In this document: positions 1-64,000 of the stretch, piece after piece
How positions within the stretch are numbered: position 1 is the stretch's first letter
Layout: the number at the start of each line of letters is the position of its first letter
Assembly (NCBI GenBank): GCA_002269645.1
Contig: NIVC01000462.1
Span: 153,516-217,515, forward strand
Length of the DNA stretch: 64,000 nucleotides
Direction: 5' to 3'
Origin: Macrostomum lignano
Lineage: Eukaryota
Translations under genes and position numbers: made by a program
Notes under the pieces: generated by a model
What the model saw: only the letters and a program-made list of their open reading frames with translations
Database searches by the model: none
What the model was told of the DNA's origin: nothing

Positions 1-1099
1 ATCTTAGTACTGTTGTACTGCTAGTTTTCTCGAGATGGCCTGGTAAGGTCTTGTATCCATTGCTGCCACCAGTGAAGTACAGAGCCTTGACTTTCCACAT
101 GTATTTTGGTTCTGTCTTAAGTCTCGCGTCTCTTGAAGTCTTCTTGTAGCTCTCAAAAGCGTAGGTAGTGCTGCTACCAGCCTTCCGGTGAGGTGAGCTT
201 CCCCGTCGGAATCAACAAGTCAACGAACTCAGCACAGTGCATATTTGAAGATTAATTGAAGATTAACAAACAAGGCGTCCGGTCAGCAGGGCATGGGTGG
301 TTGGGAAGGCCGTGTTAGCCTCCTTTAGGCTTGGGCGTCTAAGTTAAGTCAGGCCAATAAAGGAAAGAGTTGATTGGACACTAAAACTGTCAAAAAATCT
401 TCGAAACTGAGAAACTAAGAACTAGAGAAACTCTTGACTGAACCAAAGATGAGGAGGTCCGTATTTATAGCCTGGGAATCTTCAGTGCACCAATGTGCGT
501 GAAACCTCGCTACTTGTTCTATTTTTAGAACTGACGTCACTTCCCGCCAGAGAGAAGCAGGGGTCCCTGGTAAAAAGTGCACAGGGCCATGTGACTCAGT
601 GTCTATTTTTAGAACATGGGTCACCTCTTACTTTAGAGAAGGCAAGGGCCCCGGGTACTTGATTCCTCAGTAAATACGGACCAGCAAGTGTTAGGACTTC
701 GAGAAAACAAGACTTGTCATGTGACTTTCAATGTCATGAAACAGGCCACTAGCATGACCTCAGGACAGGAACGAAACGCAGAGCAGGCCACAGCAAAGAA
801 GCTCGTGGCTGCAGCAAGAGCGCAGAGAAGGGGGGCGACTTAGAATAAGCGGCAGCCAGCCCCCCATCGGCGAGGGCAATGGCGACACCAAACTGGCGGC
901 TCACTACAGTACAGGCATAGTTACTACGCCGTTTACTCAAAAAGCATCCCGATTTTTTAGGATAACACGATTCCTAAGCAATCATCTGTTCGAATTTTCT
1001 TTCAAATTATTGTTGCTTTCACTCTGCTTTATTCCGACATAGTCTAGAAGAAGAATATGTAATTTTTCATATAAGCTTTGAATGAGTTCACTTCCAGCT

Positions 1100-1292
1100 C
1101 TGAAATATTATGGGCGTTATGGCACATCTGTGCTGCACACAACCCAAATTAAGAGGGTCTGAAGGTTGCTGTTAGTGCAGCGTGGACCAAGATGGATATG
1201 TATTACATCATCAAGGTATGCTCCAGCTCCAGGCCAGGGGCTCTGAAGGCATCAATTAAATACTCGTATTAACAGTTTTGCACCACCCAGTA
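1100..1292 (+). mobile_element. Degenerate Tc1/mariner (DD37D/maT-like) transposase C-terminal remnant with 3' TIR
   Basis: Translates as HNPN*EGLKVAVSAAWTKMDMYYIIKVCSSSRP..LKASI, resembling the mariner-like transposase C-terminus. It is followed by ttttgcaccacccag-TA (reverse complement TA-CTGGGTGGTGCAAAA), a typical TIR end with TA target. Confidence 0.45.
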
Positions 1293-2067
1293 TAGTTTCT
1301 TCATCTTGTCTGATATTTTACAGTTTATACTATTTGTACTACTATTGGAATCGAAAACCCAGCTTAATGAATAAGAGCAGTCCTCAATCTCATTAAACTC
1401 CGTAATTAGTGATTTAATAAATTTTCTGTGACTCCGTCTCTAACAACAAGATAACATACCAGTAGTTCCACACTATAGTTACTTCAGTCGAAAATCAAAT
1501 TTTAGCATTCAAAAAAATCTGTGGGTTGATTCACTAACAAATCTTGGATTGACTATTTAAAGTAGTTAGCTCTAAGTAGAAGGAATTTTACATCACCTAA
1601 AAGTTCAATCGTCAACTTTAAAAGCAGTTGGTTTCCAATTTTAAATTAATATATATGGAAATGGAAATACGCTACGGCCATTCGTCACAACGAGTTGCAA
1701 ATCGAAAAGCCAATCAAATCTACTGAAGTTTATAAAACTCTGTTCCTCTGTCTCGATACGAAATGAACCGAATCAACGAGAAGAAATTCTGATTGATATA
1801 TATACACATTACTATTGCATCTATGGTAAGTGAGTTAATAAATTTTCTCTACTTCATTATAGAATTTAAAACTAAATACATCTGAATAGTAAAATATTGA
1901 ATAATGTATACATCACAATTTCGTTTTCTTAATTTGCTTTGTTAAGGTTTACAAAACAGGTAAGGCAAAACTAATAAGTTTTAAAGAGAATCAAAAACTT
2001 CTAAAATTCAGTTGGAACTAGTTTAATAAAATATATAAGTTCATTTTTAATCCAAATAAAAATCTGG

Positions 2068-2298
2068 TTCAGACTAGTGGTTAGAGTGTCGGACTCACTA
2101 CTGAAAGATCGAGGGGTTCGATTCTCGACCCACTCGGAGCAATTTGCGTCCTTGAGCAATCCGCTTAACTGTAAAATGGGTGCCAGAATTAAATGGGGTT
2201 ATCGAGGGTGTGTGGCGACTTCCAATCCATGGACTGAACAGCCGTACGCAGCCTTGAGATGCACCGCGCAATAGCTGCGGCTGAGCTGTCGGTTGCAA
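2068..2298 (+). mobile_element. tRNA-derived SINE family 1 (CORE-like), copy 1
   Basis: A-box-like tagtggttagagt, B-box ggttcgattc, then gcgtccttgagcaa...ttaactgtaaaatgggtgccag. Homologous copies at 13229-13505 and 24533-24691. Confidence 0.75.
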
Positions 2299-2883
2299 AT
2301 CTGGTTCATTGGGGCGGGTTTAATCAGTTGTTATTGTAAAATATAATGCAGAAACTAAAAATACTTGGTAATAAACGTAAAATGTTCCATAAAAATGGCA
2401 GAAAATTTGCATTTCACAGAATAATCTGAACGTGCTTTGCTTTCATCTGTGTTGTCATCTAAACTGTGAAATCCCCAATTTTCCTTTTTTAGTTTCCGGC
2501 TTTCATCCGGGCAATCGGCGCTACTGATTTTTAACTGTTAATGACAGCTGAGCTCAAGTTACAGTGAAAATTTCAAATTCTTGGTGCAATATTCCTGCAG
2601 TTGAACTTATTGCATTATGGACTTTTTTGATAATTTATTTTTTTGAAATTTTTGACTAGCTAATCTGGCATTTTTTATTAAGCCTTGATCGTTTACTGTG
2701 CTACTGATTGACTTGTTACTAAAGCTTTTTATCTGTTAAACTTCTGAATGCATTTTTCGAATGGTTAATAAACAGAAGCAACTATTTCTTTTAAAATGTG
2801 AAACAATTGAAAAAATATTTACAAGAATATGCTGTCGCAAAATAAGCGCAATCAATTGATGCCTTTATCGAACTCGTTCTTTG

Positions 2884-3620
2884 ACTCAGCTGCAGAGGGC
2901 TCCCGACATCCGGATGCAGCGAGGAGGCTTTGCCGCCCATTCCGCTAACCCCTGGCGACCACGGGCAGCTAGTCCAGGAGGTGGATGGTCGCTCGCCCGG
3001 TAGCCCTTAGGTAGCGGACGAGCTGGCAGAGATTCTCGGGCCTGAAAACGTCGGGAAAAGTCCGGGTTTGGGCTGAGGTAGGTGAGCCTGACCTGAGTAA
3101 AGGCGGGGTATTCACAGATGAAGTGCTCCGCATTCTTGACACTGGAGAGGCAGAATGGGCATTCCTCACTGCGGATTTTTCCCTGGAGAAAGTGACGATG
3201 TCTGGCAAAATAGCCATGAAACGAGAGGTCCATGCATGTTTACCGCTCTGATGCCCCTGTGGTTGAGTCGAAGCGGGGCCTAACTCGGTTATTTGGCTGT
3301 TGCTTTCAATACTTGGTTCAGTTGGGTAGAGTTTAGAATGATGGGAAAAATTATGGCTTTTTAGGTACGGACCTAAATAACAAGAGTTGGTATTTTGCCA
3401 GTGTCGTGGAAATTCCATGGATTGTATAGGGAGCAAATCATTTGCACACATGACACATCCCATCGGCATTTTCAGCTCATGTCCTAGGCAGCTACTATAG
3501 CAAGAATGCTGCAGGTCAATGCTCAGTGGAATTCTAGGCAGAGAGATACAGTTTACAGACCCTTGCCATTGGGCTGGCCCCCTACTACATGTATAAGGCA
3601 ACTCCTATTCCTTAATCCAA
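2884..3620 (-). mobile_element. Non-LTR retrotransposon (LINE, RNase H-bearing I/Loa/R1-like group) 3' fragment
   Basis: Minus-strand [19 protein letters not shown] zinc-knuckle-like C-terminus. The 3' end cagctgagtcaa matches the tails of the copies at 24.8 kb and 34.7 kb. Confidence 0.75.
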
Positions 3621-3774
3621 ATGTCTAAGTGGGTGAAGACTAGAGCGCTTTGTCGGCTCTGTCGATTGAGTGGCGGAAGTTCCTCCTTTCTAAAGACAAC
3701 ATCCCAACTTGCGAAAGTTCGAATACGTTTGAACTCTGATTGATGACGTCCCTCCGGTTTAGAAAAGCTTAAGC

Positions 3775-4011
3775 CAGGGGCGTCGCCACATACGGGGAAT
3801 AGGGGGGGGGAGGCAGTAGAAAACTATCACCTGCACCCCCATAATTGGTGCCTGCAAAATTGGTAACGGCAAAATTGGTGCCTGCAGCGGCGCCAAAATG
3901 AGTGCCTGCGATGCCAAAATGAGTGCTAACAACGCCGATTCTCGAAAATAATGTACATGTACGAATTCTAGCCTATGCCCCGCCCCCAAAATGTCTATGG
4001 CGACACCCCTA
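3775..4011. mobile_element. MITE with about 16-bp imperfect TIRs
   Basis: Left end caggggcgtcgccaca vs reverse complement of right end taggggtgtcgccata. Internal short repeats aaaattggtgcctgca. No clear TSD. Confidence 0.5.
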
Positions 4012-4688
4012 GGAAGCACAGGAAACCATCGTTCCCAAAGAAGGAATTGACCTGGATAGCCATGAGGCGGGACGCTAGCTGCTTTGCTGCTTGAAGAGCA
4101 TTAATAAATACGAGTAAGATGAAGGCTTTGGTCAGTGAGCAGAAGATTCTGGGGAAGGAAGACGATAAGCTGCAATCAAGAAGCGAAGGATCAGTGAGAA
4201 TTAAGTTGACGAACCAAGCCATTGCAAAGGTTGCCAGGCAGCAGCTAGGTGATTTATTGGTTAAAAAACACATGGATGGAATTGAACACGCACGTTCCCA
4301 CTTTTTTCTTGTCCGTCTTGTTGTGTCGCGGGTTCTGCTATTTTTTAAATTTATACAGGGTACTTTGTAGGGCGCATGTTTTTCTTGCTTCTTGTGCATG
4401 AATATAGTGTCAACACTAGGTTTGGGTTTTTTCTGTCAATGTGTTCGCTTTTTATATTTTGGCCTACATGGTAGCTGTAGCAGCACTGTGTCAATCATGA
4501 GCCGTCACCCGTGGTAAAGCGAAGAATTATTAATTAATAGGTTTCGAAGCTGAGTGTAAAATATAGGTTTATTTGTTTTGTTTAAGTGCACGGTACGTGA
4601 TTAAAACAAGAGTGATTGGGAAGCGAGAAGCAAGTCTACGAGCTACGTTTAGCTAGAAACGAAGGGTGTATGGAGTTCATGTTTCTAA

Positions 4689-5149
4689 GGGTGGGTTTCA
4701 CAAACGCGAAATTTCATAACCGCTAAAAGCACTTGCTTTCATAAACGCGAAACTTCACAAACGCGAAACTTCACAACCGCGAAACTTCACAACCGCTAAA
4801 TCACCTACTTTCATAAGCGCTAAATTTCATAAACGCGAAACTTCACAACCGCAAAATTTTTTGCTGTCACTCACAAACGCGAAACTTCACAACCGCGAAA
4901 CTTCACAAACGCGAAACTTCACAACCGCTAAATGTCATCTACTTTCACAACCGCGAAACTTCACAACCGCTAAAAAGACTGCAGTATATGAAAGTTTGTG
5001 CAAAATTTTTAGCGGTTGTGAAGTTTCGCGTTTATGAAAGTGACTGCAAAAAAGTTAGCGGTTGTGAAGTTTCGCGTTTGTGAAGTTTCGCGTTTGTGAA
5101 AGCAAGTGCTTTTAGCGGTTATGAAATTTCGCGTTTGTGAAACCCACCC
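4689..5149. mobile_element. Foldback-type element with about 90-bp near-perfect TIRs built from tandem subrepeats
   Basis: Begins gggtgggtttcacaaacgcgaaatttcataaccgctaaaagcacttgc and ends with the reverse complement of this. The interior is copies of aaacgcgaaacttcac/aaccgc. Confidence 0.8.
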
Positions 5150-6560
5150 CGCGAAGGTCACGGATGTTGTCCGGGTGGTCAGAGGGTGGCCGAGGTATTT
5201 ATGCCGCGCATTATTGAAGTAAGGGCGGAAGGTGACGTGATGCTCCACGGTCTCCTCTCCTATGCCACAGAAAGTACAGGTGGAAAGGCAACCGGTTTGC
5301 AAGGAGAATGTCTCTGGAAGAATCCATGGCCGGTTAGGACCATGCACGTCTCACTGAGGTCGGTTCTGTTAAGTGATATCAGATATTCAGACTTCTGTTC
5401 AGGTTAAGCATTGCAGAGCGGGTCTGCCTGTAGTCGTTGCAGCTGTTCCAGTGGAGCTGATGGACCTGTTGATATGGCGGTTGACTTGCGACCTAGGCAT
5501 GGGTTAGCCTCGGGGGGCCGTAGCCCAGCGGTAGCGCAGCTGCTCTGGTGTGCCAGCGACCCAGGCTCGATTCCAAGTGAAGTCACATTAATTTGGGGCT
5601 GAATTGGAATCTCGGCTTGGCTCTGCTCGTGCAATTAACGGCCTTGAGAGCCAACCCCCCAAGGCGCAGTTAAGTGTACATGCCTAACGATAATATAAAG
5701 TTAGGGCCGCTGTACACTCCTGTGTGAGTGTGTGCCTGCGTACGTATCCGCGCGCTTGTATGCCATGCTCAGGGGAGTCGGCGGAATGGGCAGTAATGCC
5801 TATCGCCGGTTGTGTGCCTATGTCTCTTAAAGTGCGCCAGTGTGCACACAACCCCCCTGCCTCTAATAAAAACAAAAACTGGGTAGCCTCATCAGACGGT
5901 GGTTGCCGTCTGGGTTGCTGCCCTCCTTGGTGAGAGAATCCGCGAGCTCCGCGTTGCCCAGGATATTGTTGTGGACCGGGTGTTCAGATAGCTCGTATGT
6001 AATTCTAATCCTGTTAAGGACTGAAAGGGCCGGATTGCACACTGCGGCGGCATTGTGAGATGCTGTTGTAGCGGAGATTTTCTTGGTGCAATAAGGACCT
6101 CGATAGATCGTAGCGGCTTGGCTATCAGTGTAAAAATGAATATTAAATTATTAATATTCGCCTGGAGCAAGTGCTGAGCGCACTGCTCAATGGCGCAAAT
6201 TTCGGCTTGCAAAACTGAGGTGCAGACTTTCCTGAAAGAGCATTTTACCCTCGTGGAAGATGGCAATACCCGCTCCAACGCGGCCGTTGAACAACGAGCC
6301 GTCGGTGAAGCAGTGAATGCCCTGGCTATGACGGTTCACGCCGACATCCAGCGGAAAGCTGTCTCGACCAGTGATGGCCGTATAAAAGTCCCTCCTGATG
6401 TTAAGAGCAGGGAGGCGAGTAACTAATAATTGTATATGTAGTAACGTAGCTTGCGCTGCGCTTATTTCTGTATAGCTACATGTACCATAGCTACAGCACA
6501 ATACACTCGAATATTCCTCAAAATGTAGCTTGCGTAGATCCTTTGCAGGCACCATTAAAT
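5150..6560 (-). mobile_element. Decayed LINE fragment (RNase H + zinc knuckle), interrupted by a SINE
   Basis: [14 protein letters not shown] and [14 protein letters not shown] (RNase H) at 5.9-6.3 kb. HQLHWNSCNDYRQTR near 5.45 kb. [13 protein letters not shown] at 5.2-5.3 kb. Confidence 0.75.
5512..5879 (+). mobile_element. tRNA-derived SINE family 2, copy 1 (with TSD)
   Basis: Head ggggccgtagcccagcgg...ggctcgattcc, A-rich tail, flanking duplication tgggttagcctc / tgggtagcctc. Homologues at 46.64 kb and 49.82 kb. Confidence 0.8.
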
Positions 6561-6824
6561 TTAATCCATTAAACTTTTATTGATTCCTTGTCAATCAGAA
6601 GCAGTCGCCTAAAGGTTCTATCGAATATATTTTGCTTCACGTATAGCTAAATTGCTTTGCAGACATTACAATATTGTGACTAATATATCCTCATTTTCAG
6701 TATGAAAATTTACTTGCGTTGAGTTTGCTCAGAGCTGCAATTCTGTTAGGCGTTTCCGTGTGTGACAAAGTCAATTCGGGATTCCCGAATGTAGTAGATC
6801 TACTATAATATGCGATGCAGAAAT

Positions 6825-8441
6825 TCAGCCTCGAACAAAGTACACTCCATCGGTGCTGCTCAGGTTGGCAGGCGGGTAGGCGAACCTCAGCAGGTGGCAC
6901 AGGCGCTGCTGGCCAGAGAAAATCACAGCCTGGCAGTCGGGGTTGGCCTCGCACAGAGTCACGCAGCCAACATCGGCTGCTGCTGCTCGACTCCAGTAGG
7001 TCAGCCAGGTCGCTTCCACCGTCAGGGCCGGCATGGCAGCCCTTCTGAAGCAGGTTTTGTCTGCGAAATTCGGTTGAAGCATTGTTGAATTACATGTGCG
7101 AGATGCTGCATGACCGTTAGACAGGCTAATTGAAGTCCTGCAGTGACTACTAACTGCAGTTATACTTAATTGTAGGATGCTGGTTGCCAGATTTTCAATT
7201 TTGTAGGTCACTTCCAAATTGTAAATTTGAAGAAGGTAATGGTACTTACATACAGAAAGAAGATAAATGAAATCAGATTAGCAATAATTCATTGGATAGA
7301 AACTACGTAATTAAGATCAAAGGGTGATTACTTTTGTTGGTTAAACGTTAATCCCTTTCAAAACTTGCAAAAGGAAACAAAATCACCAAGCTAACAAGGA
7401 ACGAGAAGTATGTATAATAATCTACTAAAACGAGGAGAATGTCTATGCTCGCTTCGCTCGCATTTTTTCCTTTGGTACTTTCTGTTGCCTCGGAGATTCT
7501 GCATAGACATTCTCCTCGTTTCAGTTGGTTATTGAAGTGTAATTCCACGAATGCAAGGAACGGAGAATATATTGACTAGATTCGCGGAGATAATGAGTAT
7601 TCTCCGCCCCCTGTATTCGCAGGACACGTTTTGTCTATGGTAGAAGAAAGTGTTCAATCAACCTCACTCTGGCTCACGGCCTTAACTTTATTGTCTATGG
7701 CAGCGGAGGTTACTTAGTGAGAATCTCCGCTAGCAAAGCACTAACGACATAGACAAGGCGTACAGGCAAAGTGGGATACATACGTACCATGAATACACTA
7801 GACTCGATACCATACCACTGAGCAGCTCACATCTGATACTTGCACCAAAGTGTTCAATTCTGTGTGATTCTCTCCCACCTATCCCCAAGGCACAGAGTAC
7901 GTGTATACATAGAGCTGAAGATTAATTAGAAAGAGCATGAGGCCTGCTGTGCACTCTGTACATGTCTTCTGCATGCGAGTGCTCAGGAGTGAATAGAATA
8001 GCCATTCGAGCTAGCCTCATCGCCAGCTGCAAGTCGGCACTCACTCGGGTAGGTCAGCGCAAACACGGAGTTCTTGTACGCGTCTCCGCATGTCTGAGAG
8101 CCGTTTCCCCGGCAAGCGGTGCTGCACTCGCTCTCCGCAGCAGTTCCGTGCGATCCGTAGGACTTGCCACAGAAGCACTGACGGCCCACCTGGACACCGA
8201 AGTACGGAAAACCGCCCAGAGAGCAGACGCTGCTGCACAGCTCGTGACTCTGCTGGCTGGTCTTCACTCCGGTCGTGACGCTGAACTCACCGATTCTACT
8301 CACGCCATCCAGTCCGTTCAAGTCCCTGACCGAGTTGTCCTTGTAGCAGCCGACATAGGAGAACTGGACCTCTCTGGTAGACACGCTGGCTGCCAGAACA
8401 GCCAGGATGCAGGATGCTTGGATGGACACTAGCCCAAGCAT
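6825..8441 (-). CDS. Secreted WSC + PAN/Apple-like protein, copy 1 (subfamily B), 210 aa
   Basis: Exon 1 8441-8045: hydrophobic signal, YVGCYKD..ELCSSVC..FGVQ..CFCG..C...C.GN..CG, donor GTGAGT. Exon 2 7060-6825: acceptor ttcgcAG, GCVTLC..DC..LCHLL. Phase-1 intron joins in frame. Confidence 0.85.
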
Positions 8442-10967
8442 TGCAAGCTTGGAATTGACGGAAACTCTTTAGGCAGCTCCCTTTTAAACAAATAATTTTT
8501 GTCTGCTCGCGGTAGTTTTATGCAAGACACTGCTGCTGAATTGTGCAAACCAAAAGTAAATGCCATCTATACTACTGAGAAAAAAGTAGATTCCTCCGTT
8601 ATCGGTTTGCTTTACTCTGTAAATTAGTCACAATTATTCATCTGTTTGTTTCTCTACTTTGAGATGTGGATGAGGCCAAGTTTGACCCAGAAAAGATATG
8701 CTGTGAGAAGCCCCAAACTACTGGAGCAGCCCCCTAGGAGATTTGTTCAAGCAGGTTCTGAAGGTCTTTGTATTGAGTCAGTCACATTAAGAGCTGGCTT
8801 GAATGCCTGCTTGTAACAACCTATCTGAAAGTACATGTGGGGGAGTTTAATAAATAAGAGTTACCCTCAGCTGAAACGACAGCCTGCCAAGGAGTTCTGT
8901 AAAACTGGCCATCTTTGAATGAAAAATGTCCCATAAATACCCTCTTCAAAGCCAAAAATTATCGATTGAAATAATAGTTAGACTGTGCAATGTAATTCAT
9001 TCAAAAAGCGGCAAAGTTTTTTTTCTATCATATGCTGAATTTTTTAAAGATAAACTAAACATGCAATAGTGCAGTGTTAAACAAATTAATGCACACTGAA
9101 GATAGGTCAAAGCAAACACTGAGGGAGTTTTGACTCAAGTCACCCCGTAGTCATAGTAACAGAGGCCTTCACTTTGGTTGTCTTTCGCGCTAAAATATTA
9201 GATAATGAAATATCTACATGGACCGAGCGCGTGCCGACATATACATGTAGTAGAAGTCAACCAAAAGCTAGAAAGGTGCAGGCCGTTACTATAAAGTGAT
9301 GCCTCTTTGGTAAAACAAGCATTTTTAGTGTTGCTCCTGGTGCTCAGTGATCGGTGGTTGGAATCGATGTGTCTTCTAGGAGTATAGTTTATAACGAAAA
9401 ATGGGTTGGCGCTTTGTATCTTATTGTTGAATACGCGACCAGTGAGACACCGGATGACTTACTTTGAGTAGTAAGAACTACAGTTAGTTTAACTTTCTCT
9501 CTTCTAATCTACACTACTTTACCTGACTCATTTGGGGAGGATTTCGCCTTGTGAAAAACATTTTAAAGCTTATCCTTGAAGCATTGGTTTTTGTTGTGCT
9601 CTATGCGGACTGGCCACTGTACACTGTGTCCCCTCTCCTCCTGCAGCCAATCAGCTCCGGTCCATCTCACTGGCATTGCAACGCACACACCATCCACCTC
9701 TCCAACTAAGAATAGCCTTCATAAATCTAAGCCCTTACGCAAGACATTGTACTCACTCATCTATTACCATTGAAATGAAAATGGAAGACAGTCCTCTGGA
9801 CCAGTCTCTTGCATTCAACGTGGAACAAATTGAATAAGCTGGTGCCGTGGAATCATCTTCTCATGAGGTGGAACACTGTTGGCGCTTTTACCCTTGGCTT
9901 TGCAGTGACTGCAATTGGACCTCGCCTGTAACAAATCTTCACGTTGTTTGTCAGTGCACTTGGCACTTTTCATCTCGCCTCGCCTACTCTCTTTGCTCTC
10001 GACGTGCTTCTTTAACAGCGAATTTTTATAGAAAGCTGCGAGCAGCTGTGTCTCAGAGCTTTGTTTTTTCAAACTGTTTCCACCTTCCAGCTGGTGAATT
10101 TGCCTTGAATTTGAGAAGGCTTGAATTTCTTCTCAGTTTTTTGCATGCGCTCACAAGAGGCTTCAGGGAATTGTTCCAGTCTTTCCGCTCAGCAGCGAAT
10201 CTGCTACAGATGAGAGCAGCTCGCAGGTTGCTTCCAGTTTCCGCTCCATAAATTCACTCTCACCAGTCAGATGTCTGGCCTCCCAGTTTCCTGAACTTCA
10301 ATAGTTGCAAATTCAGACACCGGGACATTCATTCTATTGACTAAATGAACTTTTACTAGCGTTATTTTACGATAACGCTAAGGTTGACTGATTCTAATGC
10401 TGTCCCAAATTTCAAGTCACAGCTCTGGGTCTCTTACGGTATCTGATATTTTTCCAGCTGTCGGTCTGTCTACTCGGCAATGCGGATAACGTTAACGTTG
10501 ACTCAGGAGGTTTAGGTTATTGAGAACCGCAGAATTTGACAAGAGCTCGCTTCTATCCATCGGAACCTAAAAAACTCTTTTTTTCTTTCTCTATCTTTCA
10601 CCAGACTGCTTTTGAACTAACTCCTGAGATGCTATCACCATCGGGCTGTCATCAGTTGACACATCAAGCCCGTGGCTTGGCGCTTTGTCCTGTATTGGCG
10701 TCCGGTGAACACCGTTGAAATTGACTCTGTCCTGGTCCACGTGTCTCAGAACGGGTCAATCTACATGTAATTTACATGTAACTGAATTTGTCGACTCAAT
10801 CAATTAAGAGACCCTCAAAATTTCAGATTTGCAGTTGATATTTGAAATTGCTTAACACAATAAAGCATAGCCAAAATATGATTCTGGTGTATTTTTAAAG
10901 GCCTGCTTCGATAATGATTCAGAATTCTTCTCAGTTTTTTTATTACATCGAACAGACCCACTCAGCC

Positions 10968-11915
10968 TCACAGCTTCATCCAGACCCACTCAGCTTCGCT
11001 GGCCACCTCAGCGGGCACAGCGGCGAATCTCAGCAGGCGGCACATGCGGCTCGAAGGCACGAAGGCGCAGCCCTGACAGTCCGGGCTTCGCTTGCAGGCG
11101 GCAGCGCACTGGATGGCGCTCTTGGCAGAGACGCTGCTGTGGGTGATGAAGCTCAGTGAAGCTGAGATGCTCGGCATGGCAGAAACTGCCAGCTTTGTCA
11201 CTGTTTGGTCAGCTGCAAAGTTGAATTAAAACAGAATTCAGTAAAAAAACTACGTCACAACTAGGAGCGCATTTATATGGGCAAATCTCTGTGACTTATT
11301 CAATAGGCATTTTCCAAGAGTGTGCATTTGCAGCAGAGTTTTAAAAAGAACATCTTAGAAATAGTTAATTTGTTACAGGCATCCAGCTTCGTGTGAGAGT
11401 TGTTGACGTTTTAACGACGTTAGAACATACTGTGCATACTATGCTACTGTGGCAAGAAAAACAACAAGCGCTTCAGAAAAATCGCTCTTACCCTGATTAT
11501 AAATATTTTCGTAGACGGAGTTCCTCTGAATTCCACCGCAGATTTGGGATGAGTTTCCCTTGCAATTATACGAGCAGTCACTCTCCGGGGCGGGACCGAA
11601 CGAGCCGTAGCTGTTGCCGCAGCAGCAGTATGCACGGTACCTCGTACCGAAGTACCGAAATCTCCCATAAGCGCAGATCTGGCTGCACAGCTGCAGCGTC
11701 ATCGAAGTGTTTCGAACAAGAAAAGGATTTTCTGAATGGGTCGAATGCGGACCGAGTGCAGTGACTCCAACGAGACCTGCCATATCGGGGTCCGCAGAGT
11801 CCACGAAGCAACCGATGTAGCGGAATGCCGTCGGATGAGGTGGCACCGAAGTCAAGCAGCTTCCGAACGCCGCCCACATCATCAAGTAGCCTACAGAAGA
11901 GCTTTTTGAAGACAT
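10968..11915 (-). CDS. WSC + PAN/Apple-like protein, copy 2, 222 aa
   Basis: Exon 1 11915-11492: MSSKSS.., YIGCFVD, LCSQIC, FGTRY..CCCG, CGG, donor GTAAGA. Exon 2 11212-10968 after ctttgcAG. Phase 1, in frame. The signal peptide is weaker than in the paralogues. Confidence 0.8.
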
Positions 11916-13228
11916 TTGAAGCTTGTGCTGGTCTTTACGGTCAGTGTTTGGAGTTTTTGGCGTTTCAGAATATTCCAGCTTTGTGCTGTGAAGAACCAGT
12001 CTGGCTACCGGCTTATGTTTTGATTGCAACAGCTTCTGGAGTTTTTTCCACTCGGGAATGGCTGTCTGGTTACCTGGGGACTCAGCCAGTGAGAAATCAA
12101 CTGCATTTGGCTCTTTTGTAAGCCCGTGTTGCCCTCATGGACCACTAAAATTGATTCAAGGACGCTGTTAAGTCAAGGACGTTCAACTGAATTCCGCCTC
12201 GCTGAGCACTCGATCAGTCTCCTCGCTCAGACGCTTGTGAGCTGTTTTATGTGAACCTTGAATTATTTAAGTGGACAACCTAACAGAATATTCCTGTGTT
12301 GCTTATGATGACCGTGTGTTGATACCAAAGATACGCCCAAGTCGGGGAATAAGAGGGTGTTGGTGTCTGTTAGACATGCAACTCTTAAAACTGTGTTGAT
12401 GTCGGTTAGACATGCCACTCCCAAATCAGGTGATACAGGGTGTTGCTGCCCTCTGACACCGCAATCACAAATCAAGCCACATAGCTCGTAAGTACCATAA
12501 CATTTATATCCATGCAAGCTTGTAAAGCATGGTAATTTACTCGTACTTGATCGGTGGGAGTCAAATGCTTCTGACAGTCAAATTTTACAGACAAATTCGC
12601 CATTTTCCTTAGAGTACAAATGAGAATTTTCGACAGAATTGTGACAGCATCCCCCACAAAGCTGCAAACAGATTACCATGCAGTGTCTCGATTCAGAAGA
12701 TCGAGCTTCATGTATCCTTAGGACTCGCTACTAAAGCGCTAGGCCACACGAGACTAAATATTTAATTTAAAGTGTGAAAAAATGATACTCTGATTTTGGC
12801 ATTATGCCGAAATTTTTATACCGCTACTTTTCAGTAGGCAAAAAAGCAAATGATGTGATTTTCTTAACGGATCGGCTTAAACGCCTTCGCATCAGTTTAT
12901 CAGTGTTGTGTAGATAAGAGGATTGGATTTCGGTTGATTTACAAGTTAAACAGCAGTAGTTTCTCAAGAGATTCCCTCAAGAGTTGAGTGTCTGTCACAC
13001 GTGAGTAGGTCAGGACGAAAGGTGACGTAGCAAGCATTATTTTCGGATAGTCAGCGATGCAGAGAGTTGTAACTGTTGCATCCGTATGAGTGTGTTATCG
13101 CTATACATGAAATTGTGTTTAGCTTATAGCAGGAATTACTCAAACGACGACCAAGATGAGACACGTTACTCGTACTTAATAAAAATGATAATAGTAATCA
13201 TTAATTACACCCGCTCTAATGAGCAGAT

Positions 13229-13505
13229 GTACGTGCAACCGACAGCTCAGCCGCAGCAATTGCGCGGCGCATCTGAAGGCTGCGTACGGCTGTTCAGTCC
13301 AAGGACTGGGGTGTCACCACCACAGTATATTCTGTGGTCACCACTAAATTACCCCAGCTAATGCTGGCACCCATTTTACAGCTGGGTGAACTGAAGCAAT
13401 GCAGATTTAATTGTCTTGCTCAAGGACACAAATTGTTCCGAGCGGGTCGAGAATCGAACTCCCAAGCTTTCAGTCGTGAGTCTGACAATCAAGCCATTTG
13501 GCTAC
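13229..13505 (-). mobile_element. tRNA-derived SINE family 1, copy 2
   Basis: Reverse-complement homologue of 2068-2298, with an AT-rich tail to its left. Confidence 0.75.
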
Positions 13506-13834
13506 AACCACCTAGGCTTGAACGTCACACTAATCCCACAGTTTAGAGCGACAATATAACGCAAATATAACGCGTCAGTTATATCTTTTGTGAAACTAAA
13601 CTTTACGATGCCAATTCTCGGGTGGAACGTGTTTGATTTACAAGTTCAACAGCAGCTCTGAGAAGAGTTGACATCAAGTTCTGTGCGCTCGTCAAGCAGC
13701 ATAAGTGAGTAGGACGTCGGGCAAAAAGGTGGCATTCGCCCTAGCAACTGGAATTACAAAGGAGTGGGGACAATGCGTTTAAGCCGTGACAATTTTCTTC
13801 GAGGCTTTTTATGAGAAAATTCACGAGTCAGTTA

Positions 13835-14300
13835 CAGGGGTCGGCAAACTTTTTCATCAAGGGCTAGATAAACAATCCAGCTCATGATTGCGGGCCAGAT
13901 GAGAGTGGAGAGGAGAGAGAAAAAAATGAGAGATAAGAGAAGAGAGGAGAGTCGAGAGATGGGATGAAAGAAGAGATAAGAAAGAGAAGGAAGTGAAAAG
14001 GGGAGAGGAGGGAAAGAGGGGAACGGAGGGGAAAGAGGGAAGAGAGGGGAAGAGGAAAGAGGAGTTGAGGGGAAAGAGTGGAGAGGAAGGGAAAGAGAGG
14101 AGAGGAGAGGGGAAAGAAGAGAGGGGAGAGAAGAGAGAGGAGAGAAGAGAGGGGAAAGAAGAGGAGATAAGGAGTTGAGAAGCGACATAAGTATTGAGAG
14201 GCCCGGATTGCTGTTGTGAAGTTTTAAAGGACCCGAGGGTCGAATAAAACAGGCTTCGCGGGCCGCATGTGGCCGGCGAGCCTTGTTTTGCCAACCCGTG
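13835..14300. mobile_element. hAT-like MITE containing a polypurine (GA-rich) array
   Basis: Left end caggggtcggcaaactttt, right end gttttgccaacccgtg. GA-rich tract about 13905-14175. Confidence 0.6.
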
Positions 14301-15424
14301 ATCTAGCTCGTAAAAGAAAATCATGAGATGCAGGCTTAAGGCATTAAGCAATAAATACATCATTTGCTCTGAATAAATGTTACTGAGTCGTTTGCTCTGA
14401 ATAAATGTTACTGAGTCGTGAGTCACTAAAACAGATGCATTATTGGGATGAATACAAAAAAATACTCACACTATAAAAGCACTACAAAGTTCCAATGTAG
14501 TGGATTGTCATTCCCACGATAATTCAATTTAAACAAACTACCTGCTTTCTATAGGCTTACAGTGTCTGAATTGGAAAATTCATTCCAACAGTCTATGGCC
14601 AAAACCTTTCAATGGCGACAGCCCGCTGAATTGAAGTTCAACAGAAACAGAGTCGATAGAGTATTGTGTGACTCCAACCGGCTCATCAATCGAACTCATC
14701 GAATTCGATAGAGATCTAACAGCCATCGCCATGAGTGCGCATGAAGATGAGGCCGGCAGGATATGTCTTGAAACTGAAATAGTCGGAGAAAATGAAATCA
14801 AGGAAGAGGCTGGTGAAGAGGATGGCTTGTGGAGAAACAGTAGCAGAACACAGTCCCTTGAGGCCTGTATTTCGCTGCAATATGCATCAGAGACATCGGA
14901 AGCTTTGTGTTTTTCTATACTGATTTCCATTTACCTCATCTTTTGGAATTCCGAATGGCTAAAGAAGAGATTATGTATTTCATTCCAGGTGAAAAGTTTG
15001 GGGCTACAGTCACTTGCAAACTACAAATTGATTTTAGCTTGCGAAAGGCTAAGAGGACCTCAGCTAGATATTCCAAAAAAACTTCTACCGACACTGCACC
15101 AACTCCAAGATACAGTTTTATATTCCTTCTTGCTTCGCTTCACTGGACCATCATTTACGTCGTTATGCAGAATGCACCCTAACTCAAGTCGTCAAATACC
15201 TGTCTGTGGTTCATGTCGGATATCAGGCTAAATATTAAAATAAAAGGGAAAAATTCGTAGAAAAAAGACACTTAAAACTTTGTATTTGCAGTTGTTATTT
15301 CAGGTAGCTACATAAACAATAAGACATAACGCGCAGCCAAAATCTGATTCTCGTGTATTTTTGGTATAGGTTCGCCACGATAATTACTTACTCAGAATTC
15401 TTTTCAGTGTTTGCTATTAGTTCG

Positions 15425-15655
15425 AACAGTCTCACAGCTTCATCCAGTCCTACTCAGTCTCACAGCTTCATCCAGACCCACTCAGCCTCACAGCTTCATC
15501 CAGACCCACTCAGCCTCACAGCTTCATCCAGACCCACTCAGCCTCACAGCTTCATCCAGACCCACTCAGCCTCACAGCTTCATCCAGACCCACTCAGCCT
15601 CACAGCTTCATCCAGACCCACTCAGCCTCACAGCTTCATCCAGACCCACTCGGCC
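15425..15655 (-). repeat. 28-bp minisatellite (8 copies) spanning the stop codon of WSC-PAN copy 3
   Basis: cagcttcatc recurs every 28 bp from 15435 to 15631. Confidence 0.95.
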
Positions 15656-16509
15656 TCGCTGGCCACCTCAGCGGGCACAGCGGCGAATCTCAGCAGGCGG
15701 CACATGCGGCTCGAAGGCACGAAGGCGCAGCCCTGACAGTCCGGGCTGCCGTAGCAGATGGTGGCGCATTCAACTGCACTGCTGGCTGCAATGCTGCGGT
15801 GAGTGATGGAGCTCGCGGAGGCTGTGATGTTCAGCAGAGACGTCACGGGCAGTTTCGGCATCACCGGATTGACTGCAGAAGGGTTGGTTGAAAATATGGC
15901 ATGCCAATATTATTGTTAATATTTTTATCGGTCAAATCAATTCGAATATTGCTTGTAAAATCTCCCAATGAGAACTGATTTTAATGAAAAAAGAGTTCAG
16001 TGTTTTTAGGTCGTCCTTCGCTAAATTTACGCAACCTGTGTTTACACTTGTACAAGCTGCGTTAATCCGGAACGCTTACTTGGTGAGTAAGTCAATTCGT
16101 AGATAGAATTTCTGTAAGCTCCACCGCAAATTTGAGACGAGTTCCCGCTGCAAGCTCTGCTGCAGTCGCCAGCCGGTGCGATGCCGTGCGATCCGTAGGC
16201 CGAGCCGCAGCAGCAGAAGCTGTGGAGCTGAACTCCAAAGTAGCGAAATCGGCCGTAAGAGCACATGTGGCTGCACAGTTGCAGTGTCATCTTGGCGCCA
16301 TCGTAGACAAATGCTGGGAAACCAGGGTGAGTCTCAAACTGTCCGAACTTTTTGACTCCCTCCAGTCCTACAAGATCTCGGTTGCCATCAGCGCCATCCA
16401 CGTAGCAGCCGAGGTGGCGAAACTCCAACGGTTGAGGCGGCACGGAAACAGCGGCGAAGCGTCCGGAACCGGCTGCCCAGCAGAGCAGCAGAGCGCAGAG
16501 TTTCAGCAT
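15628..16509 (-). CDS. Secreted WSC + PAN/Apple-like protein, copy 3 (subfamily A), 224 aa
   Basis: Exon 1 16509-16080: MLKLCALLLCWAAG signal plus WSC motifs, donor GTAAGC. Exon 2 15872-15628 after cttctgcAG. Phase 1. Confidence 0.88.
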
Positions 16510-16747
16510 TGGGAAAAAAAACTAGAGAGTGGCCGAACTACAGTTTCTGAGGACCCTTCTTCTGGTTCTGGTAAGAAATTTAGGTAGGTAGTATATTTGC
16601 TGGAAGAAGCCAATGGAGAATTGACCACCAATGCTGAGCTAGGATTGGCTGAGGTTTCACCCTAATAGGAAAAAGATATCGACCACTGATGAGTAGCAAG
16701 ACAAGAATATATCTGAAAAATTTCTGATACTGTCTTCAAAAAGTTCA

Positions 16748-17543
<796 letters not shown>

Positions 17544-17834
17544 CGTGCGATCCGATCCGTAGGCCGAGCCGCAGCAGCAGTAGGCCGCAGACTGAACTCC
17601 AAAGTAGCGAAATCGGCCGTAAGAGCACATCTGGCTGCACAGTTGCAGTGTCATCTTGGCGAAGTCGAAACCGAATGCTGGGATACCAGCGTGAGTCTCA
17701 AACTGTCCGAACTTTTTGACTCCCTCCAGTCCTGCAAGATCTCGGTTGCCAACAGCGCCATCCACGTAGCAGCCGAGGTGGCGAAACTCCAACGGTTGAG
17801 GCGGCACTGCAGCAGCAACGCAGCATCCGGAACC
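17544..17834 (-). pseudogene. WSC exon-1 pseudogene (subfamily A)
   Basis: PPQPLEFRHLGCYVDG...CCCGSAYGS then runs into (GATA)n. The start codon and signal peptide are deleted at 17834 relative to copies at 16.5/30.9 kb (gaacc microhomology). Confidence 0.85.
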
Positions 17835-17989
17835 GAACGGCAGTTTCTGAGACGCTTCTTCTGATTCAGGTAAAAAAGTTAAGCACTATATTTGCTAGAA
17901 GAAGCCAATGGTAAAATGGACCACCAATGCTGTGCATGGATTGGCTGAGGTCTCACCTTGATGTGCATGAGCGGTCCCACAGAGTCTAG

Positions 17990-19070
17990 AGTCGAGCAGA
18001 GGAAGCAAGACTCGGCCGGGAGCAAAGTATCCATAATGTGCTCGCAGCAGCGGCTCTTTAAATTAGACCTGCCGGGACCTCGAACGTTACAATGGTGACG
18101 ATGTTGCGAGATCTGTTGGCCCCAAAGAAGCCGAAGGAGACCTCTTGACATCATCAAGACTCTCCGGGAGCACTTTAACCCCAAGCTTTGAAAGGTGGTG
18201 AGGAAGGTTCAATTTCTACCGGCGCAGTCAGCACGAGGGCGAGAGCATCAGCAATTATCTGGAACAACTGAGAAAATATATTCCTGGATGAAGCACTGAG
18301 GGACAAGCTGGTGACTGGACTCCGTAATTCACAGATTCAAAGACGCCCGCTCCAGACGACTCTCTGAGCAGCATCCAAAAGATCGCGGTCCTCTTGGAGA
18401 CAGCGGAGAGAGGAACAGACGTCATCAGCAAGGTATAATTCACGACGTCAAGCACGTGAAGGCAGCCGAAATGGTGAATTTCTTCAGAATGGTGTTTACA
18501 GCTGATAGTGTGAATCACAATTGTAGCTAAGCCTCTATTGCAAGCCTGTTAGAATAAAAGAATATGTAGTGCCCACAGCAGAAAGCTAATAAGCGTAGAA
18601 AGAAACACGTGTATTTCTGAGAAGAACCTCTCAAAGATACGGATCGTATCAGAAAATATTTCTAAGACCAGTTGAACATGGAAAACAACAAGTTCAGGAC
18701 TTATAGGAAACAAAAATTTAACAATTTTTAGCTGTCGGTTTAACACACTCAGAAACAGCTAATCGCCCGCCCCCAAAATTGACGCTGTCACGTGGCAGTA
18801 TCTTTAATTCCAGTTTCTGTAGCGTATCCAGGAACCATGCACGAGCACGCTAAAGTGCCGTTACTCGTCGTGGTATCAGCTGATTCACCAGCCCGTTGAT
18901 GAACGCTTGAGACAACTGCTGCCAGGCATTCAGAACCGGCAGACGCAAATCTGTTCAGCATTCTGCTGGACACCCTACTGACATCTTCGCATTACTAAGT
19001 CCCAGACATGCTTGATGGCTTTACCATTGGTTTACCCCGATGGCATGCAAAACTCTTAAGCCGTGTTCCA
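17990..19070 (+). mobile_element. Decayed Gypsy-like LTR retrotransposon remnant (gag, probable protease region)
   Basis: Frameshifted LRDLLAPKKPKET / LREHFNPK / RFNFYRRSQHEGESISNY / LDEALRDKLVTGLRN at 18.1-18.4 kb. VPLLVV protease-end-like segment near 18.85 kb is less certain. Confidence 0.6.
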
Positions 19071-19226
19071 GCGTGAGTTAATAGGGGGATTAGCTGTTGC
19101 TAAGTTTGCTTTGTTGAGAAAAATATAGGTTTGATTGTGAAAATCATTATCGAAGCATGCAAATTTGTAGGATTTTAATTTGCGTCTTATCTTCTACTAA
19201 ATAAATCGATCTTCTCATTTCAAGTC

Positions 19227-19959
19227 TCAGCCGCGAACAAAGTACACCCCATCGATGCTGCTCAGGTTGGCAGGCGGATAGGCGAACCTCAGCAGGTGGC
19301 ACAGGCGCTGCTGGCCAGAGAAAATCACAGCCTGGCAGTCGGCTGAGGCTTCACACAGCATCACGCAGGTGACATCGATTCCGGCAGGGCGGGTCCAGTG
19401 GATCCGTTGCGAGGCAGTCACTGTCAGGGTTGGCCTATCAGTCTGTTGAAAGCATTTGCTAGCTGAAAGTGCGAAATCAAATCAGAGAATTCAGGGAATA
19501 TGCCCGCTTTGATTCATTGGTCGCTAACAGTTTGCACTTTTAGTATTAACACTCACTCGGGTAGGTCAAAGCGAAAACAGAGTTTTTGTAACTGCCTCCA
19601 CACTTTTGACTGGAGTTTCCAGAGCACGCAGTGTTGCAGAGGCTGTCAGCGACTGATCCGACTGAGCCATAGGATGAGCCGCAGTAGCAGTACCGTTGGT
19701 GCTGCACCCCGAAAAACAGGAATCCGCCCAACGAGCAAATGCTACCGCACATTTCGTGGGTCATCCCGCTGTTACGGATGGCCGAATATACAGTGTTTCC
19801 GTACCCACCAACGTTTGTGACATCCGCAAATCCGTTCAAGTCTCTGTTGCTTCCTTCGTCTTGAAAACAGCCAACGTAAGAGAACTGGATCACCCTGCCA
19901 GCGGCGAGGACCCAGAAGGTGCACACAGCGACCAGAACGATTGACTGTCTGTAGAACAT
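19227..19959 (-). CDS. Secreted WSC + PAN/Apple-like protein, copy 4 (subfamily B), 212 aa
   Basis: Exon 1 19959-19557: MFYRQSIVLVAVCTFWVLAAG signal, WSC, donor GTGAGT. Exon 2 19462-19227 after ctttcAG. 94-bp phase-1 intron. Confidence 0.88.
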
Positions 19960-22759
19960 GTTTAAAGTTGTATATCCGGGCCGCTTTCTTCTGCTCCCTC
20001 GAGGAGTTTGCAAAGCTTCATATAGTTTTGCATTGGGCTACTCTGATTGGTTATTTGCAGATCTACATGTATCACTGCACTTTGAGCTAAGATCTGTGTA
20101 GATAACTGATATGCTACTTTAAGTACAAACTGTGCGTTTGAACTCTAAGTAACCAAAAAGCTCGATACACGAGCTTTCAAACAGGCAGCATAAAGAACGG
20201 AATCACCTGTCAACGACGCTGGGCAAAATAGCCAGGCAGAGATCAAAGAGATCGTATGTTAAAAAAGCATTTTTTATTTTGCTCTAAGCCCTGAATCCCG
20301 TTCATGTCTCGCTGCAGCCTAGCACTAGCCCAAAGCCTCCGCTCCTCGTCTCCCAGGTTCTTCCATGTACAGTTGAGAGGAGAGAAGCTTCAATAGACGA
20401 AATGGGAACAGAGCCATGTGTGAACTCTGGGAGCAGTGTGGAGCGAGGCGGAGAGTCACAGAGAAGGCAGAACCTCCACACCCATTCTATGCTAGAAGGT
20501 TAATATTATCGATTGAATTTTGCCTCGCTGAGCAGTCGATGCAGCTCCTTGCTCAGGCGCCTGTCTATCAGTGAGTCGCCTGACATTACTACTGTTTAGG
20601 ATAGCAGTGTGTCGATGCCAAAGATACACCTAAATCAGGATTTTACAGTTTATTGGTGCCCGCTGGCATAAAAAGCGCAGAGCAAGCCACTAAAGTATAA
20701 AAACTTTTATACACATGCAAGCTTGTAAGGCATTGTACTTTTCACGTACTTGATCGATGTGGAGTCAAATGCTCCGAGCAGCCGAATTTCGTAGCTTCTT
20801 TTTTAGACTACAAAAGCAGCGTTCTTGACAGAAGTGACAGCAACCCCCACAAAGCAGCTTAAAGATTACCATGCAGTCTCACGCAAAATTTTGGACACGC
20901 ACGAATTTATCACCATTGAATTGAAAATGGAAGACAGTCCTCTGGACCAGTCTCTTGCATTTAGAGTGGAACAACTTGAACAAGCTGACCATTATCTTCT
21001 CATGAGGTGGAAAAAATTCTATTGGATGAGCTTAGAGGAGACTGATTCAAGATGATGACGGATAAAGCGATCGATTGAGGGATGTTGACGAGCGCACCAG
21101 CGATCAAGAGAAAAAAAAGTCGACTGGGGCATGAGCGTCTTCTTTACTGCCTGACACGAAGTCAAGAAAACAGCTTTGGACTCTTGAAGATGCGTCTAGT
21201 CTGATGGTAATCAAGGACTATGACAAAATGGCGAGGTTATGAAAGCAAACTATTTCATGGCCTATTCTCTGACAATTAAATTTTATATTTCTTGGCACTT
21301 TCTTGGTCAGAGCCACTAGGTGTATAAGCGATGTATGAGCGACAACAAAAGGCTACCGATATTTTGCAGACAGAAAGGGGTGGAAAAGGAAAAAATGGAA
21401 ATCCAGATCGTTAGAACTTGCAAGTAATACAGTCAACATCGTTTCCTGCTGTGCAGGTTTTGAAGGTCCTCTGTATTGAGCCAATCGAAATAAGACACTG
21501 GCAACACTGGATAAGCTGGTTTGAGCAGTAAAAACCAACGCAAGACTAACCTGTCTTTTCTGAACCACACTACTTTATCTGACTCATTCGAGGTGAATAT
21601 TGCATTGTGAAATACATTTCGAAACTTTTCTAAATCTAAGACTGTTGGATCTTGTGTGTGGGGTATTCCGTGTAGTATTTATTGCTCACGATTTTCACTC
21701 CGTGCGTGTGCTCATCGTGTATTGCTCGCGCTCCTTGCACCTCTCTGCTCTATCGTAACTTTAACGTACCCTGTTGGCGCTTTTGCCCTTGGGTTTGCAG
21801 TGGCTGCAATTGGACTTTGCCTATAATAAATCGTCGACACGTTGTTTGTCAGTGCACTTGGCACTTTTAATCTCGCCTCGCATACTCTTTGCTCTTGACT
21901 TGCTTCTTTGACAGCGAGTTTTTAGAGAAAGCTGGGAGCATGTGTCTCACAGCTTGGTTTTTTTCCACCCTGTTTCTACCTTCCTGCATCCTGGTGGAAA
22001 CGCCCGGAGACGGCTTGAATTTCTTCTCCGTTTTTTGCATGCACTCCCAAGAGACTTCAGTGAATTGCTACAGTTTTTCTGCTCAGCAACGTATCTGCTA
22101 CAAATGAGAGTAGCTCGTAGGTTGCCTTCGGTTTCCGCTCCATAAATTCACTGTCACCAGTCAGATGTCTAGCCTCCCAGTTTCCTGAACTTCAATGGTA
22201 GCAAATTCAGATATCAGTGAATTCATTCAGATATCAGTGAATTCATTCTATTGACTGAATGATTTTTTACCAGCGTTGTTTTAAGATAACGTTAACGTTG
22301 ACTGATTCTACTGCTGTCAGAAATTTCAGTCACAGCTCTGGGTCTCTTACGGTATCTGTTATCTATAATATTCCCAGCTGTCTGTCTGTCTACTCTGCGA
22401 TGTGGATAACGTTAAGGTTGACTCAGGAGAGGTAATTTATTGAGAACCACAAAATTTGTACTTGAGCCTCTCATGCTGACAAAAGTCCGCTTCCCTCCAT
22501 CGGCACCTAAACAAATCTATTTTCTTTCTCTCTCTTTCACCAGACTGCTTTTAAACAAACTCCTGAGATACAATCACCATCGGGCTGTCATCAGTTGACA
22601 CATCGGGCCCGTGGCTCTCTTCAACTACGCTCGTTGCTGCACGATCACTGGATCTGGCCTGACGTTTCGTCCTGCATTGGCGTCCGATGAACACCGATGA
22701 AATCAACTCTGTCCTGGTCCAAGTGTCTCAGAACGGCTCTCAATTTGTCGACTCTTGGG

Positions 22760-22847
22760 GCAGAGACGCTGCTGTGGGTGATGGAGCTCATTGAAGCTGA
22801 GATGCTCGGCATGGCAGAAGCTGGCAGCTTGGTCATTGCTTGGCCAG
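22760..22847 (-). pseudogene. Truncated PAN exon-2 fragment (paralogue of copy 2)
   Basis: Acceptor plus MTKLPASAMPSISASMSSITHSSVSA, then a deletion joining to the sequence found at about 10797 in copy A. No matching exon 1 upstream. Confidence 0.75.
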
Positions 22848-23567
22848 CTACAAAAGTTGAATTAAAACTGAATTTAGGAAAAAATTACCCAAAAACTAGA
22901 AATAATATATTTAGGAGCGTATTTATATAGGCAAATCTCTGTGAATTATGCAATCTGTATTTTCACAGTGTGCATTTGCAGCAGATTTTAAAAAAAACTT
23001 AGTTAAGAATTAGTTAAGTTGTCACTGGTATTTCCATCGATGCAAGTTTGGATAGTTTTTCAAAAACATTGAAACCCGGAATACAGTCGCAACAAAGAAT
23101 TGCCATGTGTAAAGATCGCCAATGAATATCAGTAAATAAAATAATTATTAGCACTCATTTTTAAAGACATCAAAAACATAGTAGGAAAGCGTCTACTTAA
23201 AGTGTTTTCTATCTGAAATTTTTATTCTATCTGAGGTGTACAGCTAACCATAATTAATTTACAGGTATTTAAATCTACACAACCATTCGTCCGCTAGTGT
23301 TGCAATATATGCTGGCTATTAGGGTTGAAAATCATGCGTGAGAGTCGCAGAGAAGGCAGAACCTTCAAACCCAGTCTGAACTTCTTGCTTGTTCTGGAAG
23401 CTCAACTTTTCGTATGGATTCCGCCTCGCTGAGCAGTCGATGCAGCTGCTCGCTCAGACGCTTGTGAGTTGCCGGATTTGAGCCTCGAATTATTAAAGTG
23501 TACCACCTGGCAGAATATTCCTGTATTGCTTATGATGACATTGTGTTGATGCCAAGTATACGCCCAA

Positions 23568-23835
23568 GTCGGGGGTGTTACAGAGTGTTGGTGTCTGTTA
23601 GATACGCCACTCTCAACTCGGGGTGTTACAGAGTGTTGGTGTCTGTTAGATACGCCACTCTCAACTCGGGGTGTTACAGAGTGTTGGTGTCTGTTAGACA
23701 CGCCACTCTCAACTCGGGGTGTTACAGAGTGTTGGTGCCTGTTAGACACGCCACTCTCAACTCGGGGTGTTACAGAGTGTTGGTGCCTGTTAGACACGCC
23801 ACTCTCAACTCGGGGTGTTACGGAGTGTTGGTGCC
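23568..23835. repeat. 48-bp minisatellite, about 5.5 copies
   Basis: Unit cggggtgttacagagtgttggtgtctgttagatacgccactctcaact. Confidence 0.95.
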
Positions 23836-24532
23836 CGCTGGAAGAGCAATCACAGATCAAGCCACTTAAGTACCATAAAATTGATATTTATGCAAGCTTG
23901 TAAAGCATGGTAATTTACACGTACTTTAGCGGTGTCAAATTCTTCTAGCAGTTAAATTTTACGGACACAGTCGCCATTTTCTTTAGAGTACAACCAGCAT
24001 TTTCAATAAAACTGACAGCAACCCCCAGTGTCTTGATTCTGAAGATCAAGCTTCATGTATCTTTTGGACTTGCTACTAAATCGCAAGGCCACACAAAGCT
24101 AAAGATTTAATTTTAAGTCTGACGAAAATATATTCCTATTTTTACTTCACGCCAAAATTTATTTACCGCTACTTGAAAGTAGGCGAAAAAGCTAATAATG
24201 TCATTTTCTAAACGGGACGGCTTAAACGCCTTCGAATCAGTTTCTCCGTCTTGTGTAGATCAGAGGTTTGGATTGCGCTTGATTTACAAGTTCAACAGCA
24301 GTAGTTTTTTCAAGAGATTTCCTCAAGAATTGTGTGTCTGTCAAACGTGAGTATGTCAAGACAAAAGGTGAGGTAGCAAGCATTCGTTGTAACTTTTGCA
24401 TGGCGTATGAGTATGCTATTGTTACACATAAAGTTATATGTTTAGAAGGACTCCAAAGAAGTACTCAAGTTACTGGCACTTAATAAAAATAAAAATAATA
24501 CTAATACTTATATTAATAAAAATACACCCTCA

Positions 24533-24691
24533 ATTACCCCAGCTAATGCTGGCACCCATTTTACAGCTGGTTGAACTGAAGCAATGCTGAGTTAAGTGTC
24601 TTGCCCAAGGACACAGATTGTTCCGAGCGGGTCGAGAATCGAACTACCGACCTTTCTGTCGTGAGTCTGACAATTTAGCCACTAAGGCTAC
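24533..24691 (-). mobile_element. tRNA-derived SINE family 1, copy 3 (orthologous site to copy 2)
   Basis: Homologous to 13.35-13.5 kb with the same flanking sequence. Confidence 0.75.
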
Positions 24692-24777
24692 AACCCCCTC
24701 ACTAGGCTAGAACTCCACACTAACCTCACAGTTCAGAACAACATTCTAACGCAATTATATCATGTCAGTCATATTTT

Positions 24778-25620
24778 CAGTCATATGCAGAGCTGAACGC
24801 CAAGGGTACGAGAGGAGAGGCTACTGTCATCCACTCCGATAGCCAAGCGGCCTTACAGGCCCTTTGCCACACCACAACGAACTTCCGGACACTCGTCCGG
24901 AAGCTCAACCTCCTGGCCAGTAGCAATACTGTCAGGCTGAAGTGGATTCCAGGGCACGCAGGGTTTCCGGGGAACGAGCTGGCAGACACCCTCGCCAAGA
25001 GGGGCGGCTCTGGCTCTTTCTTTGGCCCTGCCCCCTTGGTCCCCATGCCCTCGACAGTCATCAATCGTCTGATCGATGACTGGGCTGACTCCCTCCACAG
25101 GGACAGATGGGCGGGCACCCAAAACTGCCGACAATCTCGTGCCGCGGTTCCGTGCCCCTCTCGCAGGCTCAGAAATGTCCTTCTGAACCAAAATCGGAAG
25201 GATATCCGAGCCCTCGTCATGACCTTCACCGGCCATGGCTACCTCGCCAGGCACTGCTTCCTCCGAGGTGACCTCGAAAGTGAACTTTGCCCTTTTTGCG
25301 AGTACGACAATGAAGATGCTCAGCACTTTGTTTGTCACTGCCCTTTCTTTACCAGAGACCGCTACGCTACCTCGGGCCGAACCCGTCCATTGACGAGGTC
25401 TGCCAGCCTGACAGCATCCCACGGCTCACCCAGTTCCTTCGGGCGACGAGACGAGCCACTTTCTTCCCCACGGAAGATCACGCTGCAGGACGGACCGGCG
25501 GACCACCCTGACCGGCCCCACGCCTCTGCCTGTCTGCGGGCCTTCAGGGGCTAGCGGAATGGGCGACGACCCTCGCCTCCCCGCTGTATCTACGGACCAC
25601 CCTGCAGCTAAGTCAAGTAA
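24778..25620 (+). mobile_element. 5'-truncated LINE insertion (RNase H end + zinc knuckle) with 14-bp TSD
   Basis: SDSQAALQAL..WIPGHAGFPGNELADTLAK (RNase H) and FTGHGYL..CPFC..DAQHFVCHC. Tail ctaagtcaagtaa. TSD gtcagtcatatttt at 24764-24777 and 25621-25634. Confidence 0.88.
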
Positions 25621-25861
25621 GTCAGTCATATTTTTGTGAAACTAAACTTTGCGATGCCAATTCTCGGGGTGGAACGCGTTTGATTTACAAGTTCAACAGC
25701 AGCTCTGTGGCTGTGCGCTCGTCAAGCAGCATGAGTAGGATGTCGGGCCAAAAGGTGACATTCGCCCTAGCAACTAGAAAATCAAGGGAGTGGAGACAAT
25801 ACGTTTGAGCAGTGACAAACTTTTCTTCGATGCTTTTTATGCGAACATTCGCCAGTCAGTT

Positions 25862-26190
25862 ACAGGGGTCGGCAGACTTTTTCATCAAGGGCCAAATGAG
25901 AGTGGAGAGGAGAGAGAATAGAAAATGAGACATGAGAAAAGAGAGGGGAGGCGAGAGATGGGATGACAGAAGAGATAAGAAAGAGAAGGAAGTGAAGAGG
26001 AGAAAGGGACGAAGAGGGGAAAGAGAGGAAAATTGGAGGGGAAAATGGGGAAAGAAGAGAGGGGAGAGAAGAGGGGATAAAGAGTTGAAAAGCGACATAA
26101 GTATTGAGCGGGCTGGATTGCCGTTGGATTACCGGAGGTCCGAATACGAGCTAGAGAGGCTGCGCGGGCCGCATGTTACCCGTTTGCCGA
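25862..26190. mobile_element. hAT-like GA-rich MITE, duplicated copy
   Basis: caggggtcggcagacttttt ... gtttgccgatccgcg, with an internal GA tract. Confidence 0.55.
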
Positions 26191-26262
26191 TCCGCGAATA
26201 GAAAAAAAATACCCATGCTATAAGAGTACGAGTAGTACATCATTTTACCCCAATTTTAAACA

Positions 26263-26875
26263 AAATCGAGTTCAATTCAAACTAAAACAACTTCAATCGA
26301 GTTCCTATCCAGTGCATTTTGATTATTACGGGAATTCAATTCAAATAAGCTACTCCGTTTTTATAGACTACATTTTCTGAATTGGAAAATTTATTGCCAC
26401 AGTCTATGGCTAAAACCGCTTTTCAGGGGCGACAGCTCGCTAAATTGAAGTTCAAAAGAAGCAGAATCGACGGAATTTTGTGTGACTCCAACCGCCTGTT
26501 TAACTCATCGAATTGGATAGAAATCCAAATGCCATCGTCATGAGTGCGGATAAAGATGAGGCGGACAGGATTTGTCTTGACACTGAGATTGTCGGAGAAA
26601 ATGAAAACGAGGAAGAGGCTGGTGAAGAGGATGGCTTGGAGAGACAGTTGGCAGGACACGTCCTGCTCATTGTCTAAAAATCAGTTCGCATTAGTGAGCT
26701 GCCGAGGCCTCTTAAAAGCGATTTTGGCCATAGACTGTCGGAACAGATTTTCCAATTCAGACAATTCAGCCAATAGAAAAGTAGTTCGTTTAAATTGATT
26801 GAATTTCCTCAAAGAATCGCATTCCACTGAAATTTCTCAATTCAAGTCTATTTTGGTTCGAATTTAACTCGACTT
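26263..26875. mobile_element. Non-autonomous DNA element with long (about 150-bp) diverged TIRs
   Basis: Left arm ..tctgaattggaaaat..acagtctatggctaaaaccgctttt mirrors right arm aaaagcgattttggccatagactgt..attttccaattcaga, and the similarity extends outward. Partial copies at about 14.5-14.9, 29.1-29.45, 32.05-32.3 and 39.1-40.0 kb. Confidence 0.6.
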
Positions 26876-26898
26876 CGTTCAAAATTGAGGATTTTTAC

Positions 26899-27200
26899 CT
26901 GTCAAATGGTGATCTCAAAGACGTAATTGATCCAGTTAGCGCCATTGCAGATGTCACTGCACGGGCTGCACATTCTCCCTCGTCGACCGCCTGAACACCA
27001 AAAAAGCAGAACCGATCTTACGAGCATGAAACCGCTACACCTCTGCAGTGTTATTTTCGTGCTCTTGACGAAGGCGGTCAACTGTGTACCGGCCAAACGC
27101 CATGACACATTCGAGTCCTTGCAGGTCTCGACCGCTGTTCTCCCTGCTGTCAGCGAGGCGTCCAGTGTAGCGACTTGTCGGAACTGAGGCGTGTATCGGA
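26899..27200 (-). pseudogene. Degenerate WSC exon-1 pseudogene
   Basis: RYTGRLADSRENSGRDLQGLE / AFVKSTKITLQRCS / FFGVQ, with frameshifts and an internal deletion right after GVQ. Ends INYVFEIT plus a donor-like GTAAAA. Confidence 0.7.
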
Positions 27201-27299
27201 AGCGAACGGCGCTTCAATCGAAGTAGAATTTTAAGAAACTGCCAGCTGTGCTACAGCGCCAGTAGATAGCCATTGTCTTTCAACATGTGGCATCTGAAG

Positions 27300-27950
27300 T
27301 CAAATGCAATAATTCTTGGCTTATCAAATGCAATAATCTTTGGCTTATCAAGTGCAATAATCCTTGGCTTATCAAGTGCAGTAATCCTTGGCTTATCAAG
27401 TGCAACAATCCTTGGCTTATCAAGTGCAGTAATCCTTGGCTTATCAAGTGCAACAATCCTTGGCTTATCAAGTGCAGTAATCCTTGGCTTATCAAGTGCA
27501 ACAATCCTTGGCTTATCAAGTGCAATTTAATCTTTGGCTTATCAAGTGCAATTTAATCCTTGGCTTATCAAGTGCAATAATCCTTGGCTTATCAGGTGAA
27601 ATAATCCTTGGCTTATCAAGTGCAATAATCCTTGGCTTATCAGGTGAAATAATCCTTGGCTTATCAAGTGCAACAATTCTTGGCTTATCAAGAGCAATAA
27701 ACATTGGCTTATCAAGAGCAATAAACATTGGCTTATCAAGAGCAATAAACATTGGCTTATCAAGCGCAATAAACATTGGCATATCAAGCACAGTAATCCT
27801 TGGCATATCATATCAAGTGCAATAATCTTTGGCTTATCAAGTGCAATAAACATTGGCTTATCAAGCACAGTAATCCTTGGCATATCATATCAAGTGCAAT
27901 AATCTTTGGCTTATCAAGTGCAATAGTCCTTGGCTTATCAAGTGCGATTC
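27300..27950. repeat. 24-bp minisatellite (about 25 degenerate copies)
   Basis: Unit aatccttggcttatcaagtgcaat. It explains the ILGLSSAI ORFs. Confidence 0.95.
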
Positions 27951-30070
27951 AAGTTATTCGATCAAATTCGAAGAAAACTGGTTGAGCCATTTTTTCACTA
28001 ATCGATCACATATCTTCCTACCTACCTAGTGATACCGACAGACCATTTTTAGTATATGGTGGAGGCATTCACTCTGTTTGGATGTCCGTCGCACTCTATA
28101 ATGAAATATCTACCAATTACGGAGCGCGTTCCAACAAAGTAGTAGAAGTTATTTAACCAACACTGCCAGCGACGCAGGCAGGGTGCAGACGTCACTAAAG
28201 TGATGATGCCTGTTTAGTAAATCATTTCAAGTGTTGTTTCTCGGTGCTCAGTGATCGGTGATTGCTTAATGAATCGATGGGTCTTCTACGTCGTATAGTT
28301 TTAAGCAGAGTGTATTGGCGGCTTGTACTTTCTTGTTGAATGCGCAACCGGTGGGACACCGGATGAACTACTTTTAGTACTAGAATCTTTTAATTTACAC
28401 TAATGTACCTGACTCATCTGGGAAGAATTTCGCATTCTGAGAAAAAAATTGAAGCTTTTCTATGATGCCTTGGTTTTTTTGGAAAAATCTGGGAGCACAT
28501 GTCTTGCAGCGCTGTTTTTCCAGCGACTGTTTCTGCGTTCCTGCTGGTGAAATCATCCGTGACGGCTTGAGCTTCTTCTCGGTTTTTTGCATACGCCTAA
28601 AAGAGCCTTCACAATGCCTCCAGTTTTTCTGTTCAGCAAGGAAACACTTACTCTACTGTCTACTCTGCAATGTGGATCGCGCCAAGGATACTCAGGAGAG
28701 GTGGTGTGGTGAGAATCACAATGGTAGTTGAGCCTCCGATGCTGACAAGCGCTCGCTTCCATCGACCGGCACCCAAACCTCTCTCTCTCCCTCTCGCTCT
28801 CGCTGGCTTCTTACATCTTCCTATTGATGTTGAGAAGTCTACGGATGTCTTGAAAAGCTACCCTAATAGACTGACAGAATATGCGCGTCGAGAAAAGAAA
28901 AAAACTCTTTAGCCAATTACCAAATAACCTTTCTTGTCAACTGAATAGCTAAAAAAAGCTGCAGGGATGCAAAAAGCTAGAAGGTGAAAACAGGTTTGCA
29001 TTTCCGTAAAAAACAATTCAGTGATATTTGATTCTTGCCTAAATTCAAGACGACCCTCTTTTTATCTATAACCAAAATTGTCAGATCAAGACAATGGCGG
29101 TTTATCACTAAGGCGTTTGGACAAAATGGCGGCCGGGACCGTTGGCCACATCGCTTCTGACATGTGTGCTGACTGGCTTAACCACGTGTTTGCCTACGAG
29201 CTAGCTATACGTCTCGCCTTAGTGGTCACGCAGTCGAAGGTTGAGAACATGCAGGCTTAAGTGAACTGATTTCGTTTTTTGTTGCAAGCGCCACCATTTT
29301 GGGAAGCTAATTGTTAATTGTTATTGTCAAAATGAGCTTCGCAAAAAGCCACGTTTTACGCAATTGAAAGCGACTCTGTTTTCTTTAAACTTCGAATCAG
29401 ATCGCAGTCGCCACTAAAAAGCGGTTTTCGCCATAGACTGACGGAGTACATTTTCTTAATTCTGAAAACTTAGCCTATAAAAAAATATTTTGTTTCAACA
29501 GAATTGCCGCACGAAACGAACCGCATTCTACATGATTGTCTAGAAACTGATCTTTTAGTTCCAATAGAACAATAGAACATGGTCTAGTCATGAATAGACG
29601 GTCAACTAATAACGCGAAAAATTTTGAAGTTTTACCCCCAGGCAACAGTTCTAACAAAAGAAAATAAAAATCATATATAAAGACGCGTTAAATTTTGGAT
29701 TTGCAGTCAAAATTTTATTAGCTTTAAAAATAACAAGACTTAAACCATAGCCCAAATCTCGCATATTCTTTCTGTTAGGGAAATCTGCAAAATAGAAAAC
29801 TGAGGACGCTACACCGAAATTATTCTCGATAGCCAGAGCAAAAATTAAAAAAGTAATTTTTTTAGGTTACCCAGAATTCAGATTTCCTTCTCAATATTCA
29901 AAACAAAACTATCGGGTCAACACCAAACTTTATTCAGGACCGGTAGAAGAGAAACAAAATTTTAGATTTAGTAGCAATGCTCTTAGAGGGTTCAATGTGT
30001 CGCTTTCGATAACGCTTGTTGTAGTTCGCCTCCGTATACATTTGTCTCTAACTCCTTGACCCACTCAGCC

Positions 30071-30910
30071 TCACAGCTTCATCCAGACCCACTCAGTCTC
30101 GCTGGCCACCTCAGCGGGCACAGCGGCGAACCTCAGCAGGCGGCACATGCGGCTCGAAGGCACGAAGGCGCAGCCCTGACAGTCCGGGCTTCGCTGGCAT
30201 GCGGCAGCGCACTGGACGGCGCTCTTGACAGAAATGCTGCGGTGAGTGACTGAGCTCGCGGAGGCTGTGATGTTCGGCAGAGACGTCACGGGAAGTTTCG
30301 GCATCATTGGATCGACTGCAGAAAGGTTGGTTATAAAAAATTGATTTGAAATAGAATATTTATAATTTTAATCGCTCAAATAACTAATTTAAAGTACGAA
30401 TGAAGAACGCGGCGTTTTAAGGTCGTACTGGGCTAAATTAACCTGTGTTTTAACGATCTGCGTTAATCCGGAACGCTTACTTGGTGAGTAAGTCAGTTCG
30501 TAGATAGAGTTTATCGAGTCTCCACCGCAAATCTGAGACGAGTTTCCGCTGCAAGCAAAGCTGCAGCCGTCAGCCGGTGCGATGCCGTGCGATCCGTAGG
30601 CCGAGCCGCAGCAGCAGAAGTCTTTAGACTGAACCCCAAAGTAGCGAAATCGGCCGTAAGAGCACATCTGGCTGCACAGTTCCAAGGTCATCTTGGCGTC
30701 ATCGTATACAAATCCTGGGATACCAGGGTGAGTCTCAAACTGTCCGAACTTTTTGACACCCTCCAGTCCTGCAAGATCTCGGTTGCCACTACCGCCATCC
30801 ACGTAGCAGCCGCGGTGGCGAAACTCCAACGGTTGAGGCGGCACGGAAGCAGCGGTGCAGCGTCCGGAACCGGCTGCCCAGCAGAGCAGCAAAGCGCAGA
30901 GTTTCAGCAT
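30071..30910 (-). CDS. Secreted WSC + PAN/Apple-like protein, copy 5 (subfamily A), 224 aa
   Basis: Exon 1 30910-30481, exon 2 30315-30071. Canonical GT/AG, phase 1, intact frame. Confidence 0.88.
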
Positions 30911-30984
30911 TGGGAAAAACGTCCAGAGAGTGGCCGAACCGCAGTTTCTGAGACGCTTCTTCTGGTTCAGGTAAGAAATTCAAG

Positions 30985-31047
30985 CAATATATTTGCTGGA
31001 AGAAGCCAATGAGGAATCGCCCGCCAATCCTGTTCAAGGATTGGCTG
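30985..31047 (-). promoter_or_regulatory. Candidate promoter module (TATA-like AAATATA plus CCAAT boxes in both orientations)
   Basis: tatattt at 30988, gccaat at 31005 and 31023, attggc at 31040, lying 78-135 bp upstream of the ATG. The same module recurs upstream of subfamily A copies at 16.6, 17.9, 34.5 and 41.25 kb. Confidence 0.45.
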
Positions 31048-32489
31048 AGGTTTCACGTTGATGTGCGTGAGAGATGGCCTACTGATGAGTAGCAAGAAGA
31101 GAATATCAGGAAAATCTCTGACACTGTGTTCAAAGAGCATTTTTGCACTGGGAGTTAAATTGAGCTGTGAATGAATATGAATAGAAAGACTGGTTTTCTA
31201 AGAATAATTCTAATTAGCTGAAACAACGAAAGAGAGTGAGCTGCGTGTTTAGAACTATTGGAGCAGAGGATAACTGCACGTTTAATTGAGCAGAAATAAA
31301 ATTCGAACTCGTTGCTGGCAAAGACCAAAAAGTTACCACCAGACGTAAAATGGACTATATTTATTGAAACATTTGTTTCCAAACTCTTCATCTACGGCTC
31401 GTAGATCCGTTCAGCCTCAAAGCCTAATCCAGACCCACTCTTGAAACAAACACTCGGATATGTCCTTAACCAAGAAATGGGATTTTTTGTTCTACATCAA
31501 AGGAAGCAACCGAAGTTAAATATCGGGGAAATGCCTGTTGCGCTGAAGTAGATATTTATCTACAGTCGTTTTCGCATACTGCCTGCATTTACCCAGCCGC
31601 GAAATTCACAGAGCCTCTTGGCTCGAAATAAGCTTAAAACTCAGCGAGGAAGCCACTGAATCGTTCCAATCCATGCGCTTCTTGTTCATTTTACCCATTG
31701 ATCCGCAATATTGACGTTCACTGTCGTTTCTCGTCTTTCTCTCTCGAACTTCTTCCCTCTGCTCATTGATCTTGAGAAGCCTAACAGATGTCTTCAAAAG
31801 CTACTCTGTTGTATCAGCAGAAAATTCGGTGCTGAGAAAACAAAAAAACTGTTGAGCTTATCTCCAAATAAGCGTTATGTCAACGAAATCGATAAAACAA
31901 ATTGCAAGGATACAAAAAGCTTAGAGAAGGTAGAAACAGGTGTGCATTTCCGTGAAAAGCCTCCTAAGGAAGAATTACAAAGGGATGAGGAAATTACAAG
32001 AAAACTCTCTTAGTATGGGCGAAATTGTCTGATGTGGAAAAGGTTTTCCGACAGTCTATGGCCGAAACCGCTTTTCATATTGAACTTCAAAAGAAACAGG
32101 ATCGTTAGAATATTTAGCCACTCCGATCCAACAGGCTAGTTCACTCAGAATTTGACAGAAGTCCCACAGAAATCGTCAGGAGTGTACAGGAAGCAGTGAG
32201 GCGGATTAGATGAGCCCTGACACTGAAATTATAAGAGAACATGGAATCGAGGAAGAGGCTGGTGGTGAAGAGGAGGCAGCTGGTAGGGACACCTCTTCAT
32301 CATTATTAGACAGTCAATCAACAAGTATACAAAAAGCCGGAAATTTTACCTTAAAAAACAGGCCCTCTGTCGGGAATATTGATTGTGATTTTACGAGTTC
32401 AATAAAAGTTTAACTACTTATCTAACAGCCAAAAGCCAACCATCAATAAAACTGACAAGTTTTGTGAGTTTAGCCTCATTTTAATGCAT

Positions 32490-32813
32490 GCAAGACCCGT
32501 ACGCAGATCCGCAGCAGCAACACAGGGCTGTTTAGACACCAAAGTAGCCGAACCGACCGTATGAGAAGATCGGGCTGCACTTCTGCAGTGTCATTTTCCT
32601 ACTCTTGACGAAGGCGCTGTACTTGCGGTCAACTGTGTACCGGTCAAACGCCGTTATGCCTTCCAGTCCTTGAAAGTCTCGATCGCAGTTCTCTCTGCCG
32701 TCAGTAAAGCATCCGATGTAGCGAACCTATCGGAACTGAGGCGGCTCAAAAGCCAGCAGCACCCATACAGACAAGAAGGCAACTAAAATTATAAGCGCTT
32801 GCATTGCTTTCAT
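32490..32813 (-). pseudogene. WSC exon-1 pseudogene with signal peptide
   Basis: MKAMQALIILVAFLSVWVLLA..FR*VRYIGCFTDG..MTLQKCS..FGV*..CCCCGSAYGS. Two in-frame stops, and truncated after GSAYGS. Confidence 0.8.
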
Positions 32814-33556
32814 GTGTGTTTCCACTTCTTCATACCAATCAGGTGTCAAAGTCTTTATACTGACAGCCAGACAATTGGCTTGGCAGCTTTTCAAAAAAAG
32901 GATTTTCAGATACTTCAAGTCTATACATTGAGAAGAAGTAGGTTTTTTTTCTTCGTGGGAGCAACCGAAGTTGAATATGTGGGAACTAGCTCGTAGCTAC
33001 CAGCTGTGCTGTGCACCTGGCATCTGGAGTTGAATAGCTGAATCCAAAGCTATCTTCTTTCTGTAGGAAATTCTCAGTTTTTTAGCGCTGAATTGTCAAT
33101 ATCTCAGCTTCAAGACTTACTATAGTTGCAAATGAGGCAATTATGTGTTTTGTTTAAGTTCCGCTCACAGGTTCATCAAGCTAAGTAGTTTTTCATGAAA
33201 TGCAGCAGCAATGTTTGCTGTTGTCCCATGATTTCGCGGGCCGCAAGGCAAACGGAATGGTCAATGTGTGCCAGCGCTTTTGAACGCGAGCAGGATTGCA
33301 TTCCGACAACAAGTCTAGAGAAAAGATAGCTTACTTGTTCGACATCAAAGAAAGAAACCGAAGATAAATGAAACATTTTCTGTAAATTTGCAGTTTATTA
33401 TAGATAGCTTTATAGATATTGGAATATGACATAGACAGTAGCCAAAATCTGATTCTCGTGTATTTTTTCAGTTCATCACAATTGTTACTCAGAATTGTTA
33501 TCAGTGTTTGCCATTAGATCAAACAGACTCGCAGTTTCATCCAGAACCACTCAGTC

Positions 33557-34391
33557 TCACTGCTTCATCCAGACCCACTCAGCCTCGCTGGCCACATCAG
33601 CGGGCACAGCGGCGAATCTCAGCAGGCGGCACATGCGGCTCGAAGGCACGAAGGCGCAGCCCTGACAGTCCGGGCTGCCGTAGCAGATGATGGCGCATTC
33701 AACAGCACTTCTGGCTGCGATGCTGCGGTGAGTGATGGAGCTCGCGGAGGCTGTGATGTTCGGCAGAGACGTCACGGGCAGTTTCGGCATCACCGGATCG
33801 ACTGCAGAAGGGTTGGTAGAAAATATTATTGTCTTAAATATCACTTATAAATATAGTAAAATAAATTCAAATGACGACTTTGGAACACAGAGCGTTTTTA
33901 GTCGTCTTTTGCTAAATTAGGCTGTGTTTACGCTTTACGTGCTGCGTTAATCCGGAACGCTTACTTGGTGAGTAAGTCAGTTCATAGATAGAATTTCTTG
34001 AAGCTCCACCGCAAATCTGAGACGAGTTTCCGCCGCAAGCTGAGCTGCAGTTGCCAGCCGGTGCGATGCCGTGCGATCCGTAGGCCGAGCCGCAGCAGCA
34101 GAAGCTGTGGAGCTGAACTCCAAAGTAGCGAAATCGGCCGTAAGAGCACATCTGGCTGCACAGTTGCAGTGTCAGCTTGGCGCCATAAACAAACGCTGAG
34201 TGAACAGAGTGAGTCTCAAACTGTCCGAACTTTGAGACTCCCTCCAGTCCTACAAGATCTCGGTTGCCATCAGCGCCATCCACGTAGCAGCCGAGGTGGC
34301 GAAACCCCAACGGTTGAGGCGACACCGAAGCAGCGCCGAAGCGTCCGGAACCGGCCGCCCAGCAGAGCAGCAAAGCGCAGAGTTTCAGCAT
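33557..34391 (-). CDS. Secreted WSC + PAN/Apple-like protein, copy 6 (subfamily A), 223 aa
   Basis: Exon 1 34391-33965, exon 2 33801-33557. Canonical sites, phase 1. Confidence 0.88.
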
Positions 34392-34712
34392 TGGGAAAAA
34401 TCTAGAGAGTGACCGAACTGCAGCTTCTGAGACGCTTCTTCTGGTTCAGGTAAGAAATTCAAGCAATATATTTGCTGGAAGAAGCCAATGAAAGAATCGG
34501 CCACAAAAGCTGTGCAAGGATTGGCTGAGGTATCACCTTGATGTGCACGAGAGATCGCCTACTGATGAGTAGCAAGAGAGTAAGCTGTTCTTGGAGTTAA
34601 AACTTTGAATAAATAAGTCAGGAAAGAGTTTTTTTAGATAAATTCTAACCGACTGTAACAATGAAAGAGAATACACTACACGAGTCGAATAATTAGAATA
34701 TAAACACCAGAA

Positions 34713-37700
34713 TGACTTACTTACTTGACTTAGCTGAAAAGGGGCTCCGTGCATCTTAATGCAGCGAGGCGTCGTTGCCGCTGGCGACCACAGGCAGCTG
34801 CATGGTGCTGCGGTGTCGCGCAGGGAGATGCGGTGGGGCCGGTGTCCGCAGCGCGGTCCTCCTTCGGAGAGTCCCGGAGGTGGATGGTAGCTCGCCCGGT
34901 AGCATTAGGACGAGCTGGCAGAGATTCTCGGGCCTGGAACCGTCGGAGATGTCCGGGTTTGGGCCGAGGTAGGTGAGCCTGTCCTGTGCAAAGGCGGGGC
35001 ATTCACAGATGAATTGCTCCGCATTCTCGACACTGAAGAGGCCGAATGGGCATTCCTCGCTACGGATTTTTCCATGGAGGTAACGATGCCTGGCAAAACA
35101 CCCATGACCTGATAGAGCCATGGTCACCGCCGTGATGTCCCTGCACGCGGTTGAGTCCAAGCAGGACCCTGCGCAGGGCGGAGGAAGGACTTTGGACAGC
35201 CGCGCGGGATTGCCGGCATTCGGGGGCGTTAGCCCACCTCTCCCTGTGCTTAGAAGCCACCACTGGTTGATCCGAGTCGTGACAACGGCGATGGGGGTGG
35301 GGGCCACGGGCAGGGGACCAGTAAAAGAACCGGTCGAGTCAGCCTTGGCCAGGCGATCGGTGAACTCGTTGCCGGGGTGGCCTCAGTTCCCGGGATCCAC
35401 CTTAGGAACACCTTGTTGGAGGCGCTTAAGCGGTTAAGCTGCCCGATGCAGTCAAGGACTGTACGCGAGCAGGTGGTGGTGCGCTCAAGGGCGTGGATCG
35501 CCGCTTGACTGCCGAGTGGAAGGTAATCTCCTTCCCCCAGACGCGCTGATTATACAGCTCCATGGCGCAGAAGCTGATGGCGAGAATTTCGTTCTGGAAA
35601 TCGGTGGAGCAGGCGCCGGTGTGCTGGGAGATGGTCGACACGGTTCTCCTTCCAAACACGATTCAGTAGTCGTAGTCAGAGGCGGAGTTGATTTGGGACC
35701 CGTCAGTGAAGCTCCTTCCAGACACGATGCAGTAGTCGTAGTCAGAGGCGGAGTTGATTTGGGACCCGTCAGTGAAGCTCCTTCCAGACACGATGCAGTA
35801 GTCGTAGTCAGAGGCGGAGTTGATTTGGGACCCGTCAGTGAGCAATAGATTTCTCGGGGTTTCCAGTTGTTCCTAGTGGAATGCTGGTTTTGAATTTGCG
35901 TGGATCGGATTCCGTCCGAGAGGGTCAACAGGCTTCTCGCTGCTTCCAGGTCTCGCAGTCTGAGGTCGACGTGCGGCCGAAAGTTCCGCTTTTTGAAGAC
36001 AAACTGCTTCTGGATTTGGACACCCGCGTCAAGCAGACTGCTGGTGGTTTTCATTGCCTCCCCTCTGACAAATAGGTCAAGTGGGGAATGTCCAGGAAGG
36101 AGTTCATGAAAGCAAAGGGTATAGAGGCGCTCATGATAGCTAGACAAGTGCGGCCATGCACCCTGTTAAGAGCATCGAGAACCCCTTTCACCTCTACGGC
36201 GCTGTTCCATATGAAGCCGGCGAAGGAGATGGCATCGTAAATTCACCAGAGGCCTCGGGTAGCGCCGAAAGCTCTGCGTATCTTTCGGAAGCTCTCGAAA
36301 GCTTTGCGGGCTTTAAATTGGACACCTCTTCAACCAAACCAAACCTGGTCGAGGGGGACGCCCAGACATCTGGTTTGTTTCTCCATGGCAACGGGGTTGC
36401 CATAGAGGGAGAGCGGTTCTATCCTCCAGTTTCGGCGGCTGGTGAACATGCTAGCCACAGTTTTAGACTCAAGGAACCTGAGGCCGCAGCTGTGTGCCAG
36501 CGCTCGGCACTATGGATGACGGCTTGGAGGAGGTCTCTGAGGACCGTGGGTAATGGTCCAGCGACAGTGGCAGTAACATCGTCCGCATAGCCGACCTTCT
36601 GAACTGGGTCCGGATGCGGGCTACAAAGCAGCTCGTTCATGACCAAGTTACAGAGAATCGGGTTGAGGACTCCATCTTGCGGTCTGCCTTTCTGGACCTC
36701 CACAGACCGGGAGTGTCCCGAAGGTGCGAGGTGGTATTACGATGGGAGACCATGTACATGATCCAGCGGGTAAGGTGCTCGTGCGTGCCCCGGGATTCCA
36801 GGGTCCGCCTAAAGGCTTCAAAGAGCACATTATTGAAAGCACCATCGATGTCGAGGAAAAGCGACAGCGTGTATCCACTGCCAAGCACGGCGCGTTTCAA
36901 CTTGTCGACAATGGCGTGCAGCACACCTTCGATGGAGTGTCCAGGACGAAAGCCGTATTGATTAGGGGAGAGCGGAGAGTTCCTCATCTCAACGAGGAGG
37001 AGACGCCAGAGCACCAGCTGTTTCATCAGTTTGAGGAAGAAAGACTGATGGGGCGGTAAGCTTTGGCAGAATGATAGTCTCCCTTCCCTGGTTTGAGTAT
37101 GAATACTATGGTTGCCTCTTGCCAGGCTTTTGGCACGTCCCCGAGGGTAATGCTGGCCTTGAAGAGGTTGCAGAGGAGACCAAGAAACATGTCATTTTTA
37201 ACTGCCTCATGAAGGAAGGCAGGATAAATGTTGTCAGGTCCCGGTGACTTGAAAGGAGAGAATAGGATTTTGCGACGCGAGCCGTCGTCTCTCTAGTAAT
37301 GATGGTCGAAGCCAGGATCTGTCCACCCGGAGAGTGGTCCGGGGGGACCTAGCTGCTGCGCGGCACGTGGGAAAGAGCCTAGCCTGTGAGCATGATTTCC
37401 AGGGATTCCTCGGGGTTCTCCGCGAGCCGGCCATTGGGTCTTTTAATGAATAAGAGCTTTGACTTTTTGTCGAGGTTGAGAGCCTTGATCACGCGCGAAG
37501 TAGGGCGGGTGCCTTCAAACTCGGCGCAGTATTGGCACCACTAGTCGATCGGACTTGGATTTCCTGGTTTCACGCTTAAAGTCACAAATCGCGTCTTGAT
37601 AAGCGCCCAGCTCAGCTGGGTCCTTGCTCTTGCCAGCTTTCCGTTGGAGGCACTTTGCCTTGCGCCGTAGTTGATGGGCAGATCAGCGAACACTCTGACT

Positions 37701-37865
37701 GCGTCCTGGCTCCAACTGAGGGAGCACCAGTCCCAACTGACATGGACCATTTTCGAAGCACCGCTGCCCCACCTCTTCCACATGCATCAGACTCGATTGC
37801 AACATGGTTCTTGAAGACGGGCCAGAGCTCCACCCAACAGGCCGACTCCAGCGTCACAATCCACT
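34713..37865 (-). mobile_element. 5'-truncated, frameshifted LINE (reverse transcriptase + RNase H + zinc knuckle)
   Basis: SPFKSPGPDNI, YRPISL, QYGFRPG, FLDIDGAFNN, KGRPQDGVL, GYADD (RT). FTDGS and EILAI (RNase H). HGCFARH..CPF..C. Tail ctaagtcaagtaagtaagtca. Confidence 0.92.
35648..35842 (-). repeat. 66-bp tandem triplication inside the LINE RNase H
   Basis: cagtagtcg recurs at 35664, 35730 and 35796. Encodes FTDGSQINSASDYDYCIVSGRS. Confidence 0.95.
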
Positions 37866-38684
37866 AGCTGAGTTGCTCCCAGAGCTGTAAGCTGACTTTA
37901 ATTCGCTAAGTTTGCTGATTCTGGTTTTGCTCATTTTTGCGCATTCAAATATTTACTCTCATGCTCCCATCTGAATACCTGCATTATATCTATTGATTGT
38001 AATACATAAAACACTTTTTATTACACTAAAGGTGCTGTCGGATAGACTAAAAGGTTAAAGCCTCTGGGACGAGATAGCGATACAACAGGTTATTATACAC
38101 ATAGACACATCGATTTTACTGGAAGAATTCATACTTGTAAGGCAAATATTAAATTAATCAAACGCTAAATTTTAGACTGAAGAAAAGCTCAGAGGCTTGA
38201 AACCGATCGTCAGTTTCAGAACTCAAATACGCCGTGACCTCTCATCTTTCTCTTTGCGCTTCTTGCCTTTGCTCCTTGATCTTGAGCAGCCGAACAGATG
38301 TCTTGAAAAGCTACCCTGTTAGACTAACAGAATATGAGGTGCCGAGAACACCAAGAACTATTCAGCTTATCTCCAAGTAAGCTTTCTTGTCAAAAAAAAT
38401 GACAAAATCATTATTTGCAGGGATGCAAAAAGCTAGGATAAGGTAGGAACGTGTGTGTATTTCCGTGAAAAAATCTCCTAAGGAAAAATTACAAGGGAAG
38501 GAGAGAAAAAAAAATTTATTGGCTTTTAATGAGAATATTCACTTGTGATTTCAAAGCAAATCAAAGGTATGAATTAAGGAGAATCCACTCCGACTGGATG
38601 TTACTGAGAGGTCTGCAACCACTACAATTATAACTATGAATGGATAGTCTGCATGGATATATCAATATTACCCATAGTACAGGC

Positions 38685-39060
38685 CACGGGTTGGCAAACT
38701 TTTTACCTCCTGGACCAGATAAAGAATTCAGTCCTTGGCCGCGGGCCAGATAAGAGTGGAAAGGAGAAGGAACAGAATACAAGAGCTAAGAGAAGATTGG
38801 AGGCAAGAGGTGGGTTGAGAGTAGAGAGGGTAGAAGGTGAAGAGTAGAGGGGGGAGGGGAGAGAAGGGAGAGGAGGAGGTAGGAGATAAAAAGGGGAGAG
38901 AAGAGAGAGCAGAGGAGAGGGTAGCGAGGGGAGAGAGTAGAGATAGAGGAGAAGGGAGATAGAGGAGATGAGAGGGGAGAGAGAAGAGGGGAGAGAGAGG
39001 GGAGAGAAGGGAAAAGAAGAGAGTTAAAAGGAAAGCTTAACCGGGCCGGATTGAGAGACT
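38685..39060. mobile_element. hAT-like GA-rich MITE, partial copy
   Basis: Starts cacgggttggcaaactttt (reverse complement of the 14.3 kb right end). GA tract 38.79-39.03 kb. Confidence 0.5.
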
Positions 39061-40308
39061 CAATTGTAGAAATCAAGCTACAAGAACTTTTAACTGAGAC
39101 AATCCTGTGGAATCCAACAGGCTTTTCAACACAGAATTTTGCATAAAATTCCCAAATATCGTCAGAAGTGTGCATGAGGCGTTGAGGCGGATTGGGTGAG
39201 CCTTGACGCTGAAATTATCGGAGAACATGGAATTAATGAAGAGGCTGGTGGTGAACAGGCTGCAGCTGGCAGGACACTTCTTCATCATTGAAATAATCAG
39301 TTCGCACAATGACGCCAAAGACGGTCCTGTGAAAAATCTGACTCAATAGAGAACTCGCAGCAAATCAGCGCAAAACGTTTTGGACGAAATATCGGACAGG
39401 ACCGTTGGCCACACATCTTCTGGCAAGCGTGCTGAGTAGCTTAACCGCGTGTTTGCCTAAACTATTTTTTTGCAAGCACCGTCTGCAATGCAACCAAGGA
39501 CTACTCAAGTATCATATATATAGGACGCAACACTCGAAATCTATGGTAAATGTTTTGAAAGCAACTTTTTGCCGAAAAATACACTACAGAGATAGGAGGT
39601 TTAAATTTTTTCAGCACAAAATTGTTATTGCTTTTGATAGGAGGCAGATCCAGTGTTCATGCTTTGATATCTTGTGCCTTTCTTTTTGCTCTATCGATAT
39701 TCATAAAGCTTTTCGTTCAGAAATAGTTTTAAAGGCAGGTTTCACCGAAAAAATACACTACGGAGATATGAAATTTCACGATTTTCAACACTAAAACAGT
39801 GATTGGGTCTCTTAACAATGTCAGAGAAAGCTTTCCTTGAATGCAACCACTAGTCAGCTAACAAATATTGTCAATTACAATACCAGTCAGGACCGATTTT
39901 CCAAAAATACATGTTCAACGCAATTAAATGAAACTATTCTTTTTCCTTTGAAGTTTTATCAGTGCACAGTCGCCACTAATAAGCGGTTTTAGCTGTCTAG
40001 ACAACTGACAGGCAATAAAAGAATTCGTGTCAAAAGGCACGTCTTAAAACTTTTGATTTGCATTCGTTACTATAGATAGATTTATAAATATTAAGATATA
40101 AACCATAGCCAAAATATGGCTCTCTTGTATTTTAAAAAGTTTCTCACGATTATTACTAAGAATTTTTATCAATGTTTGATATTACACCGAACAGATTCGA
40201 AGCTTCATCCAGACCTACTCAGCCTCACAGCTTCATCCAGACCTACTCAGCTTCAAAGCTTCATGCAGACCCACTCAGCCTCACAGCTTCATCCAGAACC
40301 ACTCAGTC

Positions 40309-41165
40309 TCACTGCTTCATCCAGACCTCCTCAGCCTCGCTGGCCACCTCAGCGGGCACAGCGGCGAATCTCAGCAGGCGGCACATGCGGCTCGAAGGCA
40401 CGAAGGCGCAGCCCTGACAGTCCGGGCTGCTGTAGCAGATGGTGGCGCATTCAACGGCACTGCTGGCTACGATGCTGCGGTGAGTGACGGAGCTCTCGGA
40501 GGCTGTGATGTTCGGCAAAGACGTCACGGGCAGTTTCGGCATCACCGGATCGACTGCAGAAGGGTTGGTAGAAAATAATTTTGACTTAAGTATTTTGATT
40601 GGTCAGATTTATTATACTATTGCTGGCAAAATGGCCCAGTTCGAACTACATTCAAGAATGACCTCAGAACCCTGGGTCTTTCAGTCGTCTGGCTCAGTGA
40701 GACTCTCTTTACGCTTCTAGCTCGTACGTGCTGCGTTAATCCAGAATGCTTACTTGGCGAGTAAGTCAGTTTGTAGATAGAGTTTCTCGAGACTCCACCG
40801 CAAATCTGAGACGAGTTTCCGCTGCAAGCCAAGCTGCAGTTGCCAGCCGGTGCGATGCCGTGCGATCCGTAGGCCGAGCCGCAGCAGCAGTAGCTGTGGT
40901 GCTGAACTCCAAAGTAGCGAAATCGGCCGTAAGAGCACATCTGGCTGCACAGTTGTAGTGTCATCTTGGCGATGTAGTAAACGAATGCTATGGAATGAGG
41001 GTGAGTCTTAAACTCTCCGAACGTTTTGACCCCCTGCAGTCCTACAAGATCTCGGTGGCCATCAGCGCCATCCACGTAGCAGCCGAGGTGGCGAAACTCC
41101 AACGGTTGAGGCGGCAGCGCAACAGCGGCTGCCCAGCAGAGCAGCAAAGCGCAGAGTTTCAGCAT
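40309..41165 (-). CDS. Secreted WSC + PAN/Apple-like protein, copy 7 (subfamily A), 218 aa
   Basis: Exon 1 41165-40754, exon 2 40553-40309. Canonical sites, phase 1. The signal region is 6 codons shorter than in copy 3. Confidence 0.88.
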
Positions 41166-42290
41166 TGGGAAAAAATCCCAGAGAGCGGCCGAACCGCAGT
41201 TTCTGAGACGCTTCTTCTGATTCAGGTAACAAATTTAAGCAATATATTTGCTGGAAGAAGCCAATGGAAGAATCGCCCAAAAAATGTCGTGAATCCATTG
41301 GCTAAGATGTCATCTTCATGGGCATTAGAGATCGTCTACTTTTGATTAGAAGGAAGAGAAATATCCGGCTAATCTCCGGCAAGAGTTTTTTTAGGATTAA
41401 TGCCTTCATTTCTCTTAGGGCTCCTTTGTTTGTGCACTGTCCTCTCCACCCCTCCTTGGGGCGGATGTTTTTCTAACCCGCTTATTTATCTGTGCCACCC
41501 TCTGTGCCACGTAGTTCGCTCTGACTTTGCAGTTCAAATTTTAAAAAACTCCTTTTATTCTTTTAATCTTGTTTTTTTGCCAAATAAACTTATCGTTTCC
41601 ACGGGTCGCTTTCCCGACCTCTCGCGCTGCTTCGGTCATAGACATTTGCCTGCCTGCTGTTCGTCTCCTTTGCTAATGGGGTGTGATAATAGAGGAAAGA
41701 ATAGAATATTCTTTCTTCCATGGGTGTGATTGGTTAATTCAAACCGACTGTAAACAACAAAAGAGACTGTTAAGAGAGCCGGGCTAAATAATGCTTGGGT
41801 AAGCAAATAAGTTATGATTCTGTGGTTTTCTTCATGGCTGCTGGGCTTAAACGCTTGCACATCAGTTGATCAATTTCATCCTCTTATCTTGTTTAAATAC
41901 GAAGTAAGATGATTGGCTTTCGTTTGACATGTACAACAGCAATGTTTGTAGAGATTTCTTCAAGCTTTGCTCGTCAGTCAAGCTTTAGTTGATGAAGAAT
42001 TTGTAATTATTTGATAGCCATCAGCTTTATAACGAGGAACTACCAGCTAGAATGCAAAGATTGCAAAGATGTTTAGCTGTCAGTTAGGATATGTTACAGA
42101 TGCAATTCGATGTTTAATTTTGTTTGTTCAGCATAATCTACAAAAAATAGTTCCACTTCGAATTATTTCTTCCATAAACTTTAAAAAATTAGATTGCTAC
42201 TAGCCATATTATAACTGTAAAGACTTCACTTTCGATTGTAGAACGATATACGCTTGATACGGGGCAAGCGACAACGATTAATGTTGTAAA

Positions 42291-42721
42291 TGTTGAGCAC
42301 GATACATTTAGTGGATAAGGCTTAGGGATGGAGGATAATTAGTGGCCAGAATGAAGAACGTACATGAGCACACAGTGAAACAGGTAAAAAGACCACCCTC
42401 AAACACTGAATAAAGTGATAAACACTGAAATCAACCCAGCCAAGTCAACACACTCCTCCCCACAAAGATTATAGCGTTGGATTAAAACGGAAATAAAAGA
42501 TGCAAATCAGTTCACAGTCCATAGAAGAACAGTTCATTGTCACTGGTAGCGCAGCCTGTCAGGTTCGGCTCTCGCCCTGGTCGAACGTCGAAGTGGCGCC
42601 TCAGAACTCAACTCTGGCGCCTGGCCAGGCGTCTCTGCAGAGGCCTCCGGTTGATTGTCAGGCACCTTGGCACATAGCGGTTGCTCGGCTTCGGAAGGCG
42701 CTGGAGGCTCCGGCTGCCAGG
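42291..42721 (-). mobile_element. LTR retrotransposon 3' fragment (pol C-terminus, PPT, short 3' LTR)
   Basis: PLRRSTRARAEPDRLRY* (integrase-tail motif). Polypurine tract GGGGAGGAG at 42461-42453. Then a 160-bp segment bounded by TGTTGA...TCAACA (42450-42291). Confidence 0.65.
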
Positions 42722-42945
42722 TTGTACGCCGAAGAACGAATGTCCACCCAATGAGCAAATGCTGGCGCACAACTCGTGGGTCATACTTTGCTGGTCTTTG
42801 ATGCTGAAAAACCCAGTTAGTCTCATATCTAACAAGCTTGCTAACTTTTTTTGATCTCATCAAAGCCTCGTTCGGTATTTCCATCGACGCTGCATGCCAA
42901 CAAAGTGCAGGCCGTGACCAGTGCAATTATTGACTGTAGAGCCTT
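42722..42945 (-). pseudogene. WSC exon-1 pseudogene (subfamily B-like)
   Basis: LQSIIALVTACTLLA signal remnant, a frameshift, then MTHELCASICSLGGHSFFGVQ followed by an abrupt switch to LTR-element sequence. Confidence 0.75.
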
Positions 42946-43769
42946 TTTAAGATTCCTTGCCAATAAATTCTGCTTCCGATGCAACTTCCCTAACTATTTT
43001 ATAATGTTTTTTGAGCAGGGAGAGAGTCTTTGCAACTCTTTTTCAAAAATCTTGAAGCAATTAAAATACTACCTACTGGATTGCTACTTTCAGTAGTAAC
43101 AGCCCTACTGTAAGTATAAAATGAAGCCAAAGTGTTGTCTTTTGTCCAATAGCATTTTAACAGGGGATTATGTAATAATTGTAATTGCTGGAAGGTTTTG
43201 AGCACACGGGAGCTACGCCTTCGGCGGAATCGTCCCACAAACAGTGGTCGAGACAATTCTGTCCATTCCTCGGACTCCTCAACGCAGAGAGAGGAACTCT
43301 GCTTTCCAAAAAGTTGTTGTTCGTCACACAAACATAACTTGCTTGCATCGAAAATGTACAATGTTAATGCTGTTCCTTCTTTAGCTTCTGGTGGCTTTGG
43401 CTCCCAAGTTGACTTTCTCTATAGGCTCGAACACTATAAAGTTCTGTTGCACTAACGAGTGACTTTAAGTAGTAAAACATAAGCTTATTAGAGTAATATG
43501 CTGTTGATCCAGTAACTTAAAAATTAGCGTTTATTGCCCATATTTTTGTATTGTAGATTTCTGTACAATATTTAAGCGACTGGCAACCTAAAACCGTTTG
43601 CATTGAAAAAATAATGATGCAAATCTGGCTGATGTTTATTGAATGTTTTCCTAATATTGATTGAGTTTTCAAATTTAAATTGAGTATCATCTACCGCTGA
43701 GGTCAACAAACTTAATTCTTACCTCAAAAGCCAGGTAAAAATGCAGCTCATGGTTGCGTTCGAGATGAA

Positions 43770-44795
43770 TGAAGAGAGAGGAGAGGAGAAAGAAAATAGA
43801 GAAGAGTTGAGTGGGAAGAGAGGAGAGAGGAGAAAGAAAAGAGAAGAAAGGAGAGCAGAGAGAACAGAGAATAGAGGAGGGAGAAAGGCAAAGAGAGAAG
43901 AGAGAGAAGAGAGAAGGCAAAGAGAGAAGAGAGAAGAGAGAAGAGCCGGATGAGAATGAAAAAAAGAAAGAAGGGAGAGGAGAGAGGGACTAGGGGAGAG
44001 AGGGAGAGCAGGAGAGAGGGAGGAGAGAGGAGAGCAGAGATGAGAGAGGAGAATAGAGAGAGGAGAGAGGAGAGAGGAGAGTGGAGAGAGGAGAGAGGAG
44101 AATGGAGAGAGGAGAGAGGAGAGAGGAGAGAGGAGAGGGGGAGAGAGGAGACACGAGAGAGGAGAGAGGAGAGAGGAGAGAGGAGAGAGGAGAGAGGAGA
44201 GAGGAGAGAGGAGAGAGGAGAGATGAGAGAGGAGAATAGAGAGAGGAGAGAGGAGAGAGGAGAGTGGAGAGAGGAGAGAGGAGAGAGGAGAGAGGAGAGA
44301 GGAGAGAGGAGAGGGGGAGAGAGGAGACACGAGAGAGGAGAGAGGAGAGAGGAGAGAGGAGAGAGGAGAGAGGAGAATGGAGAGAGGAGAATGGAGAGAG
44401 GAGAGAGGAGAATGGAGAGAGGAGAGAGGAGAGAGGAGAATAGAGAGAGGAGAGAGGAGAGAGGAGAGTGGAGAGAGGAGAGAGGAGAATGGAGAGAGGA
44501 GAGAGGAGAGAGGAGAGGGGGAGAGAGGAGACACGAGAGAGGAGAGAGGAGAGAGGAGAGAGGAGAGAGGAGAGAGGAGAATGGAGAGAGGAGAGAGGAG
44601 AGAGGAGAGGGGAGAGAGGAGACACGAGAGAGGAGAGAGGAGAGAGAGAGTGGAGAGAGGAGAGAGGAGAGAGGAGAGAGGAGAGAGGAGAGAGGAGAGG
44701 GGGAGAGAGGAGAGGAGAGAGGAGAGAGGAGAGAGGAGAGAGGAGAGAGGAGAGAGGAGAGAGGAGAGAGGAGAGAGGAGAGAGGAGAGAGGAGA
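43770..44795. repeat. About 1-kb polypurine array, mainly (GAGAGGA)n, inside a degenerate GA-MITE
   Basis: Directly visible heptamer. The flanks (ggtcaacaaactt.. gcagctcatggttgc; gaacccgagggc) resemble the 13.8-14.3 kb MITE. Confidence 0.95.
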
Positions 44796-45256
44796 AATGT
44801 TTCAAAGAACCCGAGGGCCTGATAGAGACACACTCATTCCCAGCAGAAATTTGAAATCCGCCCAGGGAAAAGCCATGATTTTACGAGCGTACATTTTTGA
44901 CCCACAAACATGATCATCTTTATTTTGGATTATTTATATCGCTGCGCGTTCGATTAGTTTTCTAAGAATACATTTAAACCCGGAATAGCTACAGTTGCAG
45001 CGATGAATTCTGTTATTGAATGTTGACCACCAGAATAAAGGCGTCTGTTCAAGGAAGAAAATAATTAATAACACTGATTTTTAAGACACTGAAAAAAGCA
45101 TAAAGGAAAGCATATAGCTTAAGTGTTTACTATCTGTCTAATTCTTTGAAAATAATGTGTACAATCAATATTTATCGGACAAAAAAATGTAACTCCTGTT
45201 GGAGGTTTTCAGTATCTATCATTAATAACATGCAATCGTAAGTAAATTCATGTCTG

Positions 45257-45446
45257 TACTCAACAACATTAGAAAGTCGCCACCTTTAAGAGTGAGCAGT
45301 AAATTTTAGCTCAGCTTCCGCCCGGTTTTCATTGTTTTTTTCAAGCTTTTTTTAATATCACAACGGTTGGCCAGGTGATATAGAGGCTGGTGGAAAGACA
45401 CTGCTCACTGGGGCAAAGGGTGGCGACTTTTCAATGTTGCTGAGTA
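45257..45446. mobile_element. Small MITE with about 45-bp TIRs and TA ends (Tc1/mariner-like)
   Basis: tactcaacaacattagaaagtcgccacc..agtgagcagt vs reverse complement of actgctcact..ggtggcgacttttcaatgttgctgagta. Confidence 0.7.
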
Positions 45447-46281
45447 TATAATACCATCTATCCGATAGTCGAAAATATTCTGGTTACTACGGTTGAAAAT
45501 ATCGTGTGTTGCGTTGACGGTGCACTGGTGCTTGTAACACTGCCAAAGAAAGTCCTACTAGAGTTATTTAAATAAAAATCAATTATCCAAAATAGTTCTA
45601 CCAATAGTCTCAACTAAGTAAAAGGGTAAAAAGTAAATTGTCAAAAAACAAGTTTGCTAAAAAATTAGTCTGACATCTGAGTATAGCAAAAAGTTGTGTA
45701 CAATAATTAGTATTAGCACGAACAGGACAGAGGACGGAGAGTGGAGCCACTTAAAAGTTTGGGTGTCATGTTAAAGAGAACAATGCATAGGTAGCTAGTC
45801 ACTTGCTACTTGCTACCTTGAGCAGCAATATTTCTGCTACCTACAGGTGTAAAAAGCGTTGCAAAACTACGTTTAAGTGGGCGGACACTATAACGCTCAG
45901 AAAAAAATAGAAGTAAAACCGATTGATCGCTCTGATTACGGATTAGTACACAGGACACATAATTGTAGATAACAAAGAGTCAAATTGCAGCTTCCTTTGG
46001 TAGCGAAGCGTGTTTTGAACCTAGCGAAATCCATGCTGAGCAAAGGGAGGCCAAACCTTGTGTCGGCATTGTTCACGCCGGGACGCCAACGGCACAATGA
46101 ACACAAAAAAGTAAATAAACCCGGAACAAGCTATACACACAAGTGTCGACTAAAGTCTAGAAACTTGGAGAGAAAAATCGGAGAACACGCACAGTGTGAG
46201 TAAAGGTAAATTCAGGAAGCAATAAAATATCCGAATAAACAACTTGTTGCTGAGGCATTAAGCATTGCTGCAAGTCGGCAG

Positions 46282-49200
46282 TCACTTTTTCGCGACATTT
46301 TTCTTAGCCTGGCCAAGAGCCACCTGGCGAGCGTTCACTCCGAACAGTAAAGTGCTCAGCGTCTCCTGCAGGTTCGACTCGTTCGGGCTGACGTTCACAA
46401 ATAGACAGGCCTGGGGAATTGCGAGTGTTCGAGTTTATTTGATTAGATAAGTAGATGATTTTCAATGGCTGCAATTAGACACTTTGGATCGGTGCATTTT
46501 GCACTGACCACAGAGCGACTACTGCTTCAGCTGTCACTGCAGAGCGCACCCTTTTTGTGAGGCGTTTCACAATCTCGAAGCTTCAAAGCTCGAAAGCTCC
46601 TATTTTTGAAATTCTTACTAGTTTAATTCCCTGGAGCAAGGGGCCGTATCCTAGCGGTCTAGCGCGGTGCTACTATGAGCCAGCAGCCAAGGCTCGGTTC
46701 CAAGTGCAGTCACATATATTTGGGGCTGAATTGGAATCTCGGCTTGGCTCTGCTCGTATAATGAACGCCCTTGAGGACCAACCCCCAAGGCACATTAAAG
46801 TGTACATGCCTAACTATAAATAAAGTTAAGGCTGTACACTCCTGTGTGAGTGTGTGCCTGCGTACGTATCCGCGCGCTTGTATGCCTGCTCAGGGGAGTC
46901 GGCGGAATGGGTTGTGCGACAATAAAGTCGCTTAAAATTTGTTGAATTCCCCTGAGCGAAACTTCCCAACCTCGTCTGATGGACTTTACTATCAATATTT
47001 GAGCAGGAGCTTTAATCGAATTTTTATGGAACAAAAGCACAACACTCCTGTCCTTTGTGGTATTTGAGTGTGTAGCTTTTCAATATTTTGAGCATACTGG
47101 CTACATTGCTTGATCAGTAGTAAACTGTAAAATTCTGTTACCTTGGCGTCTCCGCCCAGGCTGGGCATGAGCAGGTGCGTCAGTTTGCTGTTCCTGTACG
47201 GCACGTGCAGCTGATTGTCGCGCAGAGCCGCAAACACCTGTCCCAGTGAGGTGAGCGACTTGTTGATGAAGGCAGCTTCGGCCAGTTGCTCGCCTGTGGC
47301 GCCAGTCTTACCGACTCGCTCGGATCCGGCCAGGTCGCACAGGGTCAGCGTGCCCTTGGTTCGAGTCCCGGTGACCAGGTCCTTGCCGATGACCGTCAGA
47401 ATGAGCACCAGGTGAGAGCGGGAGCTGGCGGTGTGGAGGTGGAATGAAACTCCTAAAACTATCATTTTAAATTAAATAAATTATCATGAGCCTGAGTCGC
47501 TAATCTATACATCACCTGTAACTTTAAATTTAGTTCTTTAGGCTTTATTCTGCATCCTAATATACTTCAATCAAAGATGTTTAAAACATGCACCAATCGT
47601 AAGGAAACTGGTAAAAATTCACAAAACATACGTTTAAATCAATAATATACTTTATGATTGACATTCTCGCCGTAACCAATACTCTTACAAACAAATTTAC
47701 AAAGACTAAAAAATAGTAAGCATAGACTGGGCTTGCTGTCAGTGCAACAATTATGTGTGCAAAATTGTGCAATTGCGTGTTGCCAAAATGTTTTTACTGT
47801 CTAAGGTGCATAGTAATTAACGCGCTGACCAAATCCGTCTTAAGTTGGCTTTAAGAAATTCTAGGAAAGTTTTAAACCCGAATTTGCAGAAATGCGAGCA
47901 ATCTCAGCCACCCTTTGGGGAGGCAAACAAAAGAAGAAATAATAAATATTAAAAAAGAAACTACACTGTAAAAAACTTTGATAGTCATTGTTACTCGTAT
48001 TGGCATCTTGAAGATTCCAATGTATAAAACAGAAAACCATTTGCCCCAAGCCTGATTTCAAGGTTTCTAGTTTATGATATCAACAATCACCCATGGAGCC
48101 TTAGGCGTCTCAGCAACTCCCCCAATGAGCTATGGCATCTCAGCAACTCCCCATTGAGCCTTGACATCTCAGCAACTTCCTCTTGAGCCACTGCATCTCC
48201 GCAACTCTCAAAAAAATCCCTTTGAGCTCACTGAGTTTTGGCCTCAGAATTGCCTAGCCCTATGGGCCAATAATAACTTGTTTTCGGTCCCGAATGGTTT
48301 TTGGATGCTAGAGTAACATAGGGATAATTTTTAAGAACTAAAAGTTAAGTATTTTTAAGCAGTCAGAACATATGCCCGATGTTACTCTATGTTACTCTTC
48401 ACGTTGTGCATGAAGTATCATATAACGATAATAACCTGTACGAATGTTGCTGATGACACACAAGTTGATGCGAGTGAAACTGCAAATAGTGTGGAGACTT
48501 GTGAACAGGACGATAGAACAAAAAGCAAAACTTCTTTTAAAATTCGACATATTAATACCGTATACTTCGTAAGTTGATTTTATTTTTTCATAACACAAAA
48601 CGATCATCTTTGCAAAGAGAAGCCAACTTCTATTGTAGGAAGATTTTGCCATAAAAAATTGCTGGGATAATATGCAGGGCGCGAAGGTTAAGAATGTGCG
48701 GTTCGTTGTCTGTGACGGTTATCATGATCATATAATCATGATTAATCATGATAACCATAATCATGATTATAGTGAGCAATTGCAAATGCGCTGTGAACGT
48801 GAATATAAAACTTTAGTGAGGTCGAAGGCAGTGGTTAAATTAAAATGGGTTAAAATTTATTGTATTTTAGGACACAAGGATATCTGACTTTGATTTTTCA
48901 GTCGTCTTTGGCACTAAATCGACTGTCCAACCATCTGAATTCCGTGATTTCAAATCAAACAATAATTTGACATTTATTCAAATATTTTTCAACTTTAAGA
49001 AGGGGTATAAATAACAGTGCCAAAAACCACCGGTAGCTTGTGAATACTGAAGCACGCTTTCAGATATGAATGAAAATACGTAGTGAAACTATTCTCAACA
49101 ACCGCTCACCTCTGCGAGTTCATCTTGGTGGCGGCTACCTTTCTATTGGAGGTGCCCTGGTCCAACGCATCCAGGATGTCCTTCTCCTTTCCAATAGGCT

Positions 49201-52200
49201 GCTCGGTGATGTCTACCAGCGTGACCTTCGTTCCGGTACTGCGCAGGTCCACTTGTTTTACATCCTTTCTGAGTAGATCCTGGATGCACTCGTTATAGAT
49301 CTCTACCATGGATATGTGCATGGTGTAGTCTGTGGTGTCCTTCCTCTCCGCGCACAGTCGGAACAGCTCCTGGATGGCGCGAACGTTGACGCCGGGGTTG
49401 CTAAACGGATTGGGCGACGGGCCCAGCATGGTGTAAGTCTTGCCGCTGCCCGTCTGCCCGTAAGCCATGATGCTCACGTTGTAGCCGTCGGCGCACGATG
49501 TAATGATGGGGCTGACCACCGAGTACACCTGCAGGCGCCCAATTGGGTCAGTTTTGTTGATTTAGAGTTAACTATGGTGCCTTGTCGTCTTTCTATTGCT
49601 ATAAATGACGTCAATTTGTCAAACAATATAGCCTAAATCCGTGGAAGCCTTTTGTTTATAGGCTAGTTTTTAAACGCAAAATTTTTCTTAGCTTTTCATA
49701 TAGTTTTTAACAAAAACTGTATACGAAATTTTAAGTCCTGAACCATCATGAACTTAAACCATTTAGAAATTTCTTGTACAGTACGTCATAAAAATTGTGC
49801 ACCATTTGCAGCTTTCAAGTGGGGCCGTAGCCCAGTGGTCCAGCGCGGCGCTCTAATGTGCCAGCGGCCAGGCTCGATTCCCAGTGCAGTCACATTAATT
49901 TGGGGGCTGAATTGGAATCTTAGCTTGGCTCTGCTCGTACATGTAAACTCCCATGAGTGTATAAAACCTCTTGCCGGTTGTGTGACAATGTCGCTTCAAG
50001 TTTGCAAGAATGCACACAGCCCAGCCCCCTGCATTCAATCGGATATAAAAGGCTTACGGATTTTTTGTTAAAAGTCCTAGGTTCTAAGCCGTGCTCTTTG
50101 TTCAACATTTTGACATGTACAAATTTACTTAGCCGGTCAAGCAAAAAATACACTTTACCTCATCCTGTGTGGAGTTGACGCCGAATGCCCTGTCGAACTG
50201 GAACATCTTCTTGTCATTGCCGCCAACCGTGACAACGTCCTGGTCGTTGGGCGTGGCCAGGCTCATCTTGGCCGAAGTTTCATTCCGCACCCGGCAGAAC
50301 ACGCGGATGTTGCCGCGCAGTTCCTGCAGCTGGTTGTAGAGCAGCTTCCTCTGCAGGGCCTCTCTGCGGTACAGGGTTCGAACTTCTTCAATCTGCTCTT
50401 CGGTGACGCTGCCGCACTGCTTCAGTCGCTTCATGGACTCCTTCAGCTCGGTGATCTTCTTGCTAGTGAACTCCTTCTGCGTTTTAGTCTCGCTGACCAG
50501 CTGCAGGTAGACTTTGTGCATCGATTTAACTCCGTTGTAGAGTTTCTTCAGCTCATCCTTGGAGATTGTCTCCTGCGTTTGAGCTGCCGCTGCTGCCGCA
50601 ACTGCCGCTGCTGCGGCTGCCGAGGCTCCACCACCACCGCTGCCGCCGCGGGACTTCGCCGTGACGGGACGCTCTCGCTGCAGAACCTCCACCTGCGCGA
50701 TGGTGGCAGAGCACTCGGCCTTGGTTGTTGCCAGCAGCTCCTCTACTTCGGCAATCTGGTGAATGAATGAGGTTTGATATTTTTCACGTATTTGGTTCCT
50801 GTGGGTTACTACGAGTAATTACTGTAGTTGCCTCGCAATATTGTTTATCGATTTGTTCTAACTGAGTGAGTGAGTTAGTTATATTCTATCATAGATTTAC
50901 ATCTTGGGTTGCATAATTTATGTACGTCTTATTGATATTGTTCGCTTTTAAAACCTCCAATACATATATCGTTAACTTGGCCAGTTTGGGCCTCACGTAT
51001 TTTTCCCGCTCAGCTTAAATAAACCGCAGTCTTCAGACTTTACAGTTACTGAACTACGCATTGTGTTACATGACCCATTGAGTTACATGACCTATTGAGT
51101 TACATGAGGCATTGAGTTACATGACCCATTGAGTTACATGACCCATTGAGTTACATGACCCATTGAGTTACATGACCTATTGAGTTACATGAGGCATTGA
51201 GTTACATGACCCATTGAGTTACATGACCCATTGAGCTACATGACCCATTGAGTTACATGACCCATTGAGTTACATGACTCATTGAGTTACATGACCCATT
51301 GAGTTACATGACCCATTGAGTTACATGACCCATTGAGTTACATGACCCATTGAGTTACATGACCCATTGAGTTACATGACTCATTGAGTTACATGACTCA
51401 TTGAGTTACATGACCCATTGAGTCACATGGCTCACTGAGTCATGGCATCTCAGCAACTCTCCATTGAGCCATGACATCTCAGCAACTTCCCATTGAGCCA
51501 TGGCGTACCAGCAACTTCCCATTGAGCCATGGCGTACCAGCAACTTCCCTATTGAGCCATGGCATCCCAGCAACTCCCCTATTGAGTCATGGCATCTCAG
51601 CAACTTCCCATTGATTTATGACATCTCAGCAACTCCCCCCAATGAGCCATGGCATCTCAACAACTCCCCACTGAGCTATGACATCTCAGCAACTCATCCT
51701 TCAGCCTCGACATTACTAAGCAACGGTTGCGTATGCTTACAAACAGTATTTCTGCTTTTGAGAGATACTAGATATTCTTACATAATTATCTTGCAATAAC
51801 TTCGAAGAAAATTTTACTAAAATAAGCAGCTTTTTGTAGGGCTCACCTTTGACTTCAAATAGTTGTTCTCCTCCTCAAGTTTCTTGACTCTGACTTCACG
51901 CCGTTCCAGCTTACGTTCCTGAAAAGTAAGGCAACATGTTTCACATGTGTCAAAGTTTATATGTTTGGCTAGTCTAAGATGTACGGCCTCACACCGCTCA
52001 TGATTAAGTACAGGCGTTAAAACTAAACTATAACGGTCCACTCTATAAAAGTGAACTGTATAGATCCTCTGGATAGATGTCATTTAGGTAGGTGTCATGT
52101 GGGTATATGTTTATGTGGGTAGATGTAATATGTGGGTAGATTTCATGTGGGTAGGCGTCACTTGGGTAAATTGATTCGCTGGAAGTAGTTGAGGTAGTCT

Positions 52201-55200
52201 TTAATGAGCAGCTTTGTCGGATCAGGTCATTTGCCCTTCGCAACTATTGATAGAAAAAAGCGACCCTAACCGCCGTGGTGAGTTTAGCGGCCATCTCATC
52301 GTAGTTCTCATTCTGCATTATGATTGACTTCTCCCGGCTCAGAGCGCCCTCAAATCCGGCCGCGACCTCTGGCCCGTAGGTACCCTGCGTGGCATGGAAA
52401 GTGTTGATGCAGTCTTCCACATTGTAGTTGCTGGCCCGTAAGCTGGCGAGCAGGTCGCATTCATCGCGCCATTGCGGGCACAGCTCCTGCGGTAGGAGTT
52501 CGATTAGGGTTTGATTAGGGTTCGAATAGGTTTCGATTAGGTTTTGATGAGGGTTCGATTAGGGTTCGAAAAGGCTTCGATTAGGTTTTGATTAGGGTTC
52601 GATTAGGGTACGATTAGGGTACGATTCGGGTTCGATTAGATCTCGATTAGGGTTCAATTAGGTTTCGATTAGGTTTCGATTAGGGTTCGATTAGGGTTCG
52701 ATTAGGATTCGATTTAGGTTCGATTAAGGTACGATTAGGGTTCGATTAGGGTCCGATTAGAGTTAGATTAGGTTTAGAATAGGGTTCGATTATGTTTTGA
52801 TTAGCCTTTGATTAGGGTTAGATTAGGTTTCGAATAGGGTTCGATAATGTTTTGATTAGGTTCGATCAGAGTACGATTAGGGTTCAATTAGGGTTCAATT
52901 AGTGTTCAATTAGGGTGCAATTAGGGTTCAATTAGGGTACGATTGGGGTTCGGTTAAGGTACGATTAGGTTTCGATTACGGTACGATTATGATTCGATTA
53001 GGGTTCGATTAGGGTACGATTATGGTTCAATTAGGGTCCGATTAGGGTACGATTAGGTTTCGGTTAGTTTTCGATTCGGGTTCGATTAGGGCTCGATTAG
53101 GTTCGATTAGGGTTCGATTAGGGTTCGATTCGGGTTCGATTAGAGTTTGATTTCAAAATTCAGTGAGGATCATAATTTTTTAGACTGACTGAAGGATGTG
53201 ATTGAGATGGAAGAATGTAAGGAGTAAGTACATGTATGGCTTATTAAAAATATTTTTTACCTGAGTCTGTCTGACCAGCTTCTTAGCGACATCAGTTTTT
53301 AGCTCCCATTTGAGCGGCAGTTTGATCCAGGCCGATTCATCCGGGTCATAGTAGCAGTGGACGTTGCGCCTGTGCTGTAAAAATGAAGTCAGGGAAGTTT
53401 AGGAATTTCTGGGATGTCTGAGATTTCTGGGATGTCAGGGATGTCAGGGATGTCAGGGATGTCAGGGAAGTCAGGGATGCCAGTGATTTCAAGAGTTTCA
53501 GAGATGTTAGAGATCTCAGGGAAGTCAAGGAAGTCAGTTATTTCAGGGATGTTAGGGATGTCATACCGTAGATGCAAATTGTTATTCGAATTTGAGATCA
53601 ATCGCCAATAAACGATGATGGTACCGGTGGAGTAGACTATCATTGGTAAGGTATTTCATCGGTTTCAGATCACATCTCAGAGGACCAAGAGTTACGGTAA
53701 GATATGTACAATTCCGAATGCCACAAATTGTACTGTACGAGTACGATGGTGCAGAGAATTCATTCTCAGTGGATTTTAAGTAAAATATTGACTCACTATT
53801 GAGATCACGCGATAAGACTATGCTCAAAACGATTCACAGTGAAAGTCGTCCAACTCCCCCTTAGCTCTCTCTCTATACTCCAAGCTGAGCAAGTTGAAGT
53901 GACTTCTTCTTATTCTCTAAAGAACAGCTGGGCAGTGGAGAGGGGAGTTTTATGCTGTTTTATGGCCTGGCTGGAGGTTCACCCTAGCGATATGTTGACA
54001 GACTCTTAATTTGGGATCGGCAGAATTTAATCAATCGATACGCGCTTCCCTTTTTAGCTTTCTCGGACATGGACAACTCACTGTGGAACTCTGGGGAAAC
54101 AGAGATCAGAGTAAAGATCAAATAATATTTTAAATATGAGCTCAATCTTTAGTTTACTTTCGCTGAAAAGTAAATTTCCTAGGACTGTAAAATTAGTTAG
54201 ACTGGTATTTGACTTTTGATAGAAATTTTTCATCGCTTGCATGCTTCAGCTAATTACGAGTACGAAGTATAACAAAATCATTCTTTCTGATATCCTAGAC
54301 CATCTGACAAATGGTTAGTTTATTCAGCTTTGACCTGAGTTTTTAGCTGATATCTCTATAAATGTGCGGCCCAAAGTTGTAGACAAAAGCCTCCCATTCC
54401 AGATGTTGTCTTAAGGACTCCCTGGCTTCCTTGACCAACTCTTCCTCTTATAGGGGGAGCGGAGCAAACTTGCACCCCTGCAGACGAATCACATGCATGC
54501 AGCAGCGCCCGCTTTTAGCGTTGAGACGCCCACAATCAGTCGGAATGAGATCGAGAACATTTCGATCGGCAGAGGCCACCGAAGACAGTCTCGAGTGCCA
54601 TAAAACAGCGAGATATCCAAGCTGACTTACATGTAGCTGCTACCCAGTAGAGCAACAGCAATAACTGAGTCATGGCTGGCGCAGCCCAGACACTGCAGGC
54701 TGCTCTTGAGCAGTTTGTGCGACCTCATATGGTTCACGCGAGCTTCCCTGTGGACCGGTTCTTTAACAAGATGGCTTTTATGACGACAATTTTGCAGGCT
54801 GTTGCCATCATTGTTGCCAACTTCGCTGCCAGTAAGTTTTCATCAAGAATGTTTAGTGAACAGACAAAGAGAGTGAACTTATCACACTCGACACTTCATA
54901 TGCTCAAAGTTTCGCATTGTTCAAAAGCCAAGTTTTGCGATGTGAACAGTTAAGCTTGTTAAAGGGCCTGTCAACTTAAGCTCATAAAGTGGAGCCCAAG
55001 TAATCAATGTACATAAATGATGGATCATTCTGCTCAGTGACACCAGGAAGCTGGGTTTGGCAAAAAAGCGACAAAAGATAGACGGGATAAGTGAGAATGC
55101 AAGAGGATAATTAGGGACTCCAACAGCTTAAGTTGATATAATATTCCCAATTATCCCGTCAATAGACTCTCGGAAACGTCAGTTGACGTCGGATTGCTGT

Positions 55201-58200
55201 ATGGGCTGCTCTTTAACCTGTACTGGACTCCGGGTTGCTGCAGGTGTTTCGAATAGAAAAATATGGCTTTACTAAGCAAGGCACCAAAATTTCCCGTTGA
55301 CAGAAGCCAAGATCAGCTGCACACCGGAGGGCGGAGGCGGCGGGTCGAGCAACTCCTCTAGCGGCTCGGGCCCAGACATCAGGCACAAGGCTTATGCAGA
55401 GAGCTACTGCTACTCGCAGGGCGTAGACCAGAGACTAACGCCCAACCACACCATACCAGCTGACCTGCAAGGCGTCCTTAACCACTACCTGCTGCAGTTC
55501 TACTTTCCGCTGCTGTTCCTGCTGCAGGCTGTGTCCCTGTACATGCCCTACTACACCTGGAGCAAAACTGTCGGTGAGCAGCTTAGAGAGCAGCTCCAAT
55601 TCGTGGTGGACTTGTCGCTTAAGCTGTTGGAAGATAAAGAGGAGCAAGCCGAAGGCCACGTGCACTCAGAGTCCTGCAAGAGCCGCCGGATGCAGCAGGG
55701 CCGGCCGTCCAAGTCGGACGTGCTCACGGACAGCGCACTCAAACAGCGGCTTAAACGGTGGTACTGCAAGGGCAAGCACACCAGAAACTATTACCTGTTC
55801 CAGATAGCCAGGGTGACTCTGTTGCTGTTCTGGATCAGTTTCTACGTCTTCTGCCCGGGCTTCCGACACCGGGACATTCGCTACGAGTTCATGTGCGTCA
55901 TACGGAATCGGGACGATTACCGGTTCATGTGCGTGCTGCTGCAGGCCAGCATCTTCGAGCTCGGCTGGACGGGGAACCTCTGCATCTTGGTCTTCTGTCT
56001 GCTGCTCGTTTCGCACCAAATCTTCTACGTGTTCCCATTTGTCTTCAGCTGCAGGTGCACCTGCTGCAAGACTAAACGCTGCCTGCCATCGTGCAGGAAA
56101 GAGTGCCGGTCGCACTACTTTCAGCGAATTCTTGGCCTCGTTGTCCAACCGAAGCGGGAGCCGGTGGGCTCGGTCTGCTGCACTATCTGCATCGGTGGCA
56201 ACGGTGGCACCACCTACGAGCAGCTGAACGGAGGTACGGACTACTACTCGCCCAGGCTGGTGGATCGGTACTACATATCGCGGCTTTGCTACGAGAATTC
56301 GCACCTGCTCGACAAGGTACTGCCGGATATGGGCAGCGCCAATGCGTCAGACGAGTTCAGCAGCATGGGCAACATCGCCTCCATCGCCATGAAGCTGGAC
56401 AATAAAGCCGACGAAGCAACTGACAGCGTCGATCAGGGTCTTCAAGAGGCCGGAGGGCAGGTTAAGAAATCTTTCAATCCGTTCTTGAGCAAACTAAAGC
56501 AAGCAAAATCTACGGCTGAGTCGAGTCTGAGTGAGGCCAAGTCGGCAGCTGAGTCAGGCCTGAGCGAAGCCAAGTCGGCAGCTGAGTCAGGCCTGGGTGA
56601 AGCCAAGTCGGCAGCTGAGTCAGGCCTGGGTGAAGCCAAGTCGGCAGCTGAGTCAGGCCTGGGTGAAGCCAAGTCGGCAGCTGAGTCAGGCCTGGGTGAA
56701 GCCAAGTCGGCAGCTGAGTCAGGCCTGAGTGAGGCCAAGTCGGCAGCTGAGTCAGGCCTGGGTGAAGCCAAGTCGGCAGCTGAGTCAGGCCTGGGTGAAG
56801 CCAAGTCGGCAGCTGAGTCAGGCCTGAGTGAGGCCAAGTCGGCAGCTGAGTCAGGCCTGAGTGAGGCCAAGTCGGCAGCTGAGTCAGGCCTGGGTGAAGC
56901 CAAGTCGGCAGCTGAGTCAGGCCTGAGTGAGGCCAAGTCGGCAGCTGAGTCAGGCCTGAGTGAGGCCAAGTCGGCAGCTGAGTCAGGCTTGAGTGAAGCT
57001 AAATCGGCAGCTGATGAAAAATAGAAAACCGGTTATATTCCTATCGGTGTGAGTTTGCTGAGCTCAAAAGAAGTGCTTGAGCACTAAAACTAGAAGCTAG
57101 AGCAAAAAACTGATGAAAACTGCATGCAGCAATATTTATTCATTGTATTTAAGTTTTAATTTTGTCATTTTTTCATCAATTCTGTTTTGAATTTGTTCCG
57201 CACTCTTTACGTACGAGTACTCGTATGTGCGCTCGTTCTTGGCACTTAACGGTGTTGGAAACATAATAATAAACAATTCCCAAAACATTGTACATTCAGT
57301 CCAACTTGGTTGATCCAGGATTTAGATTTGGGTTTGTTATTGGACATAAACTCGATCAGCTGATTGTAAGGTTCAGGAAGCAAGAATATGGCTACAAGAA
57401 GTTACGGATACTGAGCGGTAGATCAGTGGAAATGAATGTATGTTGGCGGTTTCAAAGCTTTTGTGAGGGAAGGGGGAACTCTTAAGTCCCTACCTAAGGT
57501 TGATGACTCAAACAACAGGGATTTTCTACGCCATTCTTCTTGTACAATACGTGAGTGTATTGTAAATTACTTTCGAATTTAAAGTCAATGAGACCTGTAA
57601 ATTACTGATAGGTTAAACTAATGTTGTCATTCTTTACTTCATCCTTATATAATAGTGAATGATGGAATATCTGTTGCCATGGGATTCAAAATCATCAAAA
57701 GTTATAAGAAGTTACGGGAAATTATAATTACCTATGGATACGGATTTTGGTTGCACCAATAGATCCTATATTCCCTAGATAGGCCACTTTGTATTTCGGC
57801 TATAGGGAAAGCGCGACCGCTATTTTTCGTATATATGATACTTGGTTACACCTCAAAAAACATTCCTCACCTCAAAGATGTAGGTCTGGAAGACTCCCTT
57901 CCCGGGAATCTTGATCACACCCTCGCGCTCGTCCTTCTTGCCTTCGCTGATCTCCACATTGACGGCCTGCGCGTTGGATCCGCTGGGTGCCTCCCCGCCC
58001 TGGCCAGCGCTTGCCTGCGAGTGAGTGCAGAAAGTCCAATATAAAGCCGACTACTCAATTCATTGTACACAGGCAGATGCACTGTGATGCCCGCGACTCA
58101 CCTCACTGCCTCCAAGTACGTCATCGACTTCGAGCGCGCCTTCGGAATACCACTCCAAAGGAAACTCCAGCCACTCCTGTGCGAGATGAATAAAAAAATG

Positions 58201-59446
58201 CGGCGTGTGGCTTAAAAGGCTTCGATGACTCTACGTAAGACACGTCGTACTGAGTACACGCGCTCACACAGGGTGTAAGAGTCCCTGACTTTCTAATTGT
58301 CAGAAATTTACACTCTTATGTGTCTTTAGGGCTAGCCATCATGGGTGTGAATCGCATAACAACTCTCGGGCCAGTTTTCGGGTGCACAGAAATGAGTGAA
58401 ATGAGTGTGAGAGCACAATATTGCACTACCGGGATATAGACAAATTTTTGAAAGCAAGATGCAAAGCCTGCTGGCTAAAATTCATGAAATAAAACAGACT
58501 CACTCCAGTCTTGTAGCTGTCCAAATAGTAGCGGACATCGTTAACGAACATGCAGGTGAAGTTTTTACCAGACGAGTGGTAAAACGTTTCAAATATGATG
58601 TCATTCGGGTCGCGCACCTACAAGAATACAGTGGTAGTAGTATAATAAGTATTTTGCAAGAATTAAAAAAATCATTTTTGCAAGAAATTAGACTTTAGTT
58701 TATGCTTTCATTAACTTCTTGTATAATGACTTTAAATAATCTCCAAATTGTGTGCAAAAGTAAAAAACAGTAGTATTTAATATATTTCAATAAATATTTT
58801 TAAAATGCATATATATATATATATATATATGTACTTGATTGATGGGCATTTTTGTCAGAATACTGCTGCTACTGCACTCTTTCATTGTACTTTGACAGTC
58901 AAACCTGAGTAAATTTTTTGAATTTTTTATTGCAAGATCCTGCATGTCACCACACTTCAATAATTACCTAAATATATAAAATATATTTGAACTATTTTCG
59001 AATTTAAAGTGTAATTGAATTTACTACAGAAGTACATGGTCTTGATCTTTTGTAAAGAGACCCACCCAAAATTGTAAATTTAAATTTTTTTCATTTTGAA
59101 TTTTCGGAAATTTCAGGTTTTTTTCATCTTCTTTTTAGGCTTTTTCACATCTACATTCCACAATTGAGACCAGAAAGCCTACCTCAGGAATTGCATCTGC
59201 TCGGCCGCCCCGAATAATGCGAGGTGCAGCTGACGGCTTTGAAGAGCTTGATTGTTGGCTCGCTGCTGGCTGTTGCTGCGAAGTGGAAGCAGTTTGTTTA
59301 CTTGCTGTTTCGGTTGTTTGCCTTCCTGTTGGTCTCGAGACACTTTGAGCTTGATTTGATCCTGATCCTCTAAAATCCGGCACAGATGCAACTCTGCGTG
59401 TTTGAGCCTGAGAACCTTGCACTTCAGTCGATGGTGCTGATCCCAT
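46282..59446 (-). CDS. KIFC3: Kinesin-14 family C-terminal motor protein (KIFC3-like), about 745 aa, 9 coding exons
   Basis: Exons 59446-59183, 58014-57871, 53374-53261, 52486-52271, 51918-51847, 50755-50159, 49528-49110, 47424-47142 and 46410-46282. All are GT-AG and phase-compatible. Neck [16 protein letters not shown]-loop [29 protein letters not shown]. Motor exons are certain. Linkage of the first four exons is inferred from frame and splice sites. The symbol indicates family likeness, not proven orthology. Confidence 0.85.
46640..46925 (+). mobile_element. tRNA-derived SINE family 2, copy 2 (intronic)
   Basis: Homologous to 5512-5879 (ggggctgaattggaatctcggcttggctctgctcg; gtgtgtgcctgcgtacgtatccgcgcgcttg). 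Confidence 0.8.
48085..48210. repeat. About 30-bp minisatellite (4 copies) related to 51430-51690
   Basis: catctcagcaactccccattgagc units. Confidence 0.8.
49821..50030 (+). mobile_element. tRNA-derived SINE family 2, copy 3 (internally deleted, intronic)
   Basis: ggggccgtagcccagtgg...ggctcgattcccagtgcagtcacattaatttggggg. Confidence 0.75.
51066..51690. repeat. Compound intronic minisatellite: 17-bp unit (about 21 copies) then about 30-bp unit (about 8 copies)
   Basis: tgacccattgagttaca repeated to about 51425, then catggcatctcagcaacttcccattgagc. Confidence 0.95.
52497..53150. repeat. 11-bp telomere-motif variant array (TTAGGGTTCGA)n, about 60 degenerate copies, intronic
   Basis: Directly visible. 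Each unit contains TTAGGG or a one-base variant. Confidence 0.95.
53392..53555. repeat. 9-bp degenerate repeat (GGGATGTCA)n
   Basis: Directly visible. It explains the SGMSGM / PDIPDI ORFs. Confidence 0.9.
54672..57024 (+). CDS. Pannexin/innexin-family large-pore channel with C-terminal 11-residue repeats, about 626 aa
   Basis: Exon 1 54672-54831 ([10 protein letters not shown]1, donor GTAAGT) and exon 2 55304-57024 (acceptor gacAG, phase 1). ISC..AESYCYS first loop. [22 protein letters not shown]2. EFMCVI..FMCVL..IFEL..NL second loop. Four hydrophobic segments. AATAAA at 57268. Confidence 0.8.
56503..57012 (+). repeat. 33-bp coding repeat ([10 protein letters not shown][S/G]), 14 full copies plus degenerate ends
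   Basis: Directly visible in ORF 55297-57024. Confidence 0.97.
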
Positions 59447-60507
59447 TGTGCTATTATAGTGTGAGAATATTGAAACACAAAAAAAATGCACCCCGACACC
59501 CGTACCGGACGAGTCTGCAATAGAAGGCGTTGCAGGCGTTATGCTGTTTAAAAATGATATTTCTCGTGGAATGTTAAATAGCACCACCAAACAATACAAA
59601 AGATCAACAATACAAAAAATTCTTATTATATAAAAGATTAAAATTTACCTTATATTTAAAAATAGCGCAGAGGGTATCTTAATGACAATGTGTTAAATGA
59701 GTAAAAATTTCTTGTTTAACATAACGTTTCCATGAAAAGTAGCGAACTATTTATTTTAAATTCGGTTAATTACGGCTGAAAATGCGCTGCGATCAGCACT
59801 TGATATTTGCCACTTACGGTGCTTACCTACCTAACTATGTCATAAACTCACACTCATACTTTACAGTGTATGTCTAGTTAGTAGGGACACGATGGTTAGC
59901 TCTAGCCAGCGTATTAGAAATTAAATAAATCAAGTCACATGCACGCACTTTGATAGGCCTACCATTTTTCGAAGCTTTTTGTATATCTGTTATTCAATCA
60001 GACTCTCGCTGCCCTTTAGGCTTTACTGAAATTGTTTATAGACCAAAATACTATAGTAGCATAGACCAACTGAGCTGTGCTGTGCCTGTGTTTCAGATTT
60101 AACAATCAAGTGATTATTGCAAGTTTCAACTGTTTACGCCTATCAATATGACTGTATATAGTGTATAAGTTAAACAACAAAACAGTTTTTTAATGGTTAA
60201 CTATCTAGGCCTATGATGTTTATTTAAGGTAACCATATAAATAGCAAAACTGAAGGAAGCAAAATGGCTATTTTTATGGTCATGTGGAAGCAATTTTGGT
60301 TAAATTACAATGTAATAATTAGGCCTAACAATATCAATAACAATTACCTAAAGTAGGCTACCATGACAAGAACCACGAGACGAGGAGTTCCCATCATATC
60401 AATATATTTATTAATAACAAATTTCTTTACTTTAAATTTAAACAATTTAGTATTTGCATTGCAAGTATAGTAGGTTCATTACTTCATCATTTAGATAATA
60501 TTTGTTT

Positions 60508-61006
60508 GGCAGTGCTTATCCCTACCTCACAGTACTGTAGGAATAATTTCTGTCTTATTCCAATGGTACTGTGGGAATAATTTTCTGCTTATCCACACGG
60601 TACACTGATAAGATAGCTGCCCCATCTTCTACATATGCCATGGGAATAATTTAGTTTAGTACTTACGGTTTAAATGTAGTTTAACAACATAACTTTGCTT
60701 GACAATTTGTTTAATAGAAGTAAAGATTTAATGGCCTTTTTATGCAATCAAACGCTAGTCATGGTATTGATCCAGATTAACATCTTCTTAGTATCTTCAA
60801 TTCAAATTCCCTTTCAAAAAGCTATAAACTATTCACATATAGCATATATATGTAAAAGATATGGCAGCTATCTTGTCAGTGTGCCATGCGGATAAGCAGA
60901 AAATTTTTCCCATGGCATATTTAGAAGATGGGGCAGCTATCTCGTCAGTGTGCCATGCAGATAAGCAGAAAATTATTCCTATGTTACCGTGGGAATAAGC
61001 ACTGCC
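60508..61006. mobile_element. Foldback MITE, about 500 bp
   Basis: Ends ggcagtgcttatccc / gggaataagcactgcc, with an internal inverted repeat of about 80 bp (gataagatagctgcccatcttctacatatgccatggg vs cccatggcatatttagaagatggggcagctatctc). Confidence 0.75.
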
Positions 61007-61603
61007 TATTTTTTTTAGGTGTATCTAGGCCTAACTATAAAAATAATTATCTAACTATTAATACAGTCAACATAAAAATTAAAACTGCCAGCAAAAAGTC
61101 AAATGCAAAATTTAAATAAAATAGGCCTAGTTTCTATAGTTATATACTTAGCTAGATATAAGTTTCTTTAATAAATTAAGCATGAAACAGGCCGCAGGCA
61201 GGACCTAGGCTTACATAAATAGAAACTAAACTAAATTATAAAGTTCCTTAAATTTAAAGGCCCTAGAAAATAGCCCTTAGGGCTGCCTTTTAGCATTAAA
61301 AACTATGTTTGTAATATTTAATTCTATTCATATTTACTTTATTAAGGGCCTATCAAGTGTATTAAAATTTATAGGACCTAGTAATTATATAAAGTATATC
61401 TGTATCATAAACCTACAATTAATGCATATTATATTTATTAGTTGATGTTTAATTGTATAGCTCCCTATCTTTTTTATTTTAAAATTGCAAGTAGGTCTTG
61501 TTTGATGCTTTGCACTCTTTCATAATGCCTATGAAGTCTATATTTTGAGGTTCTTTTTTTACTAAATAGTGATATCCTTGACAAAATTTCTTAAGTTAAA
61601 TGG

Positions 61604-62004
61604 TAGAGGTTGGATAGAATTGAAATCTTTGGGTGGGATTGGGATCAAGAATAATTTTTTTCTTGGGATTAGGATTAGGATCGGAAATCAGGATCAGGTC
61701 TTTTAGTATATTGTAGTTTGTAGGACTATATAAAGTTAAATAAAATTAAGCAAAAAATTTCAAGATCAAAAGTAAAACACAACAAAAATTGATGCAAAAT
61801 TTTGCAACAAACAAAGCAATAATATAATGAATACAAGTTAAAACAAAATACATTTAAGTAATCACTAATTCTATAAACTTTTCATCAAAATACCTATTCC
61901 CAATTCTTGTGTTTTTAGGGTTGGGATCCTGGTCCCACAGGAATACGATTCTCCTTAGGATCCCATGATTTTGGGATTAGGATTGGGATCTTGTCCAACC
62001 TCTA
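61604..62004. mobile_element. hAT-type MITE, 401 bp, with 11-bp TIR and 8-bp TSD
   Basis: TAGAGGTTGGA...TCCAACCTCTA flanked by ttaaatgg at 61596-61603 and 62005-62012. Confidence 0.85.
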
Positions 62005-64000
62005 TTAAATGGCTAGGCCTACCCTAGCTTAGTAACTTAATCAATTGCATCATTAGTGGCTACTAAAAAGTAGGCCTATATAACTATGATAATTATATTG
62101 TTTAAAAAACATATAATTTGCATTAATTAGGCCTATGCTTCTTTATTTTGGCCACATGTCTTTTGACTTTAAGAAAAAGATAGAAAAAACTTTTTATAAT
62201 TAGCTTGATTATAGAGGCCTAGAATTTGCATTTATTTTATAAAAATCAGTTGGTTTATTATTAGACTAAAGTTGTTTGTTCCTCTAGCTCTTCAACCAAG
62301 CAGCTGTCATCAACCAATTTTGCTATTCTATTGATTTGAACATTTATTATATTAGAAAGACTAAATAGCATCTATACTAGAACTACAAAATTATATAGAA
62401 CACAAACTAAAAAAAGTTATACTGTTTGACTAAGACCATTTCTAATTGTCAAATATGCTGTCACTGAAATGATAGAAAGTTTTAGAATATTTCGATGCCT
62501 ATAAAATGAGTCTATTCTAAACTTAAATTGATTGAAGCATTGTATATAAAAGTGTTTAAGCTGATGCTTAATATCCAATTGATAAGTAGGATAGGAAAGA
62601 TAGAATATGAGCTCAAAGTGCTCTAATAGTATACTCTCTTTATACTAGCTAGACTGACTTGACTTATACTTGGGCTATATACTTTTGCATTAAAAACTGC
62701 TTGTATGCTGTTTTAATTCCTCTTTTACTTTACCAATATGTAATCCATATGAACTATTAGCAATTACCTTTAAGCAGCTCTAAGCAGCCATATATTATTT
62801 AGTAACTACTCAAAAAGGCCAGGCTATTATAGCTGAATGCCTACCTTCATAAGGCATAAAAAGAGCAAGTTCAAATCCCAAAGGGCCTTTTCCCAATATT
62901 TGCTAACCTAGAATAGCTACCCAATATGTTAAAAGTTCTCTTATTTATTTGATGCAACTTTTATATATCCAAGATTAAAAATAAAAAATATTTTTAATGA
63001 TTCAATATGCTTAATACTAATCGATTCATGCTATTGTTTTTTTATTTTTTAAGTAATATTTTATTCCATTTTTGTAAAAACAAAAAAACTAAATTATCCT
63101 TAAGAAAATCTATGAAAACAGCTTCAAAGAATCAAAGTACTATATTACCATATCTTTAAAAGTAATATAGTTCTATACATAATAGCTGAAGAAATATATT
63201 TTAAATATTTTTCAGATTTGAAAAGCTGTTTGTATAATATAAATTAAAAATATAAACAGTTTTTTAGAAAAAACTAATATTGTTATAATAACTAATTTAT
63301 CTAATCCAATTCTCCTATAATTAAAGTTTTACAATTTTGCATGGTCATTTAAGGTAGCTAGTACAATAAAAATGATAATATAAAATTTTAAAGCAATTAA
63401 CATTTTAACAATTTTATTGGACAAAAGTGAAGTTTATCCAATATTTGATTAAATATGTGAGTTTGATTTATTCTTAACTCACATTTGACTATAGACTATG
63501 ATTAGGTAGGAAAAGTTGATTTAGTCAAATGCCATATCCTAGGTTTTTTAGGCCATACAGTAGCCACCGGCTACCCAAAAAAGCCATTGGCAACTAGATT
63601 TTAGGTATCAGAGACCAATCTTCATTTTAACTTCATTTTATCCATGCCAGTTGCCAATTTCAAAAATTGTTTTTGTAAGTGTAATAAAAGTGCCATATGA
63701 ATTGATATTATATGATGGAATTGTTAGGCCCTAGTTTGTTACTGTTATTGTCAGTATAACATGTACATATTACTCGAAATTTAGTGTCTTGGAAATATTC
63801 ATCCTCGAGAATTTGGCTAGGCCTAGTTGCAAATGGGCAACCAAAAATAGCCATTGGCAACTGGATTTTGAGCCCCAAGGGCCAGCTGGCAACTGGATTT
63901 CCAACCTTAAAAAACCCAGTGCCATATATTTTAGCCTTTCTGTGTCTTGATTTTAGTCCAAATGAATTAAATTTAGTTGAATTTCAAGGAAAGGATCAAG

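What the first reader, a model, noticed from the sequence alone, without database searches (positions are those of the whole stretch)
6825..42945. Tandem array of secreted WSC + PAN/Apple proteins: candidate diversified glycan-recognition family undergoing birth and death
Seen in sequence: seven intact two-exon genes and five broken copies lie on the same strand within 36 kb. All share the architecture signal peptide, one WSC domain, phase-1 intron, one PAN-like domain, stop, with no TM segment. There are two subfamilies, ending ..WVWMK[L/Q] and ..YFVRG. Established: WSC domains are cysteine-rich modules implicated in carbohydrate binding, and PAN/Apple domains mediate protein and glycan interactions. 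Inference: a minimal secreted WSC-PAN fusion, expanded in tandem with frequent pseudogenisation, fits an invertebrate innate-immune, mucus or adhesion lectin repertoire. I do not recognise this two-domain family as a named one.
Basis: partly seen in the sequence, partly recalled or inferred. Interest (0 to 1): 0.85.

Follow-up and report, generated by a model that had tools for sequence, protein, structure and literature searches.

The report
Flatworm tandem array of WSC-PAN genes
This 36-kb stretch of a Macrostomum flatworm genome carries seven working and five decayed copies of a small secreted two-domain (WSC plus short PAN/apple) protein gene; I found this family only in this genus, and it is a lineage-specific gene expansion of unknown tissue role, not a new kind of system.

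Summary
Seven intact two-exon genes (A, B, C, E, H, J, K) and five broken copies (D, F, G, I, L) lie on the minus strand between 6825 and 42808. Each intact gene encodes a hydrophobic N-terminus, one WSC domain with 8 invariant Cys, a phase-1 GT..AG intron, one short 4-Cys PAN/apple domain, and a stop. None has a TM segment.

Pfam, an AlphaFold model (pLDDT 81) and Foldseek support both domains. Every named full-length relative is a Macrostomum lignano protein (54-89% identity). There are at least 35 clusters, all automatic "WSC domain-containing" entries. The compact architecture was found in no other taxon.

The array evolves by duplication, decay and gene conversion. The last ~125 nt of the coding sequence are 97-100% identical between copies whose synonymous divergence elsewhere exceeds 1. 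Gene H is a mosaic. A 28-bp minisatellite reiterates the stop-codon region. Variation sits in four WSC patches, but pN/pS there is about 0.9, so positive selection is not shown.

Function is inferred: secreted glycan or ligand binders. Literature on this genus points instead to prostate (seminal-fluid) secretions, where WSC proteins dominate. No direct expression link was found. Interest is moderate.

The parts
6825..8441 (-). Gene A (YFVRG type), intact. Exon 1 8441-8045, intron 984 nt, exon 2 7060-6825. 210 aa.
   Evidence: The acceptor is ambiguous (7153, 7105 or 7060); 7060 was chosen by homology to E and to M. lignano models.
10968..11915 (-). Gene B (divergent WVWMKL type), intact. Exon 1 11915-11492, exon 2 11212-10968. 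222 aa.
   Evidence: AATAAA lies 24 nt after the stop. The N-terminal hydrophobic stretch is weak.
15628..16509 (-). Gene C (WVWMKL), intact. Exon 1 16509-16080, exon 2 15872-15628. 224 aa.
   Evidence: 89% identical to M. lignano P0003.
15427..15657 (-). 28-bp minisatellite, 8.2 copies. It begins in the last codons of gene C and reiterates ..EWVWMKL-stop.
17553..17834 (-). Pseudogene D: 5' part of a WSC exon without start codon or signal peptide. It runs into the (AGAT)n microsatellite at 16750-17542.
   Evidence: 91% nucleotide identity to C.
19227..19959 (-). Gene E (YFVRG type), intact. Exon 1 19959-19557, intron 94 nt, exon 2 19462-19227. 212 aa.
22752..23031 (-). Remnant F: part of the intron and the first ~30 codons of a B-type PAN exon.
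   Evidence: It lies in a duplicate block (21768-26663 matches 9873-14856 at 77-80%).
26986..27191 (-). Remnant G: frameshifted WSC exon of the I subtype.
   Evidence: 76% identity to I over 209 nt, E 9e-41.
30071..30910 (-). Gene H (WVWMKL), intact. Exon 1 30910-30481, exon 2 30315-30071. 224 aa. Exon 2 is a mosaic of C/J/K-like and B-like segments.
32493..32813 (-). Pseudogene I: WSC exon with two in-frame stops. A possible 3' remnant of its 28-bp repeat lies at 31403-31440.
33557..34391 (-). Gene J (WVWMKQ), intact. Exon 1 34391-33965, exon 2 33801-33557. 223 aa.
34756..37059 (-). Non-LTR retrotransposon fragments inserted between J and K. They account for the high-GC stretch.
   Evidence: Pfam RVT_1 on 36637-37026 and 36419-36703; GC 0.53-0.56.
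40309..41165 (-). Gene K (EVWMKQ), intact. Exon 1 41165-40754, exon 2 40553-40309. 218 aa. A 28-bp minisatellite lies at 40201-40338.
42722..42808 (-). Remnant L: frameshifted fragment of an A/E-type WSC exon.

Best explanation
What it is (shown). The region is a tandem array from a Macrostomum flatworm (M. lignano or a very close relative). It encodes a genus-restricted family of ~210-225-aa secreted, disulfide-rich proteins. Each protein has one WSC domain with 8 invariant Cys and one minimal 4-Cys PAN/apple domain (C-x3-C-x5-C-x11-C). The array evolves by segmental duplication, decay (5 of 12 copies) and ectopic gene conversion.

How it most likely works (inferred). After signal-peptide cleavage, the protein acts outside the cell as a small bivalent binder.
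- The WSC module carries nearly all between-copy variation in four discrete patches on an invariant framework. It supplies variable glycan or ligand recognition.
- The C-terminal PAN half is kept almost identical in all copies. It supplies a constant interaction, such as a shared partner, oligomerisation or matrix docking.

Physiological setting (inferred, weakest step). The most likely setting is a gland secretion of the reproductive tract (prostate/seminal-fluid type), not an immune lectin. In this genus, secreted WSC proteins in multi-copy arrays are the dominant class of prostate-limited transcripts.

Likelihoods. Structure and evolution about 0.9. Extracellular binder about 0.7. Reproductive-gland setting about 0.35-0.4.
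For: Gene models, intron phase and copy number.

Domains:
- Pfam WSC and PAN_1 in 14 of 14 members.
- 8 + 4 invariant Cys.
- AlphaFold2 with a 38-row alignment gives pLDDT 81.2 and pTM 0.72.
- Foldseek best matches are yeast Wsc1 (7pz2, TMt 0.74) and KREMEN1, followed only by PAN/apple proteins: kallikrein, FXI, plasminogen, HGF NK1, lectin SML-2.
- PDB sequence search finds the KREMEN1 WSC domain at E 7e-10.

Secretion: hydrophobic N-termini and no later hydrophobic segment.

Restriction to Macrostomum:
- The first 36 hits of the profile search with names are M. lignano.
- All 10 of the full-length ~200-aa representatives that I looked up, from the search of 1.84 billion representatives, are M. 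lignano.
- The long multi-hit proteins are fused M. lignano models or fungal WSC repeats.

Gene conversion:
- dS between B and C/H/J/K is 1.3-1.6 in the WSC exon but 0.08-0.12 in the last 40 codons. For A-E it is 2.7 against 0.14.
- There is a sharp boundary in the identity profile. Within the array the block is 97-100% identical, against 83-100% (mostly about 90%) to the equally divergent M. lignano paralogue P0007 at another locus. H exon 2 is mosaic.

Functional copies: framework pN/pS is 0.64. C/H/J/K have a conserved promoter with two CCAAT boxes, and most copies have polyA signals.

Reproductive context:
- PMC5977470 Table S1: about 25-30 of 76 prostate-limited transcripts have WSC-type best hits.
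- PMC6953679: Mlig-pro46 and 'several other' seminal-fluid candidates resemble WSCD2, and SFP transcripts map to arrays such as Mlig024181.g1-g10.
- PMC4490696: prostate transcript RNA815_80.4 has two WSC domains.
Against: - There is no direct expression or binding evidence for this family.
- Primers of the 18 RNAi-tested seminal-fluid transcripts do not match the window.
- None of the Mlig_3_7 gene IDs of family members (Mlig013640, 005479, 027391, 016881, 011376, 012529, 003596, 003631, 003588, 023418, 021789, 025595, 025784) appears in that list.
- The conserved 3' strings are absent from the transcript sequences supplied with PMC4490696. The IDs are absent from the supplements of three other M. 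lignano papers.
- The WSC start motif of tested SFPs, read from their primers (GCYLHS, GCYFHSK), differs from GC[YF]xD here. This is my own reading.
- pN/pS is about 0.9, not above 1, in the variable patches. The patches were chosen post hoc.
- The species is not proven. No window protein is in the collection. The flanking kinesin-14 has no close M. lignano hit.
- Foldseek does not report which half of the model aligns to PAN proteins, and the WSC fold is itself PAN-like.
Confidence: 0.4

Rival explanations
1. One reading: a diversified innate-immune, mucus or adhesion lectin repertoire. It would be secreted by epidermal, gut or gland cells to recognise microbial or environmental glycans.
For: - Secreted, Cys-rich WSC and PAN modules are used as carbohydrate binders elsewhere. 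The Foldseek list includes the galactose-binding PAN lectin SML-2 and heparin-binding HGF NK1.
- Tandem expansion with birth and death and patchy variability is typical of immune lectin families.
- Nothing found here excludes it.
Against: - No organism-specific evidence supports it.
- No positive selection was demonstrated.
- In the same genus, the documented niche of small secreted WSC proteins is the prostate gland.
- The M. lignano adhesion paper returned by the searches (PMC6410801) was not among the two papers that hold both 'Macrostomum' and 'WSC'.
Confidence: 0.25
2. A structural or matrix secretion, such as a component of eggshell, cement gland, rhabdite or mucus. The constant PAN tail would cross-link into a matrix and the WSC module would bind polysaccharide.
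For: - The mature WVWMK-type proteins have 14 Cys (9 + 5), which is compatible with an inter-domain or intermolecular disulfide.
- The C-terminal half is invariant.
- High copy number could serve dosage.
Against: - The proteins have no repetitive or low-complexity structural segments.
- The variable patches are unnecessary for a bulk material.
- No literature link was found.
Confidence: 0.1
3. The near-identity of the 3' 125 nt reflects selection on a nucleic-acid element rather than gene conversion. Candidates are an mRNA localisation or translation signal, a small-RNA target, or a recombination signal tied to the 28-bp minisatellite.
For: - Synonymous sites are frozen in both subfamilies, although the YFVRG type lacks the minisatellite.
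- The block is still about 90% identical in a paralogue on a different M. lignano contig.
- The 28-bp repeat is conserved at both loci.
Against: - Within-array identity (97-100%) exceeds identity to the equally divergent unlinked paralogue (83-100%, mostly about 90%).
- H shows an independent mosaic tract.
- Synonymous divergence is also heterogeneous inside the WSC exon. All three are signatures of conversion.
- No RNA-structure test was possible because there is almost no variation to covary.
Confidence: 0.15
4. The array is transcriptionally dead or an annotation artefact.
For: - 5 of 12 copies are broken.
- No window protein is present in public protein sets.
- No RNA data are available here.
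Against: - Seven copies keep full ORFs, splice sites, all 12 core Cys and promoters despite dS of 0.1 to above 1.
- Framework pN/pS is below 1.
- M. lignano paralogues are annotated gene models with the same splice junction.
Confidence: 0.03

Closest known systems
Prostate-limited WSC-domain seminal-fluid candidates of Macrostomum lignano (Mlig-pro series, e.g. Mlig-pro5 = RNA815_80.4, Mlig-pro46)
   Same: - Same genus.
- Small secreted proteins built on WSC domains.
- Encoded by multi-copy, tandemly arrayed, fast-evolving genes (PMC5977470, PMC6953679, PMC4490696).
   Different: - No PAN domain has been reported for them.
- Their primers and gene IDs do not match the window or the known family members.
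- Several have two WSC domains.
- Expression of the WSC-PAN family is unknown.
Fungal WSC proteins (yeast cell-wall sensor Wsc1; secreted or enzyme-linked WSC lectin modules)
   Same: Same WSC fold with 8 Cys. The best Foldseek hit is 7pz2 (Wsc1 sensor domain, TMt 0.74), and WSC-bearing glyoxal oxidase 9n3u and copper oxidases also appear. WSC is regarded as a carbohydrate-binding module (my knowledge).
   Different: Fungal proteins are TM sensors, multi-WSC lectins or WSC-enzyme fusions. None is a 210-aa WSC + PAN protein. Sequence identity is about 20%.
KREMEN1/2 (kringle-WSC-CUB Wnt co-receptors) and WSCD1/2
   Same: These are animal WSC domains. KREMEN1 is the closest solved structure by sequence (E 7e-10). 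PMC6953679 notes the WSCD2 resemblance of Macrostomum SFP candidates.
   Different: They are membrane proteins with other domains (kringle and CUB, or sulfotransferase). They are single-copy conserved genes, not secreted minimal proteins.
PAN/apple modules (HGF N domain, plasminogen PAp, FXI/prekallikrein apple domains, apicomplexan lectins SML-2 and MIC4)
   Same: Pfam PAN_1 hit. Beta-beta-alpha-beta-beta topology. The four-Cys core spacing C-x3-C...C...C resembles the HGF N domain (my knowledge). PMC9249922 states the core has four to six Cys. PAN proteins fill the Foldseek list after the WSC hits.
   Different: Only 44-45 of the 76 profile positions are matched (positions 12/13-56). The outer disulfide of apple domains is missing. 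None of those proteins has a WSC partner.
Environmental multi-WSC + PAN_4 proteins (P0096, P0101; JGI metagenome contigs, organism unknown)
   Same: WSC domains are followed by a PAN-type domain in one polypeptide.
   Different: They are 676-809 aa with 2-3 WSC domains and a PAN_4-type module. They are not the compact single-WSC form, and their relationship to the Macrostomum family is unknown.

Membership tests
WSC domain (Pfam PF01822) | Profile match above the curated gathering score | tested here: met
   46.9-54 bits against a cut-off of 27.8. 14 of 14 members match.
WSC domain (Pfam PF01822) | Eight conserved cysteines | tested here: met
   C35, C79, C83, C99, C101, C116, C120 and C128 are invariant in 14 sequences.
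WSC domain (Pfam PF01822) | WSC fold | tested here: met
   AlphaFold2 pLDDT is about 80-94 over the domain. Foldseek hits Wsc1 7pz2 (E 1.9e-5, TMt 0.74) and KREMEN1.
WSC domain (Pfam PF01822) | Carbohydrate binding | not testable with these tools
   Needs glycan arrays or pull-downs with recombinant protein.
PAN/apple domain (Pfam PF00024, clan PAN) | Profile match above the gathering score | tested here: met
   WVWMK type: 27.6-31.9 bits against 21.4. YFVRG type scanned as exon 2 alone: 21.2 against 21.4, borderline. All 14 full-length members match at E <= 0.01. Only profile positions 12-56 of 76 are covered.
PAN/apple domain (Pfam PF00024, clan PAN) | Core of four to six cysteines tying the helix to the central strands | tested here: met
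   Four invariant Cys (C179, C183, C189, C201). The 'four to six' criterion is from PMC9249922. The outer apple disulfide is absent.
PAN/apple domain (Pfam PF00024, clan PAN) | PAN fold of the C-terminal module | tested here: inconclusive
   The model shows beta-beta-alpha-beta-beta with pLDDT about 72-89. PAN proteins dominate the non-WSC Foldseek hits (prob 0.8-0.96). The table does not say which half of the query aligns, and WSC is itself PAN-like. The PDB sequence search found no PAN chain.
Macrostomum seminal-fluid (prostate-limited) proteins, Mlig-pro1-76 | Prostate-limited in situ expression | not testable with these tools
   No expression data are reachable. The supplements searched gave no hit.
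Macrostomum seminal-fluid (prostate-limited) proteins, Mlig-pro1-76 | Identity with a listed Mlig-pro transcript (primers or gene IDs) | tested here: not met
   Primer pairs of 18 of the 76 transcripts give only chance matches with 5 mismatches. Gene IDs do not overlap. The other 58 transcripts could not be tested.
Macrostomum seminal-fluid (prostate-limited) proteins, Mlig-pro1-76 | Predicted secretion and a multi-copy genomic array | tested here: met
   The comparison is with the PMC6953679 supplement.

The most novel reading that the evidence does not exclude
The array is a recombination-driven recognition repertoire. Gene conversion, possibly seeded at the frozen 125-nt 3' block and its 28-bp minisatellite, shuffles variable WSC loop cassettes among copies. 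It also keeps a constant PAN 'handle' identical. The result is a panel of secreted binders that act in ejaculate-recipient or host-microbe conflict. That would be a lectin counterpart of cassette-type diversification in a flatworm.
Probability: 0.12. Interest if true: 0.65.

Novelty: new variant of a known kind. Interest (0 to 1): 0.4.

Why it matters
Macrostomum lignano is the main flatworm model for sexual conflict in hermaphrodites. Its seminal fluid is dominated by uncharacterised WSC proteins. This report defines a large, genus-restricted WSC-PAN subfamily with clear gene models, a confident structural model and mapped variable patches. That gives concrete candidates for in situ, RNAi and glycan-binding work.

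The sharply bounded, conversion-homogenised 3' block is also a clean natural example of domain-specific concerted evolution inside a birth-and-death array.

It is not a new kind of system. Both domains, lineage-specific secreted expansions and gene conversion in arrays are all well known.

Tried and rejected
1. Spliced window proteins could not be handed to the representative search or to AlphaFold. I used M. lignano relatives plus per-exon window translations instead.
2. The first AlphaFold run, with 8 sequences, was useless (pLDDT 40.6). It was replaced by the 38-row run.
3. An exact look-up of the seven proteins found nothing.
4. I tried several ways to tie the family to published expression data. 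All were negative.
   - Primers of 18 SFP RNAi targets against the window.
   - Conserved 3' strings in the transcript sequences of PMC4490696.
   - Family gene IDs in the supplements of PMC7336406, PMC5816591 and PMC12896417.
   - PMC10786194 holds no supplements.
   - Supplement look-ups are now exhausted.
5. I tried to fix the species with the flanking kinesin-14. The best hits are molluscs at 52-56%, with no Macrostomum hit, so this is uninformative.
6. Three M. lignano loci were fetched; L001 and L002 could be compared with the window and L003 returned no alignments (its file may not have been available to the script). None showed synteny beyond the gene copies themselves.
7. I considered that hits extending into the PAN region marked non-Macrostomum WSC-PAN proteins. 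Most are WSC-only repeats. Two environmental proteins do have WSC + PAN_4, but in a long multi-domain form.
8. Positive selection on the variable patches is not supported (pN/pS 0.89).

Full report
OBSERVATION

The window is eukaryotic. All homologous pieces in 6.8-42.9 kb lie on the minus strand. A tblastn map made with one spliced copy, six-frame inspection and a scan of in-frame GT..AG pairs give seven intact two-exon genes:
- A: 8441-6825
- B: 11915-10968
- C: 16509-15628
- E: 19959-19227
- H: 30910-30071
- J: 34391-33557
- K: 41165-40309

Each gene has a donor right after ..TY(S)P and a phase-1 intron of 94-984 nt. The products are 210-224 aa. M. lignano database proteins are spliced at the same junction.

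Five further copies are broken:
- D has lost its start and signal peptide. It is cut off by an 800-bp (AGAT)n array.
- F is a 30-codon stump of a B-type second exon. It sits inside a 77%-identical duplicate of block 9.9-14.9 kb.
- I has two in-frame stops.
- G is a frameshifted relative of I (76% over 209 nt, E 9e-41).
- L is a frameshifted A/E-type fragment.

I and G add a third, extinct subtype.

DOMAINS AND STRUCTURE

Exon 1 hits Pfam WSC (up to 54 bits, cut-off 27.8). Exon 2 hits PAN_1 (31.9 bits for the WVWMK type; 21.2 against 21.4 for the YFVRG type alone). All 14 aligned family members match both models.

Eight Cys are invariant in the WSC part. Four are invariant in the PAN part, spaced C-x3-C-x5-C-x11-C. 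This fits the four-to-six-Cys PAN core described in PMC9249922.

An AlphaFold2 run with 8 sequences failed (pLDDT 41). A 38-row alignment gave pLDDT 81 and pTM 0.72, with a beta-beta-alpha-beta-beta C-terminal module.

Foldseek against the PDB returns yeast Wsc1 and KREMEN1 first. After those it returns essentially only PAN/apple proteins. The table does not show which half aligns, and WSC is itself PAN-like. I therefore treat the fold evidence for the C-terminal module as supportive, not decisive.

WHO HAS IT

The best hits of a spliced copy are eleven M. lignano proteins and nothing else.

A profile search of 1.84 billion representatives gives thousands of WSC hits. The 13 top-ranked full-length single-stretch hits of about 160-230 aa that I retrieved look like family members. 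The ten of these that I looked up are all M. lignano.

A profile search with names gives 36 M. lignano entries before the first fungal WSC protein. The very long top hits are fused M. lignano models or fungal WSC repeats. Two environmental proteins combine WSC repeats with a PAN_4 domain. So the domain adjacency is not unique, but the compact form is, as far as these databases go, a Macrostomum invention.

No window protein is in the collection. Identities to M. lignano proteins are 54-89%. A frameshifted M. lignano model (P0011) shares H-specific residues. The flanking kinesin-14 has no close flatworm hit. The source is therefore M. lignano or a close relative, not proven.

M. lignano contig NIVC01000045 also interleaves both subfamilies.

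EVOLUTION

C, H, J and K are young duplicates (80-86% over about 1.1 kb; dS 0.11-0.19, omega 0.5-1.0 in the WSC exon). B, A and E are old (dS above 1).

Yet the last 40 codons have dS 0.08-0.12 between B and the young copies, and 0.14 between A and E. An identity profile shows a sharp step from 45-75% to 97-100% at ..AGCCCGGACTGTCAG... The near-identity runs through the stop codon. The equally divergent but unlinked M. lignano paralogue P0007 is only about 90% identical there. H's exon 2 switches from C/J/K-like to B-like. These are signatures of ectopic gene conversion. Additional nucleotide-level constraint cannot be excluded.

A 28-bp minisatellite that starts in the last codons and repeats 'EWVWMKL-stop' follows the WVWMK-type genes, both here and in M. 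lignano.

Amino-acid variation among the young clade is concentrated in four WSC patches (H residues 59-73, 94-98, 113-119, 130-134). Both pN (0.25) and pS (0.28) are raised there compared with the framework (0.043 and 0.068). That gives pN/pS 0.89. This is mosaic ancestry or relaxed constraint, not demonstrated positive selection.

C, H, J and K share a promoter with two CCAAT boxes.

FUNCTION

Nothing here measures function. From the anatomy I infer a secreted, disulfide-locked, two-module binder with a variable WSC face and a constant PAN tail.

For the setting, the only organism-specific evidence is the M. lignano literature:
- Several seminal-fluid candidates resemble WSCD2, and they map to multi-copy arrays (PMC6953679).
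- A two-WSC transcript marks prostate glands (PMC4490696).

This makes a reproductive-gland secretion the single most likely setting (about 0.35-0.4). The link is by analogy only. Primers and gene IDs of the 18 RNAi-tested candidates do not match, and every other attempt to find expression data failed.

VERDICT

- The domain assignments are supported.
- The family is genus-restricted and unnamed, but already present as automatic database entries.
- The mode of evolution (birth and death plus domain-specific conversion) is shown.
- The biological role is open.
- This is a new variant of a known kind, of moderate interest.

Noticed in passing
window 15427-15657, 40201-40338, 33536-33590, 31413-31440; L001 10750-11219: A 28-bp minisatellite (GAGTGGGTCTGGATGAAGCTGTGAGGCT) begins in the last codons of WVWMK-type genes. 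It reiterates the C-terminal codons plus the stop 2-8 times here. In M. lignano it fills about 470 nt (roughly 17 units) 3' of the P0007 gene. An orphan unit at 31413-31440 may be the 3' remnant of pseudogene I.
   Followed up: partly
window 16750-17542: An (AGAT)198 microsatellite of about 800 bp replaces the 3' half of pseudogene D and abuts the promoter of gene C.
   Followed up: partly
window 16510-16650, 30911-31060, 34392-34540, 41166-41310 (minus strand): About 150 nt upstream of the start codon is conserved among C, H, J and K. It contains two CCAAT boxes in opposite orientation (AGCCAATCC and CCATTGGCT), about 135 and 95 nt from the start codon.
   Followed up: no
window 34756-37059; also 2886-3601, 24777-25554, 6187-6555: Fragments of a non-LTR retrotransposon (Pfam RVT_1 at 36419-37026). 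Related C-terminal ORFs (..[17 protein letters not shown]..) occur at three further places. The same tail is fused to a WSC-PAN model in M. lignano (P0189). The 34-38 kb insertion explains the local GC peak (0.53-0.56).
   Followed up: partly
window 13574-14163, 25621-26100, 38685-39021, 43774-44795: Recurrent purine-rich low-complexity element (GAGAGGA-like; reads as SPLSSLLSPL on the other strand). It occurs at several points between array units and expands to about 1 kb at the array's edge.
   Followed up: no
window 46992-50692 (-): Multi-exon kinesin-14 (KIFC-like) gene flanking the array. Its best database relatives are molluscan at 52-56% identity, and no Macrostomum orthologue was found in the protein collection.
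   Followed up: partly
window 55297-57024 (+): A 575-aa open frame. Its C-terminal third is a 66-bp tandem repeat (SAAESGL[GS]EAK..., Pfam Mucin-like, E 1e-10). The N-terminal part has hydrophobic segments and no Pfam match.
   Followed up: no
window 58000-64000: GC content drops from about 0.45-0.49 to 0.28-0.31 at the right end of the window.
   Followed up: no
window 23572-23833 and 27300-27945: Two further minisatellites (48-bp unit x 5.5; 24-bp unit x 26) inside the decayed duplicate block that holds remnants F and G.
   Followed up: no
L002 (M. lignano NIVC01000045.1:9151-29849): The M. lignano locus also interleaves WVWMK-type and YFVRG-type copies, here on opposite strands. One second exon there is 92.7% identical to that of window gene B.
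   Followed up: partly
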